From positions 501,453-565,452 of the forward strand of contig CAVTEI010000003.1 in the NCBI GenBank assembly GCA_963733765.1: a stretch of DNA of 64,000 nt. Direction: 5' to 3'. Source of the DNA: an uncultured Acidimicrobiales bacterium. Lineage in GTDB: Bacteria > Actinomycetota > Acidimicrobiia > Acidimicrobiales > DATKAS01. Both the position numbers and the translations under genes were made by a program. The notes under the pieces are model-generated. The model was given only the letters and a program-made list of their open reading frames with translations, was not told the origin of the DNA and did no database searches. Positions 1 through 64,000 of the stretch are shown here, piece after piece (positions within the stretch are counted from its first letter, which is position 1; each line of letters starts with the position of its first letter).

Positions 1-454
1 GCGCCCACTCCTCGAAGATCACGTTCTGGAGTGCGCCAAGCACCGTGAACCGTCCGTCGAGCGGTGTGCAGGCACGATCGATCTCGGTCGGCTCGAGGCC
101 GGTCAGCACTGTCCGGACGCGGGTGGCGGCACGTTTGCGTGCCGCCACCACCGCGTCGAGCGAGGGGTGGGCGCCGGCGTCGAGACCGAGCTCGACACCG
201 TTCGTGACGAAGTGGGGCGGCAGCCCGATCGGGTCGTACGGCTGCGGCTCTTCGAGGATCATCCAGCCGACCCACGCGTCCGACACAAACACCAGGTGGC
301 GAAGGTGTTCGATCAACGACCAGCCGTCACCGACGCGTTCGTCGAGCACTTCCGCCCGCAAAGTTGCGGCTTGATCGATGACGTCCGACCACGTGGCGTC
401 GACCGATCTCCAGACGCGCCGGAGTCCGTCCGGCTCGTCCGCGAGCAACCCCAT
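1..454 (-). CDS. DinB-family protein (3' end runs off the window)
   Basis: Not in the ORF track. Manual translation from ATG 454: MGLLADEPDGLRRVW...DERVGDGWSLIEHLRHLVFVSDAW...LQNVIFEEWA, with the DinB-type WS..E.LRHL and EEW.H motifs. Confidence 0.75.
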   Translation of the reverse strand, partial: MGLLADEPDGLRRVWRSVDATWSDVIDQAATLRAEVLDERVGDGWSLIEHLRHLVFVSDAWVGWMILEEPQPYDPIGLPPHFVTNGVELGLDAGAHPSLDAVVAARKRAATRVRTVLTGLEPTEIDRACTPLDGRFTVLGALQNVIFEEWA

Positions 455-588
455 GGGACGGATCAGCGCCGCCTGATGCTCGGTGAGCGGGGCCGCGACA
501 CGCGTCACGCCTTCGACCGTAACGCTTGAGCGCCAGAAGTCGGTATGGGACCTCTGGCGCTCAAGCCGTAGCCGTTCTGCGGCGGGCG

Positions 589-1074
589 TTAGCTGACTGC
601 GGCGCGCTCGAGCTCGGCGAGGTCGATCTTCTTCATGCCCAGCATCACGCTCATCACGCGCTGGGCCTTCTCTTGGTCGGGGTCACGGATGAGCTCGTCG
701 AGCCTCGTGGGAACGATCTGCCACGAGACGCCGAACTTGTCCTTCACCCATCCGCACGGCCCCTCGTCGCCGCCCTCCGACAACTTGGTCCAGAACGTGT
801 CGATCTCGGCCTGCGACTCGCAGTTCACCTGGAACGAGATCGCCTCGTCGATGGTGAATTCCGGACCACCGTTCAGGGCGACGAAGTCCTGACCCTCGAT
901 CTGGAAGTGCACGACCATGACCATGCCCGCGGGCCTCGGTCCCGCCGAGCCGTAATGGCTCACGTGCACGATGCGTGAGTTCTTGAAGATGCGCGTGTAG
1001 TGCTTCGCGGCATCCTCGGCGCACGTGTCAAACCACAGGCAGGGTGCGATCTTGTTCTTGTAGAGCGCAGCCAT
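589..1074 (-). CDS. VOC/PhnB-like (3-demethylubiquinone-9 3-methyltransferase family) protein
   Basis: KIAPCLWFD, ALNGGP, CGWVKDKFGVSWQIVP motifs. Confidence 0.9.
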   Translation of the reverse strand: MAALYKNKIAPCLWFDTCAEDAAKHYTRIFKNSRIVHVSHYGSAGPRPAGMVMVVHFQIEGQDFVALNGGPEFTIDEAISFQVNCESQAEIDTFWTKLSEGGDEGPCGWVKDKFGVSWQIVPTRLDELIRDPDQEKAQRVMSVMLGMKKIDLAELERAAVS

Positions 1075-1116
1075 AGGTTGCCCCTCTCCTCGACGACAAT
1101 TACGCGTACCCGAAGC

Positions 1117-1854
1117 TCAACGGGAGTAGACGGAGATGACGTTGTCGCTGTTCACGGTGAAGGCCTGCCGGTGCCAGCCGCCCCACCGCTCACGAAGCCG
1201 AAGCCCCGCGATGCGGGCCATCAGGTCGAGCTCGGTCGGCCATGTGTAGCGCTGCATGACCGGATTGAACGTGACACCGTCGGCGGTCACCCGCACATGG
1301 TTCTCGGAGAGGACCTGCGTCGAGGGGTCGAGCCGCAACAAGTCGAAGCGCACCGAATCGACGCCGATGCCCTCTGCGTCGACGTACTGACCCGCACGCA
1401 GGTGCTGCACGAAGTTGAACGTGCAACCCCCTTCGACGACGAACGAGCCGTCGTCGGTGAGGTGCGCGGCCACGTTCTCGAAGCAGCGGACCTGATCGTC
1501 CTGGGTGAGCAGGTTGAAGAACGAGTTGAACACGACATAGATGAGGCGGTAGGAGCCCGAGACAGCGACATCGGCGAAATCGCCGATCACGACATCGAGG
1601 TCCTCGCCTCCCGGCTTCGTCCGAAGCTGGGAAACCATCGGCTCCGAGAAGTCGATGCCGTCGACGCGCACGCCCGTCGCCGCAAGGGGAAGTGCGATCC
1701 GCCCCGTGCCGATCGCGAGCTCCAAGGCCGGGCCGCCGTCCGCGAGCGTCACGAGGCACGAGACCGTCGCGTCCTCGTCGCCGCGTTGCGCGAGGCGGTC
1801 ATAGATCTTGGCGTTGGATTCGTCGAACGTCATCCGCGGGTCGTAGTCCTTCAC
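1117..1854 (-). CDS. Class I SAM-dependent methyltransferase
   Basis: LELAIGTGR motif I and GIDFS. Start placed at GTG 1854 (uncertain). Confidence 0.85.
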   Translation of the reverse strand: MKDYDPRMTFDESNAKIYDRLAQRGDEDATVSCLVTLADGGPALELAIGTGRIALPLAATGVRVDGIDFSEPMVSQLRTKPGGEDLDVVIGDFADVAVSGSYRLIYVVFNSFFNLLTQDDQVRCFENVAAHLTDDGSFVVEGGCTFNFVQHLRAGQYVDAEGIGVDSVRFDLLRLDPSTQVLSENHVRVTADGVTFNPVMQRYTWPTELDLMARIAGLRLRERWGGWHRQAFTVNSDNVISVYSR

Positions 1855-1912
1855 GGCCGTGATGCCACTCGGCGGACACGCCCGACGCAATCGATATTCA
1901 GCGCTGCTTCTA

Positions 1913-2854
1913 ATGTCCGACCCCGTGCAAGCAACCAAGCCGCTCGTCTCGCTCCTCCTCCTCCTCTGCGCGGTGGGGTGCAGTTCGAACTCGGAGTCCT
2001 CTGTGCAGGCCGTGGCCGCAGAGATCGTGTCCGAGGGTCATGACGACGGGGACACCGACGGGCACGACCTCGCCGTGGGAGGCAACACCCCGACCGACTC
2101 GCTGGGCCGGTTCGTCCTGCACCACGGTGACCGCGGTCCAGATGTGCTCACACTGCAAGAGCGCCTCGTTGCGCTCGGCGCGTCACTCGCGGAAGACGAC
2201 GACTTCGGCGACGAGACGCTTCATGTCGTGCTTCAGTTCCAACGAGCGGAAGGGATCACGCCCGATGGCGTCGTGGGCCCTGCGACGTGGGCGGCGCTCG
2301 ATGCCCCAACCACCACAGTGGTGTGGGAGCAGCCGAACATCCCTGACTCGCACGCCACCGACGCCCCGACGGGGACGGTCCCCGAGACGCCGACACCGGC
2401 CTCAGCCCCGCCGCTCGAGGGCGACGCCGCGACAGTCGATCCCCAGGCTCCGCCAGACGACGATCCCGCAAAGGGCTCGGGCTCGTGGGCCAAGGCGGTC
2501 GTCACGCTGTCAGACGAGACGGCCACGTTCTACGACGCAGGGGGCAACGTCGTGCTGCAAGCACCCGTCTCCTCGGGGCACGATGGCTTGACGCCGATCG
2601 GCACGTTCCACGTGCAGTCGAAGAGCGAGCGGGCCTATGCAGGCGGACGAGGTGGCGTGTACATGAATTTCATGACTCGGTTCAACGGAGGAATCGGCTT
2701 CCACTCGATCCCGAAGACTGCGCAGGGCGAGGACCTTCCGACGCCGTTGGGGCAACGAGCGGTGAGTCACGGCTGCATTCGCATGGCCGACGACCAGGCA
2801 CAGCTCGTGTTCGAGAACCTCCCAATCGGAGCGCTTGTCGAAGTGCACGCCTAG
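1913..2854 (+). CDS. L,D-transpeptidase lipoprotein with peptidoglycan-binding domain
   Basis: Lipobox-like LLCAVGC, PG_binding_1 motif (LQERL...FQRAEGITPDGVVGPATW), YkuD catalytic motif IGFH...SHGCIRM. Confidence 0.85.
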   Translation: MSDPVQATKPLVSLLLLLCAVGCSSNSESSVQAVAAEIVSEGHDDGDTDGHDLAVGGNTPTDSLGRFVLHHGDRGPDVLTLQERLVALGASLAEDDDFGDETLHVVLQFQRAEGITPDGVVGPATWAALDAPTTTVVWEQPNIPDSHATDAPTGTVPETPTPASAPPLEGDAATVDPQAPPDDDPAKGSGSWAKAVVTLSDETATFYDAGGNVVLQAPVSSGHDGLTPIGTFHVQSKSERAYAGGRGGVYMNFMTRFNGGIGFHSIPKTAQGEDLPTPLGQRAVSHGCIRMADDQAQLVFENLPIGALVEVHA

Positions 2855-2884
2855 TACGTTTCGCCGGGTTGAAGGAGGTGACGG

Positions 2885-4027
2885 ATGCCCGAACGCCGTC
2901 GACCCACGATCACCTCCCTTGTCCGCGGTCGGCGCACCCCCGCTCCTCCACGCGAGCACCCACCTGATGGGCTGACCGACGACGACGCCGGCGCGCCGTC
3001 GGGGCGTTCGCGGCTCGTCGACAGCGCGATCTACGTGGACGGCATCCGGGTCGCCTCCCCGTCGTCGCTCGTCGAGACCTACGCAGCCCTCAGCGAACGG
3101 CCTGACGGAATCGCGTGGATCGGCCTCTACCGGCCGGAAGAGCACGAGGTCGCCTCGCTCGCCGACGCATTCCAGCTGCACGAGCTCGCCGTCGAGGACG
3201 CGATCGTCGCCCACCAGCGGCCGAAGCTCGAGCGCTACGGGGAAACACTGTTCGTCGTCCTTCGACCGGCGCGGTACCTCGACGAGACCGAGGAAGTGGA
3301 GTTCGGCGAGGTCCACGTCTTCGTCGGCACGAACTTCGTCATCACGGTGCGGCACAGCGAAGCACCCGATCTCGGTGCCGTTCGGCACCGGCTCGAGAGC
3401 GACCGCGACCTCCTGCGTCGTGGCCCTGAAGCCGTGCTCTACGCGATCGTCGACCGCGTCGTCGACGGGTACTACCCCGTCGTCGCGGGTCTCGCGAACG
3501 ACATCGACGAGATCGAGATCGAGGTCTTCGGCGGCGTTCCCCAGGTGTCTCGGCGCATCTACGAGCTGTCCCGCGAGGTCACCGAGTTCCAGAGGGCGAC
3601 ACGACCCCTCACCACAGTGCTCTCGTCCCTCACCGCGGGATTCGCGAAGTACGGCATCGACGACGAACTGCAGCGATATCTCCGAGACGTCGACGACCAT
3701 CTCACCCAAGTCATCGAGCGCATCGAGGAGTTCCGCCAGCTCCTTCGCGACATGCTCACGGTGAACGCCACCCTGGTCGCGCAGCAGCAGAACGACGAGA
3801 TGCGCAATCTTGCTCTCGCGAGCAACGTGCAGAACGAGGAGGTGAAGAAGATCTCCGCGTGGGCGGCAATCTTGTTCGCTCCCACGCTGATCGGCACGGT
3901 GTACGGGATGAACTTCGAGAACATGCCCGAGCTCGGCTGGCGCCACGGATACCCGGTCGCGATCGTCCTCATGCTGCTGACTTGCGTGACCCTGTACACG
4001 GTGTTCAAGCGGCGCGACTGGTTGTGA
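2885..4027 (+). CDS. corA: CorA Mg2+/Co2+/Ni2+ transporter
   Basis: HQRPKLE, YGMNF signature, MPEL.W and two C-terminal TM helices. Confidence 0.92.
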   Translation: MPERRRPTITSLVRGRRTPAPPREHPPDGLTDDDAGAPSGRSRLVDSAIYVDGIRVASPSSLVETYAALSERPDGIAWIGLYRPEEHEVASLADAFQLHELAVEDAIVAHQRPKLERYGETLFVVLRPARYLDETEEVEFGEVHVFVGTNFVITVRHSEAPDLGAVRHRLESDRDLLRRGPEAVLYAIVDRVVDGYYPVVAGLANDIDEIEIEVFGGVPQVSRRIYELSREVTEFQRATRPLTTVLSSLTAGFAKYGIDDELQRYLRDVDDHLTQVIERIEEFRQLLRDMLTVNATLVAQQQNDEMRNLALASNVQNEEVKKISAWAAILFAPTLIGTVYGMNFENMPELGWRHGYPVAIVLMLLTCVTLYTVFKRRDWL

Positions 4028-4048
4028 CCCTGGTTGTGATCGAACAGT

Positions 4049-4656
4049 TCAGCGCGCGATCACGCCGCGCAGCACCTCGGTGTCACTCGGCCGCGGATCG
4101 CCATCTCCTTTTCTGCCGTGACGCTCAGCTCCGGGTACTTGCTCGGGTCGACCGCCGCAGTGAGCACCACGTCGGTGCGCCCGAGTTCGTCGGGGTGGAA
4201 CGTGCCGGCGGAGATGCGGTTCGGCGAGAGCGGCGAGTCGCCCGGTCCCACGAACCAGACCTCGTAGTACTCGCCGGTGGGGAGGATCGGCAGCTCGTCG
4301 GTGCGGAGCCCGAGCACTCTTCCGATTCCGGTCCTTGTGCCAGTCACTACGGCCGTCGCTCCCCCGTCGGGAGCTTGCAAGGTGGCGCTGAACTCGCGCA
4401 CACCGTCGGCGACCTGCTGGGAGCCTGGCCGTCGCGTCACCAGTCCGATGCCGAGCCCGACGACGATGGCCGCGGCTGCGCCAAGAACCAGGGCGCGCGG
4501 CGCTGATCGCCGCGCATGAGGAGGGGGTGTCGTGGAAACGGTTGCCCGCGCGTCTGCCGCGGCCTCGCGAAGCGCGGTGACACGCGCCGTTTCGGGTGTG
4601 CGGTCAACGACAAGTGCGTCGCCGAGGCGCCGGAGCATCTCGTCGTCAGCGGACAT
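4049..4656 (-). CDS. RskA-like membrane anti-sigma factor (apparent frameshift near 4110)
   Basis: Single TM helix, YYEVWFV and ISAGTF motifs; overlaps the ECF sigma stop. One extra base at the T-run near 4110 restores the typical end VTAE.GDGDPRPSDTEVLRG. Confidence 0.75.
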
Positions 4657-5209
4657 CGGTCGCCCCCTCGTAGAGGACGCGTAGGCGCCCGAGTGCACGG
4701 GACTGCGCCATCCGAACCGCACCAGGCCGGCGGCCGAGGATCTCCCCGGCTCCCTCCGCCGTGAGTCCCGCGACGACCCGAAGCTCGAGCAGCTCCTGGT
4801 CTTCCGGCGTGAGACGGGCGAACGCCTCCCGCATGAGCGAACGGTTCGTCGCCTCGATGATCGCCCCGAGCGCGTCACACGAACCGTGTTCGGCGGTCTC
4901 GGGGGGTTCGGCGACACTCACGAGCCGAGCGCGATGCCGATGGCTTTCGCGCACCACGTTGCGCAGGATGCCGAACAGCCAAGCATCGAATCCGGCACCT
5001 CGCCAGGTGAACGTGTCGATGCGATGCAACGCGCGCAGCATGGTCTCGCTCACCACGTCGTCAGCAGTGCCATCGGAGGGCACGCGGCGCCGCGCGTACG
5101 CGAAGAGTCGGGAGTAGGACCGGCGATACAGCTGCTCCCATGCCTCCGGCTCGCGAGTGCGAGCACGCATCACGAGTTCGCGGACATCCGTCTCGACTCG
5201 TTCGGTCAC
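4646..5209 (-). CDS. ECF RNA polymerase sigma factor
   Basis: Region 2 (AWEQLYRR...ADDVVSET...FDAWLFGILRN) and region 4 (LTPEDQELLELR...GAVRMAQSRALGRLR). Confidence 0.9.
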   Translation of the reverse strand: MTERVETDVRELVMRARTREPEAWEQLYRRSYSRLFAYARRRVPSDGTADDVVSETMLRALHRIDTFTWRGAGFDAWLFGILRNVVRESHRHRARLVSVAEPPETAEHGSCDALGAIIEATNRSLMREAFARLTPEDQELLELRVVAGLTAEGAGEILGRRPGAVRMAQSRALGRLRVLYEGATDVR

Positions 5210-5362
5210 ATCACTGCCCCACGTCGCGTTCAAGACGACGGGTATACGGCGGAGCCGCACGCGGTGGATGGTTTGAATCGGGCTGTGACGCGCGCCCGAC
5301 TCCGCGCATGAGAACGATCAGACGTCGGGACCTGCCGACGCACGATCATTCGAGGAGTCCAA

Positions 5363-6292
5363 ATGCGCAATCTCAAGAAGGCATTCGCCGCGGTCGCGGC
5401 CGCGGTCGCAATCGGTGCCGTCGGCGGCACCGCCGCCGCGCAAGGCGACAACGGCGGTGACGGCTTCGGCATCGGCGGCCTGTTCCGTGACCGTGACGGC
5501 GGGGCATGCGCGAGCTCGTTCCCCGGCTTCCGCTTCCGCCTCAACGTCATCGGACTCACGAGCGACGGACGGTTGATCTGCTTCTCGGAGAACCGCCCGG
5601 ACAACGCGCGTGACATCGGCAATGTCACGGGACTGGTCGGAGACACCTCGCTCGTCGGCATCGACTTCCGCCCGGCGAACGGTGAGCTCGTCGGCCTCGG
5701 CAACGCGGGTGGCGTCTACGCCGTCGACCCAGCCTCCGGCGCGGCGACCAAGAAAAGCCAGCTGAGCGTGCCAATGACCGGCACTTCGTTCGGGGTGGAC
5801 TTCAACCCGACCGTCGACCGCCTGCGCATCGTCAGCGACGCCGGCGAGAACCTGCGAGTGAATGTCGACACCGGCGCGGCGAACGTCGATTCGTCGCTCA
5901 CCTACACCGCACCGCCCGCCGCGCCTGTCACCGCGACGGGCGTCGTCGGAGTGGCGTACACGAACAACGACGCTGATCCGAACACCGCGACGACGCTGTA
6001 CGACATCGACTCGATGCTCGACCAGGTGGCGATCCAGTCCCCACCGAACAACGGGATCCTCGGTGCCACGGGCAAGCTCGGTGTCGACACGAGCCCGGTC
6101 GTCGGCTCCGACATTTACTCCATCGTCCGCAACGGCTCGACCGTCGACGTGCTCGGGTTTGCGTCACTCACCACAAGTGATCGCTCGGGCTTCTACTCGA
6201 TCACCCTCGCCACAGGGCGGGCTACCCCGCGCGGCACGTTCGCTCCCAACAACCAGGTGATCGGGATCGCGATCCCGCTGAACCAGCTGTAA
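5363..6292 (+). CDS. Secreted DUF4394-like beta-propeller protein
   Basis: Signal peptide, LVGIDFRPA, GVDFNPTVDRLRIVS, AYTNN and QSPPNNG motifs; GAGGAG RBS upstream. Confidence 0.8.
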   Translation: MRNLKKAFAAVAAAVAIGAVGGTAAAQGDNGGDGFGIGGLFRDRDGGACASSFPGFRFRLNVIGLTSDGRLICFSENRPDNARDIGNVTGLVGDTSLVGIDFRPANGELVGLGNAGGVYAVDPASGAATKKSQLSVPMTGTSFGVDFNPTVDRLRIVSDAGENLRVNVDTGAANVDSSLTYTAPPAAPVTATGVVGVAYTNNDADPNTATTLYDIDSMLDQVAIQSPPNNGILGATGKLGVDTSPVVGSDIYSIVRNGSTVDVLGFASLTTSDRSGFYSITLATGRATPRGTFAPNNQVIGIAIPLNQL

Positions 6293-6394
6293 GTCATCCG
6301 CCCCAGCGGCCGCCCTGCTTCCGTCCCGTGACGGAACTCGGGCGGCCGCGCCGGCGCGTGGTGCGGGCATGAGCGCCCGTGGTAAGCGTGGGTC

Positions 6395-7438
6395 ATGACG
6401 GCGCTGCCGCTCACGTCGCTGCTCTCACAGGTGCTCGTCGCGCTCACGATCGAGACCGACAACGAGTACGAACACCGCGCTCCCCGCGGCGCGGGCGCGT
6501 GGCTGACCTCGACCGCGATGTACGTGAACTTCCTGCGGTTCGTGCCGCCCGAAGGTGTGCGGATGGCCGAGGTCGCCGCGAACGCCGGCGCACCGACACC
6601 CGTCCACACGGCGTTTCACGGGATGCGCCGATGGGGCTACGTTCGCTACTCGCCCGACATCACGGGAACACCGAAGGTTCGCGACGGCGAAGCGATCGTG
6701 CACCTCACGCCGGCGGGCGCTCACGCGCAGCGACTCTGGCAACAGGTCATCACGGATGTCGAGGCGCGCTGGGCGGATCGGGAGCTCGACACGCTCCGCG
6801 CCGCGCTCGTCCCAGTCGCGGCAGCCATCGATCGACCCCTGCCCGAGTACTTCCCCGTTCTCGGAAGCGACTTTGGTGCGCCTGCACTGGCCAACCCCAT
6901 GAGCCGTCCCGCCGCCGAGCTCGGGCTCCTCGGCCTGTTGTCTCAGGTGTCTCTCGCGATGACGTACGACTTCGAAGCGGAGTCGGGACTGTCCCTCGGG
7001 ATGTGCGCCAACCTGCTGCGGCCGCTCGGATCCGACTCCATACCGCTGCGGGACCTCCCGGACATCAGCGGAGCAGCCAAGCGGGTGTGGAGCGCGGCGG
7101 TTGGGCGTCTCGAGAAGCTCGGCCTGCTCGTGTCGGAGACGGCCGCATCTGGCCGCGGCAAGTCGCTGCGGCTCACCGACGACGGCATCGAAGCGCAGCA
7201 CGTGGGCGTGGTGTTGCTCACCGAAGTCGACGAGCGTTGGCGCAAGCAAGGCGGTCTCGACGTCGCCAAGCTCCGCGCAGAGCTCGAAGCGATCGTCGGC
7301 GACGGACGACCCGGCGCGCCGGTGTTCGACGGGCTCACTCCCTACCCCGAGTGCTGGCGAGCAAAGCTCGAACCCATCAGCGCACTCCCCCATCAACCGC
7401 TTGTGATGCACCGCGGCGGCTACCCGGACGGCAGCTGA
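6395..7438 (+). CDS. Conserved hypothetical protein with two MarR-like winged-helix repeats
   Basis: Internal duplication (LLSQVLVALTIE / LLSQVSLAMTYDFE; VHLTPAG / LRLTDDG); ends HRGGYPDGS. Confidence 0.6.
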   Translation: MTALPLTSLLSQVLVALTIETDNEYEHRAPRGAGAWLTSTAMYVNFLRFVPPEGVRMAEVAANAGAPTPVHTAFHGMRRWGYVRYSPDITGTPKVRDGEAIVHLTPAGAHAQRLWQQVITDVEARWADRELDTLRAALVPVAAAIDRPLPEYFPVLGSDFGAPALANPMSRPAAELGLLGLLSQVSLAMTYDFEAESGLSLGMCANLLRPLGSDSIPLRDLPDISGAAKRVWSAAVGRLEKLGLLVSETAASGRGKSLRLTDDGIEAQHVGVVLLTEVDERWRKQGGLDVAKLRAELEAIVGDGRPGAPVFDGLTPYPECWRAKLEPISALPHQPLVMHRGGYPDGS

Positions 7439-7439
7439 C

Positions 7440-7958
7440 TCACTCCTCCTCCGGCGCTCTCGCTATGAGCGCGATGCGAACAACCACCGTCGGTTCGACC
7501 CGCAGCATCAGGATCCTCGGAGGGTTCAGGCCGAAGTCGCGGATGTCGAACGTCGACTCGCCTTCGAGCCGGATCGTCCGAGCGTCGACGGGAGTGATCC
7601 GCATCACGTCCTGGCACGGCCTCGAGACGCCCCGCAGCGCCAAGTCTCCGGAGATCCGGTAGCGCTCACCCTCCACTCGCTCCATGGCCGTGAGCACCCC
7701 GTCGATCGTCGGGTAGCGAGCGATGTCGACGAACTTCTGCAGCTCGCGATCCTCCAACGAGTTGCCGGATGTCAGTCGCCGCACCGGAAGCGACAGCCGC
7801 CCTGCCGGCGGCTTCGTGGGATCGATCCCATCACCGTCCATGAAGTCGAGCTCAACGAAGCCGTCGATGCCGTCCGCGGTCGAGTGGATCTTGTGCACGC
7901 TCGACCGCGCGTCGACCCACACACGGGACTCGTCGGGCACGATCCGGTAGTGGGTCAC
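7440..7958 (-). CDS. YceI-family (polyisoprenoid-binding fold) protein, no signal peptide
   Basis: S.V...ARSSVH.I, LTSGNSLEDREL, YPTI, GDLALRGVSR, DIRDFG motifs. Start overlaps the upstream microprotein stop. Confidence 0.8.
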   Translation of the reverse strand: MTHYRIVPDESRVWVDARSSVHKIHSTADGIDGFVELDFMDGDGIDPTKPPAGRLSLPVRRLTSGNSLEDRELQKFVDIARYPTIDGVLTAMERVEGERYRISGDLALRGVSRPCQDVMRITPVDARTIRLEGESTFDIRDFGLNPPRILMLRVEPTVVVRIALIARAPEEE

Positions 7959-8065
7959 ATCCCGCGCATCTTCAGGTACCGCGCGACGTCGGGGAGGGAC
8001 TTCACGATGAGCACTGCGACAGCCGCCATGACGACCGACGTCACCATCTTCCGTATCGCGCGCAC
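7955..8065 (-). CDS. Small membrane protein, 36 aa (DUF6893-like), copy 1
   Basis: MRAIRKMVTSVVMAAVAVLIVKSLPDVARYLKMRGM: one TM helix plus PD..RY..(M/L)R.M tail; coupled to YceI. Start codon uncertain. Confidence 0.7.
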   Translation of the reverse strand: MRAIRKMVTSVVMAAVAVLIVKSLPDVARYLKMRGM

Positions 8066-8096
8066 CAGCAATTGACTACGCCACATCGATGTCCGT

Positions 8097-8121
8097 GTAA
8101 ATCGGTGCGATTCACACCGAT
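8097..8121. promoter_or_regulatory. Palindromic operator candidate ATCGGTG-N7-CACCGAT (hydrogenase-locus motif, site 1)
   Basis: Perfect 7-bp inverted repeat at 8101-8121 preceded by GTAA, in the divergent gap; related copies at 19965-19989 and 25684-25708. Confidence 0.7.
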
Positions 8122-8157
8122 GGCGCCACTCGGAGTCGTGTCGTACGGTACCGAGCA

Positions 8158-9267
8158 GTGGAGGAGGCCTCGTCGACGACTGGTACGGACAGCCCACTCG
8201 CGTCGAGATTCGAGCTCGCCCCACCCCGCCGGTTCGTGCTTCCCGCTGTGCTCCTGCTCTTGTCGGAGCAACCAGGCCACGGGTACAGCCTCGACAAGGA
8301 CCTGCGCGATCTCAACTTCGGGAAGATCGATCGACCAACGGTCTACCGCGCCCTGGCGCAGCTCGAGAAGGACGGCCTGGTGCAGTCCCGCTCGGAGGTC
8401 CCCGCGGCCGGGCACGAGCGGCGGGTGTACGGCGTCACGCCGCTCGGCGAGCGTGCCCTTCGCGTCTGGATGAGCGTGATCAAAGAGGAGCGCGACCTGC
8501 TCGGTCGGGTCCTGCGGCGCTACCAAGCGACGGGCACCCTCGACGCGATGCTCTCTGAGGTCGAAGGCGGATGGGCCGCCGGTCTCGGGTCCGGCTGGTC
8601 GCCGGTGTCTCCGACCTCGATGGCACCGCGGCACCTCAGACCTGTCGTCATCGATCCGGACGACCTCCTGAGCGCTGACTTCGAGGACGCTCCGCTCGAG
8701 GTCGAGACCATCACCGTGACGGCGCCGGCGGAGAACCGGGGCACCGACTCGCCGCGGCGATTCGCGCTGACACCCGATCGTTCGGTCGCGTTGATCGAGG
8801 TCCGCTCAACGGTCGGGCCCATCAGCTTCGGGGCTGTTGGCATCACCGGTCACGTCGAAGCGGCCGTCACCGAAGGCAAGGTGAACCCCGAGCCGCCACC
8901 GTCGGCGCACATCGAGATCGCGGTCGACGGCTTGCGTTCCGGCAACAGCCTCTACGACGCGGAGCTACTGCGACGCATCGACGCCCGCCGCTTCCCGACG
9001 GCAACGATCGACCTTTCCGAATGCATGGTCAGCAGTACGAGCGGCCGCTACCGCGTGTCCGGTGAGCTCACCTTCCACGGAGTCACCCGCTCGGCGCATG
9101 GAACCGTGAACGTCGCCGAGCGCCCGGGCGGAAGGCTCGTCATCACCGGCGAACAGGTCTTCGACATTCGTGACTTCGACGTCCCGTCGCCGACAGTGCT
9201 CATGCTGCGCATCTACCCGGACGTGCGAGTCCACCTTCACGTCGAAGCCGAACTCGAGGAGGAGTAG
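8158..9267 (+). CDS. PadR-family winged-helix regulator fused to a C-terminal YceI-like domain
   Basis: N-terminal LLLLSEQPGHGYSL...PTVYRALAQLEKDGLV...RRVYGVTPLG (PadR); C-terminal LRSGNSLYDAEL...FPT...GELTFHGVTR...DIRDF (YceI). Confidence 0.85.
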   Translation: MEEASSTTGTDSPLASRFELAPPRRFVLPAVLLLLSEQPGHGYSLDKDLRDLNFGKIDRPTVYRALAQLEKDGLVQSRSEVPAAGHERRVYGVTPLGERALRVWMSVIKEERDLLGRVLRRYQATGTLDAMLSEVEGGWAAGLGSGWSPVSPTSMAPRHLRPVVIDPDDLLSADFEDAPLEVETITVTAPAENRGTDSPRRFALTPDRSVALIEVRSTVGPISFGAVGITGHVEAAVTEGKVNPEPPPSAHIEIAVDGLRSGNSLYDAELLRRIDARRFPTATIDLSECMVSSTSGRYRVSGELTFHGVTRSAHGTVNVAERPGGRLVITGEQVFDIRDFDVPSPTVLMLRIYPDVRVHLHVEAELEEE

Positions 9268-9269
9268 CG

Positions 9270-9539
9270 ATGATCGCGTTCGTGGCGCTGCTGGTCGGAT
9301 ATGTCATCGGAGCAAAGGCGGGCAGCAAGGACCTCGACGACGTGGTCGGGGCCCTGAAGCGGCTCGGCGGAACCCAAGAGTTCGCAGATGTCGTCACCGC
9401 GACCCGTAGTCACCTCGGTCACACGTTGCGCGAGCTCGCGTCAGTAGTGGACTCACCAGGAGCGGCGACAGAGGAAGCCTCCGACCTCGTCGACCGGGTC
9501 AGACATCTCTTCGCTGGAGACGCCCAGTCCGTCGGCTAG
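9270..9539 (+). CDS. Small membrane-anchored hypothetical protein
   Basis: N-terminal hydrophobic MIAFVALLVGYVIGAKAG, GGAG RBS, 2 nt after the PadR-YceI stop. Confidence 0.65.
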   Translation: MIAFVALLVGYVIGAKAGSKDLDDVVGALKRLGGTQEFADVVTATRSHLGHTLRELASVVDSPGAATEEASDLVDRVRHLFAGDAQSVG

Positions 9540-10319
9540 GCGCGGTCCGTGACGTCCTGGCCGATGCCGCGCAGTCCGACCACAGAGCCATCCGACCCGA
9601 TCATCGGTTGACCGCGCGCGTGGACGGTACGGACGGCCTCGTCCGGTCGGACAACGCGGTACTCGTGCTCGAACGCGCGGCCTGACTCGACCGACGCCTC
9701 CATAGCGGCTCGCACCGAGTCCCGGTCGTCAATGTGGATGGCGCGGAGATGAGCATCGAGCGTGCCGTCGAACGACAGCGGGTCGACGCCGTGAATGCGG
9801 TGGTACTCGTCGCTCCACTGCACCGCCCCGGTCCGGAGGTCCCACAACCAGCTCCCGACGCTCGCCAACGACTCGCTCTCGCGAACCCTCGCCTCGACCT
9901 CAGCCAAGCTCGCCTGTGCGAGACGCTGCTCGGTGATGTCGCGCGCGATGAGGACCGCCGCCGCCGGTACGCCATCGTCGCCAAACACCGGGCAGAGCGA
10001 GAGCGAGATCGGCACGGGCATGCCATCCTTGCGCAGGATCTCCGTCTCGAAGTGGTCGACGCGATCCCCCGCCATGGCGGTCTCGATCATGGCCTCCACC
10101 TCGCCCCGGAGATGATCGGCGAACACGTCGATGCACTGGTGGCCAACGATCTCTTCGGCGCTGAACCCGAAGAGCCGCTCGGCAGTCAGGTTCCACGTCA
10201 TCACCCGCGCGGCTCGCGTCCTGGCTCAAGATCGCGTCCTCGGACGTCTCGAGCACCGCGTCGAGCACGGCTCTCGCCGAGACCGCGGAGACCGACGTGG
10301 ACGGGCGGGGCTTGGTCAT
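9536..10319 (-). CDS. Tandem PAS-PAS protein without output domain (apparent frameshift near 10210)
   Basis: N-terminal SEDAILSQD in one frame joins MTWNLTAERLFGFSAEEIVG...RKDG...RDITE; second PAS_3 (GSWLWD...WSDE...IH.DDR...QDVTDR) then stop. Confidence 0.8.
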
Positions 10320-10347
10320 CTGGGCGTCATGCTCTCAGATGGAACGC

Positions 10348-11119
10348 CTATCGTCCGGCGGCTCCGAGCCAGGCGCACCACTCGTCGACGCCCTGCCCGG
10401 TCTGCGCGCTGACCTCGATCACGCGGACATCGGGGTTCACGTCTTGCAGGTGCGTGAAAAAGCGATCCAGATCGAAGTCGAGGTGCGGAAGCAGATCGAC
10501 CTTGTTCACCAGCACGACGTCGACCGAGCGGAACATCACCGGGTACTTCAGGGGCTTCTCCTCACCTTCGGTCACCGCGTACACCATCGCTCTTGCGTGC
10601 GCTCCGACGTCGAACTCCGCGGGACATACGAGGTTGCCCACGTTCTCGATGAGCAAGACAGTCAATGGCGTCGAGCGGCAGCCTGCTCAAACCCGAGCGC
10701 ACCATGACCGCATCGAGGTGGCACTCGCCACCGAAGCCTGCGCTGGTGTTCACCAGTGAGATCGCGGCCCCGAGCCCTGAGAGCTGGTCGGCGTCGAGGC
10801 TGGTGGCGATGTCGCCCTCGAGCACACCGACCCGACACTTCTCGCCGAGCGCGACGAGTGTTTGCTTCAGCAGGGTCGTCTTGCCCGCGCCGGGAGACGA
10901 CATGAGGTTCACCGCCCACACGCCGCTTCTGTCGAGGTCGGCGCGGTTCCGCTCGGCAACCCGGTCGTTCTCGGACAGGATCGACTGGAGCACGGCCACT
11001 CGGGATGGGCCGGTCTCGACATAGCCGCTGTGGTCTCCCACGTCCCGATGGTCGTGCTCGTGCTCGGGGTCGTCGTGCTCGTGCTCGGTGCCGTCAGCGT
11101 GACGATGGAAGCGCCCCAT
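10348..11119 (-). CDS. hypB: Hydrogenase nickel-incorporation GTPase HypB (apparent frameshift near 10660)
   Basis: His-rich N-terminus, SSPGAGKTT, GGECHLDA; then IENVGNLVCPAEFDVG, EGEEKPLKYP, NKVDL in the next frame. Confidence 0.92.
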
Positions 11120-11463
11120 CAGCGATCGCCCCCGACGAGATCGAACGAGGCGAGCTGGAGCTCGTCTCCGCTCACGAGCTCGACGTTGTGGCTTTCACAT
11201 TCCGAGCAGGCCAGGACCGGCCACGAGAGCGTCGTCTCGGCGCCGCACTCTCGACAGCACACAACCGCCGGCACGTGCTCGATCGCCAGCGCACAGCCCT
11301 CCAGCTCGGTGCCCTGCGTGAGCATCTCCCACGAGAACTGAAGGGAGCCGGGCACGACCTGTCGCAGGTAGCCGATCCGCACGTCGACGCGGCGAACCGG
11401 TCGGCCTGTCGCGCGCTGGCCGACCGTGTCGAGGATGGCCTGGCACAGAGACAGCTCGTGCAT
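11119..11463 (-). CDS. hypA: Hydrogenase nickel chaperone HypA
   Basis: MHELS start, CxxC...CxxC, GDEL. Confidence 0.93.
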   Translation of the reverse strand: MHELSLCQAILDTVGQRATGRPVRRVDVRIGYLRQVVPGSLQFSWEMLTQGTELEGCALAIEHVPAVVCCRECGAETTLSWPVLACSECESHNVELVSGDELQLASFDLVGGDR

Positions 11464-11479
11464 CAGCGCCACCCCATCG

Positions 11480-12613
11480 TCACACCGACGCCCGACCGAG
11501 GGTGACCGCGGCCTCGCGATGTAGCCGTCCGAAGTTGTAGTACGCGGCGCACGCTCCCTCGGACGACACCATGCACGTGCCGATCGGCGTCTCGGGTGTG
11601 CACGCGGTGCCGAAGACCTTGCACTCCCACGGCTTGATCACACCCTTCAGCACTTCGCCGCACTGGCACGCCTTGGGGTCGGCGACGCGAACTCCGGGCA
11701 CCGCGAAACGCAGCTCCGCGTCCCACGGCGCGAACTCCTCGCGGAGCTTGAGCGCGCTCTGCGCGATGAAGCCGAGGCCCCTCCACTCGAAGTGCGGTCG
11801 TAGCTCGAACACCTCGGCGAGGAACTGAAGCGCGCGGGGGTTGCCCTCGTCGCGAACGATCCGCGTGTACTGGTTCTCGATCTCGCAACGCCCCTCGCGG
11901 ATCTGAGCCAGCAACATCGCGATGGCTTGCAGGATGTCGAGCGGCTCGAAGCCGGCCGTCACGAGCGGCTTTCCGTAGTCACGCGCCACGAACCGATACG
12001 GGTGGTTGCCAACGACGGTCGAGACGTGGCCGGGGCCGAGGAAGCCGTCGAGACGCAGGTCGGGCGAGTCGAGGATCGCCTTGATGGGCGGCACGATCGT
12101 CACGTGGTTGGAGAAGACGCTGAAGTTCATCACCCGGTCATCGCGGGCCTTGACGAGGGTGACGGCGGTGGAGGGCGCCGTGGTCTCGAAGCCGACGGCA
12201 AAGAACACAACCTGCCGGTCGGGGTTGTCGACCGCCACCTTCAGCGCATCGAGCGGCGAGTAGACGAACCGCACGTCGGCGCCGCGAGCCTTCGCTTCGA
12301 GCAACGTCCCGTTGCCTCCGGGCACGCGCATCATGTCGCCGAAGCTCGTGAAGATGACACCCGGGGTTTCGGCGACGGCGATGGCGTCGTCGATCCTCCC
12401 CATCGGGATGACGCAGACCGGGCAGCCCGGGCCGTGCACCAGCTCGACGTTGCGAGGCAGCACGTGCTCGATCCCGTGCCGGTAGATGGTGTGCGTGTGG
12501 CCCCCGCACACCTCCATGAACTTGTAGTGGCACTCGGTGCCGGCGAGCTCGGCGATGGTCGCGAGCACGCGGCGCGAGGCGACCGGATCGCGGTACTCGT
12601 CGACGAACCTCAT
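11480..12613 (-). CDS. hypD: Hydrogenase maturation protein HypD
   Basis: MEVCGGHTH, GPGCPVC, GFETT, PGHVS, CMVSSEGACAAYY. Confidence 0.97.
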   Translation of the reverse strand: MRFVDEYRDPVASRRVLATIAELAGTECHYKFMEVCGGHTHTIYRHGIEHVLPRNVELVHGPGCPVCVIPMGRIDDAIAVAETPGVIFTSFGDMMRVPGGNGTLLEAKARGADVRFVYSPLDALKVAVDNPDRQVVFFAVGFETTAPSTAVTLVKARDDRVMNFSVFSNHVTIVPPIKAILDSPDLRLDGFLGPGHVSTVVGNHPYRFVARDYGKPLVTAGFEPLDILQAIAMLLAQIREGRCEIENQYTRIVRDEGNPRALQFLAEVFELRPHFEWRGLGFIAQSALKLREEFAPWDAELRFAVPGVRVADPKACQCGEVLKGVIKPWECKVFGTACTPETPIGTCMVSSEGACAAYYNFGRLHREAAVTLGRASV

Positions 12614-12879
12614 GGCGCGGTGCCTCTCAGCATCTCCATCTCGTCGTCGAGGCCCGACCCCATCAGCCGAAGCGAAGCCAGTGCAACCGCCGCCTCCTCC
12701 TCGTCGATCTTCGACATCGCGAAGCCGACGTGGATCAGCACCCAGTCACCGACCTCGAGCGCCTCGTCCTCGAGCAGTCCGATGTTGATCATCCGGCGCA
12801 CGCCCGACACCTCGACGCGCGCGAGCTGGTCGTTGTCCGGAACGAACTCGACGAGCTGACCGGGTATGCCAAGACACAT
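12610..12879 (-). CDS. hypC: Hydrogenase chaperone HypC
   Basis: MCLGIPG start and GDWVLIHVGFA. Confidence 0.96.
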   Translation of the reverse strand: MCLGIPGQLVEFVPDNDQLARVEVSGVRRMINIGLLEDEALEVGDWVLIHVGFAMSKIDEEEAAVALASLRLMGSGLDDEMEMLRGTAP

Positions 12880-12909
12880 GTCCGAAGCTCCTACTGCTCG
12901 GTCATCGGG

Positions 12910-13029
12910 TCACATCCGCCGGAGACGGCGATACCGCGAGATGTCCGGTATCGAGATGAGAACGAAGACGATCGCGGCGAGCACCAGCACCACGACGATG
13001 CTGATGAAGACGATCCCGAGTACTTCCAT
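12910..13029 (-). CDS. Small membrane protein, 39 aa (DUF6893-like), copy 2
   Basis: Not in the ORF track. MEVLGIVFISIVVVLVLAAIVFVLISIPDISRYRRLRRM; fills the gap in the operon. Confidence 0.75.
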   Translation of the reverse strand: MEVLGIVFISIVVVLVLAAIVFVLISIPDISRYRRLRRM

Positions 13030-13032
13030 GGG

Positions 13033-13137
13033 TCACATCCTCTTGAGGTTGAGGTAACGGCGGACCTCGGGCGCGATCTCTCTCAACACGACGACGGCAC
13101 CGGCGAGGAGGGCGAGCATCATCAGGCGACGGAGCAC
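13033..13137 (-). CDS. Small membrane protein, 34 aa (DUF6893-like), copy 3
   Basis: Not in the ORF track. GTG start after a strong [10 protein letters not shown]; MLRRLMMLALLAGAVVVLREIAPEVRRYLNLKRM. Confidence 0.75.
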   Translation of the reverse strand: MLRRLMMLALLAGAVVVLREIAPEVRRYLNLKRM

Positions 13138-13595
13138 GGGTCACTCCTTTCTGCGAGGAAGTCCTGGACGACGCGGACGGCGGGCTCCACGGCAGCGGCG
13201 ACGGCCGGCGACAGCCCGATGCCCTCGCCTACGTCGGCGGGCTGACACCCGACGATGACCACCCTGCCGACCCCGCCGCCGAGCTCGGCCACCATCCTGA
13301 GCACGGCATGGGGGTCCATCCGGTGGGCGTCGAGCGGTTCGGCGTCGGCGCCTTCTGGGTCGGGCTCCAGCACACACACGGTGCCGGCACCGTCGCCAGT
13401 TGCCATCGCGTCCACGAGCACCAAGAGGTCCACGCCTTCAAGGAGATCGAGCGCGAGATGCAGCCCTCGGATGCCGTAGTCGATGACGGTCACCTCCGGG
13501 GGGAGAGGACGATCCTGCAGGTGTCGGGCGACCTCGCATCCGAAGCCGTCGTCACGGTTGAAGATGTTCCCGATCCCCGCGACGAGCGTCTTCAC
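13122..13595 (-). CDS. Hydrogenase maturation endopeptidase (HybD/HupD family)
   Basis: LVAGIGNIFNRDDGFG, DYGIRGLHL, VDA, DAH.MDP, VGCQP, GLS. Confidence 0.92.
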   Translation of the reverse strand: MKTLVAGIGNIFNRDDGFGCEVARHLQDRPLPPEVTVIDYGIRGLHLALDLLEGVDLLVLVDAMATGDGAGTVCVLEPDPEGADAEPLDAHRMDPHAVLRMVAELGGGVGRVVIVGCQPADVGEGIGLSPAVAAAVEPAVRVVQDFLAERSDPCSVA

Positions 13596-14926
13596 AGCGG
13601 CTCGACTTCGTCGGGGTGGAAGTACATGTAGCGGCCATGCCACTGATGCAGATCGGCGGCTTCGTCGTCGTCGAGGACGACGGCAACGTGCTGGTCACCG
13701 TCGACATCGAAGAAGACACCCTCGACGGTCGCCTCGCGTCCCGCGAGGAACAAGTCCTGCGCATCGGTGCGTCGCCCCGCGACCTGGCCGGGACGGAGCC
13801 GCACCTTGCTTCCCTTGCTCACGTCGACGCCGCCGATGCAGATCGAGTCCTCCCACGGGTTCACCGACCCATCCACGGCCGGCTCCCACCACGGCAACGC
13901 CGCGTCGGCGGCCGTCGAGAGGCCGAGCGCTCGCATCTCACCATGAAGGCTCGCGAACACATCCGGAGAGAATCCCTCGATGCGGTCGACGATCGCCGCG
14001 GCGCGCGGGTCAGTGCTGCGGGCGAGACGCTTCTCGTCATCGGTCAACGTCAGGATGCGCAACGCGAGGATCTCGTCGATCTCGGTGGCGTCGCACATGT
14101 CGCCCGGGCTTTGCGCAGCGACCGCGGGATAGTCGTAGAGGATGATCGGCGAGGACAGCACCGTGCTCGCCTCGCCCGGCTCGCCGACGAGGACCGGAAA
14201 CGTGCCCTCGTTCTTGCAAGTGTCGATCGCGGCCCTCGCGAACTCTGGAGGCTCGAGCAGCGAGATGAAGCGCGCGTCCTCGGAGTGCAACAGCGTGTGG
14301 ACCGCGACGAGCGATCGGCGCATGGCGTGGTCGCGGGCTACCTGGGGCTCGCACCCGTCGGTGACGTTCTCCACCGTAACCCTCAGCTTGGTCAGCGGGT
14401 ATGGCCCCGGACAGTGCTCGGTCTCGAGTCGGACCAGACCGTGCACCGGCCACCGCTCGCGCACGACGCGGCCCCGCCCACCGAGCAGCTCGACCTCGCG
14501 CCCACCACCGAGCACGATCGGGACCTCGCGCATCCCTGGTCGGGTGAGGTCGAAGCCGGGGACGTCGAGTGAGTGCTCCACGGCCTCGTCCCAGCTCGCC
14601 CACAGCTCGCCGTCGACTTCGAGCTCGGCCACGGGCTTGTAGTCAGTGGCGACCGCTTCTTCAACGGTGCGGGCCTGCACCTGGAGGAACCGCAGCCGGA
14701 TGTCGACCTTGGCCTCGAGCCCGAATTCGAGCACGCATTCGGTTTGCATCGTCCAGCGCTCGTAGCCGTCCGCTTCGCTGAATGCTCGAGGAGCGAGGAC
14801 TCCGTACTGCCACCGCACCTGGTTCTTCGCCGCTGAGGCGCGGTAGGGATAGAGCACGTATCCCTCCCACAGCACCGCGTCCGCGACCTGCTGCGCGCGA
14901 ACGAAGAGATCATCGTGGCCGCTCAC
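13592..14926 (-). CDS. Conserved accessory protein of group 1h hydrogenase clusters
   Basis: ADAVLWEGYVLYPYR, SSPIILYDYP, DATEIDEIL, DAQDLFL and GRYMYFHPDEVEPL motifs; coupled to neighbouring genes. Confidence 0.75.
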   Translation of the reverse strand: MSGHDDLFVRAQQVADAVLWEGYVLYPYRASAAKNQVRWQYGVLAPRAFSEADGYERWTMQTECVLEFGLEAKVDIRLRFLQVQARTVEEAVATDYKPVAELEVDGELWASWDEAVEHSLDVPGFDLTRPGMREVPIVLGGGREVELLGGRGRVVRERWPVHGLVRLETEHCPGPYPLTKLRVTVENVTDGCEPQVARDHAMRRSLVAVHTLLHSEDARFISLLEPPEFARAAIDTCKNEGTFPVLVGEPGEASTVLSSPIILYDYPAVAAQSPGDMCDATEIDEILALRILTLTDDEKRLARSTDPRAAAIVDRIEGFSPDVFASLHGEMRALGLSTAADAALPWWEPAVDGSVNPWEDSICIGGVDVSKGSKVRLRPGQVAGRRTDAQDLFLAGREATVEGVFFDVDGDQHVAVVLDDDEAADLHQWHGRYMYFHPDEVEPL

Positions 14927-15552
14927 TCCGCCTCCTTGAGGAGGCGTTCGAACGTGTCCTCCCAAGAGGTCAGTGCGCGCTCGGCCTTGTAGCGAGTGAG
15001 CGCGTCGATCGTCTCGCGGCTGACGCGGATCCAACCACTGTTCGGGAAGAAGCTGTCCATCGTCGCCCGCCACACCGCGACCGGCAGGCGGTGCTCCGCC
15101 TCGACGTTCCAGGGAACCGGCTGCACGACGAGCCCCCCGTTGCGATAGCTGAACACCGTGCCGCTGAACAGCAGGACGATCGGGATCTCGCCGTCGCCGA
15201 TCGAGTGCAGGTACTTCGCTGCCGCCACCTCGAAGTCGTACGAGCACGGAACGGGGAGATCGACCTCGACACTGCCCGCGAACTCAGCGACCGTCGTCGA
15301 CACGTGTGTCCACAGGAACGGCTTGACGGTCTCACCCCAACGAGGCGCCTCGCCGAAGAGCTCGACCATCCGCTGCTCTTCCGCTTCGGAGTAGCGACGG
15401 CGCTGCGGTTCGATGCGAATCTGCACCTTCAGCACCATCGCGTGCACAGGCTCGGCTTCAGGTGCCTCGATGCGCAGCCGCAGCTGCAGCGTGGGCGACG
15501 CGGCGTAAGGGTCGGGCTGGCTCGACAGCACCGTGACCGCGAGATCGGTCAT
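14923..15552 (-). CDS. DUF6084-like hydrogenase accessory protein
   Basis: QIRIEPQRRRY, ELFGE..RW, PCSYDFEVAAAKY, LLFSGTVF. Confidence 0.75.
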   Translation of the reverse strand: MTDLAVTVLSSQPDPYAASPTLQLRLRIEAPEAEPVHAMVLKVQIRIEPQRRRYSEAEEQRMVELFGEAPRWGETVKPFLWTHVSTTVAEFAGSVEVDLPVPCSYDFEVAAAKYLHSIGDGEIPIVLLFSGTVFSYRNGGLVVQPVPWNVEAEHRLPVAVWRATMDSFFPNSGWIRVSRETIDALTRYKAERALTSWEDTFERLLKEAE

Positions 15553-16160
15553 CGCGCTCGCTCCCGGAGACGCTCGAAGAACGCGTCCATCGCTTCGCGC
15601 GCTTCGGTACCCCCGTCGAATCCTTTCCAAAGGCGACGCAGCTCGCCGACGAGCTCGTAACACGCGTCGATCGGAACGAGGAACGCGTCCCCGTGCTTCG
15701 CGTCGCGTCGGACCAACAGGGCCTCGACGTCGGCCTCCATGGTGCCGAGCACCTCGTTGTCGGCGACCAGTCGGTCCCAGGCGTCGAGCGGGAGCAGCGA
15801 CTCGGTTGCACCGGCAGGGCTCGGGTAGAAGGCAGCGACGGAGCCGAGCGTCGAGTTGAAGAAGAAAAACGCGACGCTCACCGGTATCTGCAGCTCGTCC
15901 CACGCCCCCGGTGCGATCGACAGCTCGCCGAGCGCCAGGTAACGATCCGGGACGGCGCGGTACTTGCCGCCCCCAGCACCGTGGCTCGTGAACAGCAGCC
16001 AGCATCCCCGACACGTGCACATGAGCGAACGGCTCTCGGTGTTGACGACGTGCTCGTGCTCGTCGGGAACGAGCTCACCGCACATGTCGCACCGCTCGCC
16101 GGGCCGCGGTCGAGCCGGCGCTTGGCGGATCCGCTGGAGGACGGCGAGCGGGTCCTTCAT
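15549..16160 (-). CDS. DUF5947-like hydrogenase accessory protein
   Basis: ERCDMC...H.H...LMCTCRGC, YPSPAGATES, PIDACYELVG..R..WKGFDGG. Confidence 0.75.
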   Translation of the reverse strand: MKDPLAVLQRIRQAPARPRPGERCDMCGELVPDEHEHVVNTESRSLMCTCRGCWLLFTSHGAGGGKYRAVPDRYLALGELSIAPGAWDELQIPVSVAFFFFNSTLGSVAAFYPSPAGATESLLPLDAWDRLVADNEVLGTMEADVEALLVRRDAKHGDAFLVPIDACYELVGELRRLWKGFDGGTEAREAMDAFFERLRERAR

Positions 16161-17020
16161 CGAACCGCCGCCACTGCGATGCGGACCTCGCCACCCTCCT
16201 CGATCAGTGGCAGCGGGTCGAGATGAGTGGTGTTGCCGTCGAGGCTGCGCCCGGCGCGGGGCAGGTCGTATGCCGCCCCGCACACGGCGCAGCGCAGGAC
16301 GGGACCGTCCACCGTGGCCGTATCGAGGACGCTGTCGCAGGTCGGGCAGGCACTGCGATACGCGTACAGCTGCGACTCGACCCTGCACACGATGAGCTTG
16401 TTGCCCTCGATCTCCAGCGGCCCGACCCGTCCGGGGGCGAGCGCACGCAGCCCGTAGATCGGTGCCATCGCGGGTGCGGGAGCGGGCTTGCGTCCGAGCG
16501 TGACGGGCATCCATCCGTCCGCGGCCTCGCCGGTCGTCGGCTCCCCTCCCTCCACAGAGATCGAGGTGATCTCCGGCGCCGCCTCCTCGATGGCTCGCTG
16601 GACGGCGAGCTCGAGCGTGACCGACGACGACGCGCACCCGTCACAGCTTCCGAGCATCCGCAACGTGACCACGCCCGCGTCCGCGTCGATGGAGATCACC
16701 TCGACGTCGCCGCCGTGCGACCCGAGATAGGGCCTGACCGACTCGATCGCCTCGTGGACGCGCTCGGCCAGCCCGAGGGGGTGGAGGTCGTGAAGGACGA
16801 GCAGAGACGCGACGAGATCGTCCCCCGCCATCTTGTGCAGAAGCGCGTCATCCTCGCCCGCGAGCTCGAGGATGCGGGCGAGTCCGCCGCCGTACAGCTC
16901 GGTCACGAGGCTGACGACGTCTTGCACCTGCTCCCAGCTGCGCCCGTCCAGTGACGATTCGAGCTGGTCGAGCATCTGCTCGATTCGGTCACCGATGGCT
17001 CGCAGGTCGATCGGTTCCAT
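16157..17020 (-). CDS. NifU-domain/Rieske-like Fe-S protein (HhyE-like)
   Basis: VRPYLGSHGGDVE and GSCDGC (NifU_C); C-terminal CPTC...CAVC Rieske-like domain; directly after the large subunit. Confidence 0.85.
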   Translation of the reverse strand: MEPIDLRAIGDRIEQMLDQLESSLDGRSWEQVQDVVSLVTELYGGGLARILELAGEDDALLHKMAGDDLVASLLVLHDLHPLGLAERVHEAIESVRPYLGSHGGDVEVISIDADAGVVTLRMLGSCDGCASSSVTLELAVQRAIEEAAPEITSISVEGGEPTTGEAADGWMPVTLGRKPAPAPAMAPIYGLRALAPGRVGPLEIEGNKLIVCRVESQLYAYRSACPTCDSVLDTATVDGPVLRCAVCGAAYDLPRAGRSLDGNTTHLDPLPLIEEGGEVRIAVAAVR

Positions 17021-17050
17021 GCGCTCCTCTCGGCGGCCGGGGATTGCTGG

Positions 17051-18829
17051 TCAGCTGTCGATGGTGGGGAATGCCGTGGGGGAGTGCTCCTTGTGCAACA
17101 CCTTGCCCTTGCCGAGATACATGTGCACACCGCACGGGAGGCACGGGTCGAAGCTGCGTACCGCCCGCATGATGTCGATGCCCTTGAAGTTGTCGAGGGA
17201 GTTCTCCTCGAAGATCGGCGTGTTCATGACCGCGTCCTCGTACGGTCCGGGCGTGCCGTAGCTGTCGGTGGGATTCGCGTTCCATGGCGTCGGGGGATAC
17301 GGGTGGTAGTTCGCGATCTTTCCGCCCTTGATCACCAGGTGGTGCGAGAGCACGCCCCGCACCGCTTCGGTGAAACCGCAGCCGATCGCCTCGTCCGGCA
17401 CCTTGAACTCGGCCCAGGTCTTCGTGTGGCCGGCCCGGATCTCCTCGAGGGACTTCTCCGCGAAGTGGAGGGCGGCCGCGGCGGCGTACGCCTGGAAGTA
17501 GGTGCGGGCGCGGTTGCGCTCGATGGTGTTCGACCACTGCGGGATCTTCCACTCGAGGGAGACCTCGGGCTTCAGTGCCGTCTTCGGAAGATGGATCTCG
17601 ACGCTGGTGCCGGTTGCCTTGATGTTGTTCGTGTTGACCAGGCCGGAGAGCGCGGTGGACCACAGCCGTGCGATCGGTCCGCCGCCGGTGTCGAGCGCGA
17701 GGTGATCCGTGCCGTCGAACCACCGCGGTGACATGACCCAGCTGTACTTGTCGGAGAAGTCACGCTTCTGCGGGTGCGGGTTCGTGTGCTGGTTCCAGGG
17801 ATGGCGCCGGTCGACCGGGTTCCCGAGCGGATCGGTCGTCACGAACATCTCCTGGCCTTCCCAGTCGTCGTAGTACGACGAGCCGAGAAGGATCCGGATG
17901 CCGAGGTTGATGTCGACGAGTGAGTTCGTCACGAGCTTGCCGTCGACGACGACGCCGGGCGTGACGAACATCGCCCGACCCCACCCGGCCATGTCGCGGT
18001 ACTCGAAGTTGCAGACGTCGGGGTCTTGGAACGCGCCCCAGCAGCCGAGCAGGACCCGGCGGCGGCCGTTCTCCTCGTAGCCCGGCATCGCGGTGTAGAT
18101 GAAGTCGAAGAGATCGTCGTGCATGGGCACGACCTTCTTCATGAACTCCACGTACCGCATGAGCCGCGTGATGTAGTCCGTGAAGAGCTGGATGGTCGCA
18201 GTGGTGCCGACCCCGCCCGGATAGAGCGTCGATGGATGAACGTGCCGTCCCTCCATGAGACAGAACATCTCCCGCGTGTACCGCGACACCTGCAACGCCT
18301 CGCGGTAGAACTCGCCAGAGAAGGGGTTGAGCGAGCGCATGATGTCGCCGATCGTGCGGTAGCCGTGCGCCTCGAAGTGCGGCGACTCCGTCCGGTTCGC
18401 CTGCTCGAGCACCCCTGGGTTGGTCTCGGCGACCATCTTCTCGCAGTAGTCCACTCCGACCAGGTTCTCCTGGAAGATGTTGTGGTCGAACATGTACTCC
18501 GCGGCCTCACCGAGGTTGACGATCCACTCACCGAGGTTCGGCGGACGCACTCCATACGCCATCTGCTGCGCGTAGCACGAGCACACCGCGTGGTTGTCGC
18601 CACAGATGCCGCAGATGCGGCTCGTGATGAAGTGCGCGTCGCGCGGGTCCTTGCCCTTCATGAAGATGCTGTAGCCGCGGAAGATCGACGAGGTGCTCTG
18701 GCACTCGGCGACCGTTCCCTTGCCGAAGTCGATCTTGGTGTAGATCCCGAGACTCCCGACGATTCGGGTGATCGGGTCCCACGCCATCTCGACGAGGCCG
18801 TTTGCGTCCGGGGTCTTGGTCATCGCCAT
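17051..18829 (-). CDS. hhyL: Group 1h [NiFe]-hydrogenase large subunit
   Basis: L1 TSRICGICGDNH and L2 SFDPCLPCGVH, characteristic of group 1h (former group 5); WDPITRIVG start; C-terminal extension. Confidence 0.95.
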   Translation of the reverse strand: MAMTKTPDANGLVEMAWDPITRIVGSLGIYTKIDFGKGTVAECQSTSSIFRGYSIFMKGKDPRDAHFITSRICGICGDNHAVCSCYAQQMAYGVRPPNLGEWIVNLGEAAEYMFDHNIFQENLVGVDYCEKMVAETNPGVLEQANRTESPHFEAHGYRTIGDIMRSLNPFSGEFYREALQVSRYTREMFCLMEGRHVHPSTLYPGGVGTTATIQLFTDYITRLMRYVEFMKKVVPMHDDLFDFIYTAMPGYEENGRRRVLLGCWGAFQDPDVCNFEYRDMAGWGRAMFVTPGVVVDGKLVTNSLVDINLGIRILLGSSYYDDWEGQEMFVTTDPLGNPVDRRHPWNQHTNPHPQKRDFSDKYSWVMSPRWFDGTDHLALDTGGGPIARLWSTALSGLVNTNNIKATGTSVEIHLPKTALKPEVSLEWKIPQWSNTIERNRARTYFQAYAAAAALHFAEKSLEEIRAGHTKTWAEFKVPDEAIGCGFTEAVRGVLSHHLVIKGGKIANYHPYPPTPWNANPTDSYGTPGPYEDAVMNTPIFEENSLDNFKGIDIMRAVRSFDPCLPCGVHMYLGKGKVLHKEHSPTAFPTIDS

Positions 18830-18833
18830 GGCG

Positions 18834-19892
18834 TCAGCTCCACGTCTTCGTGTGTCCGGAGGTCAGCTCTCGACCCTTGACCCGCCACGACGGCTCCTTG
18901 TTGACCGTGCGATTCGTCATCGACCGCAGTCGGCGCACCGCCGAGCCGTACAGCCCGCTGGCGACCGTCGAGACGCGAGCGCCCGGCGGCTCGTCCATGA
19001 AGGGCATGAACTTGTCGGGGAAGCCCGGCATGGTGCAGCCGATGCAGATGCCTCCGACGTTCGGGCATCCGCCGACACCGTTGATCCACCCGCGCTTGGG
19101 AACGTTGCAGTTCACGACCGGACCCCAGCACCCGAGCTTCACGATGCACTTCGGCGAGCCGTACTCCGTCGCGAAGTCGCCCTGCTCGTAGTACCCGGCT
19201 CGGTCACAGCCCTCGTGCACGGTCGCTCCGAAGAGCCACTGCGGTCGAAGCGCGTCGTCGAGCGGGATCATCGGGGCTTGGCCGGTCGCCATGTACAGCA
19301 GGTACAGGATCGTCTCGGAGAGGTTGTCGCCTTGCACGGGGCAGCCCGGTACGCACACGATCGGGATGCCGGCCTTCGATTTCCACGACCAACCGAGGTA
19401 GTCGGGCACGCCCATTGCGCCGGTGGGGTTGCCGGCCATCGCGTGCATGCCGCCGTAGGTCGCGCACGTGCCGACTGCGACGACGGCGAGAGCCTTCGGC
19501 GTGAGGCGGTCGAGCCACTCGCTCGTCGTCATCGGCTGATCGGTTTCGGGGTTGTTGCCGAACCCGCACCAATAGCCCTCGCGCTTGATCGCCTCGTTCG
19601 GAATCGAGCCCTCGACGATCAGCACGAACGGCTCGAGCTCGCCTCGATCCGCCTTGAAGAACCACTCGAGGAAGTCATCCGCACCGCCGTTGGGCCCGCA
19701 CTCGAAGTCGATGAGCGGCCAGTGGACAGCGATCTTCGGCAGACCTGGGAGAGCGCCGAGCGCGATCTCCTCGATGCTGGGCTGCGTCGCCCCGGTCAGC
19801 GCGACGGAGTCTCCATCACAGCTGAGGCCCGCATTGATCCACAAGACGTGGATCACGGTCTCCTCGGGTGGGGCTTCCTTGGTCGCAGGCAT
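18834..19892 (-). CDS. hhyS: Group 1h [NiFe]-hydrogenase small subunit
   Basis: WINAGLSCDGDS, GTCATYGG, PGCP, VHEGCDR, CIVKLGCWGP, GGICIGCTMPGFPD; no Tat signal. Confidence 0.95.
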   Translation of the reverse strand: MPATKEAPPEETVIHVLWINAGLSCDGDSVALTGATQPSIEEIALGALPGLPKIAVHWPLIDFECGPNGGADDFLEWFFKADRGELEPFVLIVEGSIPNEAIKREGYWCGFGNNPETDQPMTTSEWLDRLTPKALAVVAVGTCATYGGMHAMAGNPTGAMGVPDYLGWSWKSKAGIPIVCVPGCPVQGDNLSETILYLLYMATGQAPMIPLDDALRPQWLFGATVHEGCDRAGYYEQGDFATEYGSPKCIVKLGCWGPVVNCNVPKRGWINGVGGCPNVGGICIGCTMPGFPDKFMPFMDEPPGARVSTVASGLYGSAVRRLRSMTNRTVNKEPSWRVKGRELTSGHTKTWS

Positions 19893-19964
19893 TGGCGAAC
19901 CTCCCCCGCGCTGGTGAGTCGGCTCCCCGAGCGCAGTGTCACATTGCCCCCATCCGTGCAGCAG

Positions 19965-19989
19965 GTAAATGAGTGCATTTCTCACCTAG
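19965..19989. promoter_or_regulatory. Hydrogenase-locus motif, site 2 (upstream of hhyS)
   Basis: GTAA-ATGAGTG-CATTTCT-CACCTAG, same geometry as site 1 with three mismatches. Confidence 0.6.
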
Positions 19990-20025
19990 TGCCCGATTCG
20001 CGACGTCGGCGTACCGTGGCCGGGG

Positions 20026-20907
20026 ATGGCTCCGGTCGCGATCACGGCGGCCGAACGCACGGCGTTCAAGCGCTGCCGGCGCGCGTGGGACCTCGGAGCG
20101 CGCTTGCGCCGCGGCCTCGAGCCTGTCGGGACGGGACCCCGAGCCACCGACCATCCCGCTCGGGAGGCACTCGCGGTGCACTACTTCCCCGGCATGTGGC
20201 TGTGGGATCGCTCCATCGTGCGCCCGCTGGTCCTGAAGGCGGCCGGCGAGTCGGCGGCGTTCGTCGAGCGCTACGTCGACTGGGCCGAGAGAGTCGACGA
20301 CTTCGAGCCGCTGCGGGTCGAGTTCGACTACGACGCCCGCGTCCCGGATCCGAGCGGCAACGGCGACCTCGCCGCACCGGATGGACGCGCGGTGCACTAC
20401 GTGGGTCGCGCGCACGCTCTCGTCATCGATGATGATCGCGCGCGCTGGTTGCTCGTCCACCGTTTCGGTCCGTGGTCGTCACCCGAGGTGCTCCAACTCG
20501 ACGAGGAGGCCGTGACCGCGGCGTGGGCCTGGGAGCACACGTTCCTCGACGCCAGGATCCAGGGCGTGCTGTACAACGAGCTGACGCTCGATGCCCGCTT
20601 CCGACGCACGCGGGTGCGGCTGTCGCGCGGTGCCATCGCCCTCGCGGGCGAGCAGCTCGCGCGCGAGGCGGCCGAGATGCTCGACCCTGACCTTGCCGTC
20701 TATCCGACTCCCGCAACGGATTGCGAGAGCTGCGCGTTCGTGGCGCCGTGCATCGAGATGCAAACCGGAGGTGATGCGGAGGACCTGCTCACGCGCGACT
20801 TTCGCGCCCGGCCACCCGAAGAGCTCGAGGAAGGCCGCCTCGGCGGGAGCACTTGGAGCATGGGGCGGGGCGCGATGCCCGTCCGGTTCAGCGGCGACGG
20901 TCGCTGA
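20026..20907 (+). CDS. Cas4/AddB-like PD-(D/E)XK-fold protein with four Fe-S-type Cys and degenerate nuclease motifs
   Basis: N-terminal TAFKRCRRAW and C-terminal CESCAFVAPC; GRAH and LLVHR where GxxD and (D/E)xK are expected. Confidence 0.65.
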   Translation: MAPVAITAAERTAFKRCRRAWDLGARLRRGLEPVGTGPRATDHPAREALAVHYFPGMWLWDRSIVRPLVLKAAGESAAFVERYVDWAERVDDFEPLRVEFDYDARVPDPSGNGDLAAPDGRAVHYVGRAHALVIDDDRARWLLVHRFGPWSSPEVLQLDEEAVTAAWAWEHTFLDARIQGVLYNELTLDARFRRTRVRLSRGAIALAGEQLAREAAEMLDPDLAVYPTPATDCESCAFVAPCIEMQTGGDAEDLLTRDFRARPPEELEEGRLGGSTWSMGRGAMPVRFSGDGR

Positions 20908-20966
20908 AGTTCAGCCCTGCGGTGCAGCGGTCGAGGCCGCCGATCAGGTGGGCCGGCCGCTGGCGA

Positions 20967-23201
20967 TCAGACGATCGCTGCAGCGACTGCGGCTTGGCCG
21001 ATGCTGATGCCGCCGTCGTTCGGCGGGACGATTCGGTGGACGAGGACCTCGAGGCCGGCCGCGGTGAATGCCTCCTCGACAATGTCGCTCAGGCGCGGGT
21101 TCTGGAACACCCCGCCCGTCAAGGCCACGGTCCGCAGGCCGTACTCGCGGGCCAGGTCGGCACCAGCCGCCGCCGCCGCCCGACCGATCGATTCGTGGAA
21201 GGCAGCGGCGAGCACCGGCGTCGACACGTCCCGTGTCCGCCCGGCGACGAGCTCGGCAATGAGCGGCGACGGGTCGATCACGAGCGCGCCTGACGCGTTC
21301 CGGCCGATCTCGACCGGGAACGTCGGCGCTTCGGCGCGTGGCACCGATCGGGCCAGCGCCTCGAGCTCGATCGCTGCCTGCGCCTCGTAGGTGACGCGCG
21401 GACGAAGACCGAGCAGCGCGGCGACCGCGTCGAACAACCGTCCCATGCTCGTGGTCACGGGTCCGTGCCCGCGGGCAACGAGGTCGTGCACGGCGTCGCG
21501 GCGGGAGTCGACGAAGGAGTCATCGACACCAGCGCGATGAGCCCACGCGACGCCCATACGCCACGGCTCCAAGATCGCGGCGACGCCACCAGGCATGGTG
21601 ACCGGGGCGAGATGGCCGACGCGCTCGAAGCCACGGAGGTCGGCGACGAGGAGCTCGCCTCCCCACAGGGTGCCGTCGGTGCCGTAGCCGAGTCCGTCGA
21701 AGGCGAGGGCGAGCACCGGGCCGGTCCGGCCGTGCTCGGTCAGGCACGACGCGACGTGGGCATGGTGGTGCTGCACGCCGATGGACGGAAGGTCGAGGTC
21801 CGCCGCGAGCTTGGTCGAGAGGTACTCGGGGTGCAGGTCGTGGGCGACGAGCTCGGGGGCCACGGCGTAGAGCGCGCAGAGATGGTCGATCGCCTGCAGG
21901 AAAGAGCGGTACGTGGCGAAGTGCTCGAGGTCACCGATGTGGTGGCTCGCGACGACGTCGTCGCCCACCGTCACCGCCACCGTGCTCTTGAGCTCGGCCC
22001 CGACGGCCAGGATCGGCCGGCTCGCAGGCGTCACCATCGAGAGAGGCTGGGGAGCGAACCCGCGCGAGCGACGCAGCACCTGAGTGCGCCCCGCGCTCGT
22101 GGCGCGGACAACCGAGTCATCGCAGCGGATGTGAATGCCGCGGTCGTGGCCGAGCACGCCGTCCACAAGAGCGGCCAGACGCTCGGACGCGTCGGCGTCC
22201 TCGTGCGCGATCGGCTCGTCGCTCACGTTTCCACTTGTCATGACGAGGGGTCGGCCGACACCGCGCAACAACAGGTGGTGCAGCGGCGAGTACGCGAGCA
22301 GGACTCCGAGCTCGGGCAGGTTCGGAGCGACACCGCTCGCGACGGGAGCGTCTTCTCGACGCGGCGCAAGCACGATCGGGCGCCCAGCTGAGGTCAGCGC
22401 GTCAGCGGCGGCATCGGAGAGCGTGCACAGCGTGCGCGCCTCGTCGAGGTCGTGCACCATCACGGCGAACGGCTTGTCGTCGCGGGCTTTGCGTCGGCGC
22501 AGCTCGCCCACCGCCTCCTCGTTCGCAGCATCGACCGCGAGGTGGAACCCGCCGATTCCCTTGACCGCGACGATCCCGCCGACCTCGAGTGCAGCGATCG
22601 CGGCCTCGAGTGCGGCATCGCCCTCGAGGTGACCCCAGAGCAAGCGAGGCCCGCACTCCGGGCAGGCGTTCGGCTGCGCGTGGAAGCGGCGATCGAGCGG
22701 ATCGTCGTACTCGGCCTGGCACGCCTCGCACATCGTGAACCGGGCCATCGTCGTGCCGGGGCGGTCGTAGGGCACGCTGCGGACGATCGTGTACCGGGGA
22801 CCGCAGTCGGTGCAGTTCGTGAACGGATAGCGGTACCGGCGGTCGGTCGGGTCGTCGATCTCGGCGAGGCACGCGGTGCAGGTCGCAGTGTCAACGCTGA
22901 CCGCGGCCGTGGGTGCGCCCCCACTTTCGCTCTCGACGATCGCGAACTTCGTGTCGCCCTCGACGGGGACAGGAGTGGCGGTGATCGTTCCGATCCGTGC
23001 AAGCGGAGGAGGGTCGTCGACGAGCAGGCGCGACACCTCGAGCACCGCACCCTCGTCCCCTTCGATCTCGATCAGGACGCCCGCGCTGTCGTTCTGCACC
23101 CAACCGGCGAGGCCCAGTCGGGTGGCGTGGCGGTAGACGAACGGACGGAAGCCGACGCCCTGGACGGTGCCCGTCACCCGGATCTGACGGCGGACGGTCA
23201 A
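20967..23201 (-). CDS. hypF: Carbamoyltransferase HypF
   Basis: GTVQGVGFRPF acylphosphatase domain, two Zn fingers, KGIGGFHL, HDLHPEY, QHHHAH, PPNDGGISIGQ. Confidence 0.97.
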   Translation of the reverse strand: MTVRRQIRVTGTVQGVGFRPFVYRHATRLGLAGWVQNDSAGVLIEIEGDEGAVLEVSRLLVDDPPPLARIGTITATPVPVEGDTKFAIVESESGGAPTAAVSVDTATCTACLAEIDDPTDRRYRYPFTNCTDCGPRYTIVRSVPYDRPGTTMARFTMCEACQAEYDDPLDRRFHAQPNACPECGPRLLWGHLEGDAALEAAIAALEVGGIVAVKGIGGFHLAVDAANEEAVGELRRRKARDDKPFAVMVHDLDEARTLCTLSDAAADALTSAGRPIVLAPRREDAPVASGVAPNLPELGVLLAYSPLHHLLLRGVGRPLVMTSGNVSDEPIAHEDADASERLAALVDGVLGHDRGIHIRCDDSVVRATSAGRTQVLRRSRGFAPQPLSMVTPASRPILAVGAELKSTVAVTVGDDVVASHHIGDLEHFATYRSFLQAIDHLCALYAVAPELVAHDLHPEYLSTKLAADLDLPSIGVQHHHAHVASCLTEHGRTGPVLALAFDGLGYGTDGTLWGGELLVADLRGFERVGHLAPVTMPGGVAAILEPWRMGVAWAHRAGVDDSFVDSRRDAVHDLVARGHGPVTTSMGRLFDAVAALLGLRPRVTYEAQAAIELEALARSVPRAEAPTFPVEIGRNASGALVIDPSPLIAELVAGRTRDVSTPVLAAAFHESIGRAAAAAGADLAREYGLRTVALTGGVFQNPRLSDIVEEAFTAAGLEVLVHRIVPPNDGGISIGQAAVAAAIV

Positions 23202-24280
23202 CAGATCCGCGGGAGTGGATCGCCGACGAGCATGTCGACGATGCGCGTGCCTCCGAACGTCGTGAGCAGCACGACGATGCGTTCGTGATCGGCGTTGATC
23301 GATCCGATCGCCGCGGCCGCCCGGCCGAGAGGGTGACCATGGAGAGCGGCGAGCGCGGCTTCGGCTTCATCGGGCGCGACGACCGCAACGAGCTTTCCTT
23401 CGTTCGCGACATACAGCGGGTCGATGCCGAGCAGGTCGCAGGCCGCGGTCACCGCCGGATCGACCGGGATCGTGGCCTCGTCGAGCACGACCGCGAGGTT
23501 CGTCGCTTGCGCGAGCTCGTTGCACACTGTGCCGAGCCCACCCCGCGTCGGGTCGCGCAGCCATCGGGTGCTCGGGGCCGCGGTGAGCAGCGTCTCCACG
23601 AGGTCGCCCAGCGGCGCGGTGTCGGAGCTGATGTCCGCCTCGATGGCAAGGTCACCGCGGGCGAGCATCACCGCCATGCCGTGATCGCCGATCGTCCCCG
23701 ACACCAAGACGACGTCACCCGCCTGGACATGCTCGGGTCCGAGGTTGCGGTCAGCCAGCAGCACGCCGACCCCCGCGGTCGTGATGTACAGGCCGTCGGC
23801 CGCGCCCCGATCGACCACCTTGGTGTCTCCGGCCACGATCGTGACGCCCGCGGCCCGAGCGGCTTCCGCCATGTCGGCGACGATGTCGCGGAGCTCCGTG
23901 ATCGCGAACCCCTCCTCGATGACGAACGCGGCGGAAAGCCAGGTCGGGCGCGCGCCCATCATGGCGACGTCGTTCACGGTGCCGTGGACGGCGAGATGTC
24001 CGATCGAGCCACCGGGGAAGAAGCGGGGACGCACGACGAAGGAGTCGGTGCTGAACGCGAGGCGGTCACCGCCCGGCAGATCGAGACGGGCAGCGTCGCT
24101 CAACGACGACAGGGTGTCGTTTGCGAAAGCCTCCACGAACACCGCGTCGACGAGTGCGGCCGACGACTTCCCCCCGGCACCGTGAGCCAACGTCACGATC
24201 TCATCGGTGAGGCGCGGGCGACGCCGGCGGAACGCCTCGATGCGCTCGAGCACCTGTGCTTCGCGCGCCTCAGTGGCCAT
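23198..24280 (-). CDS. hypE: Carbamoyl dehydratase HypE
   Basis: LAHGAGG, STDSFVV, GDTKVV, RDPTRGG, ANEGK and terminal PRIC. Confidence 0.96.
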   Translation of the reverse strand: MATEAREAQVLERIEAFRRRRPRLTDEIVTLAHGAGGKSSAALVDAVFVEAFANDTLSSLSDAARLDLPGGDRLAFSTDSFVVRPRFFPGGSIGHLAVHGTVNDVAMMGARPTWLSAAFVIEEGFAITELRDIVADMAEAARAAGVTIVAGDTKVVDRGAADGLYITTAGVGVLLADRNLGPEHVQAGDVVLVSGTIGDHGMAVMLARGDLAIEADISSDTAPLGDLVETLLTAAPSTRWLRDPTRGGLGTVCNELAQATNLAVVLDEATIPVDPAVTAACDLLGIDPLYVANEGKLVAVVAPDEAEAALAALHGHPLGRAAAAIGSINADHERIVVLLTTFGGTRIVDMLVGDPLPRIC

Positions 24281-24924
24281 GCGCGCCGACCGGCTCACTG
24301 AGCGACTGCACGAGCTGCCAGAGCTCGAACACGACCGCGCTCTGCACTTCCTGGATGCGATGGACGCTGTCCGACCTCACCACGAGACAATGGTCGACCG
24401 TGCCCGCGGCTGCCATCGAGCCGCCGTCGTAGCCCGCCAACCCGATCGTGAGCAGTCCCAGCCTGCCGCGCTTCAGCGAACGCGCGCAGGAGGTTGGCCG
24501 AGCTGCCGCTGGTGGACAACCCGAATGCGATGTCGGTCGAAGTGGCCATGGAGATCAGCTGGCGCGAGAAGACGAGCTCGTAGCCGACGTCGTTGGCAAG
24601 CGCGGTGAGCACCGCCTGATCCGCCACGAGCGACCGAGCGGGGAAGGATCGGCCCGATGGCGGGCGGCTGAAGAGCGCGGCGACACCCGCCGCGTCGGTC
24701 GCGCTGCCGCCGTTGCCGAAAGCGTAGAGGCGGCCCCCGCCCGCGAAGCGCTGGGCTATGGCGTCGGCAGCCGCATGGAGGTCGGTGGCGAGTGTCGCGA
24801 GCGTCGACTGCCGCAAGGCGACACTCATCTCCATCTTCGTCTCGGCCGACCGTGCGAGATCGTCGACCAGTGCTCCGCCGTCGCGCTCGTTGCGCTCGAT
24901 GAACGGGTACAGGAAGTCCGTCAC
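24270..24924 (-). CDS. SIS-domain (GmhA/phosphoheptose isomerase-like) protein (apparent frameshift near 24460)
   Basis: FGNGGSATDA, TALAND, STSGSS; the shifted frame continues GLLTIGLAGYDGG...SVHRIQE to TGA at 24270. Confidence 0.85.
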
Positions 24925-25622
24925 GGCTCGACCACAGTGATCGCACTCCCTGCGTGGACGAGCACGAGATCACCGGGCTGCACTGGTCCGACGAGTGTGG
25001 TGTCGACGGTCTCGACCCCCACGGACGTCCGCACCGCCGCTGTCGCCCCGGCGTCCAACGCGCCGATGACCTCGGCCAGCCTTCCCTCGTCCGAGCATGT
25101 GACGCAGGCAGTGGGCTCGGCCGCGGTGTCGAGCAGCCCCGGATGTTCGAAGCACACGTGCGTGAGCTCCCAAAGCACGTGATAGCCGCGGACGACCCGC
25201 CCGTCGTGCCGAGCGCACTCGTCATCGCCGACCCACAGGAGGTGATCCACGGCGACTTCAGCTGGCTGCGGACCCCAACCCATCCAGACAGTCAGGAGCC
25301 CCCACACTGCCGCTCGGCGCATCGTGTCGGCGACCGGCGCGCCGGCGTCGGCGACGACGAGCAGTGCATCGCCGGGGCGGGCGCCGACCCGGAGGGCCCC
25401 GACCGCGTCGTCGTCGCCGAGCGCCACAGCAGGGAGCGCACGGGTTCCGACGATGACGGGGTGGACGAACTCGACGGCCACGTGCTGCGCGTGGTGAGGC
25501 GCTCCTGGTGCCCAGCACCACAAGGTGCCGCCGTGAGCGAAGCGGCGCGCGAGCGCGAGCGCGGCAGTCGCGAGAGAGGCGGCGACGTCCCCGGGGGTCT
25601 CCTCGCGGCGAGCTTCCGACAT
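24921..25622 (-). CDS. Degenerate SIS domain fused to a HypC/HupF-like domain
   Basis: HVAVEFVHPVIVG.RALPA, YHVLWELTHVCFEH, then CVTCSD and GDLVLVHAG (HypC-like). Confidence 0.8.
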   Translation of the reverse strand: MSEARREETPGDVAASLATAALALARRFAHGGTLWCWAPGAPHHAQHVAVEFVHPVIVGTRALPAVALGDDDAVGALRVGARPGDALLVVADAGAPVADTMRRAAVWGLLTVWMGWGPQPAEVAVDHLLWVGDDECARHDGRVVRGYHVLWELTHVCFEHPGLLDTAAEPTACVTCSDEGRLAEVIGALDAGATAAVRTSVGVETVDTTLVGPVQPGDLVLVHAGSAITVVEP

Positions 25623-25660
25623 GTCGCTCCCCATGCGCCCCTCTCCCAGGACAGGCGCGC

Positions 25661-25708
25661 ATGGTACGTCGTGGTGACGAGGCGTCAATCGGTGCAATCG
25701 GCACCTAT
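25661..25708 (-). promoter_or_regulatory. Promoter TTGACG-N16-TACCAT for the SIS-hypC/hypEF operon, adjoined by hydrogenase-locus motif site 3
   Basis: -10 at 25661-25666, -35 at 25683-25688; ATCGGTG-CAATCGG-CACCTAT at 25688-25708. Confidence 0.65.
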
Positions 25709-25723
25709 CGACCCACGGCCGTA

Positions 25724-27103
25724 ATGTCAGCGCCCGTGGTGGGGGCTCAGACGCAGTACGCGAAGAGCGGCGACCGGTACATCGGCTATCGGGTGCTGGG
25801 CGACGGTCCCATCGACCTCTTGGCGCTGAACAACGGCAGCAACATCTGGATCGATCGCGACGACGAACCGCACTGGGCTCGCTTCGACCGCCGCTTAGCC
25901 TCCTTCACCAGGCTGATCCGATTCGACCCGAGCGGGGTCGGGCTCTCCGACCCGCTCGGCGGCGGCGAGCTGCCGACGGTCGAGCTCTGGACGCAGGACG
26001 CCCTGGCGGTGCTCAACGCGGTCGGGTCGGGACACGCGGCACTCCTCGGCGTCTCCGACGGAGGTCCCGTCGCGATGCTGCTCAGTGCCATGTACCCCGA
26101 GCGCATCTCTGCGCTCGTCTTGATGAACAGCTCCGCGCGGATGGCACGCGACGACGACTATCCGTGCGGAATTCCCCAGCATCTGCTGGATCGATTCGTG
26201 AACAGCGTGAGCGACCCGGCACGGGGCGACGACGGTGTGGACGACCTTGCGCTCTTGGCTCCGAGCCTCGCGGGTGATCCCGAGTTCCAGCGGTGGTGGA
26301 AGAGTGCGGGCGAACGTTCCGCCGGGCCGACGATGGCGAAGGCATTGGACGCGCTGGCGACCGGCTTCGACGTGCGGGGCATCTTGCCGCTCATCAGCGT
26401 GCCCACACTCGTGATGTACCGGGCCGACCACGTATTCATGCGACCCGGCCATGCGCACTACCTCGCCGAGCACATCGCCGGCGCCAAGCTCGTCGAGCTT
26501 CCGGGGCGCGATCACCTCGCCTATGTCGGCGAGACCGAGCCGCTGCTCGACGAGGTCGAGGAGTTCCTCACGGGGACACGAGGAGGGTCGGACACGGAGC
26601 GGGTGCTCGCGACGATCCTGTTCACCGACATCGTCGACTCGACGAGAAGAGCGTCGATGGCCGGGGATCGGCTGTGGCGTGAGCAGCTCGACAACCATGA
26701 CCAGATGGCCGGTCGGCAGGTGCAACGGTTCGGCGGCCGGCAGGTCAAGTCCACTGGTGATGGCCTGCTCGCCACGTTCGACGGGCCCGCCCGAGCGATC
26801 CAATGCGGCCTGGCGATCTGCGACGGCGCGCGCCAGCTCGGCATGGAGGTGCGAGTCGGCGTCCACACCGGCGAAGTCGAACGACGCGGCGCTGACATCG
26901 CCGGCATCGGGGTGCACATCGCGGCGAGAGTCCAGTCGTGTGCCGAGCCGGGCGAAGTGTGGGTCTCGCGCACGTTGACCGATCTGCTCACCGGATCGGG
27001 CATGACCTTCGCCGACAGAGGCGAATACACGCTCAAGGGCGTGCCCGGAACCTGGCACCTGTTCATGGTCGAGGGCCAACGACAAGTCGAGGGGAACCGA
27101 TGA
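25724..27103 (+). CDS. Alpha/beta-hydrolase - class III nucleotide cyclase fusion (LipJ-like)
   Basis: GVSDGG nucleophile elbow and GRDH; cyclase motifs LFTDIVDST, KSTGDG, RVGVHTGE, VHIAARV. Confidence 0.88.
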   Translation: MSAPVVGAQTQYAKSGDRYIGYRVLGDGPIDLLALNNGSNIWIDRDDEPHWARFDRRLASFTRLIRFDPSGVGLSDPLGGGELPTVELWTQDALAVLNAVGSGHAALLGVSDGGPVAMLLSAMYPERISALVLMNSSARMARDDDYPCGIPQHLLDRFVNSVSDPARGDDGVDDLALLAPSLAGDPEFQRWWKSAGERSAGPTMAKALDALATGFDVRGILPLISVPTLVMYRADHVFMRPGHAHYLAEHIAGAKLVELPGRDHLAYVGETEPLLDEVEEFLTGTRGGSDTERVLATILFTDIVDSTRRASMAGDRLWREQLDNHDQMAGRQVQRFGGRQVKSTGDGLLATFDGPARAIQCGLAICDGARQLGMEVRVGVHTGEVERRGADIAGIGVHIAARVQSCAEPGEVWVSRTLTDLLTGSGMTFADRGEYTLKGVPGTWHLFMVEGQRQVEGNR

Positions 27104-27924
27104 CCGGGGACGCGAGTTGGGAATTCCTCAACCCTTCGAGCAAAGGCCGCGTCCTCGAGGTGCTCGACCGGCAAGCCGAGGCGATGTTCGTGCTCGCCGG
27201 AGACCCTGCGCACTGGCAGATCCCGACTGCGTGTGCCGGTTGGGACGTCGGCGACATGGTGGGGCACCTCGTCGATGCGACGGAAGCGTCGCTGTCGGCT
27301 TTCGACCTCGCTCGTCGGGGCACGCCAGGCCCCGAGGCCGTCGGCGTGGCCGGCATGGCCGCCTCCTCCGACAACGCCGCCCGCGCCATGCGATCCGTCC
27401 CGCGAGAGGATCTCCTCGCTCGCCTTCGCGACAAGACGGCGCAGCTCATGGCGGAGTTCGAGTCGTTGTCCGACACCGACTGGTCAGGACACGTGATCCC
27501 GGACCCGTACATGGGCCCGTTGCCCGCCTCAGTGGTTGCGACGGGATTGCTCGGCGGGTACACGGTGCACGGCTGGGACGTGCGCCAGGGCCTCGGTGCG
27601 CCTCACGAGATCGCCGGCGATGCGGCCGACCTCCTGGTGCCTTTCGTCTACCTGCTCTGGTGGGCGACGGCCGACCCCAGCTCCGTCGACGAGCCCTATG
27701 CGATCGGGATCAGGACGACCGGCGTGAACGGAGGGGAGACGAGATTCGACGTGTCACCCACCGAGGTGCGATTCGCCGCGGGCGCCATCGATGACTGCGC
27801 CGCGATCCTCGAGCTCGATCCGGGGAGCCTGGTGCTCACCGCGTACAACCGCATCAACAGCGGCACGATTCGCGGTGACGAGCGTGCGGCGACCCGCTTC
27901 AGATCGTTGTTCGTGGCGATCTGA
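27100..27924 (+). CDS. Maleylpyruvate isomerase family mycothiol-dependent enzyme (MDMPI)
   Basis: PTACAGWDVGDMVGHL and VHGWDVR; ATGA overlap with the cyclase. Confidence 0.82.
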   Translation: MTGDASWEFLNPSSKGRVLEVLDRQAEAMFVLAGDPAHWQIPTACAGWDVGDMVGHLVDATEASLSAFDLARRGTPGPEAVGVAGMAASSDNAARAMRSVPREDLLARLRDKTAQLMAEFESLSDTDWSGHVIPDPYMGPLPASVVATGLLGGYTVHGWDVRQGLGAPHEIAGDAADLLVPFVYLLWWATADPSSVDEPYAIGIRTTGVNGGETRFDVSPTEVRFAAGAIDDCAAILELDPGSLVLTAYNRINSGTIRGDERAATRFRSLFVAI

Positions 27925-27927
27925 CGG

Positions 27928-28371
27928 TCAGGTGTTGCCGGGCTCCGGGATGTCCGGCCCCGGGTCTCCACCGGTCGCCCGAATCGAGAGCCGCTCGAGG
28001 TAGTGGTCCCATCCCTTCGTGTGGTCACTCACCGCGTCCGCGGGAAGCCCGCTGTGCACGAGGCGCAGGCGCGTCTTGCTTCCCTCCGCCGCCAGCGTGA
28101 TCTCCACGCGCGTTGAGCCCGGCGTGATCGGGTTGCCCTCTTGCTCCCACCCGAACGTGTAGACGACCTTCTGCATCGGGACGACCTCGACGAACTCTCC
28201 CGCGGCCATGTGCCGGCCGGCGACGAGCACGCGATAGATGCCGCCCGGGCGAGGGTCGAGCTCGGCTTCGGTGCCGTCCCACTCGATGTGCTTCTCGGCC
28301 TGGGTGAGGTACGGCCAGATCGTTTCGGGGGTTGCGTCGATCATGATCTCGCGCACGAGCTCAGCCATCAT
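27928..28371 (-). CDS. SRPBCC/AHSA1-domain protein
   Basis: IDATPETIW, DPRPGG, YTFGW, TRLRLVHSGL, GWDHYLERL. Confidence 0.88.
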   Translation of the reverse strand: MMAELVREIMIDATPETIWPYLTQAEKHIEWDGTEAELDPRPGGIYRVLVAGRHMAAGEFVEVVPMQKVVYTFGWEQEGNPITPGSTRVEITLAAEGSKTRLRLVHSGLPADAVSDHTKGWDHYLERLSIRATGGDPGPDIPEPGNT

Positions 28372-28684
28372 CTGTCTCCTTCTCTCGTTGTGCGGTCTCA
28401 GCGACGTCTCGCAGTCGCTCGAGGCCCGTGGTCCAGTACTCGTCGAGGAACTTCCGGAGCTTCCTCATCTCGTCACGCTCGGCTCGGTAGAGCCGGCGCG
28501 TGCCATCGCGTCGTTCCGACACCAGGCCTGCCTCCTTGAGGACGCCGAGGTGCTGCGAGATCGCGGAGCGGGTGACCTCGCTGAAGTGCTCGGCGATCTC
28601 GGTGGCCTGTCGCTCCTGCGACCAGACCAGCCGCAGGATCTCGCGCCGCCGGGGTTCGGCGAGTGCTTTGAGCGCGGCGTCCAC
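28361..28684 (-). CDS. ArsR/SmtB-family regulator
   Basis: ALAEPRRREIL, SAISQHLGVLKEAGLV, G.RRLY. Confidence 0.9.
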   Translation of the reverse strand: MDAALKALAEPRRREILRLVWSQERQATEIAEHFSEVTRSAISQHLGVLKEAGLVSERRDGTRRLYRAERDEMRKLRKFLDEYWTTGLERLRDVAETAQREKETDDG

Positions 28685-28690
28685 CCATCT

Positions 28691-28719
28691 ATTTAAGCAT
28701 CGCCTTACGTAAGTGTCAA
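28691..28719 (-). promoter_or_regulatory. ArsR promoter/operator
   Basis: TTGACA on the minus strand (28714-28719), perfect palindrome CTTACGTAAG (28704-28713) and TAAG-N6-CTTA just before the start codon. Confidence 0.6.
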
Positions 28720-28750
28720 CTGAAATACTTGGCGGAAGCCAACATGACGC

Positions 28751-28784
28751 CCCGCTGATGCCCGCTGATGCCCGCTGATGCCCG
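28751..28784 (+). repeat. 10-bp tandem repeat (CCCGCTGATG)x3 plus partial copy
   Basis: Three exact copies followed by CCCG, between ArsR and the desaturase. Confidence 0.9.
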
Positions 28785-28910
28785 GCGGATCCCGGGCGGT
28801 ACTGTCACAGGACCGCGCCGGGTCACTCCGGCGCACTTCGTGCGGCTCTAGCCCTTGGTCGCGTGGTCCGTTCCGGCTCGGAACGGACGGAATCGTCACC
28901 AGGAGCGCTC

Positions 28911-29855
28911 ATGCCCACCGACCTTCTCCCGGCACCAAGCACGATCGCCGCGCTCCCCGAGCCTCCCCCGGGCGCTCCCGCGCCGGTCGGCGGGGCCGAA
29001 AAGTGCGTCACCGCCCTCATCGTGGCCGCGCCATTCGGCGCGTTGCTCTACGCCGTGGTCGCCCTCTGGGGACACGGGATCCACACCCGCGACGTGGTGC
29101 TCGCGGTTGTTCTCTTCTTTCTCGTCGGCCACGGCATCACGATCGGCTTTCATCGATTGCTCGCGCATCGTGCGTTCGTCGCCGTTCGTCCGCTCAAGCT
29201 CGCGCTCATCGGAGCGGGTTCGATGGCCTTCGAGGGCGGCCCCATCGGCTGGGTCGCGGACCATCGCCGCCATCACGTGTTCTCCGACGCCGACGGTGAT
29301 CCCCATTCACCGCACGGAGCTCGGCCCCCGTTGCGCGGGCTGTGGCACGCGCACGTCGGTTGGCTCTTCCACCACGAGCCGACCTCGTGGCCGCGACACG
29401 CGAGCGACCTCATGGCCGACCGCGATCTCGTCGTGATGAACGCGCTGTTCCCCGTGTGGTGCGTCGCCTCGCTCGCCATTCCGTTCGGGCTCGGTTGGAT
29501 CTTGGGCGGCAACGTCGGAGCCGCGCTCAGCGCGCTGCTGTGGGCCGGTGGTGTGCGCATCTTCCTCGTGCACCACGTGACGTGGAGCATCAACTCGTTG
29601 TGTCACGTGTACGGTCGCCGACCGTTCGTCACGACTGATCGCAGCACGAACGTCCCCGCTCTCGCGGTGTTCACGATGGGCGAGTCGTGGCACAACGGCC
29701 ATCACACGTTCCCGCGATCGGCGCGACACGGCCTGCTGCCACACGAGTGGGACACATCCGCTCGCGCGATTCGATGCTTCGAACAGCTCGGTTGGGCGAC
29801 CGATGTTCACTGGCCGACACAGGCCGCACTCGCACGACGCCGATCGTCAGGCTGA
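28911..29855 (+). CDS. Acyl-CoA (delta-9-type) fatty acid desaturase
   Basis: His boxes HRLLAH, HRRHH, HNGHH; DPHSP; AGGAG RBS. Confidence 0.92.
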   Translation: MPTDLLPAPSTIAALPEPPPGAPAPVGGAEKCVTALIVAAPFGALLYAVVALWGHGIHTRDVVLAVVLFFLVGHGITIGFHRLLAHRAFVAVRPLKLALIGAGSMAFEGGPIGWVADHRRHHVFSDADGDPHSPHGARPPLRGLWHAHVGWLFHHEPTSWPRHASDLMADRDLVVMNALFPVWCVASLAIPFGLGWILGGNVGAALSALLWAGGVRIFLVHHVTWSINSLCHVYGRRPFVTTDRSTNVPALAVFTMGESWHNGHHTFPRSARHGLLPHEWDTSARAIRCFEQLGWATDVHWPTQAALARRRSSG

Positions 29856-30801
29856 GCCGGCCTCGATCTGAGCGACGAGCGCCAGGATCTGCTCGACGAC
29901 CTGCTCGCTGCGCTCGAAGGGCAACATGTGTCCCGCGCCTTCGAATACCTCCATGCGAGCGCCGGGGATCAGCGCGACCGTCCGTCTCGAATCGGCGGGG
30001 GGGACGACCGCGTCGGCCGCTCCGACCAACACGAGAACGGGCACGTCGACTCGTGACAGCGCCCGAGTCAGATCGATCCCGAGCAGGCGACGGGCGAAGC
30101 CTCGACGGCGTTCGACGGGGCTGTCGATGCCGATCGTCAGCGCCGCGTTGACATGACTTCGTGTTGGCTCGGGCCCGAAGTTGGCGCGCGCCAGCACGAG
30201 CCCGTGACGAGGATGGCGTCCCAGCCGCTCGAGAAACCGCAAGTCGAGTGCGGTCACCTTCGCGCGGGTCACCGGCCGGTCCGCCGGCCCGCGTCCCGAG
30301 CTGTTGACCAGCACGATCGCGGCGACTCGTTCGGCGACGGTCTCGGGGGAGTCGATCGCGAGGCCGAGGGCGACGCCGCCCCCCATCGAATGGCCGACGA
30401 CGACCGTGTCGCGGAGGTCGAGCGCGTCCAGAACGGTGGCCGTGTCTCGGACGAGCCCCGAGAACCCGAACAGCGGTGGTACCGGAGACGACCGGCCGAA
30501 GCCCCGTTGGTCCATTGCGATCACACGGGCAGCCCGCGGCCGCCAACGGGCCGGCCATCAACGAGAACGTCCGCATCGACGCGCCGTGTCCATGGAGTAG
30601 CAGCACAGGGCGACCCGACCCACATTCTTCGACGTGGAGGTGTCCGCCATCGCCGGTGTCGACCACATGCGTCTGCGCACCGGGAAAGCGGAACTCGCGA
30701 TCAGCGTCGGGGTCGGGCCTGGCAGAGAGCTGGAGCAACACCCGGAGCTCGTAGAGGACCAAGCACCCGACCACGATCGCGGTGGCACACATCGGCACCA
30801 T
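29847..30801 (-). CDS. Membrane-anchored alpha/beta hydrolase (apparent frameshift near 30530)
   Basis: N-terminal TM and LLLHGHG in one frame; DQRGFGRS, GHSMGG, D..VP and GAGHM in the next. Confidence 0.8.
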
Positions 30802-30906
30802 CACGCGTCGTCGGTGCACCAAGCCATCCTCTGCGGCGTCCTCGGGAGCTGTCCGCTCGACGAGCCCGCACGCGGGCACCGACGCTATCGGCTAGCCATC
30901 AGGTAC

Positions 30907-31782
30907 ATGAGAATTGGTGTCGTCTTCCCCCAGACCGAGCTCGGCGGCGACGTTGGTGCCGTACGCGCCTACGCCGAAGCGGTCGACGGTCTCGGCTACG
31001 AGCATGTCCTGGCGTACGACCATGTGCTCGGCGCCGACCCGTCGGTGCACGAGAACTGGCGCGGGCCCTACGACCTGTCGACGACGTTCCACGAGCCGTT
31101 CGTGCTGTTCGGATTCCTCGCCGGCATCGTCCCGTCACTCGAGCTCGTCTCGGGCGTCATCATCCTCCCCCAGCGACAGACCGCCCTCGTGGCGAAGCAA
31201 GCGGCTGAGATCGACCTCCTCACCGGGGGTCAGTTCCGGCTCGGGGTCGGCGTGGGCTGGAACCACGTCGAGTACGAAGCGCTCGGCCAGCGCTTCGACC
31301 AGCGCGGCCGGCGCGAGTCGGAGCAGATCGAGCTCATGCGGCGACTCTGGACCGAGCCCTCAGTCACGTTCCGCGGCGAGTTCGACACGATCACGGGCGC
31401 TGGTCTCGCACCCATGCCGATCCAACGCCCGATCCCCGTGTGGCTCGGCGGTCGGTCCGACCCCACCTACCGACGCATCGGTCGCCTCGCCGAGGGATGG
31501 TTCCCACAGGTCCGGCCGGGAGAGGACCTCGACCACGCCCTCTCTGTGATCCGCGAGTCGGCCTCGGCCGCCGGACGAGACGCCTCGGCGATCGGCATGG
31601 AAGGACGCGCGAGCTGGAGCGACGACGACCCCGACAAGTTCGTCCGCCAGGTCGAGAGGTGGCGGGCCGTCGGGTCCACCCACCTCGGCATCGACACGAT
31701 GTATTCGGGCCAGGTGACCGTCGACGATCACATCGCCGCGCTCACGCGCGCCGCGGAGCTCGTCGGTGTCAGCTCACGCTGA
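30907..31782 (+). CDS. LLM-class F420-dependent oxidoreductase
   Basis: MRIGVVFPQTE, YDHVLG, FHEPF, LPQRQTALVAKQAAE, GVGWN..EYEALG. Confidence 0.88.
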   Translation: MRIGVVFPQTELGGDVGAVRAYAEAVDGLGYEHVLAYDHVLGADPSVHENWRGPYDLSTTFHEPFVLFGFLAGIVPSLELVSGVIILPQRQTALVAKQAAEIDLLTGGQFRLGVGVGWNHVEYEALGQRFDQRGRRESEQIELMRRLWTEPSVTFRGEFDTITGAGLAPMPIQRPIPVWLGGRSDPTYRRIGRLAEGWFPQVRPGEDLDHALSVIRESASAAGRDASAIGMEGRASWSDDDPDKFVRQVERWRAVGSTHLGIDTMYSGQVTVDDHIAALTRAAELVGVSSR

Positions 31783-31788
31783 CGCGAC

Positions 31789-32031
31789 TCACTGCTGGTA
31801 GCCCTCGACCATGCCTTCGGGCCGCACCTGTGCTCCCTCGGGATCCTCGCCTGCGTTCCGCCGCGCCCGACGCTGGCGCAGTAGGTCCCAACACTGGTCG
31901 AGCGCGACCTCGATCTCCTGAAGGCGCCGAAGCTCTTCGTCCGACGGTGCCGTGCCCGCGTGGGCACGTTCCAACGCGTGTTCGTCTTCGACAAGGGCGC
32001 TGATACGCCGCACGATCTCGGTCTCATCCAT
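31789..32031 (-). CDS. DUF2630-like small protein
   Basis: LDQCWDLLRQRRARR and VEGYQQ motifs. Confidence 0.8.
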   Translation of the reverse strand: MDETEIVRRISALVEDEHALERAHAGTAPSDEELRRLQEIEVALDQCWDLLRQRRARRNAGEDPEGAQVRPEGMVEGYQQ

Positions 32032-33007
32032 GGCGCGTCTCCTCAATGTCGGGGGCAATGTGCGACCGGCCGAGGACTGCGCCGTCGCGCAGCACCGACA
32101 CGGGTCCGTCCTCGCTCACCGCGATGACAGTGGCGGCCGGGTCGTCGCGGCTGTAGCGGCGACCGGACGTGTGACGAGTCCCGCCGAGCGCGTCGACGGT
32201 CTCCTCCGCGGTCGTGCTCGGGATGAGCCGCACGCCGAGGCGACGCAGGACACCGCGTTGATCGAAGATCGCCGCGCCGTCGACTTGCGAGAGCGAGTGG
32301 CGGAGCGCGGCGAGATGCGTCGGACGGCGGATGTCGAGCGGAGGCGGCGTCGGCAGACGGTCCTCGACGGGCGGGCCGCCATCCGCCTCCGGTCGGTACA
32401 CGAGGAGTGCCCCGATGCCCATCGATCCGAGGTCGTGGACCGCGAACTCGAGCATCGCCGTCAGCACATCGGGATCACCCTGCGCGCCGCCCGCCGTGAC
32501 TGCCGCGATCCAGGTGTCGACGGGAGGTTCGTAGTGCCAGCCGTAACCGTCCCAGCGCGCGACGCCGAACGGGCCCACGACCCGGACGGCCCCCCCGGGG
32601 TGGCGTTGCACGAGGGACGCTTCGAACGCGTCGGCCAAGACGACCAGATCGCGCTCCGATCCGGCCGGCCGATCGAAGATCACCCACTCGTTGTCATCGT
32701 CGACGCGGCGCAGCAGCCAGCTCGACAGCCCGTCGGCGAACCGACGGGCTGCGGGCAGAGGCTGATGATCGAGGGGCTTCCGGGTGATCTCGAGCCCACT
32801 CGTCTCTGACCAGTGGCTGGGATCAGCGAGCGGCTCGACGATCGTCCCGCTGCTCGGCACCCGGCGCTCGTGCACCGGAGGCCTCAGCGCGAGGTCGATC
32901 TCTTCGAGCAACAGGTCCCGGACTCGGCCCGACGTGTCCCAGCGGACACCACTCTCCTCGAGCTCCTCGGCGAGACGGCGGCGCCGCCTCGCCCCGGCGT
33001 CAGGCAT
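32024..33007 (-). CDS. DisA_N/diadenylate cyclase-domain protein
   Basis: C-terminal IGALLV...VDGAAIF...GGTRHTSG...AVSEDG; N-terminal region not recognised. Confidence 0.75.
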   Translation of the reverse strand: MPDAGARRRRRLAEELEESGVRWDTSGRVRDLLLEEIDLALRPPVHERRVPSSGTIVEPLADPSHWSETSGLEITRKPLDHQPLPAARRFADGLSSWLLRRVDDDNEWVIFDRPAGSERDLVVLADAFEASLVQRHPGGAVRVVGPFGVARWDGYGWHYEPPVDTWIAAVTAGGAQGDPDVLTAMLEFAVHDLGSMGIGALLVYRPEADGGPPVEDRLPTPPPLDIRRPTHLAALRHSLSQVDGAAIFDQRGVLRRLGVRLIPSTTAEETVDALGGTRHTSGRRYSRDDPAATVIAVSEDGPVSVLRDGAVLGRSHIAPDIEETRHG

Positions 33008-33060
33008 GGCCGGGACGCTATCCCCGAGATCGGGTGGCACCTACCGGGCGTCGCGCCGCT

Positions 33061-33630
33061 TCACTCGGCCGCGGGAGCGACGAACTGCACGTCGAGTTCG
33101 ATCTTGACGACGTCGGCAAGGGCGAGGCGGTCGCCGCCGAGCGGCAGGAGGCCGAAGTCGATACCGAACTCGCTGCGGCGCAGCTCGCCTTGCCCGCTGA
33201 AACCTGCGTGCAGCTCCTTGCCCATGTACTCCTCGACGCCGTGGAACTCGACCGGGAGCTCGAGCCGGCGGGTGATCCCGTTGAGCGTGAGGTCGCCCGC
33301 CATCACGTAGCCGTCATCAAACGGAGTGACCGACGTGCTCACGAACTGCATCTGCGGATTTGTCTCCACGTCGAAGAAGTCGGTGGAGCGGAGATGGGCG
33401 TCGCGGTCGGGGTGGTTGGTGTCGACCGAGCTCAGATCGACGGTGGCCGTCACCCGGATGTCGCTGGGATTGGGGCCGACCTCGAGGGTGGCGTCGAAGC
33501 GGTCGAAGCGGCCGCGCACCTTGGAGATCCCGAGGTGGCGGATCGAGAAGGTCACGGCGGAGTGGCTGGGGTCCAGCGTCCACGTGCCGGTCGTCAGGGC
33601 TGGGCGGTCAATCGTGCTGGGGGTAGTCAT
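33061..33630 (-). CDS. Canonical YceI-family protein
   Basis: WTLDPSHS.V.F.IRHLG.SKVRGRF, RDAHLRS.DFF, GDLTLNGIT. Confidence 0.93.
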   Translation of the reverse strand: MTTPSTIDRPALTTGTWTLDPSHSAVTFSIRHLGISKVRGRFDRFDATLEVGPNPSDIRVTATVDLSSVDTNHPDRDAHLRSTDFFDVETNPQMQFVSTSVTPFDDGYVMAGDLTLNGITRRLELPVEFHGVEEYMGKELHAGFSGQGELRRSEFGIDFGLLPLGGDRLALADVVKIELDVQFVAPAAE

Positions 33631-33643
33631 CGTTCCTCCTAGT

Positions 33644-33670
33644 AACTGAGTTCATAAACAGAAGTCAGTT
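33644..33670. promoter_or_regulatory. Inverted repeat AACTGA-N15-TCAGTT, candidate HxlR operator
   Basis: In the AT-rich divergent gap between yceI and the HxlR gene. Confidence 0.45.
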
Positions 33671-33712
33671 CTCTCTTGTTCCTGACCCCATCATCTGTCA
33701 CTATTGAGATCG

Positions 33713-34174
33713 ATGGAAGACGGCACTTCTGCGTCACCGAGTCACACCGAGGGAACCCGCGAGGGAACCAACGACTGGTGGGAGCGAGCGCGTCTCTCGG
33801 GCGCGTGTCAGACCCGGGGAACCCTCGACCTGATCGGTGACAAGTGGTCGTTGCTCGTCATCGGGCTGCTCGGGCAAGGCCGGCGCCGGTTCAGCGAGCT
33901 CAAGCGCGAGATCGAGGACATCAGCCAGCGCATGCTGACCCTCACGCTCCGCCACCTCGAACGGGAGGGGCTCGTCGAACGGACCGTCTTCCCTGTCGTC
34001 CCGCCGAGGGTCGACTACGAGCTGACGGATCTGGGACGCACACTTCTCGAGACGGTGCAATCCCTCATCGACTGGGCGATCGCGAACAACGAGCGCATCG
34101 TCGCTGCCCGGGCGCGGTACGACGCCGAGCACGCGGCACCGGGCGACTCACCGGCGGCGCAACGATCGGCCTGA
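33713..34174 (+). CDS. HxlR-family transcriptional regulator
   Basis: C.....LDLIGDKWSLLVI, RFSEL, ISQRMLTLTLR.LER.GLV, PPRVDYELT. Confidence 0.92.
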   Translation: MEDGTSASPSHTEGTREGTNDWWERARLSGACQTRGTLDLIGDKWSLLVIGLLGQGRRRFSELKREIEDISQRMLTLTLRHLEREGLVERTVFPVVPPRVDYELTDLGRTLLETVQSLIDWAIANNERIVAARARYDAEHAAPGDSPAAQRSA

Positions 34175-34188
34175 GTCCGGCCCCCTGA

Positions 34189-34599
34189 TCAGTCCGCGCT
34201 GACGGCGTTCGGGCGCGCGATCTCGTAGGTCCGCACCGACTTCACGTCCGCGAGCACGCGGTCGATCGTCAGGTCTTCGAGGCAGCCGACGAGCTTGAGC
34301 TCGCCGTGGCGGCCGAGCGCGGGCCGGAGACGCACGCGGTAACGATCTCCACCGAGCGACTCGAGGCCGCTGTTGCCATCGACGACCCTCGACGAGGTCT
34401 GCGCGGCGCACACCGCCCACAAGGCGTCGGCCGCCGCATCTTGACCGGGGCCGAACCGGTCCTCGTTGACAGCGACAACGAGCTCGGTGACCGAACCCTC
34501 TCGAACCGGATCAGGGCGGCTCTGCGTGAGATCGCTCAGCTCGCCGATCGCGACCACCGCGACGACGATCACCGCCACGACGATCGCCAAGCGCTTCAT
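34189..34599 (-). CDS. Hypothetical membrane-anchored/exported protein
   Basis: MKRLAIVVAVIVVAVVAIG N-terminal TM; two Cys (LWAVC, LVGCLED); coupled to the upstream gene. Confidence 0.6.
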   Translation of the reverse strand: MKRLAIVVAVIVVAVVAIGELSDLTQSRPDPVREGSVTELVVAVNEDRFGPGQDAAADALWAVCAAQTSSRVVDGNSGLESLGGDRYRVRLRPALGRHGELKLVGCLEDLTIDRVLADVKSVRTYEIARPNAVSAD

Positions 34600-35090
34600 C
34601 GCGGTCGGTACGGGTCCACCGGTGCCTCGCCGAGGAGGCCGCCGGGCAGGGGATGGAGGGAGGACAGCTGGCGAGCCAGGCGCTTGTCCAATCCGGGACC
34701 GGCCGTGGCCCGCGCGATGCGGTCGACCATCCACGCGAGCGCCGACAGCACGGCGCCGGCGCCGAGCAGCACCGGGATGAAGACGTTGGTGTGGGTGCCG
34801 TCCATCCACGCAAAGGGGTTCGCGGGCTCGGACGGATGAGCGCGGAGCTGGCGCAGCACGCGCTCCTCCGTCGCCGCGTCGCGGCGGTCGAGCTCGTCCA
34901 TGCGATGCCCGAGCTTCGACAATCGGTCGACAAGCGCAGCACCGAGCAAGCCGATCTCCGCCGCAAGGAAGATGATCCCGGCGACGATCGCGCGGTTCCA
35001 CTCCCAGCGGTACAGGTACACGAAGACGTACCAACCCGATACGGCCATCACCACGCCGGCGAGTGCCACGCCCACCTTTCGCCCGTTCAT
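34596..35090 (-). CDS. Hypothetical membrane protein (about 3 TM)
   Basis: YVFVYLYRWEWNRA and VFIPVLLGAG segments; ATGA coupling on both sides. Confidence 0.65.
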   Translation of the reverse strand: MNGRKVGVALAGVVMAVSGWYVFVYLYRWEWNRAIVAGIIFLAAEIGLLGAALVDRLSKLGHRMDELDRRDAATEERVLRQLRAHPSEPANPFAWMDGTHTNVFIPVLLGAGAVLSALAWMVDRIARATAGPGLDKRLARQLSSLHPLPGGLLGEAPVDPYRPR

Positions 35091-37116
35091 GCCGCACCCC
35101 ACTCTCCGTCGGTCAGACCCGACACCTCACCCGTCGTACCGTCGACCACCACCCAAGCTCCGGTGCTGAAACGTCTCGGTTGCGTTCGCGAGCCCGACGA
35201 CCGTTGGCACTCCGTACTCGCGGGCGAGGATCGCCAGGTGCGACAGCACGCTGCCGGTCTCCGAGACCAAGCCAGCGAGACCGGGAAGAACCGCGGCGAG
35301 GCCGGGGTCGAGCGTGCGGACCACGAGCACGGCGCCTGGCGCCGGAGCGATGTCGGTGTCCAAGTGGACCGGACCGGCACCGCGCCCACCGCCGGCACCT
35401 TTTCCGGCTTCGTCGTCGCGCTGTTGACGAACGGGAACGACGATGCCGTCGTCGGTCAGGCGGAATGCCGCGGGCAGCGGCGGCCCCGCGCTCGACGCCG
35501 CGTCGTAGGTCGAGGGCGACCGTGCCCGGCGAGTCGAGCACCGCCGCCAGCTCGTCGAGGCGCAGGTTGACGACGTCGCTCGGTGATTCCAACACGCCGC
35601 GATCGACGAGCACACGACCGAACGCCAGCGCCGCCCGAGATGTGAGCTCTTGTACCCATCGCACGCGCAGTCGCAACGACTCTCGCACCGGCACGTCATC
35701 TGCCTCGGTGTCGTTGGTTGCCGGCAACGAGGCAGGAGGCGCCGGGAGCTCGAGGACGGTGCCGATGCGGGGCGGCAGGAGGCTGAGCAGCACGGGATAG
35801 CGCGCAACGAGGACCTCGTCGTCGAGGTCGTTGTCGTTCTGGGCGAGGATGCGGAGCGCCGCCGACGCGGCGGTCGGGCGATCCGTGGCTTCGACGAGAA
35901 GCAGCCCCGCGAGCGCCTCGTGACCGTGCAAGGACGCAAGGGTCTTGTGGGAGCGACGCAACAGCCGCAGCAGATCCGCTGCGGGCAGGGTCCGCAGGTC
36001 TGGCAGCGACCTGAGGTCGCGGTCGACCTCCGCGATCAGATCGTCGGCCAGCGCGGGAAGCGCGACCTTGAGCCGGCCGACTCGCCATGCCGCCTTCAGC
36101 CGGCGCGCGGGTGGGCGGGGATCGAGCTTGGCGAGCACCGAACGGCGCCGCCGCGTGAGCCCGAGCAAGCCCAGATCGGCCGCGACCCATCCTCCGACGG
36201 TCACGACCACGGGGGAGCTCCGGAGGGGGCGTGCCGGCGTGGCGCCCGCGATCGTGAGTGCCTCACGGAGACCGTCGCGCAGCGGCGCGACCCAAAGGTC
36301 CTCCTCGAGCGGACGAAGCGCAAGACCGAACGTCTCGGCGACGGGACCCGGGCCGAAGACCGGCCCCGTTGCGTCGGCTTCGTCGCCCAGCGCGGTGATC
36401 GGCCGGCTCTGCAGGAGGACGAGCGATCCGTTCGCTTCGATGGCCCACTCGATGTCTTGCGGAGCGCCGAACGTGAGCCGCGCCTGGCTCGCGAGGCGAG
36501 CGAGCGGACGACGCATGCGGCGGCTCCGCAACGCGGCTGGCGCGTCAGCACTGGCGTCGCGCAGACGGCCGCGAGGCGACAGGGTGAGCTGGGCGCCGTC
36601 GACGTGACCGCTCACCAAGCGGTCAGGACCGCCGGGCACCGCGGCGACCACGAGTCGGTCCGTGCGTCCGGTGACGGGGTCGGCGCCGAACAGCACGCCA
36701 CCCCATGCCGGCTGCAAGAAGGGTTGCACGAGCACTGCCATCGGAGCGTTGTGTCCGGAGCGCGCGACTTCCTGCACGGCGTCGAGGAACGACGGCCACC
36801 CCTGCACGTCGAGGATCGAGGTGAACATCCCCGCCATCGATTGGGACGCGCCATCCTCCTGCGGCGACGACGATCGCACCACCAGCGAGATCCGGCCATC
36901 GTCGGAGAGGTGACGCCATGCTTCATGGACGGCGAACGCGTCGGCGCCCCGAGCGCTTCGCTCGGCGAGCACCCGGGCGCCCTCGACGGTGATGACGAAG
37001 CCGGGAAGGGCGGGCAGACTCGCCGCCCGTGCCCGAGCGAGAGATGCGGCCTTGGCGCCGGCCACGTCGGGGTTCTGGGCCCGGTCGTCGTCGAGGTCGA
37101 GGACCGACGTCAGCAC
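35087..37116 (-). CDS. PEP synthase/rifampin phosphotransferase-like protein (ATP-grasp + phospho-His swivel); two apparent frameshifts near 35500 and 35170; start uncertain
   Basis: GAKAASL, VVRSSS..EDG...SMAG.F.S, QDIEWA, LQSRPIT; C-terminal ETGSVLSHLAILAREYGVP and VDGTTGEV in shifted frames. Confidence 0.8.
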
Positions 37117-37340
37117 CGAGGCCCGCGCGGGAGTGGTGTGGACCCACGCTCGGCCATACCGCACACCTTGAGGCTCGGACAACACAGCTCGCCCCCTACG
37201 TCTCTCTCTGTTTCCCTCCAAGTCCCGGCGACGGCGATTCGTCAGCGAGGTGGCAATTGCAACGTGAATTTTGGGCTACGTCATCCCAAATAGGGGGGTG
37301 CGTTCCGTCACAGACGCTCGGTGCGTAACATCACACAGCG

Positions 37341-38153
37341 ATGCCGTCGCCTCCCCCCGCTCCCTCGGCAGCGCCTCCGGCAGGGCTCCCGACCGCATCA
37401 CAGAACGTCTCAGTGTTGCCCGTGGTCCCCCATGCCCGGCGGTGCCTGCACTGCGATCCTCCCCTCACCCCCGCGGGCTTCTTTGCCAGGCGCCAACCGG
37501 CGCTGGTCGGTCTCGGGGCGGTGTTCCTTCTCATGGCGGTGGCCGCACTGGTCAGCGGTGGCGCGGTGCTCCTGACGTGGGACGAACCCATTCAGCGGGC
37601 TGTCGAAGCGAGCCGCACGTCTCTGTTCGATGGCATCTTCAGCCGCGTCTCGTTCCTGGGCTCGACCGTGTTCGTCCTCACCTTCGGTTGCGTGCTCGCC
37701 GCGGTCGCGTGGCGGCGATGCCGCACGGTCGGCGTGGCGGTGATCCTCGCGATGCTGAGCCGGCCGCTGCTCGAGTTCACCCTGAAGGCCATCGTCGGTC
37801 GCGACCGTCCGGATCTCGAGCGCATGGTCGACGGCACCGGTCCCTCGTTCCCGAGCGGGCACGTGATGGCGGCGGTCGCAGTGTGGGGGTTGTTGCCGCT
37901 CGTGGTCTCGCTCTACACGAGCAACCGTCGAGTGTGGTGGAGCACGACGGTGGGGTCAGCCGCCTTGATCGTCGCGATCGGCGCGAGCCGCATCTACCTC
38001 GGTGTGCACTGGTTCTCCGACGTGATCGGCGGGCTCATCGTCGGCGCGTTCTTCCTCCTCGGCACGGAATGGGTGCTCACGCGCCAACATCGCCGCGACC
38101 CCTGCGTGCGGGGTTGCGCGTGCGTGCACACTGAGGAACCCGCCAGGCTCTAG
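37341..38153 (+). CDS. PAP2-family membrane phosphatase
   Basis: K....R.RP, SFPSGH, SRIYLGVHWFSDV. Confidence 0.9.
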   Translation: MPSPPPAPSAAPPAGLPTASQNVSVLPVVPHARRCLHCDPPLTPAGFFARRQPALVGLGAVFLLMAVAALVSGGAVLLTWDEPIQRAVEASRTSLFDGIFSRVSFLGSTVFVLTFGCVLAAVAWRRCRTVGVAVILAMLSRPLLEFTLKAIVGRDRPDLERMVDGTGPSFPSGHVMAAVAVWGLLPLVVSLYTSNRRVWWSTTVGSAALIVAIGASRIYLGVHWFSDVIGGLIVGAFFLLGTEWVLTRQHRRDPCVRGCACVHTEEPARL

Positions 38154-38422
38154 CCCTCCCCGACCATCGCTGCGAGCTGCTCTCGGGTGATGTGCATCTG
38201 GATCTCGTGGACCTCGTCGTAGGGGAAGCCGAGGCGCTCGAACTCCTTGATCACCATCTCTTCGCTGTCGGCTTCGTAGAGCGTGACGATGAAGCCCTCG
38301 AAGATGTTCACGGTGACGCTGACCATGGTCGCGTGCGTCCCTTTCAACACGTCGGGCGCGTTCTGCATGAACTCCTCTTGAGAGAGGCCGGGAGCGCGGT
38401 GGATCGTGGCGTACTGCGGCAT
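38150..38422 (-). CDS. DUF4242-like (SCO4226 nickel-binding family) small protein
   Basis: LYEADSEE.V...ERLGFPYDEVHEI pattern; AGGAG RBS. Confidence 0.6.
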   Translation of the reverse strand: MPQYATIHRAPGLSQEEFMQNAPDVLKGTHATMVSVTVNIFEGFIVTLYEADSEEMVIKEFERLGFPYDEVHEIQMHITREQLAAMVGEG

Positions 38423-38466
38423 GGGTTCTCCTCAGGCTCGACGGGAACGAGTCCCACACTACGTCG

Positions 38467-38513
38467 TAGCGATATTCAGCACGCTTGACCCGTAAATCGG
38501 GACGACTTACGGT
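38467..38513 (+). promoter_or_regulatory. Promoter TTGACC-N17-TACGGT (probably leaderless) overlapped by tandem operator pair A
   Basis: -35 at 38485-38490, -10 at 38508-38513, ATG 7 nt later; boxes TAGCGATATTCAGCA (38467) and ACCCGTAAATCGGGA (38488). Confidence 0.75.
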
Positions 38514-38520
38514 CGGGACC

Positions 38521-39720
38521 ATGAGCGCGCTCGCAGAGCGACCCGACCTCGATTTCGCCGAGCGCGACCGCCGTTGGAGTCGCGTGCGCGCCGGCATGGC
38601 CGAGCGAGGCATCGACCTCCTCATCGTGCTCCCCCAATCCGACCCCATCGACGTGCTCTACCTCAGCGGTGGCGAACAGGGTGCGGTGCTCTTCCCGGTC
38701 GATGAGGATCCGTGGATCCTGCTCGGCGGCGAGGACAGCAACCTGGCGGTGGAGCGGGAAGGCTGGATCACTCAGCGCGAAAGCGCGACGCCGTTCGGCT
38801 CGACCAAGGTCCCCTATGGAGCGGCCGTCGCCGACAAGCTGCAGCGGCTGAAGCTGAAGCCGCCGCGGGCGGGCATTGCCGGGCTCGACGGCGACCTGTA
38901 CTCGCACGTCCGGTCGGCTGACGGCTACGCGGTCTACTCGAGCGTGCATCGGATCATCGGCGCGCTCGACGGCTGCGAGATCGTCAACGGGGCGCCGGTC
39001 ATGTCGCGTGCTCGCTACGTGAAGAGCGAAGCCGAGATCGCGGGGTTTCGGGCGGGCATCGAGGTCGCCGAGGCCGGCGCTCGTGCCATTGGTGAGGCGT
39101 ACAGCATCGGGAAGGCACAGGCCGACGCCTACCGCGCCGGCATCGCCGCGATGCTTCAGCCTGGGCTCGGTGTCCCATCGATCGCCTGGTGTCCAGGACC
39201 GTGGAAGACCCCACGGCCGCGGATCGTCGGCACCCCGCCCGGCGACATCTTCGACGGCCTCTGCGTCGCGGCCGAGATCATGCCGGGCTCGCGGATGATG
39301 ACCCAGGTCGCGGAGCCGTTCTTCGCGGGCAGCATCCTCCCCGAACAGCAAGAGGCGTTCGACCTCAATGTCGCCGCGTTCGAAGCGACGCGGGCCGCGT
39401 TGGTGCCGGGCGCGACCTGGCGCGACGTCGAGACCGCGGCGCTCGCGGTCGCCGACGGCACCGATTGGCAGGTGAGCTTCCTCCTCCACGGCGGCTTCGA
39501 CGGACCGCTCTTCATCCCCGTCGACAGCCACGACGACGTTCTCGACGATCGCATCGAGGCCGACACGATCTTCATTGCCAAGCCCACGGTGTTCCCAAGA
39601 GATGCGGAGCGTGTCGTCACGCGCAGCCACGACGTCAGCTGGGGCGACATGGTGGTCGTGAAGGAAGGCGGCGCGGAGCGACTGGGCACCCGCCCCCAGC
39701 GCCTCATCTCCTACGGCTGA
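38521..39720 (+). CDS. M24/creatinase-fold protein
   Basis: ERDRRWSRVR..M...GID, RYVKSEAEI, PGATW.DV, GDMVVV...GAERLG; canonical peptidase metal ligands not evident. Confidence 0.75.
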   Translation: MSALAERPDLDFAERDRRWSRVRAGMAERGIDLLIVLPQSDPIDVLYLSGGEQGAVLFPVDEDPWILLGGEDSNLAVEREGWITQRESATPFGSTKVPYGAAVADKLQRLKLKPPRAGIAGLDGDLYSHVRSADGYAVYSSVHRIIGALDGCEIVNGAPVMSRARYVKSEAEIAGFRAGIEVAEAGARAIGEAYSIGKAQADAYRAGIAAMLQPGLGVPSIAWCPGPWKTPRPRIVGTPPGDIFDGLCVAAEIMPGSRMMTQVAEPFFAGSILPEQQEAFDLNVAAFEATRAALVPGATWRDVETAALAVADGTDWQVSFLLHGGFDGPLFIPVDSHDDVLDDRIEADTIFIAKPTVFPRDAERVVTRSHDVSWGDMVVVKEGGAERLGTRPQRLISYG

Positions 39721-39736
39721 GGCTGCGCTCGGTCCG

Positions 39737-39792
39737 TTGACCGCAGAGAGGGCTAGACCTACGATTCGGGAACTCAATCCTGTTATTCGGTG
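39737..39792 (+). promoter_or_regulatory. Promoter TTGACC-N17-TACGAT overlapped by tandem operator pair B
   Basis: -35 at 39737-39742, -10 at 39760-39765; boxes ACCTACGATTCGGGA (39757) and TCCTGTTATTCGGTG (39778). Confidence 0.75.
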
Positions 39793-39828
39793 CAACCAAG
39801 CCGGATCGTGAAACCAAGGGGGACACAG

Positions 39829-41121
39829 ATGACCTGGGAGCGCAGCGCGATCGCGGATCTGTTCTCGGTCGCACAGAAGGCAGGGCCATACGGTGATCTG
39901 CCGGCGACCCCCGCCGGCCTGGATCCCCAGATCCACGTGTCACGCAACGAGGGCGTCCAGCCCTTCTTCCTCACCTGCGAGCGTGACTCTCTCGTGGTGA
40001 CGCTGAGCGGCGAGGGCTTCGTCGAGTTCCGCGACTCGAACGTGCTGCACTTCCGGATCACCCCGGGCGACTTCGTCTACGTGCCGGCAGGGACGCCGCA
40101 CCGCATCCGGGCCGAACGCTCGATGGTGCAGCTCCGCTACAAGGCGCTCGACCCTGGCAAAGAAGTCGTGTCATGGCACTGCCCCGAATGCAACACGGAG
40201 CTGTGGCGCCGCGAGTTCGACGCCACGAGCGAGATCCCTCAGCGCGTGTATCTCGAGACGACTGCCGAGTTCAACGGCAGCGATGATCTCCGCCGCTGCG
40301 CGAAGTGCAGCGCGGTCCACCCCCCCGTCGACGTCTCGGGCGCGCAGTGGGGAGAGATCGCAACATGGCTCGACGCCGAGCGCGCGGACGCACCTCCCCG
40401 CGCCACCAACAGCGATCGTCTCCCGCCGGCGAACGACCGCGAGCCGCTGCGCACGAACGTCTTCGAGCTCATGCGCACGACGACCACGCAGCTGCTCCCT
40501 CTGTTCCCCTACCTCGGCCCGGGGGCGATGCTGCCCGCGGGCGCGCTGTTCCAGGGGCGACCCGGAGCGCAGTACGGACGCTTCTTCCACCGCAACAGCG
40601 AGGAGGAGGTCTCGGTCTGCTTCGGTGGTCAGAACGCACTCGGGGCCGCCGGCGTGATGTTCATCGGCGGGAAAATGCACGAAGTGCAGGCGCCGCTGCT
40701 CGACACGAACGATCCCAGCGCCTTCCTGATCTCGGTGATCACCCAGCGGCAGCAGGACGAAGGACGCGAGCAGCGTGAGTCAGTGATCTTCCGCTGCTCC
40801 GAGTGCAACAACAAGCTTCACCAGGTCGACTACTCGGCCGAGCTCCCCGACCCCGACCGCCCCGACCTCGTGACCGGAGGACAGGCCGACGACGAGTACG
40901 AGATGTTCCCCACCATGTGGGGCAGCATCCTCTCCACTGACTCGTTCAACTCCGACGAGAAGGCGCGCACTTGCACCCGGTGTGGCCACGTCAATCCCCC
41001 CTTCCCCGCCGAGGCCTGGGGCTGGCAGAACTACGTCGACCGCCACGGGGTCGTCAACGCGGCGCGCCATCTGCTCGACGAGACCGCGAGCAAGGCCGAC
41101 GCCGCGGCGTCAGCTGTCTGA
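39829..41121 (+). CDS. Two-module 3-hydroxyanthranilate 3,4-dioxygenase-like cupin fusion
   Basis: Each half is a cupin plus a rubredoxin-like site (WHCPEC...RRCAKC; FRCSEC...RTCTRC). The halves match the separate genes at 48121-48675 and 48679-49404. Confidence 0.7.
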   Translation: MTWERSAIADLFSVAQKAGPYGDLPATPAGLDPQIHVSRNEGVQPFFLTCERDSLVVTLSGEGFVEFRDSNVLHFRITPGDFVYVPAGTPHRIRAERSMVQLRYKALDPGKEVVSWHCPECNTELWRREFDATSEIPQRVYLETTAEFNGSDDLRRCAKCSAVHPPVDVSGAQWGEIATWLDAERADAPPRATNSDRLPPANDREPLRTNVFELMRTTTTQLLPLFPYLGPGAMLPAGALFQGRPGAQYGRFFHRNSEEEVSVCFGGQNALGAAGVMFIGGKMHEVQAPLLDTNDPSAFLISVITQRQQDEGREQRESVIFRCSECNNKLHQVDYSAELPDPDRPDLVTGGQADDEYEMFPTMWGSILSTDSFNSDEKARTCTRCGHVNPPFPAEAWGWQNYVDRHGVVNAARHLLDETASKADAAASAV

Positions 41122-41833
41122 AGCCGAGCGCGGCCTCGCCCAAGTAGCTCACCTCGAGCAGGTCGCGCCGGTCGCGGAGGTCTTCGGCCCGGCCTTCGAG
41201 CACGAGCTCGCCGTGGTTCAGCACATACGCGCGGTCGGAGATCCCCAACGACAGGTGGGCATGCTGCTCGACGAGCAACAACGCCGTGCCGGTGTCAGTG
41301 ACGACCTGCTTGAGCAACGCGAGCAGGCGCTCGACGATGAGCGGCGCGAGGCCGAGACTCATCTCGTCGACCACCAGCAGACGAGGTCGCGCCGCAAGCC
41401 CGCGCGCGATCGCCAGCATCTGCTGCTCTCCGCCCGACAGCAGACCAGCCTTGCGCTTCGCGAGCGCTGCCAGCTCCGGGAAGAGCTCGAACATGTGGGC
41501 AGCTGCACTCTTGTTGCCACGAGCGCCGAGACGGATGTTCTCCTGCACGGTGAGGTCGAAGAACAGCGCGCGATCTTCGGGCACGAGTGACACGCCCATG
41601 CGCGCGATTGCGCTGGCGTGGATCGAATCGAGCTTGGTCCCGCCGATCCTGATCTCGCCGGCGATGGGCGGCAGCAACCCACACGCCGTGAGCAGCGTCG
41701 TCGTCTTGCCGGCGCCGTTCGGGCCGAGGAGGGCGACGACCTCGCCTTCCGAGACGTGGAGCGAGACGTTGCGGACGACCGCGAGCTGCCCGTAGCCGGC
41801 GAGGAGGTCTTGCACGGCGAGCAGCTCGTTCAC
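41054..41833 (-). CDS. Branched-chain-type ABC ATP-binding protein (LivF-like)
   Basis: GPNGAGKTT, LSGGEQQM, VDEMSLGLAP, LVEQ. Confidence 0.92.
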   Translation of the reverse strand: MNELLAVQDLLAGYGQLAVVRNVSLHVSEGEVVALLGPNGAGKTTTLLTACGLLPPIAGEIRIGGTKLDSIHASAIARMGVSLVPEDRALFFDLTVQENIRLGARGNKSAAAHMFELFPELAALAKRKAGLLSGGEQQMLAIARGLAARPRLLVVDEMSLGLAPLIVERLLALLKQVVTDTGTALLLVEQHAHLSLGISDRAYVLNHGELVLEGRAEDLRDRRDLLEVSYLGEAALGFRQLTPRRRPCSRSRRADGAPR

Positions 41834-42616
41834 GCCGCACCGCCGGCAGGCTCGACCCGGGCGGGATCCTCGCCTAGGTAGGAATGCAGCACATCGGCGT
41901 TGCCGCGGATCTCGGCCGGCGTGCCCGAGGCGATGAGACGTCCGGCGTCGAGCACGTGGATGTAGTCGCAGACCGTGAGCACCAGCGCCATGTCGTGGTC
42001 GACGAGGAGCAGACCGAGCCCCGACGCCGCGACCTGACGGAGGCGAGTCCCGAGCTCCTCGGTCTCGATCCGGTCGAGCCCTGCAGCAGGCTCGTCGAGC
42101 ATCAGGAGAGTGGGCCGGGCGACGATCGCGCGCGCGAGCGCCACCGACTTGCGCTCGGCCTGTGACAGCGAGCTCGGCAGACGATCGGCGACGCCGTCGA
42201 GGCCGAGCAGCGACAGGGCACGGGCGACGTCGTCGCTGTCCTTTCGCGCGCCACCGGAGGATCACGTCAGTGAGCGACCTCCACCACTGCGGGCTCTCGG
42301 TCGTGACCCGCACGTTGTCCGCGACCGTCATGTCCTCGAACAACTCGAGCGACTGGAACGTACGTGCGAGCCTGCTCAGCGCGCGCCGATGGGCGCGCAT
42401 CCGAGTGATGTCCCGGCCTTCGAACCGGATCGAACCGCCCGCAATCGGCGCGAAGCCGGTGACCGCGTCGATGAGCGTCGTCTTGCCCGCGCCGTTCGGC
42501 CCGATCAGGCCGGTGATCCCCTCGCAGGGCACGCGCAGCGACACGTCGTCGACCGCTCGAAGACCGCCGTACACGACGCAAAGCCCCTCGATCTCGAGAA
42601 AGGGCGACGCGCTCAC
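41830..42616 (-). CDS. Branched-chain-type ABC ATP-binding protein (LivG-like; apparent frameshift near 42243)
   Basis: GLIGPNGAGKTT and RTFQ in one frame; LDEPAAGL, VDHDM, YLG in the next. Confidence 0.88.
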
Positions 42617-44656
42617 GGGCTCACTCCCACCGTCGACCGCTCGGGCGCGGGCACCTCGCCGTCGGACGCCGCGGGCTTCGACCCCCGCGACGTCACCGCC
42701 GCCTTGATGCGGCGCAGGCCGCGCTCGAGAGAGTCGGACAGGCCGTCGGGATGGAGGATCGTCGTCGCGACCAGCCCGAGGCCGCCGATCAGGTAGGCGT
42801 ACCGGCCGATGCCGAACCACTGGTCGAGCAACGTCGGGCCGAAGCCGTTCGGCGCGAAGAACAGGCCGGCGACGATGGCGCCCGAGATGCGGGCGACGCC
42901 ACCGATGTAGATGAGTGCGACGAGGAGCAGCGAGGTCAGCACCGAGAACTGCTCACCCGAGAGGTTGCCCGTGAGCAGCCCGGTCATCGATCCCGCCGCG
43001 CCCGCGATGAAGCCGGAGGCCGCGAACGCGAAGAGCTTGGCGCGCCCGAGGCTGACGCCGGACGCGACGGCGGCGCGCTCGTTCGCCCGGATCGCGAGCA
43101 GCTGGCGGCCGATCCCGCTGTTGCGCAGGAAGGCCACCAACACCCCGAGGAGCACGGCGACGATCAGCACCAGGACGCCGAACTGGGGACGCGGATAGGC
43201 CGTCGCATCGGAGGTGCGGATGTTGAAGTCGATGCCGAACAGCTTCACCGCGGGGATCAGGCGGCCGGAGGCGCCGCCGGTGAAGGTGCCGCTGCTGAAC
43301 AGGAACGCATCGAGCGCGACCGCGGCGGCGAGCGTGAGCACGGCGAGGTGGATGCCGCGAGTTCGAAGTGCAGGCAACCCGACCACCAAGGCGAGCGGCG
43401 CGGTGGCCAGGCTCGCGAGCAGCAGCGCGAGTGGGAAAGGCACGCTGAGCTCGGCACTCAGGATGCCGTACATGAATCCGCCGAACCCGGCGAACGCCAT
43501 CTGCGCGAGCGAGATCTGGCCGGCGAACCCGGTGACCACGACGAGCGACAAGCCGAGCACGATCACGATCAGGCTCTGGATCAGCCCGAGCCGCAGGCTG
43601 CTGCCGAGCGTGAAGAGCGCGACCGTGCCCGCGGCAAGGCAGAGCACCGCCGAGAGCACGACCTGCTTCGGGCGCCCAGCGACCGGCATCGCTCGATCGA
43701 TCAGCGTGCCTCGCCACGGGATCGACCGTCCGAACACGACGAGGGCGACGATGATCGCGAGGAACGGCAGGCCCTCCTGAAGGCCGCTCTCGGGCAGCCA
43801 GTCGAACTCGAGGGTGAGCTTGGTCACCTCCGACTGCGCCATGCCGATCGCAAGACCCGCGATGACGGTCACCGAGAACGACGTCATCCGCCCGAGGAGC
43901 GCGGCGCCGAGCGCGGGGACGATGAACAACGTGAACGACGTGGGGTTGAGGCCGGAGATGGGTGTGATGAGGATGCCGGCGAACCCGGCGAGCGCCGTCG
44001 CCACCATCCAGTTCACCGCGCCGAGACGAGTCGACGAGTAGCCGCACACCGCCGCGCCCTTCTCGCTCTCCGCCGCCGCGCGCGTCGCGAGGCCGAACGT
44101 CGTGAACTTGAACACGGCCCACAGCGCGACGCCGATCGCGACAGTGAGCGCAGCGAGGTAGAAGCGATCGCGCGGAACGCTGGTGCCGAGCACGTCGAGC
44201 GGATCGTTCGGCAGGATCGTGCCCGCGGTCTGGCCGGAGATGTTGAAGGCGTCGTCGCCGAGGTTCAGCACGACCATGGCCTGCACGACGATCATCAGGC
44301 CGACCGACGCGACGAGGCGCGCGAGCGGCGGCGAGTTGCGCAGCGGCCGGAAGATGACGAGGAAGATGACGAGGCCGAGCCCCGCCCCATAGAGCAGCGC
44401 GATCAGGAGCGCGGGGATCGGTGGAGATGCCGTCGCCGAAGACCCGAACCCGAGACGGGATGCCGACGACCGGCAACATGAGGTAGCCGGTCGTGCGGAG
44501 GTCGATGTACGCGTACGCGATGAACATCGCGATCGCGCCCTGAGCGAAGTTGATGACGCCCGAGCTGCGGTACTCGAGCACCAGCCCGAGGCCGAGGATG
44601 GCGTAGACCGCGCCCGCGCCGAGCCCGAGAAGGAGGAAGAGGACGTACTGCGACAT
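42613..44656 (-). CDS. Fused LivH-LivM-type ABC permease (apparent frameshift near 44420)
   Basis: YRSSGVINFAQGA at the N-terminus; GQISLAQMAF, AIRANERAA and HPDG after the shift. Confidence 0.88.
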
Positions 44657-44688
44657 CCGCTACCGCTCAGGAAGCGACAAGTCGGCGA

Positions 44689-46014
44689 TCAGCCCGCCGC
44701 ACCCCAGAGCGTGTCCATCGCCACGTAGTCACTGAGCTTCGTGACCGTCCCGTCGACGAACTGCACGAGGTACGCGGACCCTGCGCAGATGCCCGGGAAG
44801 TTGGCCACCGGCGGCGCCGAGCACGAGTAGGGCACGTTGAGGAAGCTCGGCTGGTCGGCCGTCGCCTTGAACGCCGCGAGCACGCTCTCGTGGGTGAGCG
44901 ACGCCGGGTCCATGTCGTCGAGGAGCTCGTGGATGTTCATGATCGTGCCGAAGCCACCACGGGAGAAGTCGGTGTCGGCGGCGTCGGGAGCCTCCTCCGC
45001 CATGACCTCGTTGTAGAGCACCACGTCGGGATCGTCGGGGAAGACCTCGACACCCTTGTAGAGCCCGACGAAGTACACGCCGTCCGCAGCATCGCCGGCC
45101 GCGGCCAGGGTGTCGGGGTCGCCGCAGTTGTCAGGCATGATCATCGGCACGTCGGTGCCGAGGCTCGAGTACGCCTGGAACGCCGGCTGGCACGGCAGGC
45201 CGTAGGCCAGCAGCGCGTCGGGGTTGGTGTCGAGCGCGGCTGCGAACGTCGCGGTGAGGTCCGCGGAGCCCACGGGCGCGTTCACGGGAGTCGGCGCGGG
45301 GATGCCGGCCGCCGTCGCAGGCGCGTCCATGAACAGCGCCCGGATGAACGCGTTGGACGGAAGGTCGAGGGCAAGCGCGGCGAGGTTCGTCGCCTGCAGC
45401 TCAGAGATCGCGAAGTGCACCATCGCCGGGAACAGCGACGCCGACCACCCGTTGAACAGGGAGCGGGTCGGTGACGTGTACTCCGGCGGCGTGAACGACG
45501 CGCCGCCGATCAGCGGGATGCCGGTCGCGTCGATCGTGGGCTGCACGGAGAGGGCGCCCGCGTCGGGGCCGGGGATGATGATCAACGGGTCCTTCTGGAA
45601 GAGCTCGTTCACGCACGCCGTCAGCCCCGGGGGCGTGTAGTCGGTCGTGCACGACTCGAGCTGGATCGGCCGACCCCCGATGCCACCGAGCTGGTTGTTC
45701 ACGTACTCGACGGCGGCCTCGGCCCCGTCGATCAGCTCGGGCGCCGTGAACGACTGGTTGTCGGCCGGCGTGTAGATGCCGATGACAATCGGTTCGCCGG
45801 TGGCCTGCTCGCCGGCCGCAGTTGTCGCCGCGCCCGCGGCGGTGGTGGCTGCGCCCGCGGCAGTTGTCGCCGCGCCACCGGTGGTCTCAGAAGCGTCGCT
45901 GCCCGAATCATCGTCGCCGCAGGCGACCAGGGTCATCACGCACACGGCAGCAACGAGGCCACCGACCACCCGCCTAGGTGCCCGCTTCCTCCGCGCTCCA
46001 ACCCGTGCGCCCAT
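44689..46014 (-). CDS. ABC substrate-binding lipoprotein (LivJ-like fold)
   Basis: Lipobox LVAC, Ala/Thr linker, GEPIVIG, YVNNQLGGIGGRPIQL..C. Confidence 0.88.
   Translation of the reverse strand: MGARVGARRKRAPRRVVGGLVAAVCVMTLVACGDDDSGSDASETTGGAATTAAGAATTAAGAATTAAGEQATGEPIVIGIYTPADNQSFTAPELIDGAEAAVEYVNNQLGGIGGRPIQLESCTTDYTPPGLTACVNELFQKDPLIIIPGPDAGALSVQPTIDATGIPLIGGASFTPPEYTSPTRSLFNGWSASLFPAMVHFAISELQATNLAALALDLPSNAFIRALFMDAPATAAGIPAPTPVNAPVGSADLTATFAAALDTNPDALLAYGLPCQPAFQAYSSLGTDVPMIMPDNCGDPDTLAAAGDAADGVYFVGLYKGVEVFPDDPDVVLYNEVMAEEAPDAADTDFSRGGFGTIMNIHELLDDMDPASLTHESVLAAFKATADQPSFLNVPYSCSAPPVANFPGICAGSAYLVQFVDGTVTKLSDYVAMDTLWGAAG
45811..45877 (-). repeat. Coding 21-bp repeat x3 (GAATTAA linker)
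   Basis: Protein reads GAATTAAGAATTAAGAATTAAG after the lipobox. Confidence 0.8.
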
Positions 46015-46036
46015 CTGATCCCCCCAGGTAGCCGAT

Positions 46037-46072
46037 TACCGAATAACAGGACTCGAGTGCCGAATATTAGGC
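46037..46072 (-). promoter_or_regulatory. Tandem operator pair C upstream of the ABC importer
   Basis: Minus strand GCCTAATATTCGGCA-N6-TCCTGTTATTCGGTA; 14 bp identical to pair B. Confidence 0.75.
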
Positions 46073-46096
46073 ACCTGTGCCGAGACGGGCAAGACG

Positions 46097-47128
46097 TCAG
46101 ACGACGGCGCCACTGACCGCCGCGTGGATGTCGAGCAGCGGGAGCACTTGCTCGGGCGGCCGGCGACCCATCCCACATTCGGTGGCCACCCCGAACGACG
46201 GAACGACTTTCGATGCCGCGGCGATGCGGCGCTCGGTGCCCTCGACGCCGTCGGTGAAGTGCACCAGGCCGAGGTAGAGCTCGGTGTCGTCATGCAGCGC
46301 GAGGTCGCCGAGCGGCGCGAAGTAGCCGACGTCGTCGCGGTCGCGCGGCACCGGCAGATGGATCCACGTGAGGGGCCGGTTCACACCTGCGCTCAGCGCG
46401 TTCGCGATGTCGGCGAGCTTGCCTGCGTCGACGGGCTGCTTGAAGTGCTCGTGCTCATAGTCGCCGTAGCAAAGGTGGTATCCGAGCTCGATGTCCGGGG
46501 GCACCCAGCTCGCATAGCGGATGAGACGATCGAGCACTCCTTGGCGAAGGTCACCCTCGAAGTAGGGAGGGAAGACCTCCTCGAGGATGCCGAACTCGGC
46601 CGCGGTGTCCCACTGGAACGCGAGCTTGTCGTGAGGCACGACGGCCGCGATCCGTTCGATCTCACGCTCCATCGCCATCTCGTACGCGGCTTCGAGCGTC
46701 AGTTCGAGGCCGGGCACGACGAACGCACTGATCGGCGCGAACGGGGTGGGGAGACTGACCTGGAACCGCCAGTGCGACGGAAGGTCCCCAGCGGCCTGCA
46801 GGTCCGAGAAGAGCTCCCATGACGAGACCGCGCTCTCCGCGTAGCCGAGCGCTCCGAAGTCGACGTCGTCGGGAGACTCCCCCTCCCTGACCGCGATCCG
46901 CGGGTTCGGGGCGTAGTTGCGCGGACCGGGCGGGATGACCTCGAACTGCGGGTCGGCCATGAACCGGTGCAGCTGCCACACGATCCAATCGAGCCGTGGC
47001 CCGGTCTCCCCGTCGGTCACCCGGCGGAGTCGATCACCGAGCCGCTCCGCGCACGCGCGGAACACGGCCTCGGCGTCGGGCAACGACACCGAGCCGACGA
47101 GGTGCGCGCCATTCGGATTTCCAGCCAT
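46097..47128 (-). CDS. MetE/UroD-superfamily-like Zn TIM-barrel protein of unknown function
   Basis: HLVGS, DGETG.R, RFQVSLPTP, QWD, HLCYGD (HxC) and ATECGMGR (Cys) Zn-type ligands. Confidence 0.7.
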   Translation of the reverse strand: MAGNPNGAHLVGSVSLPDAEAVFRACAERLGDRLRRVTDGETGPRLDWIVWQLHRFMADPQFEVIPPGPRNYAPNPRIAVREGESPDDVDFGALGYAESAVSSWELFSDLQAAGDLPSHWRFQVSLPTPFAPISAFVVPGLELTLEAAYEMAMEREIERIAAVVPHDKLAFQWDTAAEFGILEEVFPPYFEGDLRQGVLDRLIRYASWVPPDIELGYHLCYGDYEHEHFKQPVDAGKLADIANALSAGVNRPLTWIHLPVPRDRDDVGYFAPLGDLALHDDTELYLGLVHFTDGVEGTERRIAAASKVVPSFGVATECGMGRRPPEQVLPLLDIHAAVSGAVV

Positions 47129-47149
47129 GTCTCCCCCTGTGTCGTGAAG

Positions 47150-48121
47150 TTACGAACCGAGCTCGTCGTAGACGCGCGCCGCCGCGGGGTGCAGCGGGAT
47201 CGGCGTCGCACGCATGTGCTCGGGCACGAATGGATAGTTGAGCGGGCTGCGCTCGGACGGGATGTGGTGGTACTGCCGCTCGATCGCGTGCGCCGTGTGC
47301 ACCATGCACCAGGTGAGCAAGTACGCGACGTCGTCGGGCATGTCCTCGTGCACGAGCACGAGGAAGCTGCTGAAGTCGAGCGTCAGCAGGTCGTCGTCGC
47401 ATCCAGGGAGGTACCCACCGCGAAGGATGGCTCGCGGCCAGCGCAGCTCGTGCTCGAGAGCGCTGAGAGCGGCGTCCTCCATCGGGACGAAGTTCGTCTG
47501 CCGGGCGACGCCGACCTCCTGCCAGGGGGGCGTCATGATCGCCTCGTGGAACACCGCGTCGGCGAGGCCGTCGCGGTACCAGTGGAGCGGCGGGAACGGG
47601 CGCTCGTCCTCCAGGAAGCTGCCACCCCACCCGAGGAACTCGTCGCGCGAGATGCCGTGGGCGGCCATCACGCGGTTCACTCCATATCCGACCGTGTTCA
47701 CTCCGTCGTTTTGGGAGGTCGCGATCTTGAGCGGCACCTTCTTCTCACGCAGATCCTCGAACGTGCGCACGCCGTGCTCGGCCCCGACGGCGAAGACCAA
47801 CCGATCGTCTTGGGGCATCACGCCCAGCGCCCGCACCTCGGGGAGGGGTGTGCCCTCGAACATGCCGACACCGGCAACGGCCGAGTAGCCGACGTAGGCG
47901 GGGACGACCATCGAGAGATCGACCTCGTGCTTGACGATCGCGTCGACGGCGTCGGTGCCGCCGCGACCACTCCAGATCGCGGTGCGCGACCCGGGCCCCG
48001 CGCGATCGTTGAACTCCTGGGCGAGCCAGCCGCAGATGCGATGAAGGTTCGCCTGTCCCCAGTCACCTTGGAACTGGAGCGTGACGGCGCGGTCGATGTG
48101 GGGCTGCCCCGGCTTGGGCAT
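47150..48121 (-). CDS. TAXI/NMT1-like periplasmic-binding-fold protein lacking a signal peptide
   Basis: GVRTFEDL, LLVLVHEDMPDDVAY and PIPLHPAAARVYDELG (TAXI-type end); ATG overlaps the upstream TGA; hydrophilic N-terminus. Confidence 0.7.
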   Translation of the reverse strand: MPKPGQPHIDRAVTLQFQGDWGQANLHRICGWLAQEFNDRAGPGSRTAIWSGRGGTDAVDAIVKHEVDLSMVVPAYVGYSAVAGVGMFEGTPLPEVRALGVMPQDDRLVFAVGAEHGVRTFEDLREKKVPLKIATSQNDGVNTVGYGVNRVMAAHGISRDEFLGWGGSFLEDERPFPPLHWYRDGLADAVFHEAIMTPPWQEVGVARQTNFVPMEDAALSALEHELRWPRAILRGGYLPGCDDDLLTLDFSSFLVLVHEDMPDDVAYLLTWCMVHTAHAIERQYHHIPSERSPLNYPFVPEHMRATPIPLHPAAARVYDELGS

Positions 48122-48675
48122 CACGCGGTCCGGATGGCCTCGGCGACCTCGGGCCAGCGAATGCCATCGAGCTCGACGACATCGTGGACAGTGCCACACG
48201 ACCCGCAGCGGCGGAGGTCGACGTCCGCGTTGAAGGCGTTGCACGCGCGCCAATAGGCGTCTTGCGGCAGCTCCTGCTCGGTGTCGAACTCGTCGCGATG
48301 CACCTCGGCGCCGCACGCGGAGCAGAACCACGCCACGGCCTCGAGGCCCGCGTGCAGCGCCTTGTAGCGCACGTGAATCGACGGCTCGTCGGGGCGGATG
48401 CGACTCGCGGTGCCGGCCGGCAGGTAGACGAGGTCACCCGGCTCGAGGCGGTGGTAGCGAACCGGTGAGTGCTCGAGGTCGAGCGTGGCGGTGCCCGACA
48501 CCTGCGCGAGCACGCTGTCGGCCGAGCAGATCAGAAAGAAGGGCTGCGGTCGATCGTTGCGCGAGACGTGCACCTGCGGGTCGCGGCCGTCGACGAGCAC
48601 CGGCAGCTCGTCGTAGGGCCCGCACTCCTTCGCGGCGTCGAACACCTGCACCAGCTTCTTGCGAGTGAGCTCCAT
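48121..48675 (-). CDS. 3-HAO-like cupin, 'A' subunit (iron-ligand residues apparently absent)
   Basis: GPYDELP, DPQVHVSRN..QPFFLIC, PGDLVYLPAGT, WFCSAC...RRCGSC; homologous to the N-half of 39829-41121. Confidence 0.7.
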   Translation of the reverse strand: MELTRKKLVQVFDAAKECGPYDELPVLVDGRDPQVHVSRNDRPQPFFLICSADSVLAQVSGTATLDLEHSPVRYHRLEPGDLVYLPAGTASRIRPDEPSIHVRYKALHAGLEAVAWFCSACGAEVHRDEFDTEQELPQDAYWRACNAFNADVDLRRCGSCGTVHDVVELDGIRWPEVAEAIRTA

Positions 48676-48678
48676 CGG

Positions 48679-49404
48679 TCAGGCCGTCGCTTGCGACTCG
48701 GCCGCCTTTGCCAGGAAGACGGCGCGCGCGTCGTTCACGGTGCGCTGATGCATCGACCACTTCGCCCAGCCCCACTCGTCCATCGGGAACGGCGGGTTCA
48801 GATGGCCGCATTTCCCGCACGTGCGCAGGGACTCATCCGAGTTGAAGCGGGCGACCGGCTCGACCGACTCGTTCAATGTGGGGAACGCGGGGAAGCGATC
48901 CTCGTGGTCCTCAGTGGGGCGATCGGTGAACTCGTGCGCGAAGAGGTGCTCGTGGCACTTCACGCACTTCCAGATCAACCGCTCGGTCTGCGCGTCGGTG
49001 TCGCTCTGCCGCTGCACGATCGTCACGAGCAGGAAGCTGTCGGGCGACTGAGGATCGCGCAGGAAGCTGTTGACGCCGTGCAGGTTCGGCTGCGCCATGA
49101 TGCGACCGGTCTCGAGCAGCGCGCCGTTCGCACCCCACACGAACGTGATCTCGTCGACGGTGTTGAAGTGAAAGAAGTGCCCGACGTCGTAGCCCGGGCC
49201 ACCGCGGAAGAGCGCGCCGGAGTACACGATCGCCCCCGGCCCGTAGTAGGGGAACAGGGGCACGAGTTGGGTGTTCGCGTGCTGCATCCGCTCGTAGACG
49301 TTGACCTTCAGCGGCTCGCGCGCACCGGTCGGCGGTGGGATGCGGTGCTCCTCGGCGGGTGCCGTCGAAGTCCGTGTCATCGAAGCCCGTGTCATCTGCA
49401 CCAT
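48679..49404 (-). CDS. 3-HAO-like cupin, 'B' subunit (H-x5-E...H triad present)
   Basis: EPLKVNVYE, QLVPLFPY, FFHFNTVDE, NLHGV, WKCVKC...RTCGKCGH.NPPFP; homologous to the C-half of 39829-41121. Confidence 0.7.
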   Translation of the reverse strand: MVQMTRASMTRTSTAPAEEHRIPPPTGAREPLKVNVYERMQHANTQLVPLFPYYGPGAIVYSGALFRGGPGYDVGHFFHFNTVDEITFVWGANGALLETGRIMAQPNLHGVNSFLRDPQSPDSFLLVTIVQRQSDTDAQTERLIWKCVKCHEHLFAHEFTDRPTEDHEDRFPAFPTLNESVEPVARFNSDESLRTCGKCGHLNPPFPMDEWGWAKWSMHQRTVNDARAVFLAKAAESQATA

Positions 49405-49429
49405 GGGTTCCCCCTCGGGCCGTGAGCTG

Positions 49430-49465
49430 TCCTGATTGTCAGGATGTCTCTCTTGTATTTCAGCA
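49430..49465. promoter_or_regulatory. Tandem operator pair D, including the perfect palindrome TCCTGA-TTG-TCAGGA
   Basis: TCCTGATTGTCAGGA (49430) and TCTTGTATTTCAGCA (49451), 21-bp period. Confidence 0.75.
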
Positions 49466-49494
49466 CTCGTGGGTGGAACGTGCAACGCCCGAGG

Positions 49495-50289
49495 TCAGCC
49501 GATCTCGGCAAGGCGATCGGTCACGCGTTTCGCCGCCGCCTGCGCGGCCTGAATGACCGCGGGAAAGTCGTCCTCTGTGATTTCGAACGCCAGGCACGCC
49601 ACGCTGATACCGGCGGTCAACTTGCCGTCAGGCCCGAAGACCGGGGCGGCCACCCCTCGCACGCCGACGTCGCGCTCGCCATTGCTCAGGGCATAGCCGC
49701 GCTCTCGAATGTCAGCGAGTTCGCGGCGCAGATCATCCGGATCGGTGATCGTCGTGGCGGTGAAGCGCTCGAACGGCGCAAGCGAATCGACGACGCGGTC
49801 GGCGTCCTCTTCGTACGCGAGCAGCACCTTCGCCGGCGCTCCCGCGTGCAAGGGGAGCAGGTGGCCTCTCTCGTAGCTCAGCCGGATGGGCCGGGCGATC
49901 TCGACGCGCTCGACGCACACCGCCATGTTCCCGGAGCGTCGGGTGAGGAGCACCGTCTCGTCGACCTCACGGGCGAGGTCGCGCATGATCGGCAGCGCGA
50001 TCTCAGAAAGGCCGAGTCCCTCACGCGCGATGCGAGCGAGCTCGAACACGCGCGATCCGAGCCGAAAGCCACCCCGCACGGCGTCTTCCTCGAGGAGGTT
50101 CGACGTCCGCAGGCTCTGCAGGTAGCGATAGGTCGTGCTGCGCGACATCCCGAGCCGCTCGGCGATGTCACCCGCCGAGAGGACCGGCGTGTTCAGGTCG
50201 AACAGGAAGAGCACGTCGATCGCACGATCAGCGGTGCTGTTGCGCCCCGTCGTGGATGCTCCCGTTTCACTGGGCACCTGTCCCATCAT
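49495..50289 (-). CDS. IclR-family transcriptional regulator
   Basis: ADRAIDVL, IAERLGMSRSTTYRYL, PLHAGAPAKVLLA, IRERGYA....E...GVRGVAAPVF. Confidence 0.95.
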   Translation of the reverse strand: MMGQVPSETGASTTGRNSTADRAIDVLFLFDLNTPVLSAGDIAERLGMSRSTTYRYLQSLRTSNLLEEDAVRGGFRLGSRVFELARIAREGLGLSEIALPIMRDLAREVDETVLLTRRSGNMAVCVERVEIARPIRLSYERGHLLPLHAGAPAKVLLAYEEDADRVVDSLAPFERFTATTITDPDDLRRELADIRERGYALSNGERDVGVRGVAAPVFGPDGKLTAGISVACLAFEITEDDFPAVIQAAQAAAKRVTDRLAEIG

Positions 50290-50316
50290 ATGGGTCAGCC
50301 ATCTGGGCGAGCATCT

Positions 50317-50363
50317 TCACGATATTCAGGACGCTTGACCCGTTTTTCGGGAGTCGTTACCGT
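50317..50363 (+). promoter_or_regulatory. Promoter TTGACC-N17-TACCGT overlapped by tandem operator pair E
   Basis: Boxes TCACGATATTCAGGA (50317) and ACCCGTTTTTCGGGA (50338); nearly identical to 38471-38502; GAGGAGG RBS downstream. Confidence 0.8.
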
Positions 50364-50385
50364 GAGATCGACCTGAGGAGGATCG

Positions 50386-51459
50386 ATGGAGTTCGGTGTG
50401 CAGTTCTTCCCATCGGTCGGGCCCGAGACGACGCCGGCGAGCCAGTACTTCGCGGAGGCGCTCCGGCTCACCGAGCAATCGGAGGCCCTCGGGTTCACGA
50501 ATGTCCGCACTGTCGAGCACTACTTCCATCACTACGGCGGATACTCGCCGAACCCGCTCATCTTCCTCGCGGCCGCGGCAGAGCGCACGACGACGATGCG
50601 TCTCATCACCGGCGCGGTGCTCCCCGTCTTCAACCACCCCCTGAAGCTCGCCGGCGAGATCGGCATGCTCGACGCGATCTCGGGCGGTCGACTCGAGGTC
50701 GGCTTCGCACGCGCGTTCCTGCCGCACGAGTTCCAACGCTTCGGGGTGAGCCTCGACGAGAGCCGCGAGCGCTTCGACGAGGGCATCGCGATCGTCGACC
50801 GCCTGCTCTGCGAGGAAGACGTCGCGTTCGAAGGTCGGTTCCACCGCTTTCCCGCAACGACCTCACTGCCCCGGCCGACCCAACAGCCGCGGCCTCCGTT
50901 CTGGGTTGCCGCGCTCGCGACTGAGGCCTCGTTCGTCAGCGCCGGCACGCACGGCTACTCGATCATGGCGATCCCGCTCGCCGGCGCGAAGCTCGCGTCC
51001 CTGCTGTCGGCCTACCGAGACGCTTGGCGCAGCGCCGGTCATCCCGGTGATGGGCGAGTGATGCTCGCGTTCCACATGCTCTGCCACGATGACGAAGCAA
51101 CCGCGCACGATCTCGCTCGCGACCTCATCAATCAGTACCTCGCGAGCCTCGTCGACGGCGCGAGCGGTTGGCTCGACGGCTCGAGCTCGGACGACTACCC
51201 CGGGTACGACGCGATCATCCGAGGCCTCAAGGCCGACTCATTCGAGTCGCAGCTCGCGCAGGGCGCAGTGTGGGTCGGCTCCCCCGACTCGATCTCCGAG
51301 CAGATCGCCGCGTACGCCGAGGCCGTCGGGGGATTCGAGATCGCCTCGATGCAAGTGAACTTCGCGGGCCTTCCCTATGAGGTCGCCACCCGCTCGCTCG
51401 AGCTCTTCGGGCGCGAGGTCTTGCCGAAGTTCAGCCCGCTCGCTGTCACGACGCCGTGA
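50386..51459 (+). CDS. LLM-class (luciferase-like) flavin-dependent oxidoreductase/monooxygenase
   Basis: VEHYFH.YGGYSPNP, LDAISGGRLEVG, PRPTQQPRPPFWVA, LELFGREVLP. Confidence 0.9.
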   Translation: MEFGVQFFPSVGPETTPASQYFAEALRLTEQSEALGFTNVRTVEHYFHHYGGYSPNPLIFLAAAAERTTTMRLITGAVLPVFNHPLKLAGEIGMLDAISGGRLEVGFARAFLPHEFQRFGVSLDESRERFDEGIAIVDRLLCEEDVAFEGRFHRFPATTSLPRPTQQPRPPFWVAALATEASFVSAGTHGYSIMAIPLAGAKLASLLSAYRDAWRSAGHPGDGRVMLAFHMLCHDDEATAHDLARDLINQYLASLVDGASGWLDGSSSDDYPGYDAIIRGLKADSFESQLAQGAVWVGSPDSISEQIAAYAEAVGGFEIASMQVNFAGLPYEVATRSLELFGREVLPKFSPLAVTTP

Positions 51460-52343
51460 AGCTGGCGCTCTTCGACGACTGGCGGCTCGGAGTTGTCGAT
51501 GCTGACGCGCAGATGATCTGGGACGTGACTGACGGACTCACCGGACCGCGCGATCCCGATCCCTTTGGCGCCGGATGGTGGGTGCGCATGTGCCGCGACT
51601 TCGACCGGGTGCGGCCGAAGATCGATCGCTTGGTCGCGTCGAGCGACGCCCGTCCGCTCGGCGATGTCACGCTCCGTGCCCCCGTGCTGAACCCCGGCAA
51701 GGTGCTCGCGACCGCATCGAACTACGGCGAGCATGTCGCCGAGATGCGCGAGGTCGTCCTGGACCGCGTGGCTGGGCACGTGGACGGATGGCTCTTGAGC
51801 TTCGACGTGTTTCTGAAAGCGCCTTCGTCGATCGTCGGTCCGGGCGACGCGGTGATCCTCCCCGCCTCGGAAGTCGAGAACGGCCGCGAGATCCACCACG
51901 AGAGCGAGCTGGCGGTGGTCATCGGCCGGGAGGCCTCGCACATCCCTGAGGCGGATGCCCTCGAGCACGTGCTCGGCTACACGGTCGCTCTCGACATGAC
52001 GGTGCGCGGCGAGGGCGATCGCTCGCGTCGCAAGAGCTACGACACGTTCACTCCGATCGGACCATGGTTGGTCACGAGCGACGAGATCGGCGACCCGGGT
52101 GGGCTCGACGTTCGCCTCGACGTCGATGGCGAGTGCCGGCAACGAGCACGTACCGGCGACATGCTCGTCAGCGTTGCTGGGATCATCTCGTACGCGTCTG
52201 CGGTGATGCGCCTCGATCCCGGTGATGTCATCCTCACGGGCGCACCCCCCGGAGTCGGCGAGGTGCACGCGGGAGAGGTGATGGTGTCGCACATCAGCGG
52301 CATCGGCACGATGCGCAACCCAGTGCAGATAGGAGCGCGATGA
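51456..52343 (+). CDS. Fumarylacetoacetate hydrolase family protein
   Basis: NYGEH, FLKAPSS, HHESEL, RKSYDTFTPIGPW, PGDVILTG.P.GV. Confidence 0.92.
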   Translation: MKLALFDDWRLGVVDADAQMIWDVTDGLTGPRDPDPFGAGWWVRMCRDFDRVRPKIDRLVASSDARPLGDVTLRAPVLNPGKVLATASNYGEHVAEMREVVLDRVAGHVDGWLLSFDVFLKAPSSIVGPGDAVILPASEVENGREIHHESELAVVIGREASHIPEADALEHVLGYTVALDMTVRGEGDRSRRKSYDTFTPIGPWLVTSDEIGDPGGLDVRLDVDGECRQRARTGDMLVSVAGIISYASAVMRLDPGDVILTGAPPGVGEVHAGEVMVSHISGIGTMRNPVQIGAR

Positions 52344-53443
52344 ACGGCCCCCGAGACGACCCCCGAGACCTGCAAGACCGGCTCGACTCCTTCTACGCCG
52401 ACCTCGCATCGGTCGACCTCCAACCCCTCTGGACCCAGACCAAGAACCTGCTTCCGGCGTTCCCCGCTCCCGCCGCCATCCCGTGGTTGTGGCAGGGGGC
52501 GACGCTCCGCGCGCTCGCGGCGCAAGCACGCGACCTCATCACGATCGAACGCGGCGGCGAACGACGCGTGCTCGCCCTCGCGAACCCCGGGCTCGGCGGC
52601 GCGCCGTTTGCGACGCCGACGCTCTGGGGCGCGATCCAAGCTCTCGGTCCGCACGAACGCGCTCCCGCGCATCGCCACACGGCCTCAGCGATTCGCTTCG
52701 TCCTCGAGGGCGACGGCGTGTGGACAACTGTCGACGGCGACGCGTGCCGCATGCATCCGGGCGACCTCGTGCTGACCCCCGCGTGGACATTCCACGACCA
52801 CACGAACGAGGGCGACGAAGCCATGACCTGGTTCGACGGCCTCGACCTCCCCCTCGTCAACACCCTCGATGCCGTCTTCTACGAGAACCATCCCGACTTC
52901 AACCAGCCGGTGCGGGGATACGACCTGTCGGAGCAGACCTATGCCGGCAGCGGCCTTCTGCCGTACGGAACGTCGAACGACGCGCCCCACTCGCCGCTCC
53001 TCGTGTACCGGTGGGCACAGAGCGACGCGATGCTCGCCCGCCTGCTGGCCTCCAACGGAGGGGTCATGGCGAGCATCGAGTTCGCCGACCCCACCTCGGG
53101 CGGACCGGCGCTGCCGACGATGACCTGCGCGCTGCACCGCGTTGTTCCCGGCGGGCGGTCCATCGCGACTCGCAAGTCCGGCAGCTCGATCTTCGTGGTG
53201 TATCGCGGTGCCGGCCGAAGCGTGATTGATGGACAGGCCTTCGACTGGACTGCGGGCGACATGTTCGTCGTTCCGTCGTGGAAGTCCGTCGACCACGAGG
53301 CGGAGACGACCAGCGAGCTGTTCGAGGTGAGCGACGAAGCCGCGCTCCGCGCGTTGCGCCTGTTCCGCAGCGAGACGGTCGACGAGCCTCAGGACGTGAA
53401 GGCCGTCTTCCGACCCCGGGCCCTCGAAGCGATCAGGACGTGA
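52340..53443 (+). CDS. Gentisate/salicylate 1,2-dioxygenase-family bicupin
   Basis: ERRVLALANPGL, APAHRHTASAIRF, GDLVLTP.W..HDH, WFDGLD.P, GDMFVVPSW. Confidence 0.88.
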   Translation: MNGPRDDPRDLQDRLDSFYADLASVDLQPLWTQTKNLLPAFPAPAAIPWLWQGATLRALAAQARDLITIERGGERRVLALANPGLGGAPFATPTLWGAIQALGPHERAPAHRHTASAIRFVLEGDGVWTTVDGDACRMHPGDLVLTPAWTFHDHTNEGDEAMTWFDGLDLPLVNTLDAVFYENHPDFNQPVRGYDLSEQTYAGSGLLPYGTSNDAPHSPLLVYRWAQSDAMLARLLASNGGVMASIEFADPTSGGPALPTMTCALHRVVPGGRSIATRKSGSSIFVVYRGAGRSVIDGQAFDWTAGDMFVVPSWKSVDHEAETTSELFEVSDEAALRALRLFRSETVDEPQDVKAVFRPRALEAIRT

Positions 53444-54135
53444 CCCAAGCGATCGACGAGGTGGTGCGGGCAAACCGCGCCCTCGCTGCGGCTGGACAGT
53501 CCGATCTGATCTGGGGACACGCGTCGGTTCGTGACCCCGCGGGCCGAGGCGTGTGGATGAAGGCAGCCGGCTGGGGCTTCGAGGAGGTGACGGCGGAGCG
53601 AGTCGTGCTCGTGTCCGACGATGGTGAGGTGCTCGCCGGCACCGGCGCGCGCCACATCGAGTACCCGATCCACAGCGAGGTGATGAAGCGACGCCCCGAT
53701 GTCGGCGCCGTGGTTCACACCCACGCCCTGTCGGCGGTGGCGTTCGCATCACTCGACGTGCCCCTGCGCGCGCTGTCCCACGATGGGGCGTGGTTCGCGG
53801 AGCCCGACATCCCGAGGTTCCGCGCCTCTGGGAGCTTGGTCCGGACAGCGGAGCTCGGCGCGGCGCTGGCCTGTGCGGTCGGCGACGGACCCGGGTGCCT
53901 CATCCCGAACCACGGGCTCGTGACGGTCGGCGCATCGGTCGCACAGGCCGTGATGGGCGCTGTCGTCCTCGAGCGCGCCTGCAAGGTGCAGCTCGCGGCG
54001 ATGGCCGCCGGCGGGCCGCAGGTGTGGTCGGACAAAGAGGAAGTCGAGCTCAAGCAGCGCGAGGTGTGGACGCCGGAACAGATCAGCGCCGGCTTCGACT
54101 ACCTGTGCCGCGCTGCGGACGCCGGCCGCAGCTAA
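53440..54135 (+). CDS. Class II aldolase/adducin-family Zn protein
   Basis: WGHAS.R, EYPIHSE, VVHTH, NHG. Confidence 0.88.
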   Translation: MTQAIDEVVRANRALAAAGQSDLIWGHASVRDPAGRGVWMKAAGWGFEEVTAERVVLVSDDGEVLAGTGARHIEYPIHSEVMKRRPDVGAVVHTHALSAVAFASLDVPLRALSHDGAWFAEPDIPRFRASGSLVRTAELGAALACAVGDGPGCLIPNHGLVTVGASVAQAVMGAVVLERACKVQLAAMAAGGPQVWSDKEEVELKQREVWTPEQISAGFDYLCRAADAGRS

Positions 54136-55781
54136 CGCCGCGTCTCGACGAGCTCGTGTTCGAACGCGAACGCCGTGGCGCCGGAGCGCGATGTGACACC
54201 GATCTTCGTGAATATGTTGGAGAGGTGGCGTGAGACCGTCTTGACGCTGAGGTAGAGCTCACTGGCGATCTCGCTGTTCGACTTCCCCGCGGCAATCAGC
54301 CGCAGCACTTCGACCTCTCGTTCGGTGAGCCCCGCCGGCAGCGACCGCCGCTTCTCGACCAGCAGCCGAGAGTCGAGGGACGCGCCGATGTGGTCGAAGA
54401 GCGACGCGGCGGCGGTGAACGATTCCGTCGCCCCGGCTTCGTCGCCCGTCGCGCGCAGTGCCTGGCCGAGAAGGGTGCGCACGGTGGCGACCTCGTAAGG
54501 CACGTCGAGCGCGACCCAGCACTCGAGCGCACCCTGCAGGCTCGTGCGCGCCGCCTCGGCATCGCCCTGCGCGAGCTCGACACGTCCTCGGGTGGACAAC
54601 ACGGTCGCCGTGAGCAAGGGCGTGCCGAACGCGGCGGCGATCCCCTCGAGCTCGACGAGCCTGTCGTGGGCGGCATCGAGGTCGTCCGCCGCAATCGCGA
54701 CGTGGACGTAGATGGGCAACAGGGCCGAGCGAGCGAGCCGATTTGTCGTCTCCCGCAGGCACGCGGTCACGATCGCCATCGCGGAGCCCGTGCGACCCTG
54801 GGCCAAGCGCAGCAGCGCGAGCTCAGCGCACGGTCGGCCGCACAGCGCTTGTGCGCGCTCGAACGCCTCCTCGGCCCGGTCGAGCTGGCCGAGGCGGCGC
54901 CGAATGTCGCCGACCTCGGCGTGGGCGACCGCGCTGTTGCCGATGTGGCTCCCGATCAGCTCGTCGCAGGCCTGCAACGCTTCGCGTTCGGCGGCGGCGA
55001 ACTCGCCGCGGCGTTTGAGCACCACCGCCCGATGAACTCGACAGATCCCAGGGAATATCGCGAAGGGATGGTCCTGCGCCCAACGCATGGTGGCCTCGGT
55101 CCACTCCGACGCGCGGTCGAGATCACCGAGCTCTTCACAGGCGCTGATGAGGCTGCAGTACACCTTGCCCGTGGAATACGGCCCGAGGCGCCCTTCCACC
55201 GCGAAGAGCATCGCCTCGTCGAGGTGTGCCATCCCCTCGGTGACCTCACCTCGATCGATCAGGATCCGGCCCACCGTCTGGAGCGCCTCGGCCTCGAGAT
55301 CGGGTGACCGGAGGCGGCGGCCGAGCGCGATCACCGGTGTCGCGAGCGCTATCGCGGCGGGGAGGTCTCCACCGCCGTGCGCGGTCTCGGCTTCCCGGAG
55401 CATCAAGGCCCCGTGCTCGACGCACTCGGTGTCGCTGTCGAGGGAGCGCCGCGCCCGTCGGAGCCACGCCTGTGCCACCGACGGACGCGCGCCGATGGCA
55501 TGGTGCTCCCACAACCACACCGCGCACTGCCCGGCTCGGCGCTGGTCTCCGAGTTCGTCATAGGCGCGGTAGGCGCGCTCGCGCGCCTCGATGCATTCGT
55601 TCAGACGGCCGAGCCACCACGCAGCTTCCGCGATGAGATCGGCCCTCTCCGCCTCGAGCTCCAACGAGTCGACCGTGGCTGCGGACGCGGCGTCGAACGC
55701 CGCCTGCCAGTCGTGCCGCGACAGCGCCTCTCGGGCATCGACCAGCATCGGACGAAACCTAGCCATCGGCGATGAGGCCAC
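54132..55781 (-). CDS. Large LuxR-family regulator (TPR-like region + C-terminal HTH)
   Basis: GLTEREVEVLRLIA.GKSN.EIA.ELYLSVKTV.RHLSNIF.K. Confidence 0.9.
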   Translation of the reverse strand: MASSPMARFRPMLVDAREALSRHDWQAAFDAASAATVDSLELEAERADLIAEAAWWLGRLNECIEARERAYRAYDELGDQRRAGQCAVWLWEHHAIGARPSVAQAWLRRARRSLDSDTECVEHGALMLREAETAHGGGDLPAAIALATPVIALGRRLRSPDLEAEALQTVGRILIDRGEVTEGMAHLDEAMLFAVEGRLGPYSTGKVYCSLISACEELGDLDRASEWTEATMRWAQDHPFAIFPGICRVHRAVVLKRRGEFAAAEREALQACDELIGSHIGNSAVAHAEVGDIRRRLGQLDRAEEAFERAQALCGRPCAELALLRLAQGRTGSAMAIVTACLRETTNRLARSALLPIYVHVAIAADDLDAAHDRLVELEGIAAAFGTPLLTATVLSTRGRVELAQGDAEAARTSLQGALECWVALDVPYEVATVRTLLGQALRATGDEAGATESFTAAASLFDHIGASLDSRLLVEKRRSLPAGLTEREVEVLRLIAAGKSNSEIASELYLSVKTVSRHLSNIFTKIGVTSRSGATAFAFEHELVETRR

Positions 55782-55784
55782 CGG

Positions 55785-56156
55785 TCAGCCGAGCGGCAGG
55801 AGCTGCGCGCCCACATGCTCGAGCACCGGCCGCAGCTCCTCGGCCGGGCTGAACTCGACGAACGTGACGCCTTCGTCTGTCCAACCTGTGTGGCCGCCCG
55901 GCCAGTAGTACATCTCGCCGGCGCGGCTGAGCTCCTCGCTTCCGTCGACGTAGCGGAGGTGCATCGAGCCGGAGATCACGTAGCCCCAGTGCGGGCAGTT
56001 GCACACATCGCCCGGGAGCCCCTTCAACAGTGGAGTGAAGTCGGCGCCCGGGGGCAACGTGAGGTGACGGACGAGCTGGCCGCCCCAATCCTCGCCTCGG
56101 GTCACGATGTCGCCTACCTCGAGCTCGATCGCGAGGTGGTTCTCGGAAGCGTGCAT
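55785..56156 (-). CDS. Small cupin-domain protein
   Basis: LLKGLP.D.CNCPHWGYVISG, YYWPGGH, VEFSP; GGAGG RBS. Confidence 0.8.
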   Translation of the reverse strand: MHASENHLAIELEVGDIVTRGEDWGGQLVRHLTLPPGADFTPLLKGLPGDVCNCPHWGYVISGSMHLRYVDGSEELSRAGEMYYWPGGHTGWTDEGVTFVEFSPAEELRPVLEHVGAQLLPLG

Positions 56157-56277
56157 GGCATGTCCTCCCGTTCGAGCGGACCAGGATGATCCTGGCGCCG
56201 CTCCCCAATCGTCCTCCTCACCACTCCCGGTCGCATCGACCGCCGCCACCAACGTCGTGTCTGTTGCCTCGCCGCTG

Positions 56278-56295
56278 ATGGGGTGTTCGTCCCAT
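56278..56295. promoter_or_regulatory. Inverted repeat ATGGG-N8-CCCAT, candidate LuxR-type site
   Basis: In the roughly 310-bp divergent gap; a related ATGGGG box lies near 56323. Confidence 0.35.
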
Positions 56296-56469
56296 TCGGG
56301 CGCGGTCGCGGCACCGTGAGAAATGGGGCACACGGCGGACGCCGAGCGAGCGCCGTTCCCGGATGATCGAGCCGTGACCAACGACAACCGAACCGACGTG
56401 ATCGGGCTGATCGAGATCGGCCGCGACCGCGAGGCCGCCCACCGCGGAGCGCTCAAAGACGGAGGACCC

Positions 56470-57027
56470 ATGGAGCCCTTGACCCAGCTCAGCCAGCTCG
56501 CGCCGCTCCTCAGCGGTGTGGTCGCGGGCGTGAAGCCCGACCAGCTCGACCTGCCCACGCCGTGCGCCGAGTTCAGCGTGCGCGGGGTGTTCGAACACAT
56601 GATCGATGGAGCGACCGCGTTCGCCGCCGCCTACCGGGGCGAGGCCCCGTCGGAGCCCGACGTGAGCGATGTCCTCGCGGGCTTCGGGCCGGCGTTGCAG
56701 AACCTCGGAGCGGCGATGAGTGCACCCGGCGCTCTCGACAAGACCGTCGCGGCTCCCTTCGGGGACGTGCCGGGCGAGACCTTCGCCCGCTTCGTCGTGC
56801 TGGACGGCCTCGTACACGGCTGGGACATCGCTACCGCGACCGGTCAGACGTATGACCCGAGCGATGAGCTGGTCGCGGCGGCCGACGCATTCGCCCATCA
56901 AGCGCTCGATCCCTTGCGCGACGGCACGACCTTCGCCGCCGCAGTCCAACCCGCCACCGACGCGTCGCCCATCGAGCGACTCGCCGCCTACACCGGACGT
57001 CATCTCTTGACAGGAGCAACCCGATGA
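56470..57027 (+). CDS. TIGR03086-like DinB/MDMPI metal-binding protein
   Basis: PTPCAEFSVRGVFEH, VHGWDIATATGQ, RLAAYTGR; GGAGG RBS. Confidence 0.85.
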   Translation: MEPLTQLSQLAPLLSGVVAGVKPDQLDLPTPCAEFSVRGVFEHMIDGATAFAAAYRGEAPSEPDVSDVLAGFGPALQNLGAAMSAPGALDKTVAAPFGDVPGETFARFVVLDGLVHGWDIATATGQTYDPSDELVAAADAFAHQALDPLRDGTTFAAAVQPATDASPIERLAAYTGRHLLTGATR

Positions 57028-57852
57028 GCACTCAGACCGACCAGACCATCGACCTCGAAGCCATCAAGTCGCGTCAGCACGCGACCTGGTCCTCCGGTGA
57101 CTACGCCGTGATCGGGACCACACTTGCAGATCGTCGGCGAGTCGCTGTGCGAAGCCGTCGACGTGAACGCCGGCTGGCGCGTGCTCGACGTGGCCGCGGG
57201 CAACGGCAACGCCTCGCTCGCGGCGGCTCGCCGCGGCGCCGAAGTCACCGCCACCGACTACGTCGATGAGCTGCTCAAGCGAGCAAAGCGCCGTGCCGAT
57301 GCCGACGGCCTGCTGCTCGAGACTCGCGTGGCCGACGCGGAGAACCTCCCCTACGAGGCCGGCACGTTCGACTGCGTGCTGTCCACGTTTGGAGTCATGT
57401 TCACGCCGAACCCCGAACAGGCCGCGTCCGAGCTGGCGCGGGTGTGCCGACCGGGCGGACGCATCGGCCTCGCCAACTGGACTCCCGAGGGATTCGTCGG
57501 CCAGATGTTCAAGATCATCGGCCAGCACGTCGCGCCGCCCGCGGGTGTGCCCTCGCCGCTCGCGTGGGGCAAAGAGGATCGGCTCCACGAGCTGTTCGAT
57601 GGGGCGGCGACGGTCGAGGTGCAGCGACGCCACTTCACGTTCCGCTTCCGTTCCGCGACGGACTTCGTCGAGACGTTCAAGACCTTCTACGGCCCGATGG
57701 TCAAGGTGTGGGACGCGCTCGACGACGACGGCCGGGCATCGTTGCGCACGCAGCTCGTCGCACTGGCCGAAGGTGCCAACCGCGGGACCGGGCGCGCGCT
57801 GGCCGTTCCGTCCGAGTACCTCGAAGTGGTGGCCACGCGCTCGAAAAGGTGA
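57024..57852 (+). CDS. Class I SAM-dependent methyltransferase (apparent frameshift near 57122)
   Basis: KSRQHATWSSGDYAVIGTT then LQIVGE.LCE, VLDVAAGNGN, DAENLPY, STFGVMF. Confidence 0.88.
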
Positions 57853-57907
57853 CCTTGGGGCGGGCTTCGGCCCGCCCCAACCCACGCCACGGGCAATCAT
57901 TCGCGGC

Positions 57908-59074
57908 GTGGTCACCGACGCACACGAGGAATCGGAAGGCCGGCTGAGGCGGTGGTGGAGTCGATTCACCTCGGCCGTCTCCTGGACCCGTCCCACCTCG
58001 ACCGAGGTCGGCATCGTCCTGAAGGCGGGCCTCGCCGCCGGACTCGCATGGGCAGTGGCCAGCCTCGTGACCGATGTCCCCAGCCCGCTCCTCGCGCCGC
58101 TCACCGCCATCGTCACCGTGCGCGTGTCGGTGCGCTCGTCGGTGGCGAGGGCGGTCGGGCGCAGCGCGGCCGTCGTGCTCGGTGTGCTGCTCGCCCTTGC
58201 GATCGGTGACACGATCCATCTGAACGGTGTGACGATCGGACTGCTCGTCGCGGGATCACTGGCCATCGCCGAGCTGCTGTTCCGGCTTCCGCTCTGGGCC
58301 GCGACGCAGGTGCCCATCAGCATCCTCGTCGTGCTCGGTGCCGTCGCCTCGCCAGACCGCACCGACGCTCGAAGGCGCGCCGCGGACACGCTGATCGGCG
58401 CGGCAGTCGGGGTGGCAGTTTCGCTCCTGCTGCCGGCATCGCGGCGCGTCGACGCCCGACAGACCCTCGACCGGCTCGCCGAGGGGCTCGAGCACACTCT
58501 GGACACGATGGGTCAGGGACTCGGCGAGTCGTGGACGAGGGACGACACCGCCGAATGGCGACGGGACGCGCACGTCGCCCGTGATCGATTGGTCCAACAA
58601 GCACTCGAAGCGGTCGGCGACAGTCGCGAGGCCGCTCGATGGAATCACCGCGATCGCCGCCACATCGACGAGCTCGGACGCTACGAGGAGCTCGCGCAGC
58701 GCGCTGAGCGAGCAGCGATCGGTGTCTCTTCGATCGCGCGCACCTTCGACGAGTTCGCCCACGGCTCGGACGAAGCGCATCAACCTCTCCCGAGGCTGGC
58801 CGCGCTGATGCTCGCCTTGGCTCGAGGCATCCGCGCCAACGTCAGCGCGGGACTGGGCCAGATCGACGCCGCGGAAGCGGACGCCGCGATCACCGACGTT
58901 CGAGCGAAGCGCGAGGAATGCATGGCCGGCGCGAGGCGTCGAGCGCGGCTGGCGCTCGAGAGCGACGTCGCGTCCGACGACGATCGGTCCGCGGCGGAGT
59001 GGCTCGGGTATGCCGCGGTGTTGGTGCACGTCGACCGGATCGTCCACGACCTCACCGGACCTCTCCCGGACTGA
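57908..59074 (+). CDS. FUSC/aromatic acid exporter family membrane protein
   Basis: LKAGLAAGLAW, LLAPL.A, TLIGAAVG N-terminal TM block followed by a helical soluble domain. Confidence 0.75.
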   Translation: MVTDAHEESEGRLRRWWSRFTSAVSWTRPTSTEVGIVLKAGLAAGLAWAVASLVTDVPSPLLAPLTAIVTVRVSVRSSVARAVGRSAAVVLGVLLALAIGDTIHLNGVTIGLLVAGSLAIAELLFRLPLWAATQVPISILVVLGAVASPDRTDARRRAADTLIGAAVGVAVSLLLPASRRVDARQTLDRLAEGLEHTLDTMGQGLGESWTRDDTAEWRRDAHVARDRLVQQALEAVGDSREAARWNHRDRRHIDELGRYEELAQRAERAAIGVSSIARTFDEFAHGSDEAHQPLPRLAALMLALARGIRANVSAGLGQIDAAEADAAITDVRAKREECMAGARRRARLALESDVASDDDRSAAEWLGYAAVLVHVDRIVHDLTGPLPD

Positions 59075-59115
59075 AACCACGCCGAGGTCGACACGGGCCT
59101 TCATACACTCGTTGC

Positions 59116-59724
59116 GTGGGTGACGACCGGCGCATCCGATGGGCGCCGATGCTGCCGGCCGGCAAGCTGATCCAGCTCTACGAAGCCAACGCCGCCGGAT
59201 TGCTCGACGACGAGCTGCTCGATGACGTCGGCTGGCGACTTTGGGAACGACTCGGCGACGTCGTGCGCGTGACGAACGGGCGGGTTCGCTGTCCGAGCTG
59301 CGGCACGGAGTTCCAGGTGCGAACGCCCGAGCGACACCGTGATGACCTCGTCCCGTGTCCTGGCTGCGACTGGACGGTCACCCCCCGGGCGTGGCACAAG
59401 AGCTGGGAGCATCGCGATCTGAACGGATCGTGCCCGGAGTTCCAGCCGTACGTCGACAAGTGGCCGGCGGCGAGATCCGTGCGCCACCGGATGCTCCTGA
59501 TCGACGAAGTCGTGCACGCGCTCCACCTTTCGTCGCGAGACGACGCTCCGGGGAACTTCGCGGCGCGGAACTTCCTCGAAGGGTCGCGACCGAAGATCGT
59601 CGCGCTGCTCGAAGAGCTCGCCTACGGCCCCGGCAGTCACATCGCGGACGGCGCCCGAGCCCGTTGGCAGGGGGCGCAGCAGCACTACCGATCGAATCAG
59701 GTCAGGCGGGGACCGACGCCCTGA
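59116..59724 (+). CDS. Hypothetical Zn-ribbon protein
   Basis: CPSC...CPGC; motifs [33 protein letters not shown]. Confidence 0.6.
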
Positions 59725-62296
59725 AGAACCCGCGCAGCGCTTCGCCCATCTCCGCTCGCACCGGCACGCTCGACAGCACGAGGCCGACCATCGTGAGCGA
59801 CGTGTGCGTGTGGCCGCGAGCGAACACGTGCTTCGTCGCAACACCGGCCTTCTCCAGCGCCTCTGCGTAAGCCGCGCCTTCGTCGCCCAGAGGATCGAAC
59901 TCGCTCGTGACGATGACCGCCGGGGGAAGTCCCGACAGATCCTCGGCTCTCAGCGGCGCCACCCTCGGGTCGGTGCGATCGGCACCGTCCATGTAGTGAT
60001 CGAAGAACCACTCCATGAGCGGCTTGGTGAGGACGTAACCGTCGGCGCACTCGCGGTAGCTGGCTCGGTTCATGTCGGTGTCGGTCACCGGGTTCATCAA
60101 CAGCTGGCCCACGATCTCGGGACCACCCGCGTCGCGCGCCATGCGCGCCGCGACAGTCGCGACGTTGCCGCCTGCGCTCCAACCGGCGACGGCGAGCTGG
60201 CCGGGGATGCCGCCGAGCTCGATGGTGTGGTCGGCGATCCACTGCACCGCGGCGAACGCGTCCTCGGCGGCGGCTGGGAACTTGTGCTCGGGGGCGTGCC
60301 GGTAGTCGACCGAGACGATGACCGCGCCCGAGCGATCGCAGAGGTCGCGGCAGAACGGATCGTCGGATTCGTGGCTGCCCAACACCCATCCGCCTCCGTG
60401 GAAGTAAGCGACGACCGGATGGGGGCCCGGGGTTGCGGGTCGGTAGAGCCGGTACTGAAGGTCGCCGCCGGCGCCGGGCAGCACACCGTCGACCACCTCG
60501 CCGACATCCGGTCCCGGCGGCCGCATTGCTGCGGAGGCGTCCATGAACGCGCGAGCGTCAGCCGGCGACATCGACTCGAGCGGCGGCAACTCGAGCGACG
60601 CCATCATGTCGAGCACCATCGCGACGTCGGGCTGCAGCCGGCGGATCACCCCGTCGTTGCATTGCGAACCATCGGCACCGGCCAACTGGAACCCGACGTA
60701 CCCGGTGGCGACGACCTCGTCACAGATCGCGCGGTATGCGTCGACACCGCCGATGTAGGGCAAGAACACGCGCGGCTTTCCGGGCACGTTGGCGCCCATG
60801 TACCAGGAGTTCGCGGTCGGGTGGAGCGTGATGTCGGCACAGTCGTTGACGTGCTGCACCCAACCGGCTTCCGCTTGCGGAGTCGGCTCGATCGTGTCGA
60901 AGCCGCGCGCCTTCATGTCCGCGAGGGTGTCGGTGATCCAGTCGACATGCTGTTCGATCGAGACCGACATGTTCGAAAGCACCGACGGGCTGCCTGGACC
61001 GGTGATCGTGAAGAAGTTCGGGAAGCCGACGGTGGTGAGTCCGAGATAGGTCACGGGGCCGTCGGCCCACTTCTGTTTCAGCGTCACGCCGTCGCGACCG
61101 GCGATGTCGACCGAGACGAGTGCGCCCGTCATCGCGTCGAACCCGGTCGCGTAGACCACGGCGTCGAACTCGAACGAGTCACTCACGGTGTCGATCCCGG
61201 TCTCGCTGATCGTCTTGATCGGGTCCTTGCGCAGATCGACGAGACGGACGTGCGGAAGGTTGTAGGTCTCGAAGTAGCCGGTGTCGAGGCACGGCCGCTT
61301 CGTGCCGAAGTAGTAGTCCTTCGCACACAGCGACTCGGCCGTCTCGGGATCGTTGACGATCGACCGGACCTTCTCCCGGATCATCTCGGCGACGATCTCG
61401 TTGGATTCGGGGTTCACGGCCTGATCGGCGAAGATGCCCAGAATGCTGAAGAGCTCTCCCGCCTCATACGCGGCCTCGAACCGAGCCCGGCGCTCCTCCT
61501 CGGCGCACATCGCGGCCGTGAGCTCGGTCGGCACGACGGGGATGCCGCCCCGCGAGCGCTTCGCCGCTTCGCGGTACGCAGTGCGGTCGGCGTCGATCTC
61601 GGCGAGCCGGTCGGCCGGCGGGGCACCGTTGAACGCGGGGACGGAGAATGCCGGCGTCCGCTGGAACACGGTCAGCTGAGCGGCTTGCTCGGCAATGAGC
61701 GGGATTGATTGCACGGCCGACGAACCGGTGCCGATGACCGCGACGCGCTTCCCGCTGAAGTCGACGCCTTCGTGTGGCCAACGGCTGGTGAAGTACACGT
61801 CGCCGGCGAAGCGGTCGGCACCTTCGATGTCGACCTCCTTCGGCATCGACAGACAGCCGGTCGCCATCACGTAGTAGCGGCACGACAGATCGCCGCCGCC
61901 GTCTGTGCGCACTCGCCACACCGACGTCGACTCGTCCCATGCCGCCGCGGCGACCCGAGTCGAGAAGTCGATGTCCTTGCGTAGGTCGTACCGCTCGGCG
62001 ACGAACTGGAGGTACGACAAGATCTCGGGCTGCGTCGCGTACTTCTCTGACCACGTCCAGGCGCGCTCGAGCTCAGGATCGAAGCTGTACGTGTAGTCGG
62101 TCGTCGGGATGTCGCACCGGGCGCCGGGATAGCGATTCCAGTACCAGGTGCCCCCGACGTCGTCGGCCGCCTCGAGAAGGCGGGCCGAGAAGCCGAGCTG
62201 CCGCAGCCGGCGGAGCAGGTAGAGACCAGAGAACCCGGCCCCGACGACGACCACGTCGTAGTCCGGCCGATCCTGCGAACCGTTGCTTCCAACCAC
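59702..62296 (-). CDS. Baeyer-Villiger monooxygenase fused to an HSL-family esterase/lactonase
   Basis: [41 protein letters not shown]; C-terminal HGGGW, GWSAG, DPL...G. Confidence 0.92.
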
Positions 62297-62345
62297 GTTC
62301 GTTCCCCCTTGTGCGGGCCTTCAGGGTGTTCTCGCGAGGCGATTC

Positions 62346-63308
62346 TCACACGTCCGGTCGGGGCGGCGACCCCGCTGGCTTCGCTCGACTGCGAACGCGT
62401 GCCCAAAGACGGCGTTGAGCGACCAGCCCGACCACACCCACCCCGAGCAGGATCGCGACGTTCAACAGAAGCTGGATGAGGGATCCCCGGGCCTCAGTCC
62501 AGTTCTCGAATGCACTCGACACCCCAATGTCCGCGGCGGCCGGGATCGTGGTCACCGAGATGAACACGCCGATGAGGGCGCCGGCCCGAGCTTCGACGAG
62601 CGACACGACACCGACGATGCCCGCAAGGGTCGCGACGGCGATGGAGAAGAAGTCCGGCGTGTTGATCAGGTTGGACACGGGTCGGACTCCCGCCCGGAAC
62701 AGCTCCGGTTCCAGCCCGAACGCGCGGACCACCAGGCTGAAGGCGAACGTCACGACGATCGCGACGAGGAAGCCGATGAAGAGGGCGACCAAGCCAGCGC
62801 GAATCCGCAGGCGGTCGCTCTTGTTGACGCCGAGGGCGACGCTGATGATCGCCCCGTATTCGGGGCCGACGACCATGGCGCCGACGACGAGGATCTGTGA
62901 GTTCGTGAAGATGCCCACGGACGCGATCAGCCCGGCAATCGTCATCAACGCGAACCAGCTCAGCGGGTACTGCCCTCCCGCTCGAATGCGAGCCTCCGCC
63001 TGCTCCCAGACCGGCGCAAGTCTGAGAGCAAGTGCGCCCGCCGCCTCGGCCTCGTCTGCTCGATCCGACAGCTCGGCGGTGACGTCTTCGATGACGATCG
63101 AGCCGCGACGCGCAACACCGAGCGAGCGCATCTCATCCAGCACTTCGTTGGCGTCCGCAGTGACCACGTCGAACAGCACGGCATCACCGTCGGGTTTTCG
63201 CGCCACCCCGTCGAGCACGATCATGTTCAACACGCCCGGCTTGCTCGACAGTGACATGACGAGAGCGGGCGTGATTTCGGGTGGGCTCACCGCGCGGACG
63301 TGGATCAC
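62346..63308 (-). CDS. DUF389 membrane protein
   Basis: VVGAMVVGPE and GVFISVTTIPAA, multiple TM helices. Confidence 0.85.
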   Translation of the reverse strand: MIHVRAVSPPEITPALVMSLSSKPGVLNMIVLDGVARKPDGDAVLFDVVTADANEVLDEMRSLGVARRGSIVIEDVTAELSDRADEAEAAGALALRLAPVWEQAEARIRAGGQYPLSWFALMTIAGLIASVGIFTNSQILVVGAMVVGPEYGAIISVALGVNKSDRLRIRAGLVALFIGFLVAIVVTFAFSLVVRAFGLEPELFRAGVRPVSNLINTPDFFSIAVATLAGIVGVVSLVEARAGALIGVFISVTTIPAAADIGVSSAFENWTEARGSLIQLLLNVAILLGVGVVGLVAQRRLWARVRSRAKPAGSPPRPDV

Positions 63309-63376
63309 TCCGACAGGCTCGCGCGGCCTCTGTCGGCGAGTCGGGTGAGCGCACCGACGGCCGCCTCCAGATCAGC

Positions 63377-63772
63377 TCACAGGTCGTAGGCGAGGACGAA
63401 CGCGTGCCGGTCGATGCAGTGGAAGAACCGCGTGACTTTGCCGTCGTCCCCGAACGTCCAGAGATGGATCTCCAACGCCTCGACCGCCTTGCCTGTGCTC
63501 TTCACGGTCACCTTCACGTTGATCGTGGCCGCGACCTGGTCGCCGCCGACGAGGAAGTTCGTGGGCTCGAAGCGCTCGAACTCGAGCCCTGCTAGTGCCT
63601 CGAAGAATCGACCCACGTGCTCTTTGCCCGCACCCGGCTCGTAGATCGGTACGCCGTATCCCGGGGCATCCTGATCCCACGCGACGTCATCTGCGAGCTG
63701 GTCGAGAATGACGGGAATGTCACCTCGACCAAAGGCCTCGTAGATCAGCTGCGTCGTCTTGACGTTGTCCAC
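63377..63772 (-). CDS. SnoaL/NTF2-like protein
   Basis: IYEAFGRGDI..ILD.LADDV.W, HLWTF...GKV..F. Confidence 0.85.
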   Translation of the reverse strand: MDNVKTTQLIYEAFGRGDIPVILDQLADDVAWDQDAPGYGVPIYEPGAGKEHVGRFFEALAGLEFERFEPTNFLVGGDQVAATINVKVTVKSTGKAVEALEIHLWTFGDDGKVTRFFHCIDRHAFVLAYDL

Positions 63773-63828
63773 GGCTCTCACCCTCCCGTAGGTCCTGCCG
63801 CCTTTTCGCAGCGATCGAGGTCGCCGGA

Positions 63829-64000
63829 TCAGCCGCGGGGTTCGTCGTGCCAGATCCACCACTGATACGGCGGCGTCTGCGGGTAGCCCTCCGGCGAGTC
63901 CTCCCACTCCTCTTGGCGCCCCAGGGCAGTCAGGTCGAGGTAGCTCCAGGTGCTCCCCATCGCCTCGTCGCCGCGGACATTGATGAAGTAGGTGCGGAAG
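63829..64000 (-). CDS. DUF899-family protein, C-terminal part (5' end outside window)
   Basis: Manual translation FRTYFINVRGDEAMGSTWSYLDLTALGRQEEWEDSPEGYPQTPPYQWWIWHDEPRG*. Confidence 0.75.
   Translation of the reverse strand, partial: FRTYFINVRGDEAMGSTWSYLDLTALGRQEEWEDSPEGYPQTPPYQWWIWHDEPRG

What the first reader, a model, noticed from the sequence alone, without database searches (positions are those of the whole stretch)
7440..25708. Candidate dedicated regulon for an atmospheric-H2 hydrogenase: one palindrome at all three promoter regions, next to a PadR-YceI regulator
Seen: the same motif sits in each of the three divergent gaps of the locus, in the same orientation relative to the minus-strand units. 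The copies are GTAA-ATCGGTG-CGATTCA-CACCGAT (8097-8121, before microprotein-yceI), GTAA-ATGAGTG-CATTTCT-CACCTAG (19965-19989, before hhySL) and GTCA-ATCGGTG-CAATCGG-CACCTAT (25684-25708, before SIS-hypC/hypEF). On the minus strand each runs into a -35-like TT(G/T)AC. The core is GTG-N7-CAC, not the GTG-N8-CAC of CRP/GlxR sites. The perfect copy lies just upstream of the only recognisable transcription factor in the locus, the PadR-YceI fusion. Established: group 1h enzymes oxidise trace H2, PadR proteins usually autoregulate via palindromes, and YceI barrels bind isoprenoid/quinone-like lipids. Inference: a one-component, lipid- or quinone-responsive regulator controls structural and maturation genes together. 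I do not know of such a system being described.
Basis: partly seen in the sequence, partly recalled or inferred. Interest (0 to 1): 0.9.

Follow-up and report, generated by a model that had tools for sequence, protein, structure and literature searches.

The report
Conserved operator of a hydrogenase gene cluster
One 21-base inverted repeat sits directly against three promoters that drive a hydrogen-scavenging enzyme, its assembly genes and a lipid-binding protein; in related bacteria it comes and goes with a neighbouring PadR-type regulator gene, giving a concrete candidate switch for this kind of enzyme.

Summary
The three copies (8101-8121, 19969-19989, 25688-25708) have one architecture: GGTG-N7-CACYSAT, whose last base is the first base of a -35 hexamer (TTTACA / TTTACC / TTGACG) of a promoter on the minus strand.

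- **Specificity:** a matrix built only from hhyS-upstream sites of other genomes ranks these three first among 8.4 million positions of the 4.2 Mb genome. Nothing else comes close.
- **Conservation:** the site lies upstream of hhyS in 28 of 37 examined Acidimicrobiales genomes.
- **Link to the regulator:** 27 of those 28 have an orthologue of the PadR domain of the neighbouring PadR-YceI gene. None of the 9 genomes without the site has one.
- **Synteny:** the regulator gene always sits in hhy/hyp clusters and is often divergent from hhyS across the operator.

The best reading is a locus-specific PadR-family regulon of three units: DUF6893-yceI, hhySL-hyp, and SIS/hypC-hypEF. The regulator is probably a repressor.

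The lipid or quinone ligand remains inference. The YceI fold is confirmed, but some lineages keep the operator with a PadR lacking YceI. No binding experiment exists. I found no published link between PadR or YceI and group 1h hydrogenases.

The parts
8101..8121 (.). Operator O1, a perfect 7+7 inverted repeat (ATCGGTG-N7-CACCGAT). It lies between DUF6893-yceI (minus strand) and padR-yceI (plus strand).
   Evidence: It ranks 2nd genome-wide with a matrix trained on hhyS sites of other genomes.
8073..8101 (-). Predicted promoter of DUF6893-yceI: -35 TTTACA (8096-8101, overlapping O1 by one base), 17-nt spacer, -10 TAGTCA (8073-8078).
   Evidence: Read. It has the same geometry as 41 orthologous hhyS promoters. 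No transcription start has been mapped.
7955..8047 (-). 30-aa DUF6893 microprotein.
   Evidence: Translation. Pfam PF21833, 38.8 bits against a cut-off of 24.6.
7440..7958 (-). Stand-alone YceI-like protein, a paralogue of the regulator's C-terminal domain (36% identity).
   Evidence: Pfam PF04264. The 36% identity is. In most relatives this gene lies inside the hhy operon.
8158..9267 (+). PadR-YceI fusion, the candidate regulator. The wHTH spans residues 24-93, helices span 95-142, a disordered linker spans 143-194, and the YceI barrel spans 200-366.
   Evidence: Pfam PF03551 plus PF04264. AlphaFold2 model. Foldseek matches. Homologues.
9270..9539 (+). orf89, a small protein that follows padR-yceI in most relatives.
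   Evidence: No family above threshold.
9536..10318 (-). PAS-domain protein with no output domain. It is convergent with padR-yceI/orf89 in relatives and is the last gene of the hhy unit here. Its N-terminus looks frameshifted near 10215-10225.
   Evidence: Pfam and NCBIfam PAS matches. Synteny. The frameshift was read by eye.
10348..13643 (-). Maturation genes of the hhy unit: hypB (split into two frames), hypA (11119-11472), hypD (11480-12613), hypC (12610-12879) and the maturation protease (13122-13643).
   Evidence: Pfam.
13592..17020 (-). Accessory genes of the hhy unit: an unknown protein (13592-~14800), DUF6084, DUF5947 and a NifU-Rieske protein (16157-17020).
   Evidence: Pfam. They are conserved in relatives.
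17051..19892 (-). hhyL (17051-18829) and hhyS (18834-19892), the large and small subunits of the [NiFe]-hydrogenase.
   Evidence: Pfam. They are 81-88% identical to HhyL loci of Acidimicrobiales, Mycobacterium and Streptomyces. Contigs from RNA libraries that are identical to the window cover parts of both genes.
19969..19989 (.). Operator O2, upstream of hhyS and 37 nt before the divergent orf293.
   Evidence: An orthologous site is present in 28 of 37 examined genomes. It is the top hit genome-wide.
19941..19969 (-). Predicted hhyS promoter: -35 TTTACC (19964-19969), 17-nt spacer, -10 CAATGT (19941-19946).
   Evidence: Read. Column profile of 41 orthologous promoters. An RNA-library contig ends at 19920, which is only a weak hint.
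20026..20907 (+). orf293, an unknown protein divergent from hhyS. It is present in 17 of 42 operator-bearing loci.
20967..25622 (-). Third unit: a HypC-domain fusion (24921-25622), a SIS protein (24295-24924), hypE (23198-24298) and hypF (20967-23201).
   Evidence: Pfam and NCBIfam.
25688..25708 (.). Operator O3 (ATCGGTG-N7-CACCTAT on the plus strand). It lies upstream of the HypC-fusion unit and 16 nt before the divergent hydrolase-cyclase gene.
   Evidence: It ranks 3rd genome-wide. The identical site is present in two genomes of the same genus.
25661..25688 (-). Predicted promoter of the third unit: -35 TTGACG (25683-25688), 16-nt spacer, -10 TACCAT (25661-25666).
   Evidence: Found independently by the consensus scan.
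25724..27103 (+). Alpha/beta-hydrolase fused to an adenylate/guanylate cyclase domain. It is a neighbour only within the window's own genus.
   Evidence: Pfam. It is present in 3 of 42 operator-bearing loci.

Best explanation
The three 21-bp inverted repeats are operators of a regulator that serves only this locus. That regulator is the PadR-family protein encoded at 8158-9267.

Each operator ends on the first base of the -35 hexamer of a minus-strand promoter. A dimer bound there would therefore control three units together:
- DUF6893-yceI;
- hhySL with its accessory and hyp genes;
- the HypC-fusion/SIS/hypE/hypF unit.

The most likely mode is repression by crowding the -35 region, relieved when a hydrophobic ligand enters the C-terminal YceI barrel. 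I give repression about 0.6, conditional on the regulator being right.

Shown here: the anatomy, the conservation, the specificity, and the co-occurrence with the PadR gene. Inferred: binding itself, the direction of control and the ligand.
For: **1. Common architecture.** All three sites share half-sites, spacing, orientation and an abutting -35.

**2. Conservation.** The operator lies 73-165 nt before the hhyS start in 18 of 19 Acidimicrobiales-type loci and in 28 of 37 examined genomes of the order. Across 40 unique sites, GGTG is kept in 36-39, CAC in 38-40, and A-T at columns 20-21 in 39-40.

**3. Specificity.** The three sites are the top three of 8.4 million genome positions. No other position is comparable.

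**4. Co-occurrence with the PadR domain.**
- Of 28 genomes with the operator, 27 have a match to the PadR domain at E<=1e-20 (42-79% identity).
- None of the 9 genomes without the operator has one. Their best PadR matches are 33-42% identical at E 1e-8 to 1e-16 in eight, and none at E<=1e-6 in G150.
- At locus level, the PadR domain lies within the fetched stretch in 33 of 42 loci with the operator and 0 of 14 without.
- On an HhyS+HhyL tree, five independent pairs differ in PadR. The operator changes the same way in 4 and the other way in 0.

**5. Synteny.** The gene is divergent from hhyS across the operator in L002, L006, L010, L013, L015, L018, L023, L102, L103 and L136. In L023 and L015 the palindrome is flanked by -35 hexamers on both sides. 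PadR orthologues in genomes without a detected HhyS still sit beside hyp genes.

**6. Site count follows unit count.** Compact loci have one site. L011, L005, L106 and L004 have two. The window's genus has three.

**7. No better-correlated candidate gene.** In the locus-level tally of 15 genes the PadR domain tracks the operator best (33 of 42 loci with it, 0 of 14 without); orf89, PAS and the stand-alone YceI each also occur in 2-3 operator-less loci, orf293 is in 17 of 42 and the cyclase in 3 of 42.

**8. The protein fits the role.** It has a PadR wHTH and a YceI barrel. Y43, Y63 and R88 are invariant in 40 homologues.

**9. For repression.** PadR-less relatives of family f33 use the same core promoter, TTTACA-17-TAGTCC. 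The -35 hexamers here are good ones. PadR itself is a ligand-released repressor (PMC5728393, passages read).
Against: - There is no binding, expression or transcription-start experiment of any kind.
- Operator and PadR gene are physically linked, so shared descent of one locus variant explains part of the co-occurrence. The sign test on independent pairs gives only p = 0.125.
- One genome has the operator but no orthologue found: G312, 88% complete in 670 contigs.
- In many relatives padR-yceI has its own TTGACAC-N17-TAtGAA promoter 60-100 bp from the palindrome. Autoregulation is therefore not general.
- About nine genomes of the 401-genome sample carry a PadR orthologue without YceI; those among them that were examined still have the operator. 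YceI is therefore not required for the operator.
- In the hhyS promoters the spacer AAA and the promoter-proximal half are as conserved as the half-sites, and they persist in PadR-less family f33. Part of the conservation may belong to the promoter itself.
- The operator centre lies near -45. That position does not by itself tell a repressor from an activator.
- The -10 lacks the usual final T.
Confidence: 0.7

Rival explanations
1. The repeats are operators, but of a different transcription factor encoded elsewhere. The PadR gene merely travels with the locus.
For: Linkage can produce co-occurrence without function. The sign test on independent pairs is not significant (p = 0.125). G312 has the operator without a detected orthologue. 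In many relatives the regulator's own promoter is not next to the palindrome.
Against: The genome holds only three sites, all in this locus, which points to a local factor. Of the 15 genes tallied across loci the PadR domain tracks the operator best, with none in the 14 operator-less loci. A PadR orthologue is present in 27 of 28 genomes with the operator and 0 of 9 without. In L023, L015 and L011 the palindrome abuts the regulator's own -35.
Confidence: 0.12
2. The conserved element is part of the promoter itself, such as an upstream or extended -35 element read by RNA polymerase or by an alternative (stress-type) sigma factor. It is not a transcription-factor operator.
For: The promoter-proximal half and the A-rich spacer are kept in PadR-less f33 genomes next to the same -35 (L007, L109, L120 and L122). 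The -10 is unusual: G-rich, then TA, with no conserved final T. By recall only, this resembles SigB/SigF-type -10 boxes. The distal half is less conserved at its outer bases.
Against: The distal GGTG is present in 36-39 of 40 sites and is missing exactly where the PadR orthologue is missing. Sites 1 and 3 keep both half-sites but not the A-tract. Site 1 is a perfect palindrome, and in L023 and L046 the element reads equally well in both directions. That is symmetry a promoter element does not need.
Confidence: 0.1
3. The sites are CRP/GlxR-type cAMP-receptor sites, fed by the adenylate cyclase gene next to site 3.
For: The half-sites are GTG...CAC. A cyclase-domain gene starts 16 nt from site 3.
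Against: The spacing is N7 in all three window sites and in all 40 orthologous sites, which share one register. By recall, CRP/GlxR sites are GTG-N8-CAC. The cyclase gene is a neighbour in only 3 of 42 operator-bearing loci, all from the window's own genus. A global factor would have many sites, and there are only three.
Confidence: 0.03
4. The resemblance of three intergenic sequences is chance.
For: The bare core GGTG-N7-CACC is not enriched: 3 found against 1.56 expected.
Against: Expected 0.01 against 3 found for the full pattern. The sites are the top three of 8.4 million positions with a matrix trained on other genomes. The site is conserved across families of the order.
Confidence: 0.01

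Closest known systems
PadR of Bacillus subtilis and LmrR of Lactococcus lactis (PadR family, ligand-released repressors)
   Same: Both have a winged-helix PadR domain. The family binds palindromic operators as a dimer and releases DNA on binding a hydrophobic effector (PMC5728393, passages read). LmrR also autoregulates (PMC4534193, abstract seen in the listing). Here Pfam PF03551 scores 56.8 bits, and Foldseek matches 6abt, 5x11 and LmrR entries.
   Different: In known members the effector pocket lies between domains or between subunits. Here a whole YceI beta-barrel is appended after a ~50-residue disordered linker. The targets are a [NiFe]-hydrogenase and its maturation genes, not detoxification or efflux genes. 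The operator is GGTG-N7-CACC flanked by AT, which differs from the padC operator as I recall it.
PhaQ, the poly-beta-hydroxybutyrate-responsive PadR-type repressor (NCBIfam TIGR02719)
   Same: It is the best NCBIfam match of the N-terminal domain, at residues 22-122. By recall, it responds to a hydrophobic storage compound.
   Different: The score is 58.5 bits against a cut-off of 139.35, so this protein is not a member. PhaQ has no YceI domain.
YceI-like lipid-binding proteins (TT1927b 1wub, E. coli YceI 1y0g, BcnA 5ixh)
   Same: The fold of residues 200-366 is the same: Foldseek E 2e-11 to 9e-10, TM 0.73-0.85 on the target. Pfam PF04264 also matches.
   Different: Those proteins stand alone, and most are secreted or periplasmic (recalled). 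Here the domain is fused to a DNA-binding domain, and both it and its paralogue lack an obvious signal peptide (read). Sequence identity is 13-20%.
Known hydrogenase regulation: HoxJ/HoxA with the sensor hydrogenase HoxBC, DosR for mycobacterial Hyd3, and GylR acting indirectly on Huc
   Same: Both concern control of uptake-hydrogenase operons.
   Different: Those are two-component or global systems (recalled). For the high-affinity enzymes no direct transcription factor is known: PMC13098282 (passages read) reports that GylR, Crp1 and Crp2 do not bind huc, and it asks how Hhy is induced. The system here would be a one-component local regulator.
CRP/GlxR binding sites of Actinobacteria
   Same: The half-site cores are GTG and CAC.
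   Different: The spacing is 7 rather than 8. There are only three sites in the genome.

Membership tests
PadR family (Pfam PF03551) | The profile match is above the curated cut-off. | tested here: met
   56.8 bits against a cut-off of 27, residues 31-102.
PadR family (Pfam PF03551) | A winged helix-turn-helix fold followed by a dimerisation helix. | tested here: met
   The AlphaFold2 model has H24-37, H42-51, H59-71, a wing at E75-80/E88-93, and a long helix at 95-125. Foldseek matches PadR structures 6abt, 5h20 and 5zi8 with TM 0.79-0.82 on the target.
PadR family (Pfam PF03551) | Three DNA-contact residues are conserved: Tyr, Tyr and Lys/Arg. These are Tyr20, Tyr42 and Lys67 of B. subtilis PadR (PMC5728393, passages read). 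| tested here: inconclusive
   Y43, Y63 and R88 are invariant in 40 homologues and lie at the expected places of the wHTH. I inferred the residue-by-residue correspondence; no tool aligned it.
PadR family (Pfam PF03551) | Binds a palindromic operator as a dimer and responds to an effector. | not testable with these tools
   Only indirect evidence exists: a palindromic conserved site that co-occurs with the gene.
PhaQ equivalog (TIGR02719) | The score is above the curated cut-off. | tested here: not met
   58.5 bits against 139.35.
YceI-like domain (Pfam PF04264) | The profile match is above the cut-off and the fold is an eight-stranded barrel. | tested here: met
   46 bits against 23.7. Foldseek gives 1wub at E 2.4e-11 and 5ixh at TM 0.85. 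A sequence search of the PDB found no YceI chain at E<=0.01.
YceI-like domain (Pfam PF04264) | Binds an isoprenoid or other lipid inside the barrel. | not testable with these tools
   Inferred from the titles of the matched structures only.
CRP/GlxR-type site | GTG and CAC are separated by 8 bases (recalled consensus). | tested here: not met
   The spacing is 7 in 3 of 3 window sites and in the 40 orthologous sites, which are aligned in one register.
Group 1h (Hhy) [NiFe]-hydrogenase locus | Large and small subunits close to the actinobacterial Hhy enzymes, accompanied by the hhy accessory genes. | tested here: met
   HhyL is 81-88% identical to loci of Mycobacterium, Streptomyces, Rhodococcus and Acidimicrobiales. 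NifU-Rieske, DUF5947 and DUF6084 follow it. No hydrogenase classifier was available, so the subgroup label rests on this likeness.

The most novel reading that the evidence does not exclude
The YceI barrel of the regulator senses the same lipophilic molecule that the stand-alone YceI paralogue of the hhy operon handles for the enzyme. That molecule could be menaquinone/menaquinol or a polyprenyl carrier. The state of the respiratory quinone pool would then directly switch on atmospheric-H2 scavenging and the maturation machinery.

This would be a one-component feedback loop built by duplicating a pathway component and fusing the copy to a PadR domain.
Probability: 0.2. Interest if true: 0.85.

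Novelty: new variant of a known kind. Interest (0 to 1): 0.72.

Why it matters
High-affinity hydrogenases remove most of the hydrogen that soils take from the air. Yet how their genes are switched on is an open question.

The most recent study I could read (PMC13098282, passages) found no direct regulator for Huc. It asks outright how Hhy is induced.

This locus offers three things:
- a defined 21-bp operator;
- three defined promoters;
- a named candidate protein.

The family has at least 1018 relatives in public data, and the 120 best matches all carry both domains. A gel shift, a reporter assay and a ligand screen could settle the question quickly.

The locus also flags a YceI-like protein as a regular member of Acidimicrobiales hhy operons. 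That may bear on how this enzyme reaches its electron acceptor.

Tried and rejected
**Matrices that under-scored site 3**
- The first matrix, made from 17 orthologous hhyS sites with all 21 columns, gave site 3 only 8.5-13.2, because the hhyS sites share an AAA spacer.
- I therefore also used half-site-only and half-site-plus-(-35) scoring.

**Other candidate places, set aside**
- The extra GGTG-N7-CACC at window 59972 and two further genome matches to a pattern written from the three sites did not reach the matrix thresholds.

**Searches that gave nothing useful**
- Sequence search of the PDB found only PadR chains and no YceI chain. The fold search was needed.
- Rfam found nothing in 7000-27500.
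- The consensus promoter scan found one of my three promoters. The other two fail its rule of a T at the last -10 position.

**RNA evidence**
- Only assembled contigs of four metatranscriptome runs were available.
- They cover parts of hhyL and hhyS with identical sequence, and one piece ends at 19920.
- Contigs cannot show starts, strand or level.
- The absence of cover over the regulator, the hyp unit and most other genes says nothing.

**Other leads**
- The open frame of 385 aa around a YceI match in G081 looked like another fusion. It is a stand-alone YceI behind a GGDEF-EAL gene.
- I ran neither complex prediction nor a dimer model.
- The resemblance of the -10 to SigB/SigF-type boxes rests on recall only and was not tested.
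- Supplementary files of papers were closed. Supplementary Figure S2 of PMC5728393, the family alignment of the three DNA-contact residues, could have settled the residue correspondence.

Full report
**What is in the sequence.**
- A degenerate 24-mer written from them, with up to three mismatches, matches only these three places in the window. The expectation was 0.01.
- The window is G000:C3:501453-565452 of a 4.2 Mb genome with 68.5% G+C.
- The nearest HhyL loci belong to Acidimicrobiales genomes assembled from metagenomes.

On the minus strand:
- a 30-aa DUF6893 protein (7955-8047) and a stand-alone YceI protein (7440-7958);
- hhyS (18834-19892) and hhyL (17051-18829), followed by NifU-Rieske, DUF5947, DUF6084, an unknown protein, the maturation protease, hypC, hypD, hypA, hypB and a PAS protein;
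- a HypC-domain fusion (24921-25622), a SIS protein, hypE and hypF.

On the plus strand:
- the PadR-YceI fusion (8158-9267) and orf89;
- orf293 (20026-20907);
- a hydrolase-cyclase fusion (25724-27103).

The flanks hold an ECF sigma factor, an RskA-type anti-sigma factor and DUF4394. The 347-aa protein at 6395-7438 matches no family.

**Anatomy of the sites.** Read on the minus strand, all three sites have one design.
- An inverted repeat (GGTG, seven bases, CACYSAT) ends on the first base of a -35 hexamer.
- The -35 hexamers are TTTACA at 8096-8101, TTTACC at 19964-19969 and TTGACG at 25683-25688.
- After 17, 17 and 16 bases come TAGTCA, CAATGT and TACCAT.
- The tool's own consensus scan found the third promoter. 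The other two fail its demand for a final T.
- The operator centre would lie about 45 bases before the predicted start.
- Site 1 is a perfect 7+7 palindrome.

**Conservation.**
- With HhyL as query I fetched 80 loci with 10-kb flanks.
- A matrix made from the three window sites hit 17 of these 80 loci at a score of 14 or more. In 14 of them the hit lay just upstream of hhyS.
- One more hit lay in a padR/HypC-fusion gap. The two hits in loci without the PadR gene lay elsewhere.
- None of the Mycobacterium, Streptomyces, Nocardia, Rhodococcus or other non-Acidimicrobiales loci had a site at hhyS.
- Aligned by eye, 18 of 19 Acidimicrobiales-type loci show the same element at the same distance from a TTKAC -35.
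- After adding loci from a 401-genome sample of the order, 40 unique hhyS sites were in hand. They give GGTG in 36-39, AAA in the spacer in 34-39, CAC in 38-40, and A-T at columns 20-21 in 39-40. TTKAC follows.
- The -10 begins 17 bases after the -35 with T (26 of 41) and A (35 of 41). A G-rich stretch precedes it, and there is no conserved final T.

**Specificity.**
- A matrix trained on 17 sites of other genomes put window site 2 first and site 1 second in the whole genome. Site 1 had no counterpart in the training set.
- With the spacer left out, the three sites ranked 5-6, 7 and 10 among 1223 hits scoring at least 8, out of about 8.4 million positions scored.
- With half-sites plus -35, using the 40-site matrix, they are the top three: 29.3, 26.7 and 26.6.
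- The next scores are 20.4 (site 3 read backwards) and 18.1.
- With all 25 columns, only these three positions reach 16.
- For site 2 the larger matrix is not independent, because two genomes of the same genus contribute the identical site. For sites 1 and 3 it is independent.

The regulon in this genome is therefore these three promoters and nothing else that can be seen.

**Link to the PadR gene: synteny.**
- The fusion gene lies in the hhy locus of most Acidimicrobiales-type loci.
- It is often divergent from hhyS, with the operator in the shared gap: L002, L006, L010, L013, L015, L018, L023, L102, L103 and L136.
- In L023 one palindrome is flanked by TTGAC on both sides. In L015 and L011 the palindrome abuts the -35 of the regulator gene.

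**Link to the PadR gene: census.**
- In the order sample, 42 genomes other than G000 have an HhyS at least 80% identical.
- I examined 37. Five flagged as unpublished were left out.
- The operator is present in 28 (matrix score 12.5 or more within 300 nt of the start) and absent in 9 (best score 6.3).
- An orthologue of the PadR domain (E<=1e-20, 42-79% identity) is present in 27 of the 28 and in none of the 9.
- In eight of the 9 the best PadR-like matches are 33-42% identical at E 1e-8 to 1e-16; G150 has none at E<=1e-6.
- The exception, G312, is 88% complete in 670 contigs.
- The genome of L007 also lacks both the operator and the orthologue. L046 and L077 have both, with the gene just beyond the fetched flank or on another contig.
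- Some examined genomes were also sources of the first matrix. The positives are therefore not all independent of it.

**Link to the PadR gene: tree test.**
- On an HhyS+HhyL tree of 51 rows, the operator needs at least 4 changes and the PadR state 5.
- Seven loci with incomplete genes were dropped.
- Of five independent pairs that differ in PadR, the operator goes the same way in 4, the other way in 0, and does not differ in 1.
- The sign test gives p = 0.125, which is too few pairs for significance.

**Other genes in the locus.**
- Among other locus genes, none tracks the operator as well.
- orf293 is in 17 of 42 operator-bearing loci and the cyclase in 3 of 42.
- PAS and orf89 mostly travel with the PadR gene.
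- PadR orthologues in genomes where no HhyS was found (G366, G243, G007, G034) still lie beside hypD, the HypC fusion, or DUF6893 plus the protease.

**Site number follows unit number.** Where the hyp genes are in the hhy operon there is one site. L011, L005, L106 and L004 have a second site at a second unit. The window's own genus (L091, L129) has the same three sites as the window.

**The protein.**
- The AlphaFold2 model (mean pLDDT 67.9, with good confidence inside the domains) shows four parts: a winged helix (24-93), a long helix (95-125) with a second one (129-142), a disordered linker (143-194) and a beta-barrel (200-366).
- Foldseek places the barrel with TT1927b (1wub), BcnA (5ixh) and E. 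coli YceI (1y0g). It places the N-terminus with PadR structures.
- At least 1018 proteins match at E<=1e-10 among the 8000 candidates scored. The 120 best all carry both Pfam domains and only generic names.
- Y43, Y63 and R88 are invariant in 40 homologues.
- They sit where the three DNA-contact residues of B. subtilis PadR would be expected (PMC5728393, passages). That correspondence is my inference.
- The regulator's barrel is 36% identical to the stand-alone YceI at 7440-7958.
- In most relatives that stand-alone gene lies inside the hhy operon.

**How it most likely works.**
- A PadR-type dimer on a palindrome touching the -35 would hinder, or possibly help, the sigma factor at three promoters at once.
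- I favour repression (about 0.6) for four reasons. The family's studied members are mostly ligand-released repressors. The -35 hexamers here are good. PadR-less relatives of family f33 run what looks like the same core promoter without the distal half-site. Site 1 overlaps the region where the regulator's own promoter must lie in this genus.
- An activator cannot be excluded.
- The ligand is unknown. A hydrophobic molecule is suggested by the fold. A quinone or polyprenyl compound is suggested only by the paralogy with an operon-encoded YceI.

**What weakens the case.**
- There is no experiment.
- The gene and the site are linked.
- The PadR-only orthologues (about nine genomes in the sample, read from the table) show that the YceI domain is an addition and not a requirement.
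- Autoregulation is not general.
- The spacer and the proximal half of the hhyS site also persist in PadR-less genomes. Part of the conservation may therefore belong to the promoter.
- The -10 is unusual.
- The assembly has indel errors.

**Literature.**
- Five full-text searches found no paper that links PadR or YceI to group 1h or Hhy hydrogenases.
- Three papers hold both the words PadR and YceI. By title and abstract, none concerns a fusion.
- PMC13098282 (passages) states that GylR, Crp1 and Crp2 do not bind the huc promoter. It asks how Hhy and CO dehydrogenase are induced.
- Only the held library was searched, and supplements were closed.

**Verdict.** The regulon reading is well supported by comparative genomics. 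The ligand reading remains open. This is a new variant of a known kind: a PadR-family one-component regulator with an appended YceI sensor and a hydrogenase regulon.

Noticed in passing
G000 genome-wide, e.g. C3:413671, C3:613953, C7:409372 (none inside the finding): A repeat family of about 100 bp has 36 copies containing CAATCGGTGCT, often two in tandem about 100 bp apart. Each copy ends in a GC-rich hairpin. It shares a 10-mer and the GGTGC...GCACC spacing with site 3, and its copies are the next-best matrix hits after the real sites (18.1).
   Followed up: partly
window 10348-11119 (-): hypB is split into two overlapping frames: 10562-11119 holds the N-terminal part of the cobW domain and 10348-10665 holds the C-terminal part. 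One RNA-library contig lacks one base at 10660, so an assembly indel or a strain difference is likely.
   Followed up: partly
window 10205-10318 (-): The PAS gene seems to start at an ATG near 10318, with a typical PAS N-terminus in another frame. A second frameshift would lie near 10215-10225. This was read by eye.
   Followed up: no
L002-L023 and L095-L105, about 5.6-6.4 kb after the hhyL start: A stand-alone YceI gene is a regular member of the hhy operon in Acidimicrobiales relatives, present in 27 of 42 operator-bearing loci. In the window's genus it has moved to a separate unit with DUF6893 and its own operator copy.
   Followed up: partly
G331, G021, G122, G340, G080, G243, G007 (and G174/G220, flagged unpublished): Orthologues of the PadR domain without a YceI domain (open frames mostly 155-243 aa; that of G080 is 547 with one TGA) sit beside hhy/hyp genes. 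The operator is present where it was examined.
   Followed up: partly
window 20026-20907 (+): orf293 is a recurrent divergent partner of hhyS (17 of 42 operator-bearing loci). It matches no family and ends in a Cys-rich motif. The operator lies 37 nt before its start.
   Followed up: no
window 25724-27103 (+): An alpha/beta-hydrolase fused to an adenylate/guanylate cyclase domain starts 16 nt after operator O3. It is a neighbour only in the window's own genus.
   Followed up: partly
L002, L010, L018, L102, L103, L114, L117 and others, upstream of padR-yceI: The regulator gene has a conserved promoter of its own, TTGACAC-N17-TA(T/A)GAA, usually 60-100 bp away from the palindrome.
   Followed up: no
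41 orthologous hhyS promoters, columns 40-49 after the start of the operator: The -10 region is G-rich, followed by TA, without the usual final T. It may be served by a sigma factor other than the housekeeping one.
   Followed up: no
window 4060-6292: An ECF sigma factor, an RskA-type anti-sigma factor and a DUF4394 protein form a cluster just outside the finding. It is not conserved next to hhy in relatives.
   Followed up: no
G312:C542:7633-9728: In the one genome that has the operator but no orthologue, a different PadR-like gene (40% identical) lies about 1 kb from a second, more distant hydrogenase small-subunit gene (50% identical).
   Followed up: no

Follow-up and report, generated by a model that had tools for sequence, protein, structure and literature searches.

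Atmospheric hydrogen is removed biologically mainly by high-affinity group-1h hydrogenases (Hhy). The portion of PMC13098282 drawn on here presents the induction of Hhy as an open question, and a locus from an uncultured Acidimicrobiales bacterium gives this question a concrete form. Within the window, that is, the whole 64,000-nucleotide stretch of DNA that was analyzed, an open reading frame with a GTG start at 8158..9267 (plus strand) encodes a 369-residue protein that Pfam divides into a PadR and a YceI part, and its surroundings are those of a hydrogenase cluster. Does this protein control the cluster, and what does its barrel-shaped C-terminal domain contribute? The fusion is the best candidate for a dedicated regulator of the hydrogen-scavenging hydrogenase, and the probability that it is a dedicated one-component regulator of the Hhy regulon in Acidimicrobiia, with the barrel as sensor, is put at roughly 0.55. 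A literature search, with subscription journals and bioRxiv supplements outside its scope, found no publication on PadR with hhyL and, within the same scope, none on this system for YceI with hydrogenase, PadR with YceI, or PadR with uptake hydrogenases or Acidimicrobiia.

The window carries a full group-1h-type gene set by Pfam assignment of its ORFs, including hhyS, hhyL, a NifU-like hhyE, and hyp genes. The group 1h (Hhy) designation rests on this gene content and on HhyL, which is 79-83% identical to large subunits in other Actinomycetota; PMC6883350 describes HhyE as NifU-like and links it to group 1h. The NiFe large subunit gene hhyL occupies 17051..18829 (minus strand) and the small subunit gene hhyS is listed at 18834..19985 (minus strand). 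Homologues align with the listed HhyS only from about residue 26-42, and the true start is probably near 19890, where the Shine-Dalgarno-like CCTCCCCC at 19900-19907 precedes it. The minus-strand segment 10348..17020 holds hypB (frameshifted in the window), hypA, hypD, hypC, a maturation protease gene, genes for the DUF6084 and DUF5947 proteins, which are conserved in 1h clusters, and hhyE, and further along the cluster are hypF, hypE, and a HupF/HypC-like gene. Two further genes lie downstream of the fusion. The first (9270..9539, plus strand), which starts 2 nt past the fusion stop, encodes an 89-residue protein with an N-terminal hydrophobic helix that has no family match in Pfam or NCBIfam and whose Atlas matches are unnamed Actinomycetota clusters only, plus a YtxH-like lead at 0.82. 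The second (9536..10319, minus strand) encodes a tandem PAS-PAS protein (Pfam) without an output domain and is split by one extra base near 10211; its orthologue in another locus (L008) has 280 residues.

Could the fusion itself be an artefact, in which a missed stop or a frameshift joins two genes? Single-base errors do exist elsewhere in the window: relative to it, one base is absent near 10656-10661 (hypB) in all four sequencing runs compared and one at 10211 (PAS gene) in the three DNA runs. Because these runs lack the extra bases, assembly errors probably explain why hypB is split and the PAS gene truncated. Across 8158-9267, by contrast, three public sediment-metagenome runs provide contig coverage with no insertion or deletion listed, and one contig runs through the linker from 8479 to 9206 with 0 gaps; the best-matching run may be the sample of origin, such that the runs are not fully independent. 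The RNA run X23 (0.08 share of the stretch) yields contigs on yceI, the PAS gene, and hypB, and none on the fusion gene. Evidence from other genomes is of the same kind. Among 63 loci from species-representative genomes, nearly all of them Acidimicrobiia metagenome-assembled genomes, both the PadR and the YceI parts are matched in 55, which constitute the full-length homologues, and all 120 of the best 120 among 1,021 database relatives contain both PF03551 and PF04264. The artefact explanation is refuted by these contigs and relatives, and its probability is practically nil; the fusion is a real, conserved gene with the two-domain architecture that had been read from the sequence alone.

Both halves of the protein are securely assigned. 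PF03551 (PadR) matches residues 31-102 with an E-value of 2.2e-15 (56.8 bits against a cut-off of 27), and this winged helix-turn-helix (wHTH) is encoded at 8248..8463 (plus strand). An alignment of the 55 fusion homologues, which underlies both the AlphaFold2 model and the invariance calls given here, reveals invariant wHTH residues D58, R59, P60, Y63, and R64. The model has a mean pLDDT of 73, with confident wHTH and barrel domains and values below 50 for residues 129-194. Its PadR part comprises helices 24-37, 42-51, and 59-71, wing strands 75-80 and 88-93, and a long helix 95-125, and its Foldseek matches in the PDB include 6abt, 5zi8, and 5dym with TM(target) values of 0.80-0.87; a profile search of PDB sequences agrees, returning PadR proteins such as 2esh and 6abt. 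The fusion falls outside the named NCBIfam families with which it was compared, scoring 58.5 bits for PhaQ (cut-off 139), 27.6 bits for the Rv3488 family (cut-off 140), and far under the cut-off for an acidobacterial PadR paralog family. It is a PadR-family protein both by sequence threshold and by its wHTH-plus-helix fold, and its wHTH resembles that of PadR subfamily 2. A conserved extension follows (residues 103-153; 8464..8616, plus strand), which is seen in both model and alignment, ends in a GGW..GWSPVS segment, and includes the invariant residues W104, M105, R121, Y122, G137, W139, S148, and V150. The model adds a second helix (129-138) after the long one, and by analogy to the PadR family the helical extension would serve as the dimerization helix.

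The linker that had been described as Pro/acidic is present at about residues 154-200 (8617..8757, plus strand); it is acidic and contains proline, varies in length and sequence among the 55 aligned homologues, and is predicted to be disordered (pLDDT <50). Beyond it lies the barrel (residues 201-369; 8758..9264, plus strand), here termed F-type, a sensor-type YceI-like domain defined by Pfam, the structural model, Foldseek, and its clade in the trees described below. PF04264 (YceI) matches residues 228-364 with an E-value of 9.1e-12 (46 bits against a cut-off of 23.7), and the model places strands over residues 200-366 with pLDDT mostly 75-94. YceI-type barrels, as judged from entry titles, are the top Foldseek matches in the PDB, with PadR regulators ranking after them. 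The barrel superimposes on BcnA (5ixh) with an E-value of 1.2e-11, a TM(target) of 0.86, and an rmsd of 2.3, and it also matches the polyisoprenoid-binding TT1927b (1wub) and Escherichia coli YceI (1y0g). The domain therefore belongs to the YceI-like family by sequence threshold as well as by its lipocalin-like extended β-barrel fold, as the sequence-only reading had proposed for the C-terminal half, just as it had recognized the PadR wHTH in the N-terminal one.

Within the window, this barrel has a paralogue in a stand-alone YceI of the type found in hydrogenase operons (S-type), which is encoded divergently at 7440..7958 (minus strand) and has 172 residues. PF04264 covers residues 4-164 of that protein (E 4.6e-14; 53.5 bits against a cut-off of 23.7), and since the domain fills nearly its whole length, there is no room for a signal peptide. 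Residues 202-369 of the fusion align by BLASTP with residues 4-171 of the S-type protein at 61 identities in 169 positions (36%; E 3e-29), and the alignment retains the motifs SGNSL.D.EL, FDIRDF, and P..LMLR..P.V.V. The canonical YceI of the same window (33061..33630, minus strand, 189 residues) provides only a 14-residue best segment at an E-value of 0.007. The paralogy of the two hydrogenase-linked barrels, and their distance from the canonical protein, were both anticipated from the sequence and hold.

The sequence-only reading went further and held that the sensor barrel arose by duplication of the regulated gene; the phylogeny does not support a duplication at the time of fusion. A search with the barrel against 1.84 billion representative proteins retrieved 753 relatives at E-values up to 0.001, many of them 160-195 residues long, and trees were computed with FastTree (161 rows) and with IQ-TREE in quick mode (67 rows). 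The trees separate two groups: every fused domain falls within an F-type clade of 37 rows (SH-aLRT 99), and the S-type proteins of hhy operons comprise a grade and an 18-row clade with support of 95. The rooting depends on a single, very long outgroup branch and is not reliable. The deepest F-type branches are stand-alone proteins, and the fused domains are nested inside the clade. Some metagenomic "solo" rows may be pieces of fusion genes; two stand-alone F-type genes are confirmed on DNA, one with only 145 nt of intergenic DNA upstream (L061) and one whose start is 41 nt past a PAS-GGDEF-EAL gene, with the gene for the 89-residue protein next in line (L064). Because the earliest F-type branches are stand-alone proteins, the duplication is older than the fusion. 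Ten long representatives comprise eight PadR + YceI proteins, one without a Pfam match, and one SpoIIE + YceI protein (P0147), which falls in the F-type clade and is named a GAF-domain protein by its source. Judged by sequence relationships, the F-type barrel is an older paralogue that behaves like a movable input domain, occurring alone, with PadR, or with SpoIIE, and this modularity is what is expected of a sensor domain.

Which genes would such a regulator serve? The window proteins were searched against the 63 loci by tblastn, and hhyS or hhyL is present in the fetched DNA of 56. The association predicted between the fusion and hhyL is borne out by the full-length fusions of Acidimicrobiia genomes, of which 53 of 55 have hhyS/hhyL within 10 kb in the fetched DNA; the remaining two lie on contigs that end 0.8 and 2.8 kb upstream, one showing hypE/hypF and the other a stand-alone yceI. 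The divergent upstream neighbor of the fusion is hhyS in 48 of the 63 loci and a stand-alone yceI in 6, with none seen in 7 and YceI-only matches in 2. The idea that the regulated gene is yceI is not borne out in that form: with hhyS so much more often the divergent gene, the whole hydrogenase regulon is the likely target, and the stand-alone yceI is one member of it. In the common layout the stand-alone yceI sits inside a long hhyS-to-hypF operon, and in 49 of 63 loci an S-type orthologue is found within the hhy operon. Downstream of the fusion, 57 of 61 loci have the PAS-PAS gene at a distance of at most 1.5 kb, and in 42 of 61 the gene for the 89-residue protein adjoins.

Outside these loci the S-type barrel is less regular. 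In 400 other Actinomycetota genomes, the S-type query has matches at E-values up to 1e-10 in 9, and 44 encode a large subunit that shares 61% identity or more with the HhyL of the window, a count that includes G239 and G018. With this query, only 5 of the 44 sampled Hhy-positive Actinomycetota genomes carry both, such that a general role of the stand-alone YceI as an Hhy subunit is rejected and the protein is best described as optional yet recurrent in Hhy operons. S-type orthologues occur in three other Actinomycetota families. In two genomes (G059 and G325) a distance of about 4.3-4.4 kb separates hhyL from the YceI gene, which is located between the DUF6084 gene and hypA/hypC, and a short contig of a third (G267) has the order YceI-hypA-hypC-hypD.

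A conserved DNA box also accompanies the hydrogenase genes. In 47 of 47 aligned intergenic regions between hhyS and the fusion gene, a 22-26-nt box with a GTG-N7-CAC dyad (consensus GTAAATGAGTGTCTTTTGCACC) lies upstream of hhyS. Its spacing to the hhyS ribosome-binding site is fixed and that to the fusion gene is variable; a TTGACA-N17/18 promoter-like element precedes the fusion gene, and its distance from the box varies as well. The window has three such boxes. Box 1 (8097..8122) lies between yceI and the fusion gene and contains the perfect palindrome ATCGGTG-N7-CACCGAT at 8101-8121, which has no second perfect copy in the 4.2-Mb genome. Box 2 (19965..19990) lies upstream of hhyS in the same position and orientation as in the 47 aligned regions. 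The weaker box 3 (25684..25709) precedes a unit of HupF/HypC-like, SIS, hypE, and hypF genes, has one mismatch to the palindrome (0.03 such sites are expected in the window), and abuts the -35 element of a promoter-like site found by consensus scan (TTGACG-16-TACCAT, minus strand, 25688..25661). When up to 3 mismatches are allowed, the palindrome pattern has 8 matches in the window against 4.8 expected, too small an excess to carry weight.

Matrix scans delimit the box to this cluster. A first matrix, built from 45 sites of other species and scanned on both strands of the whole 4.2-Mb genome, finds only two sites above 14 bits, at 19965 (25.1 bits) and 8097 (21.5 bits). Once 8 further sites of other species are added to the matrix, the top three scores genome-wide belong to the sites at 8097 (28.6 bits), 19965 (27.2), and 25684 (15.4), and the best site beyond the cluster in the 4.2-Mb genome reaches 11.8 bits. 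Exactly one site above 14 bits is present in 53 of the 63 loci: in most species the cluster is one operon with one box, whereas in this genome it consists of three units with a box each. In three loci (L036, L037, and L056) the box remains with hhyS although the fusion lies 2-8 kb away. Related loci contain only 3 secondary box-like sites above 11 bits in 1.13 Mb, all in coding regions, and these are therefore treated as chance.

The symmetry of the dyad varies with position. Its GTG-N7-CAC core has mirror symmetry in 46 to 55 of 55 sites, the boxes on the yceI side form perfect 7+7 palindromes, and the box of L067 is changed on both arms with its symmetry kept (ATCAGTG..CACTGAT). Most hhyS boxes are weakly symmetric, with 3-4 of 7 mirrored pairs against about 2 by chance, and their spacer TCTTTTG is conserved to the same degree as the arms; because of this, another factor, or the promoter as such, may use part of the box. 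PadR sequence variants accompany box variants, and since both follow the same two main clades, this co-variation does not count as independent evidence. On these sequence patterns we infer that the box is a putative PadR-YceI operator, with the dyad bound by a PadR dimer. A sigma-70 consensus promoter scan returns 0 sites at boxes 1 and 2; by analogy to box 3, a -35/-10 reading at these two boxes, with TGTAAA as the complement of the -35 element, is tentatively proposed. The dyad center near -45 would fit an activator or, alternatively, a repressor acting at -35. Such a location is unusual for a PadR-type repressor.

The same features of the box could be read against a hydrogenase regulon. The fusion might control only its own small operon (the fusion and the gene for the 89-residue protein) or an unrelated target, in which case the box would be the site of another factor or an alternative sigma promoter element and the linkage to hhy would reflect inherited gene order. 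The asymmetry of the box in most species and its conserved spacer would suit this explanation, as would the variable distance from box to fusion gene and the two of three boxes that have no detected sigma-70-like promoter. It is nevertheless improbable. A global factor or sigma factor is a poor explanation of a box restricted genome-wide to this cluster, and the box was not found in any of the three hhy loci without a PadR fusion that include the hhyS upstream region (L061, L069, and L070). Across the loci, no other conserved DNA-binding protein was found in the neighborhood of the fusion: the sigma factor at 4646-5260 and the 347-residue ORF at 6395-7438 are not syntenic elsewhere, the latter being matched only in L009.

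In the preferred reading, the fusion as dedicated Hhy regulator, a PadR dimer would bind the GTG-N7-CAC box directly upstream of the hhyS -35 region. The ancestral operon would have been split in three in this genome, with boxes placed before the stand-alone yceI, hhyS, and the hupF-like/hypEF unit. The C-terminal YceI-like barrel, held on a long flexible linker, would be the input domain. It would most likely sense a hydrophobic isoprenoid-type molecule, or the state of a partner carrying one, and a menaquinone-type quinone is the leading guess for its ligand. Ligand or partner state would then alter DNA binding by the PadR part. The isoprenoid or lipid nature of the ligand is proposed by analogy, from the titles of the solved fold relatives.

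A variant that keeps the regulator but changes the function of its barrel also deserves consideration. Here the barrel would be a protein-protein module rather than a small-molecule sensor, with the S-type YceI, the membrane-anchored 89-residue protein, the PAS-PAS protein, or the hydrogenase as partner, and it would report partner abundance or state through partner switching or membrane sequestration. SpoIIE phosphatase is a typical partner-switching enzyme, and the same barrel type is fused to it. The frequent proximity of the PAS-PAS gene and the 89-residue protein gene in the loci counted above points in the same direction, as does the position of the latter, which lies 2 nt past the fusion stop and also follows the stand-alone F-type barrel of L064; moreover, a flexible 45-residue linker would suit tethering. 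The 89-residue protein is, however, missing from 19 of 61 loci, and the solved fold relatives found are all lipid or isoprenoid binders by entry title. A complex prediction for the F-type barrel (residues 195-369) with the 89-residue protein scores 0.01 against a mark of 0.32, which counts neither for nor against such a pairing. A protein-interaction role for the barrel is rated a minority possibility.

Comparison with known systems clarifies what would be new in a PadR-YceI regulator of Hhy. The fusion shares its wHTH and long C-terminal helix with short-type PadR regulators such as Lactococcus lactis LmrR (3f8b), Mycobacterium tuberculosis Rv3488 (5zhc/5zi8), the Listeria protein 6abt, and TM0937 (2esh). 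Bacillus subtilis PadR with operator DNA (5x11) is the DNA-binding paradigm of the family, and the fusion likewise has a dyad beside promoters of adjacent genes. Ligand sensing in known PadR members takes place at the dimer interface or within a small helical domain at the C-terminus, and unlike the fusion, none of the PadR proteins among the PDB matches has a YceI barrel. The putative site centered near -45 and a hydrogenase cluster as would-be target further set the fusion apart from known PadR regulators. On the other side, the barrel fold is that of the YceI/lipocalin-like binders 1wub, 1y0g, BcnA/BcnB (5ixh/5ixg), and Helicobacter pylori HP1286 (3hpe), with E-values of 1e-11 to 5e-10 and TM(target) values of 0.72-0.86, but at only 13-20% identity. 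In contrast to these solved proteins, the fusion barrel is cytoplasmic and attached to a DNA-binding domain, and it belongs to a separate hydrogenase-linked subfamily that can barely be aligned to the canonical YceI of its own genome. The stand-alone YceI proteins of group-1h operons (window 7440-7958; L065 and L069-L071) are paralogous barrels without signal peptide in the same cluster as the fusion; they are single-domain proteins encoded among structural and maturation genes, whereas the fused type forms its own clade and is accompanied by the PAS and 89-residue protein genes.

Hydrogenase control elsewhere follows other designs. As described in parts of PMC13098282, Cupriavidus uses a hydrogen-sensing regulatory hydrogenase with HoxJ/HoxA, and Mycobacterium smegmatis relies on DosR and catabolite control. 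These systems likewise place uptake-hydrogenase genes under a local or dedicated regulator. In the present locus no sensor hydrogenase, histidine kinase, or response regulator takes part, and the input would be a lipid-binding barrel, possibly aided by a PAS protein.

The identity of the Hhy electron acceptor and the transfer of electrons to the respiratory chain are left open in the portion of PMC6883350 used here. A bolder proposal would connect this question to the two barrels, which would form a two-part quinone system: the S-type protein would be the menaquinone carrier that connects the membrane with soluble Hhy, and the F-type barrel would represent a new class of cytoplasmic sensor domain, responding to that same quinone, to its redox state, or to how far the carrier is loaded. 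Its outputs would be PadR-controlled transcription, SpoIIE partner switching, and, through the PAS-GGDEF-EAL neighbor, c-di-GMP. The precedent is HucM of the mycobacterial Huc enzyme (group 2a), which reportedly brings menaquinone to the enzyme. The parallel lies in a soluble high-affinity hydrogenase that needs a handler of membrane quinone; it is a likeness of idea, with no relation of sequence or fold claimed, and by this analogy the S-type YceI may be hypothesized to act as a quinone carrier. As a whole the two-part system is speculative and rather doubtful. If it were true, the state of the respiratory quinone pool would be directly coupled to hydrogenase expression.

For the family, the locus suggests that the YceI barrel can be reused as a sensor domain in the cytoplasm, a role on which no paper was found in the literature searched. 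For the organisms, it offers a concrete candidate regulator and a 26-bp DNA site in an abundant, mostly uncultured lineage of soils and sediments, and the hydrogenase concerned is the one that lets these bacteria live on trace hydrogen.

The F-type barrel, the YceI type carried by the PadR-YceI fusion, also occurs in other settings. In P0147, a 628-aa metagenome protein, it is joined to a GAF/SpoIIE phosphatase, and in a related locus (L064:6772-10774) it is unfused, immediately following a gene for a 1,057-aa PAS-GGDEF-EAL protein and preceding the 89-aa gene; no hydrogenase lies within 10 kb of this stand-alone barrel. Immediately downstream of the window's canonical YceI (33061..33630, −) is the gene for a DisA-type diadenylate cyclase (32024..33040, −) that carries a DACNK sensor domain. 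Elsewhere in the window (4646-6292), a DUF4394 protein (5363..6292) is divergent from an ECF-type sigma factor (4646..5260, −). In the other loci, neither of the two shows synteny with the fusion.

hypB (10348-11119) is read as two ORFs in different frames, 10562..11119 and 10348..10665. This split is probably an assembly error rather than a pseudogene, because all four public sequencing runs compared lack one base of the window near 10656-10661. The PAS gene downstream of the fusion (9536-10319) comprises a 222-aa ORF, whose first PAS domain lacks its beginning, and an overlapping ORF (9900..10319), which supplies an N-terminus matching the 280-aa L008 orthologue; one base at 10211 is absent from three DNA runs. 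In many related long-read MAG loci, L007, L014, L020, L047, L050, and L063 among them, tblastn recovers single genes as multiple fragments, a pattern that fits frequent indel errors in those assemblies.

The listed GTG start of hhyS (18834-19985), at 19985, overlaps box 2, a candidate regulator site (19965..19990). Alignments with homologues begin only at about residue 26-42 of the listed ORF, and there is an SD-like CCTCCCCC at 19900-19907, so the real start is probably near 19890. Box 3 (25684..25709), a weaker candidate site, is separated by ~16 nt from the start of a divergent gene (25725-27103, +), whose product, judged by eye, looks like an alpha/beta-hydrolase fused to a class III nucleotide cyclase. 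Given this spacing, the gene might share the control region around box 3.

Follow-up and report, generated by a model that had tools for sequence, protein, structure and literature searches.

The segment 38150-54135 of the window, by which we mean the whole 64-kb stretch of Acidimicrobiales DNA that was analyzed, is best read as a single IclR-linked catabolic island with four transcription units, whose core is predicted to be a widespread and unstudied iron-enzyme module of four proteins. Profile searches against Pfam and NCBIfam found every element listed in a preliminary description of the locus at its place (Table 1). In the NCBIfam search no island gene passed a curated cut-off for any characterised equivalog, in keeping with the view of the locus as uncharacterised, and our literature search found no publication on the module.

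Table 1. Features of the island: positions in the window, strands and the evidence or remark attached to each
Feature	Position	Strand	Evidence or remark
SCO4226-like (DUF4242) small protein, 90 aa	38150-38422	-	PF14026 E 1.8e-5, 25.2 bits (cut-off 28.5)
40-nt motif, copy 1	38471-38510	+	exact pattern match
M24/creatinase-fold enzyme	38521-39720	+	ORF opens with TTG 38485 inside the motif; ATG 38521 likely start
Fused cupS-cupL protein, 443 aa	39790-41121	+	likely start M14 at 39829
LivF-type and LivG-type ATPases	about 41126-41833 and about 41840-42598 (ORF 41054-42610)	-	two ABC_tran domains (Pfam)
Fused LivH/LivM-type permease	42613-44656	-	BPD_transp_2 147 bits; apparent frame shift at 44417
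Periplasmic/lipoprotein-type substrate-binding protein	44689-46014	-	Peripla_BP_6 108.8 bits
MetE-like Zn (His/Cys/Cys) TIM barrel, 343 aa	46097-47128	-	AF2 pLDDT 92.7; unnamed family
NMT1_3/TAXI-fold protein, about 323 aa from M71	47150-48121	-	NMT1_3 69.5 bits; start overlaps cupS stop
cupS, degenerate 3-HAO-like cupin with Cys4 site, 184 aa	48121-48675	-	3-HAO NCBIfam 40 bits (cut-off 220)
cupL, presumed catalytic 3-HAO-fold cupin with Cys4 site	48679-49407 (ORF to 49485)	-	homologues start near M27
IclR-family regulator	49495-50289	-	IclR_C 132.7 bits, HTH_IclR 48.8 bits; first gene of minus-strand operon
40-nt motif, copy 2	50321-50360	+	in the 96-bp IclR/LLM divergent region
FMN-type luciferase-like monooxygenase (LLM)	50386-51459	+	Bac_luciferase 197.8 bits
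FAH-family hydrolase	51456-52343	+	FAA_hydrolase 192 bits; start overlaps LLM stop by 4 nt
Gentisate/salicylate 1,2-dioxygenase-type bicupin	52340-53443	+	TIGR02272 284.6 bits (cut-off 442.1); MabB 247.6 (cut-off 650)
Class II aldolase/adducin-fold protein	53440-54135	+	Aldolase_II 141 bits; GTG start overlaps bicupin TGA stop

The coherence of the island is supported by its tight gene packing, a twice-occurring motif and conserved synteny. The LLM, FAH, bicupin and aldolase-fold genes are tightly packed and joined by 4-nt overlaps of start and stop codons, synteny is conserved across eight related loci (L001-L008), and the whole arrangement persists among relatives diverged to 72-95% protein identity. 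Exactly two copies of a 40-nt motif occur in the 64 kb, where 100 shuffles give an expectation of zero, which agrees with the shared operator proposed earlier. Copy 1 contains a -35-like TTGACC, a CCCG-N5-CGGG inverted repeat and a -10-like TACNGT. The copies occupy both divergent intergenic regions, which all four transcription units flank, and the motif lies upstream of the M24 and LLM operons and also within the IclR-cupL divergent region; its core is conserved in six of the eight close loci (L001-L005 and L007) and in 6 of 80 loci overall. We infer that the motif is a shared promoter/operator bound by the IclR-family protein, for which no NCBIfam equivalog scored above cut-off (BhcR, 149.7 versus 350). 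Both the placement of one motif at these operons and the conservation of the whole arrangement argue against a mosaic of independent modules for different substrates, namely a gentisate-type lower pathway, a cupin/TAXI set with the importer, and the M24 enzyme with the fused cupin. We regard such a mosaic as quite improbable.

The presumed catalytic cupin, cupL, has no match in Pfam searches and belongs to a small, unnamed family with 223 representatives among 1.84 billion proteins. Its AF2 model (pLDDT 72.9) returned 3-HAO for all of the top 22 Foldseek matches (E 6e-8 to 1e-4), and residues H106, N108, E112, H136, C174, C177 and C223 are invariant, with C226 nearly so. The cupS family (66 sequences) lacks the conserved His/Glu/His set, and the cupS of the window has Ser at a position where 56 of the 66 members have His; C118, C121, C157 and C160 are invariant in a 20-row alignment (A3), the last two being retained in 64 of 66 in the family count. 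The 443-aa protein consists, by BLASTP, of a cupS part (44% identity over 178 aa, E 2e-54) followed by a cupL part (40% over 229 aa, E 6e-57), and matches the 3-HAO NCBIfam model at 61 bits, under the cut-off of 220. Fused forms of 405-568 aa make up about 8 of the 150 best cupL-family representatives, and fusion both there and in the window suggests that cupL and cupS act together. The preliminary description had counted three ring-cleavage systems and read them as successive ring openings. Its genes and locus were borne out, while this interpretation is not supported in the form given: the two 3-HAO-like systems, fused and split, represent paralogous copies of a single conserved module.

Besides cupL and cupS, that module comprises a cytoplasmic TAXI-fold protein and an SCO4226-like protein. 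The former matches TIGR02122 at 68.6 bits, under the cut-off of 84.35, and its homologues start 10-25 residues ahead of a conserved GDWGQANLHRICGW motif. No signal peptide was found in it or in its 47 distant homologues, and for this reason a role as periplasmic receptor was ruled out. The SCO4226-like ORF (GC3 0.91) encodes a protein 40-53% identical to a small ORF adjoining cupL/cupS in more than 50 loci. Its end coincides with 38150, the start coordinate given for the island in the preliminary description, which did not name the ORF. SCO4226 itself is described as a nickel-binding protein without known role (PMC4186839). This nickel binding, together with the many non-redox reactions that cupins perform, would suit a cupL/cupS that is not an oxygenase, being instead a metal-dependent isomerase, decarboxylase or hydratase, or part of a metal-handling complex with the nickel-binding SCO4226-like protein. 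One carrier of the module is a Thermodesulfobacteriota MAG (L047), from a phylum of mostly anaerobes, which would fit as well. However, the closest fold is that of an O2-activating enzyme, electron-transfer genes are associated with the module, and aerobic aromatic-catabolic genes are its neighbors in most loci, making a non-oxygenase very improbable.

Cluster conservation had been named beforehand as a test of the locus. Neighbors counted only if they lay within 10 kb and gave a tblastn match spanning half of the query or more; the loci surveyed were 56 distant ones with a length of 15 kb or above or, where so stated, 72 distant ones overall. The core genes co-occur across phyla, in many distant genomes: cupL is accompanied by cupS in all 56 loci, by the SCO4226-like and TAXI genes in 42 each, and by FAH in 30, IclR in 25, the aldolase fold in 21 and the gentisate-type bicupin in 18, counts that overstate the number of separate events since related genera do not contribute independent loci. 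The aldolase fold, bicupin and FAH occur all together with cupL/cupS in 12 of the 56 (Nocardia, Mycobacterium/Mycolicibacterium, Streptomyces, Embleya, Microbacterium, Amycolatopsis and Actinomadura), a recurrence that also speaks against a mosaic. In favor of a mosaic, split and fused cupL copies fall in different deep clades, the LLM, importer and MetE-like barrel are seldom or never found in distant loci, and cupL/cupS partners differ widely among genomes; besides that trio, these include a second bicupin with a DHDPS-type aldolase, DLH with CMD, MhpA-like with VOC and FAH, and M24 with DLH. The M24 gene adjoins cupL/cupS in 7 of the 72 loci, the LLM is found in close relatives and 1 of the 72, and the importer binding protein in L001-L008 and none of the 72. 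As far as these genomes go, both importer and LLM are lineage-specific, and their tie to the module comes from this genus only.

The fold and metal triad of cupL are those of a ring-cleaving dioxygenase, and in the original interpretation cupL/cupS and the fused copy would be true extradiol-type ring-cleaving enzymes like 3-HAO, in which one subunit is active and the other structural, and they would open two or three rings or ring-like intermediates one after another. The Foldseek matches, the invariant H-x5-E...H pattern and Cys4 site of cupL, and weak 3-HAO NCBIfam matches for all three cupin proteins point this way. So do the many alphaproteobacterial loci that hold only MarR, SCO4226-like, cupL, cupS and TAXI genes and no electron donor, and this island, which likewise contains no ferredoxin or reductase gene. 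Bacterial 3-HAO retains a Cys4 site yet needs no electron donor, so the Cys4 sites alone prove nothing. In contrast, at least one ferredoxin, ferredoxin reductase, PDR/VanB-type reductase or flavodoxin gene adjoins the module in 39 of the 56 distant loci (ferredoxin in 32, ferredoxin reductase in 20) and is missing from 17. These genes are of three unrelated kinds, namely a 4Fe-4S ferredoxin plus reductase in Actinobacteria, a PDR/VanB-type reductase beginning 4 nt after cupS in Sphingobium pANTQ-1, and a Reductase_C-type reductase with a flavodoxin in Phaeobacter. Four carrier genomes (3.5-11.4 Mb) hold only 3-5 homologues of the cluster ferredoxin, the best always in the cluster; no close homologue was found in the window's own genome. 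XylT-type ferredoxins re-reduce the oxidised active-site iron of catechol 2,3-dioxygenases, and ring-cleaving cupins would leave the ferredoxins elsewhere only this task, but a reductase with a ferredoxin, or a reductase so close behind cupS, exceeds the usual repair ferredoxin. In addition, the commonest actinobacterial arrangement already sets the module beside two complete hydroxylase-dioxygenase-FAH sets, and muconate-semialdehyde-type downstream enzymes (dehydrogenase, ACMSD-like decarboxylase) are absent from the window. The 3-HAO partners are, as noted earlier, missing there too: the only kynureninase-like gene of the genome lies about 0.9 Mb away, and its 13 Amidohydro_2 and 10 aldehyde dehydrogenase matches include none inside the window. 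We consider ring cleavage by these cupins somewhat less likely than the reading given below. The electron-gene neighbors and hydroxylase-dioxygenase-FAH sets fit an electron-dependent oxygenase acting upstream no less well than an enzyme that opens the ring.

Our preferred explanation, held tentatively and at somewhat less than an even chance, is an importer-fed pathway for an aromatic carboxylate, in which a heteromeric cupin oxygenase, probably ferredoxin-dependent, acts ahead of decarboxylation, hydroxylation by the LLM, ring cleavage of the salicylate/gentisate type and hydrolysis by the FAH enzyme. We infer the activities, their order and the electron route as follows. The compound would be taken up by the Liv-type ABC importer and oxidised by a cytoplasmic non-heme-iron cupin enzyme, with cupL (His/Glu/His and Cys4 sites) as catalytic subunit and cupS as a degenerate partner with Cys4. 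The TAXI-fold protein would assist, perhaps as a substrate-binding or decarboxylase-like partner, as would the small SCO4226-like metal-binding protein. Electrons would enter through rubredoxin-like Cys4 sites from a ferredoxin/reductase pair, which most other genomes encode within the cluster and which would have to act in trans here. The class II aldolase-fold enzyme would remove the carboxyl next to the new hydroxyl, and the LLM would add a further hydroxyl, in the position taken in distant clusters by a 3-hydroxybenzoate 6-monooxygenase-like flavoprotein (351 bits) adjoining bicupin and FAH. The bicupin would then open the ring and the FAH enzyme hydrolyse its product, while the fused cupin pair and the M24/creatinase-fold hydrolase may process a related compound or serve a side branch.

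The substrate, which as previously stated cannot be read from sequence, would in this explanation be an aromatic carboxylate, probably hydroxy- or amino-substituted. It may be bicyclic, the only hints of this being anthrone-oxygenase-like genes in 13 of the 56 distant loci and the closest solved relative of the LLM, RslO1 (7bip, E 1.3e-90), which acts on a polycyclic quinone. No flavin reductase, which an FMN-dependent LLM requires, was seen in the island. The aldolase-fold protein matches PhtC at 92.8 bits, under the cut-off of 200, and is probably a decarboxylase; its solved relatives include Mlr6791 (2z7b), NovR and TqaM, with aromatic decarboxylases and oxygenases among them. The FAH enzyme matches HpaG-C at 150.5 bits (cut-off 276.4), and the best solved relatives of the bicupin are 3nst and 2phd (E 2e-85). 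For the M24 enzyme, Peptidase_M24 (21.9 bits) and Creatinase_N (20.4 bits) both fall slightly under cut-off, and its family profile matches prolidase 1pv9 (E 1.6e-18) and creatinase 1chm (E 2e-13).

The binding protein of the importer has no informative solved relative. LivF and LivG read as a single 588-aa ORF owing to single-base differences at 41126 and 42242, with the intact ATPase genes of L001 used to map their frames, and the intact 680-aa permease homologue of L001 aligns to the window permease in two frames, the latter having an additional C within a C-run relative to L001 and L002. Contigs from three other metagenomes lack one base at these places (41126 and 42242 in runs X1-X3, 44417 in X1 and X3), and relatives have intact genes; for these reasons the frame shifts are most likely assembly indels.

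The MetE-like barrel was also identified as described earlier, although the 343-aa protein has no Pfam, NCBIfam or PDB sequence match. It has at least 4860 homologues, and the 120 listed are all named 'hypothetical protein', none with a Pfam domain. Foldseek places MetE C-terminal barrels on top (E 1e-8), with MtaA and UroD also matched, and H218, C220 and C318 are invariant.

The gene order of the island (window 38150-54135) was established by ORF listing, GC3 filtering and profile scans, which confirmed that every gene named in the preliminary description is present and also defined a small SCO4226-like ORF, which forms the left edge of the described stretch yet had gone unnamed. No compositional break marks the island, which has a GC content of 0.67-0.70 within a window of 0.65-0.71 overall. 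The genes for the luciferase-like monooxygenase (LLM), the FAH-family hydrolase (FAH), the gentisate-type bicupin and the aldolase-fold protein are joined by 4-nt start/stop overlaps. Since a flanking PAP2 gene and a LuxR-TPR gene are absent from every related locus, they were excluded from the island. None of the 10 island proteins scanned reached the curated cut-off of a characterised NCBIfam equivalog, and the same was true of IclR and the importer binding protein.

Genes of the island, in window coordinates
Feature	Position	Strand
SCO4226-like small ORF, 90 aa	38150-38422	-
M24/creatinase-like	38485/38521-39720	+
Two-domain (fused) cupin, 443 aa	39790-41121	+
Liv-type ABC importer ATPases	41054-42610	-
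Importer fused permease	42613-44656	-
Importer Peripla_BP_6 binding protein	44689-46014	-
343-aa protein, no Pfam match	46097-47128	-
NMT1_3/TAXI-fold protein	47150-48121	-
cupS	48121-48675	-
cupL	48679-49407	-
IclR	49495-50289	-
LLM	50386-51459	+
FAH	51456-52343	+
Gentisate-type bicupin	52340-53443	+
Class II aldolase-fold protein	53440-54135	+

The novelty of the island lies in a rare, conserved and unnamed module of four proteins with frequent electron-carrier partners: the two cupins cupL and cupS, the TAXI-fold protein and the small SCO4226-like protein. The fused cupin joins the same pair in one chain, its N-terminus resembling cupS (44% identity over 178 aa, E 2e-54) and its C-terminus cupL (40% identity over 229 aa, E 6e-57). 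All three proteins match the 3-HAO NCBIfam models TIGR03037 and PRK13264, which bears out their earlier designation as 3-HAO-like in kind, but their scores lie far under the cut-offs of 220 and 145.95 bits, at 61 and 47.3 bits for the fused protein, 40.1 and 34.5 bits for cupS, and 25.6 and 19.4 bits for cupL. The AF2 model of cupL, of moderate confidence (pLDDT 72.9), has the same cupin fold as bacterial 3-HAO (NbaC/HAO; PDB 1yfu, 1zvf): the top 22 Foldseek matches were all 3-HAO, with best E values from 6e-8 (probability 1.0) to 1e-4 and a TM-score of ∼0.5 normalised by target. The His-x5-Glu...His pattern and the C-terminal CxxC...CxxC site of 3-HAO are likewise found in cupL, where H106, N108, E112, H136, C174, C177 and C223 are invariant and C226 nearly so across 18 diverse sequences. 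Judged from spacing and not from superposition, H106, E112 and H136 would be the equivalents of the 3-HAO metal ligands. In contrast, cupS keeps four Cys without the conserved His/Glu/His set (66 sequences), and the window's copy has Ser where 56 of the 66 family members have His. Since the set is kept in cupL and absent from cupS, cupL looks catalytic and cupS degenerate, and the recurrence of the fusion argues that the two function as a pair. Apart from the low scores (19-61 bits against family cut-offs of 146-220), the island departs from 3-HAO in several respects: 3-HAO is a homodimer, whereas the island has two distinct subunits, or their fusion, one of which is without the metal triad; the cupL model predicts an additional N-terminal segment and a long C-terminal helix; the module's fixed partners (the TAXI-fold and SCO4226-like proteins, often with ferredoxin and reductase) are not known for 3-HAO; and kynurenine-pathway genes are missing nearby. 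On the last point the preliminary description was right, as the window contains no kynureninase, Amidohydro_2 or aldehyde dehydrogenase gene.

At 90% clustering, cupL has 238 relatives; among the 120 listed, none has a Pfam domain and nearly all are named 'hypothetical protein', the exceptions being two Nonomuraea records called 'cupin domain-containing protein' and one mis-called transcription factor. A cupL profile search of 1.84 billion representatives gave 223 matches at E <= 0.001 and 97 at E <= 1e-30, with fused forms of 405-568 aa among them, and an ESM Atlas look-up for cupL returned no cluster scoring at least 0.9 and none with a common Pfam family. The window's genome holds two copies of the family, both in the island. 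Within the window's order the family occurs in 3 of 151 sampled genomes, all of one genus; the other genera, represented by 148 genomes, yielded none. A maximum-likelihood tree of 85 cupL sequences separates the split copy from the fused C-domain at a deep level, placing each in a clade with its own Acidimicrobiales orthologues, and the clade of the fused form groups with loci of Eremiobacterota and Kribbella that are linked to M24 or contain it. A division of the family into two clean subfamilies, M24-linked and TAXI-linked, was rejected, as the M24 label needs at least four changes on the tree. The loci L040 and L050 each have two cupL/cupS pairs, in inverted orientation in the former and in tandem in the latter, so the window is not alone in having a duplicated module.

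To map the neighbourhood of cupL across genomes, we scanned one genome per species, which gave 125 cupL relatives, and kept 80 loci, comprising 8 from close relatives and 72 distant ones, with 56 of the latter at least 15 kb long. Neighbours were mapped by tblastn over 10 kb on either side (E <= 1e-8, covering at least half of the query). The window's arrangement is repeated in all eight close loci, which come from Acidimicrobiales MAGs and one record labelled Bifidobacteriaceae. Counts for the distant loci, which overstate the number of separate events since related genera are not independent, are given below.

Genes found beside cupL in the 56 distant loci of at least 15 kb (counts include related genera)
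Gene	Loci
cupS	56
SCO4226-like	42
TAXI-fold	42
Ferredoxin	32
FAH	30
IclR	25
Aldolase fold	21
Ferredoxin reductase	20
Gentisate-type bicupin	18
3-hydroxybenzoate 6-monooxygenase-like	18
VOC dioxygenase	18
Dienelactone hydrolase	16
MhpA-like hydroxylase	15
Anthrone-oxygenase-like	13
M24	5
MetE-like barrel	5
LLM	1
ABC importer genes	0

The preliminary description had made its proposed new pathway depend on co-occurrence in other genomes, and the core genes do recur there; only for the importer and the LLM, found in 0/56 and 1/56 of these loci, does the association break down. The aldolase fold, bicupin and FAH are all present together in 12 of the 56, from Nocardia, Mycobacterium/Mycolicibacterium, Streptomyces, Embleya, Microbacterium, Amycolatopsis and Actinomadura. 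Several arrangements are recurrent. Many actinobacteria carry FAH, bicupin, aldolase fold, 3HB6H-like, ferredoxin, (reductase), TAXI and SCO4226-like genes on one strand and IclR, cupL, cupS, MhpA-like, FAH and VOC genes on the divergent strand. The order in Leucobacter and Microbacterium is IclR, cupL, cupS, SCO4226-like, TAXI, reductase, ferredoxin, aldolase fold, and several mycobacteria have a second bicupin and a DHDPS-type aldolase upstream, with dienelactone hydrolase, reductase, ferredoxin and a CMD-family protein downstream. The alphaproteobacterial arrangement consists only of TAXI, divergent from MarR, SCO4226-like, cupL and cupS. Because they are common to the recurrent arrangements, cupL, cupS and the SCO4226-like and TAXI-fold genes constitute the invariant heart of the clusters. 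Aromatic-catabolic clusters with the module occur in Actinomycetota, Alphaproteobacteria, Myxococcota, Chloroflexota and Binatota, among others, and its cultured carriers, which render it testable, include Phaeobacter gallaeciensis DSM 26640, Mycolicibacterium setense DSM 45070, Streptomyces xylophagus NRRL B-12029, Nocardia vinacea NBRC 16497 and Microbacterium insulae. Two records stand apart. A Thermodesulfobacteriota MAG (L047, locus 241-2435) carries TAXI-cupL-cupS; this lineage is mostly anaerobic, and carriage of an O2-dependent enzyme there is odd and could reflect a binning error or hint at other chemistry. The close locus labelled 'uncultured Bifidobacteriaceae bacterium' (L008) holds the whole Acidimicrobiales-type island at 72-81% protein identity, with a cupL that branches among Acidimicrobiales copies, and its taxonomic label is doubtful.

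The TAXI-fold protein of the module resembles TAXI TRAP receptors (TIGR02122; PDB 1us4, 9oz4) in its NMT1_3 fold, matching NMT1_3 at 69.5 bits and solved TAXI receptors at E ∼1e-6, and differs from them in scoring under the TIGR02122 cut-off (68.6 against 84.35 bits), in lacking a signal peptide and in having no TRAP membrane gene beside it in the window, where its neighbours are cupS and the MetE-like barrel. Its homologues all begin 10-25 residues ahead of a conserved GDWGQANLHRICGW motif, and no signal peptide was found in the window's protein or in 47 distant homologues. The TAXI-fold proteins are thus cytoplasmic and not TRAP receptors. The TAXI gene of the Sagittula study, by comparison, encodes an ordinary TRAP receptor adjoining a membrane component. 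The window's SCO4226-like copy scores 25.2 bits against PF14026 (gathering 28.5), compared with 38.7 bits for the orthologue at locus L075, and is 40-53% identical to small proteins beside cupL/cupS elsewhere. A complex prediction of cupL and cupS with the TAXI-fold protein as partner scored 0.00, which is uninformative either way.

An electron-transfer gene is present in 39 of the 56 distant loci, when PDR/VanB-type and Reductase_C-type reductases are also counted, and in 17 there is none. The association of ferredoxin with the module is not due to chance, because the four carrier genomes surveyed (3.5-11.4 Mb) have only 3-5 homologues of the cluster ferredoxin each, and the best match always lies in the cluster. 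On plasmid pANTQ-1 of Sphingobium sp. AntQ-1 (L087, locus 6180-11179), a PhnD/SsuA-like binding-fold protein, which likewise has no signal peptide, occupies the place of the TAXI-fold protein and is followed by cupL and then cupS, and a PDR/VanB-type reductase (FAD_binding_6, NAD_binding_1, Fer2) begins 4 nt past cupS. This recalls VanAB and phthalate dioxygenase with their PDR/VanB-type reductase, except that here the partner of the reductase is a cupin pair with Cys4 sites and not a Rieske protein. The plasmid pair is flanked by IS elements, with nadC and the PhnD/SsuA-like gene preceding it; the available portion of the pANTQ-1 study (PMC9836352) does not discuss these genes. In Phaeobacter gallaeciensis, pGal_C110 carries genes for a Reductase_C-type reductase, an SCP2 protein, cupL, cupS, IclR and flavodoxin, with TAXI-fold, DLH, MhpA-like, FAH and VOC genes nearby.

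Since nothing else in the carrier clusters obviously requires electrons, we favour an electron-dependent oxygenase for cupL/cupS over a plain ring-cleaving dioxygenase. This preference is modest, because a donor gene is lacking from 17/56 distant loci and from the island, where no ferredoxin or reductase gene was found, and because bacterial 3-HAO, which bears a similar Cys4 site, needs no electron donor. A more specific and rather improbable reading extends the electron-dependent oxygenase to a new multicomponent class made up of cupL, cupS, the TAXI-fold protein and the SCO4226-like protein and acting on an aromatic carboxylate. A cupin non-heme-iron enzyme with rubredoxin-like Cys4 sites would accept electrons from ferredoxin/reductase, a role played elsewhere by Rieske oxygenases; a transporter-type solute-binding protein would have been recruited as a cytoplasmic subunit for substrate capture or catalysis; and the module would initiate, in the island, the degradation of an aromatic carboxylate outside known pathways. 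Aerobic aromatic breakdown is thought to begin with one of a small number of oxygenases, of the Rieske, flavin, diiron or P450 type, and ring opening to rely on a similarly small set of dioxygenase types. Should the module prove to be a cupin oxygenase that depends on electrons and has a binding protein as its cytoplasmic subunit, it would represent a new enzyme architecture, and a new marker for an unidentified substrate class in soils and sediments. If the module were merely a heteromeric 3-HAO-type dioxygenase, the 3-HAO family would still gain a new quaternary form as well as new substrates. In either case it is a compact, rare protein set without a Pfam model, and the accessible parts of the literature yielded no publication describing the cupin pair or its partners.

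The island also invites comparison with gentisate, salicylate and 5-aminosalicylate 1,2-dioxygenase pathways, with which it shares a bicupin adjoining an FAH-family hydrolase and an IclR regulator, and to which distant clusters add a 3-hydroxybenzoate 6-monooxygenase-like enzyme; gentisate-type pathways of Corynebacterium are IclR-regulated (GenR). However, the bicupin is under both equivalog cut-offs (284.6 bits against 442.1 for TIGR02272 and 247.6 against 650 for MabB), no maleylpyruvate isomerase lies inside the island, an LLM takes the place of the flavoprotein hydroxylase, and translation of the dioxygenase is coupled to that of an aldolase-fold protein. The Gram-positive phthalate operon comprises the phtAa/Ab oxygenase, phtAc ferredoxin, phtAd reductase, phtC class II aldolase-fold decarboxylase and phtR IclR-type regulator. 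Clusters of Leucobacter, Microbacterium, Nocardia and others resemble it in the series cupL-cupS-SCO4226-like-TAXI-reductase-ferredoxin-aldolase fold plus IclR, in which an oxygenase-like pair is followed by electron carriers and a PhtC-like protein (72-93 bits against the PhtC model, under its cut-off of 200). They differ in having a cupin pair and not a Rieske oxygenase and in lacking a dihydrodiol dehydrogenase, and the window is additionally without ferredoxin and reductase. By the criteria applied here, the island is a member of none of the 3-HAO, gentisate/salicylate, phthalate or VanAB systems and bears a partial likeness to each. The earlier view of a new, uncharacterised pathway with a substrate that cannot be read from sequence stands, but its logic of three successive ring openings is unsupported.

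Among the other island enzymes, the 343-aa protein proved to be the MetE-like Zn barrel that had been proposed: its AF2 model (pLDDT 92.7) matched MetE C-terminal barrels, MtaA and UroD in Foldseek, and H218, C220 and C318 are invariant in a His-x-Cys...Cys pattern; it has no Pfam (Meth_synt_2 included), NCBIfam or PDB sequence match. The bicupin contains two Cupin_2 stretches, with 3nst and 2phd as its nearest solved relatives (E 2e-85). The aldolase-fold protein belongs to PF00596 (141 bits, gathering 22.2), scores 92.8 bits against the PhtC model NF053537, and has Mlr6791, NovR and TqaM among its solved relatives. IclR matches HTH_IclR at 48.8 bits and IclR_C at 132.7 bits, which places it in the family. 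The LLM belongs to PF00296 (197.8 bits), with no NCBIfam subfamily above cut-off, and its nearest solved relative is 7bip (RslO1, E 1.3e-90), an FMN-dependent enzyme for which epoxidation of a quinone ring during rishirilide biosynthesis has been proposed (PMC8093152). The M24-like protein reaches 21.9 bits against PF00557 (gathering 23), and its family profile relates to prolidases and creatinases (prolidase E 1.6e-18). Opposite the prolidase stretches VVIDLGA, NSDITR, TIEPG and RIEDTV, which we take to hold metal-ligand residues, the consensus of the protein's family has T/E, G/Q, K and G, which suggests a metal-free, creatinase-like variant. PDB sequence searches with the single M24 sequence and with the importer binding protein gave nothing useful.

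A shared operator had been proposed for the island, and we indeed found the same 40-nt motif at 38471-38510, between the SCO4226-like gene and the M24 operon, and at 50321-50360, between the IclR-led operon and the LLM operon. The copies are identical at 35/40 positions, and the motif contains a -35-like TTGACC, a CCCG-N5-CGGG inverted repeat and a -10-like TACNGT. It matched twice in the 64 kb, whereas 100 shuffles gave 0 matches. Since both copies sit between divergent operons, all four transcription units flank one. We infer that IclR binds the motif. At the IclR/LLM region, 6 of the 8 related loci retain its core; of the other two, L006 spans just 2.6 kb and L008 is more distant than any of the rest. 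A relaxed core (2 mismatches) gave 3 sites against 3.84 expected, which is chance level, and only the two exact copies are counted.

The importer genes read frame-shifted at 44417, 42242 and 41126 (LivH/M permease, LivG and the LivF 3' end, respectively). These shifts are probably assembly indels arising from long-read homopolymer errors, because in the close relatives L001 and L002 the 680-aa permease is intact and LivG is encoded separately from LivF, and because contigs from independent metagenome runs are one base shorter at 41126 and 42242 (X1-X3) and at 44417 (X1 and X3), where the window has one extra C in a C-run. The 68-nt convergent overlap with the fused cupin therefore disappears. 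That the genes are pseudogenes was rejected as less likely, as they are intact in other metagenomes and relatives. The genome's only kynureninase-like gene (G000:C3:1450648-1451824, outside the window; 226.5 bits, just under 246.4) is likewise read in two adjoining frames, and this break may be another single-base assembly error. A rhizosphere metatranscriptome (X23) contains contigs that match parts of the M24, permease, binding-protein, LLM and FAH genes at 92-97% (window 38100-54200); they come from relatives, and for that reason, and because DNA carry-over is possible, they were not counted as evidence of expression. The habitat labels of the runs were likewise left out of consideration.

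Further features lie on both sides of the island. At 56323-57027 (+), 2.2 kb beyond it, a TIGR03086-family metal-binding protein (133 bits, cut-off 83) also scores 62.6 bits, above the cut-off of 50, with the domain model of mycothiol-dependent maleylpyruvate isomerase and might supply the isomerase step that a gentisate-type route would require. Upstream are a second LLM (30634-31782), a DACNK/DAC diadenylate-cyclase-like protein (32024-33040) and a YceI-like protein (33061-33630) divergent from an HxlR regulator (33704-34174). Finally, an 864-aa fusion at 59702-62296 (-), with an FMO/Pyr_redox_3-type flavin monooxygenase at its N-terminus and an Abhydrolase_3 esterase at its C-terminus, has the appearance of a Baeyer-Villiger-type oxygenase fused to an esterase by which its lactone or ester product would be opened.
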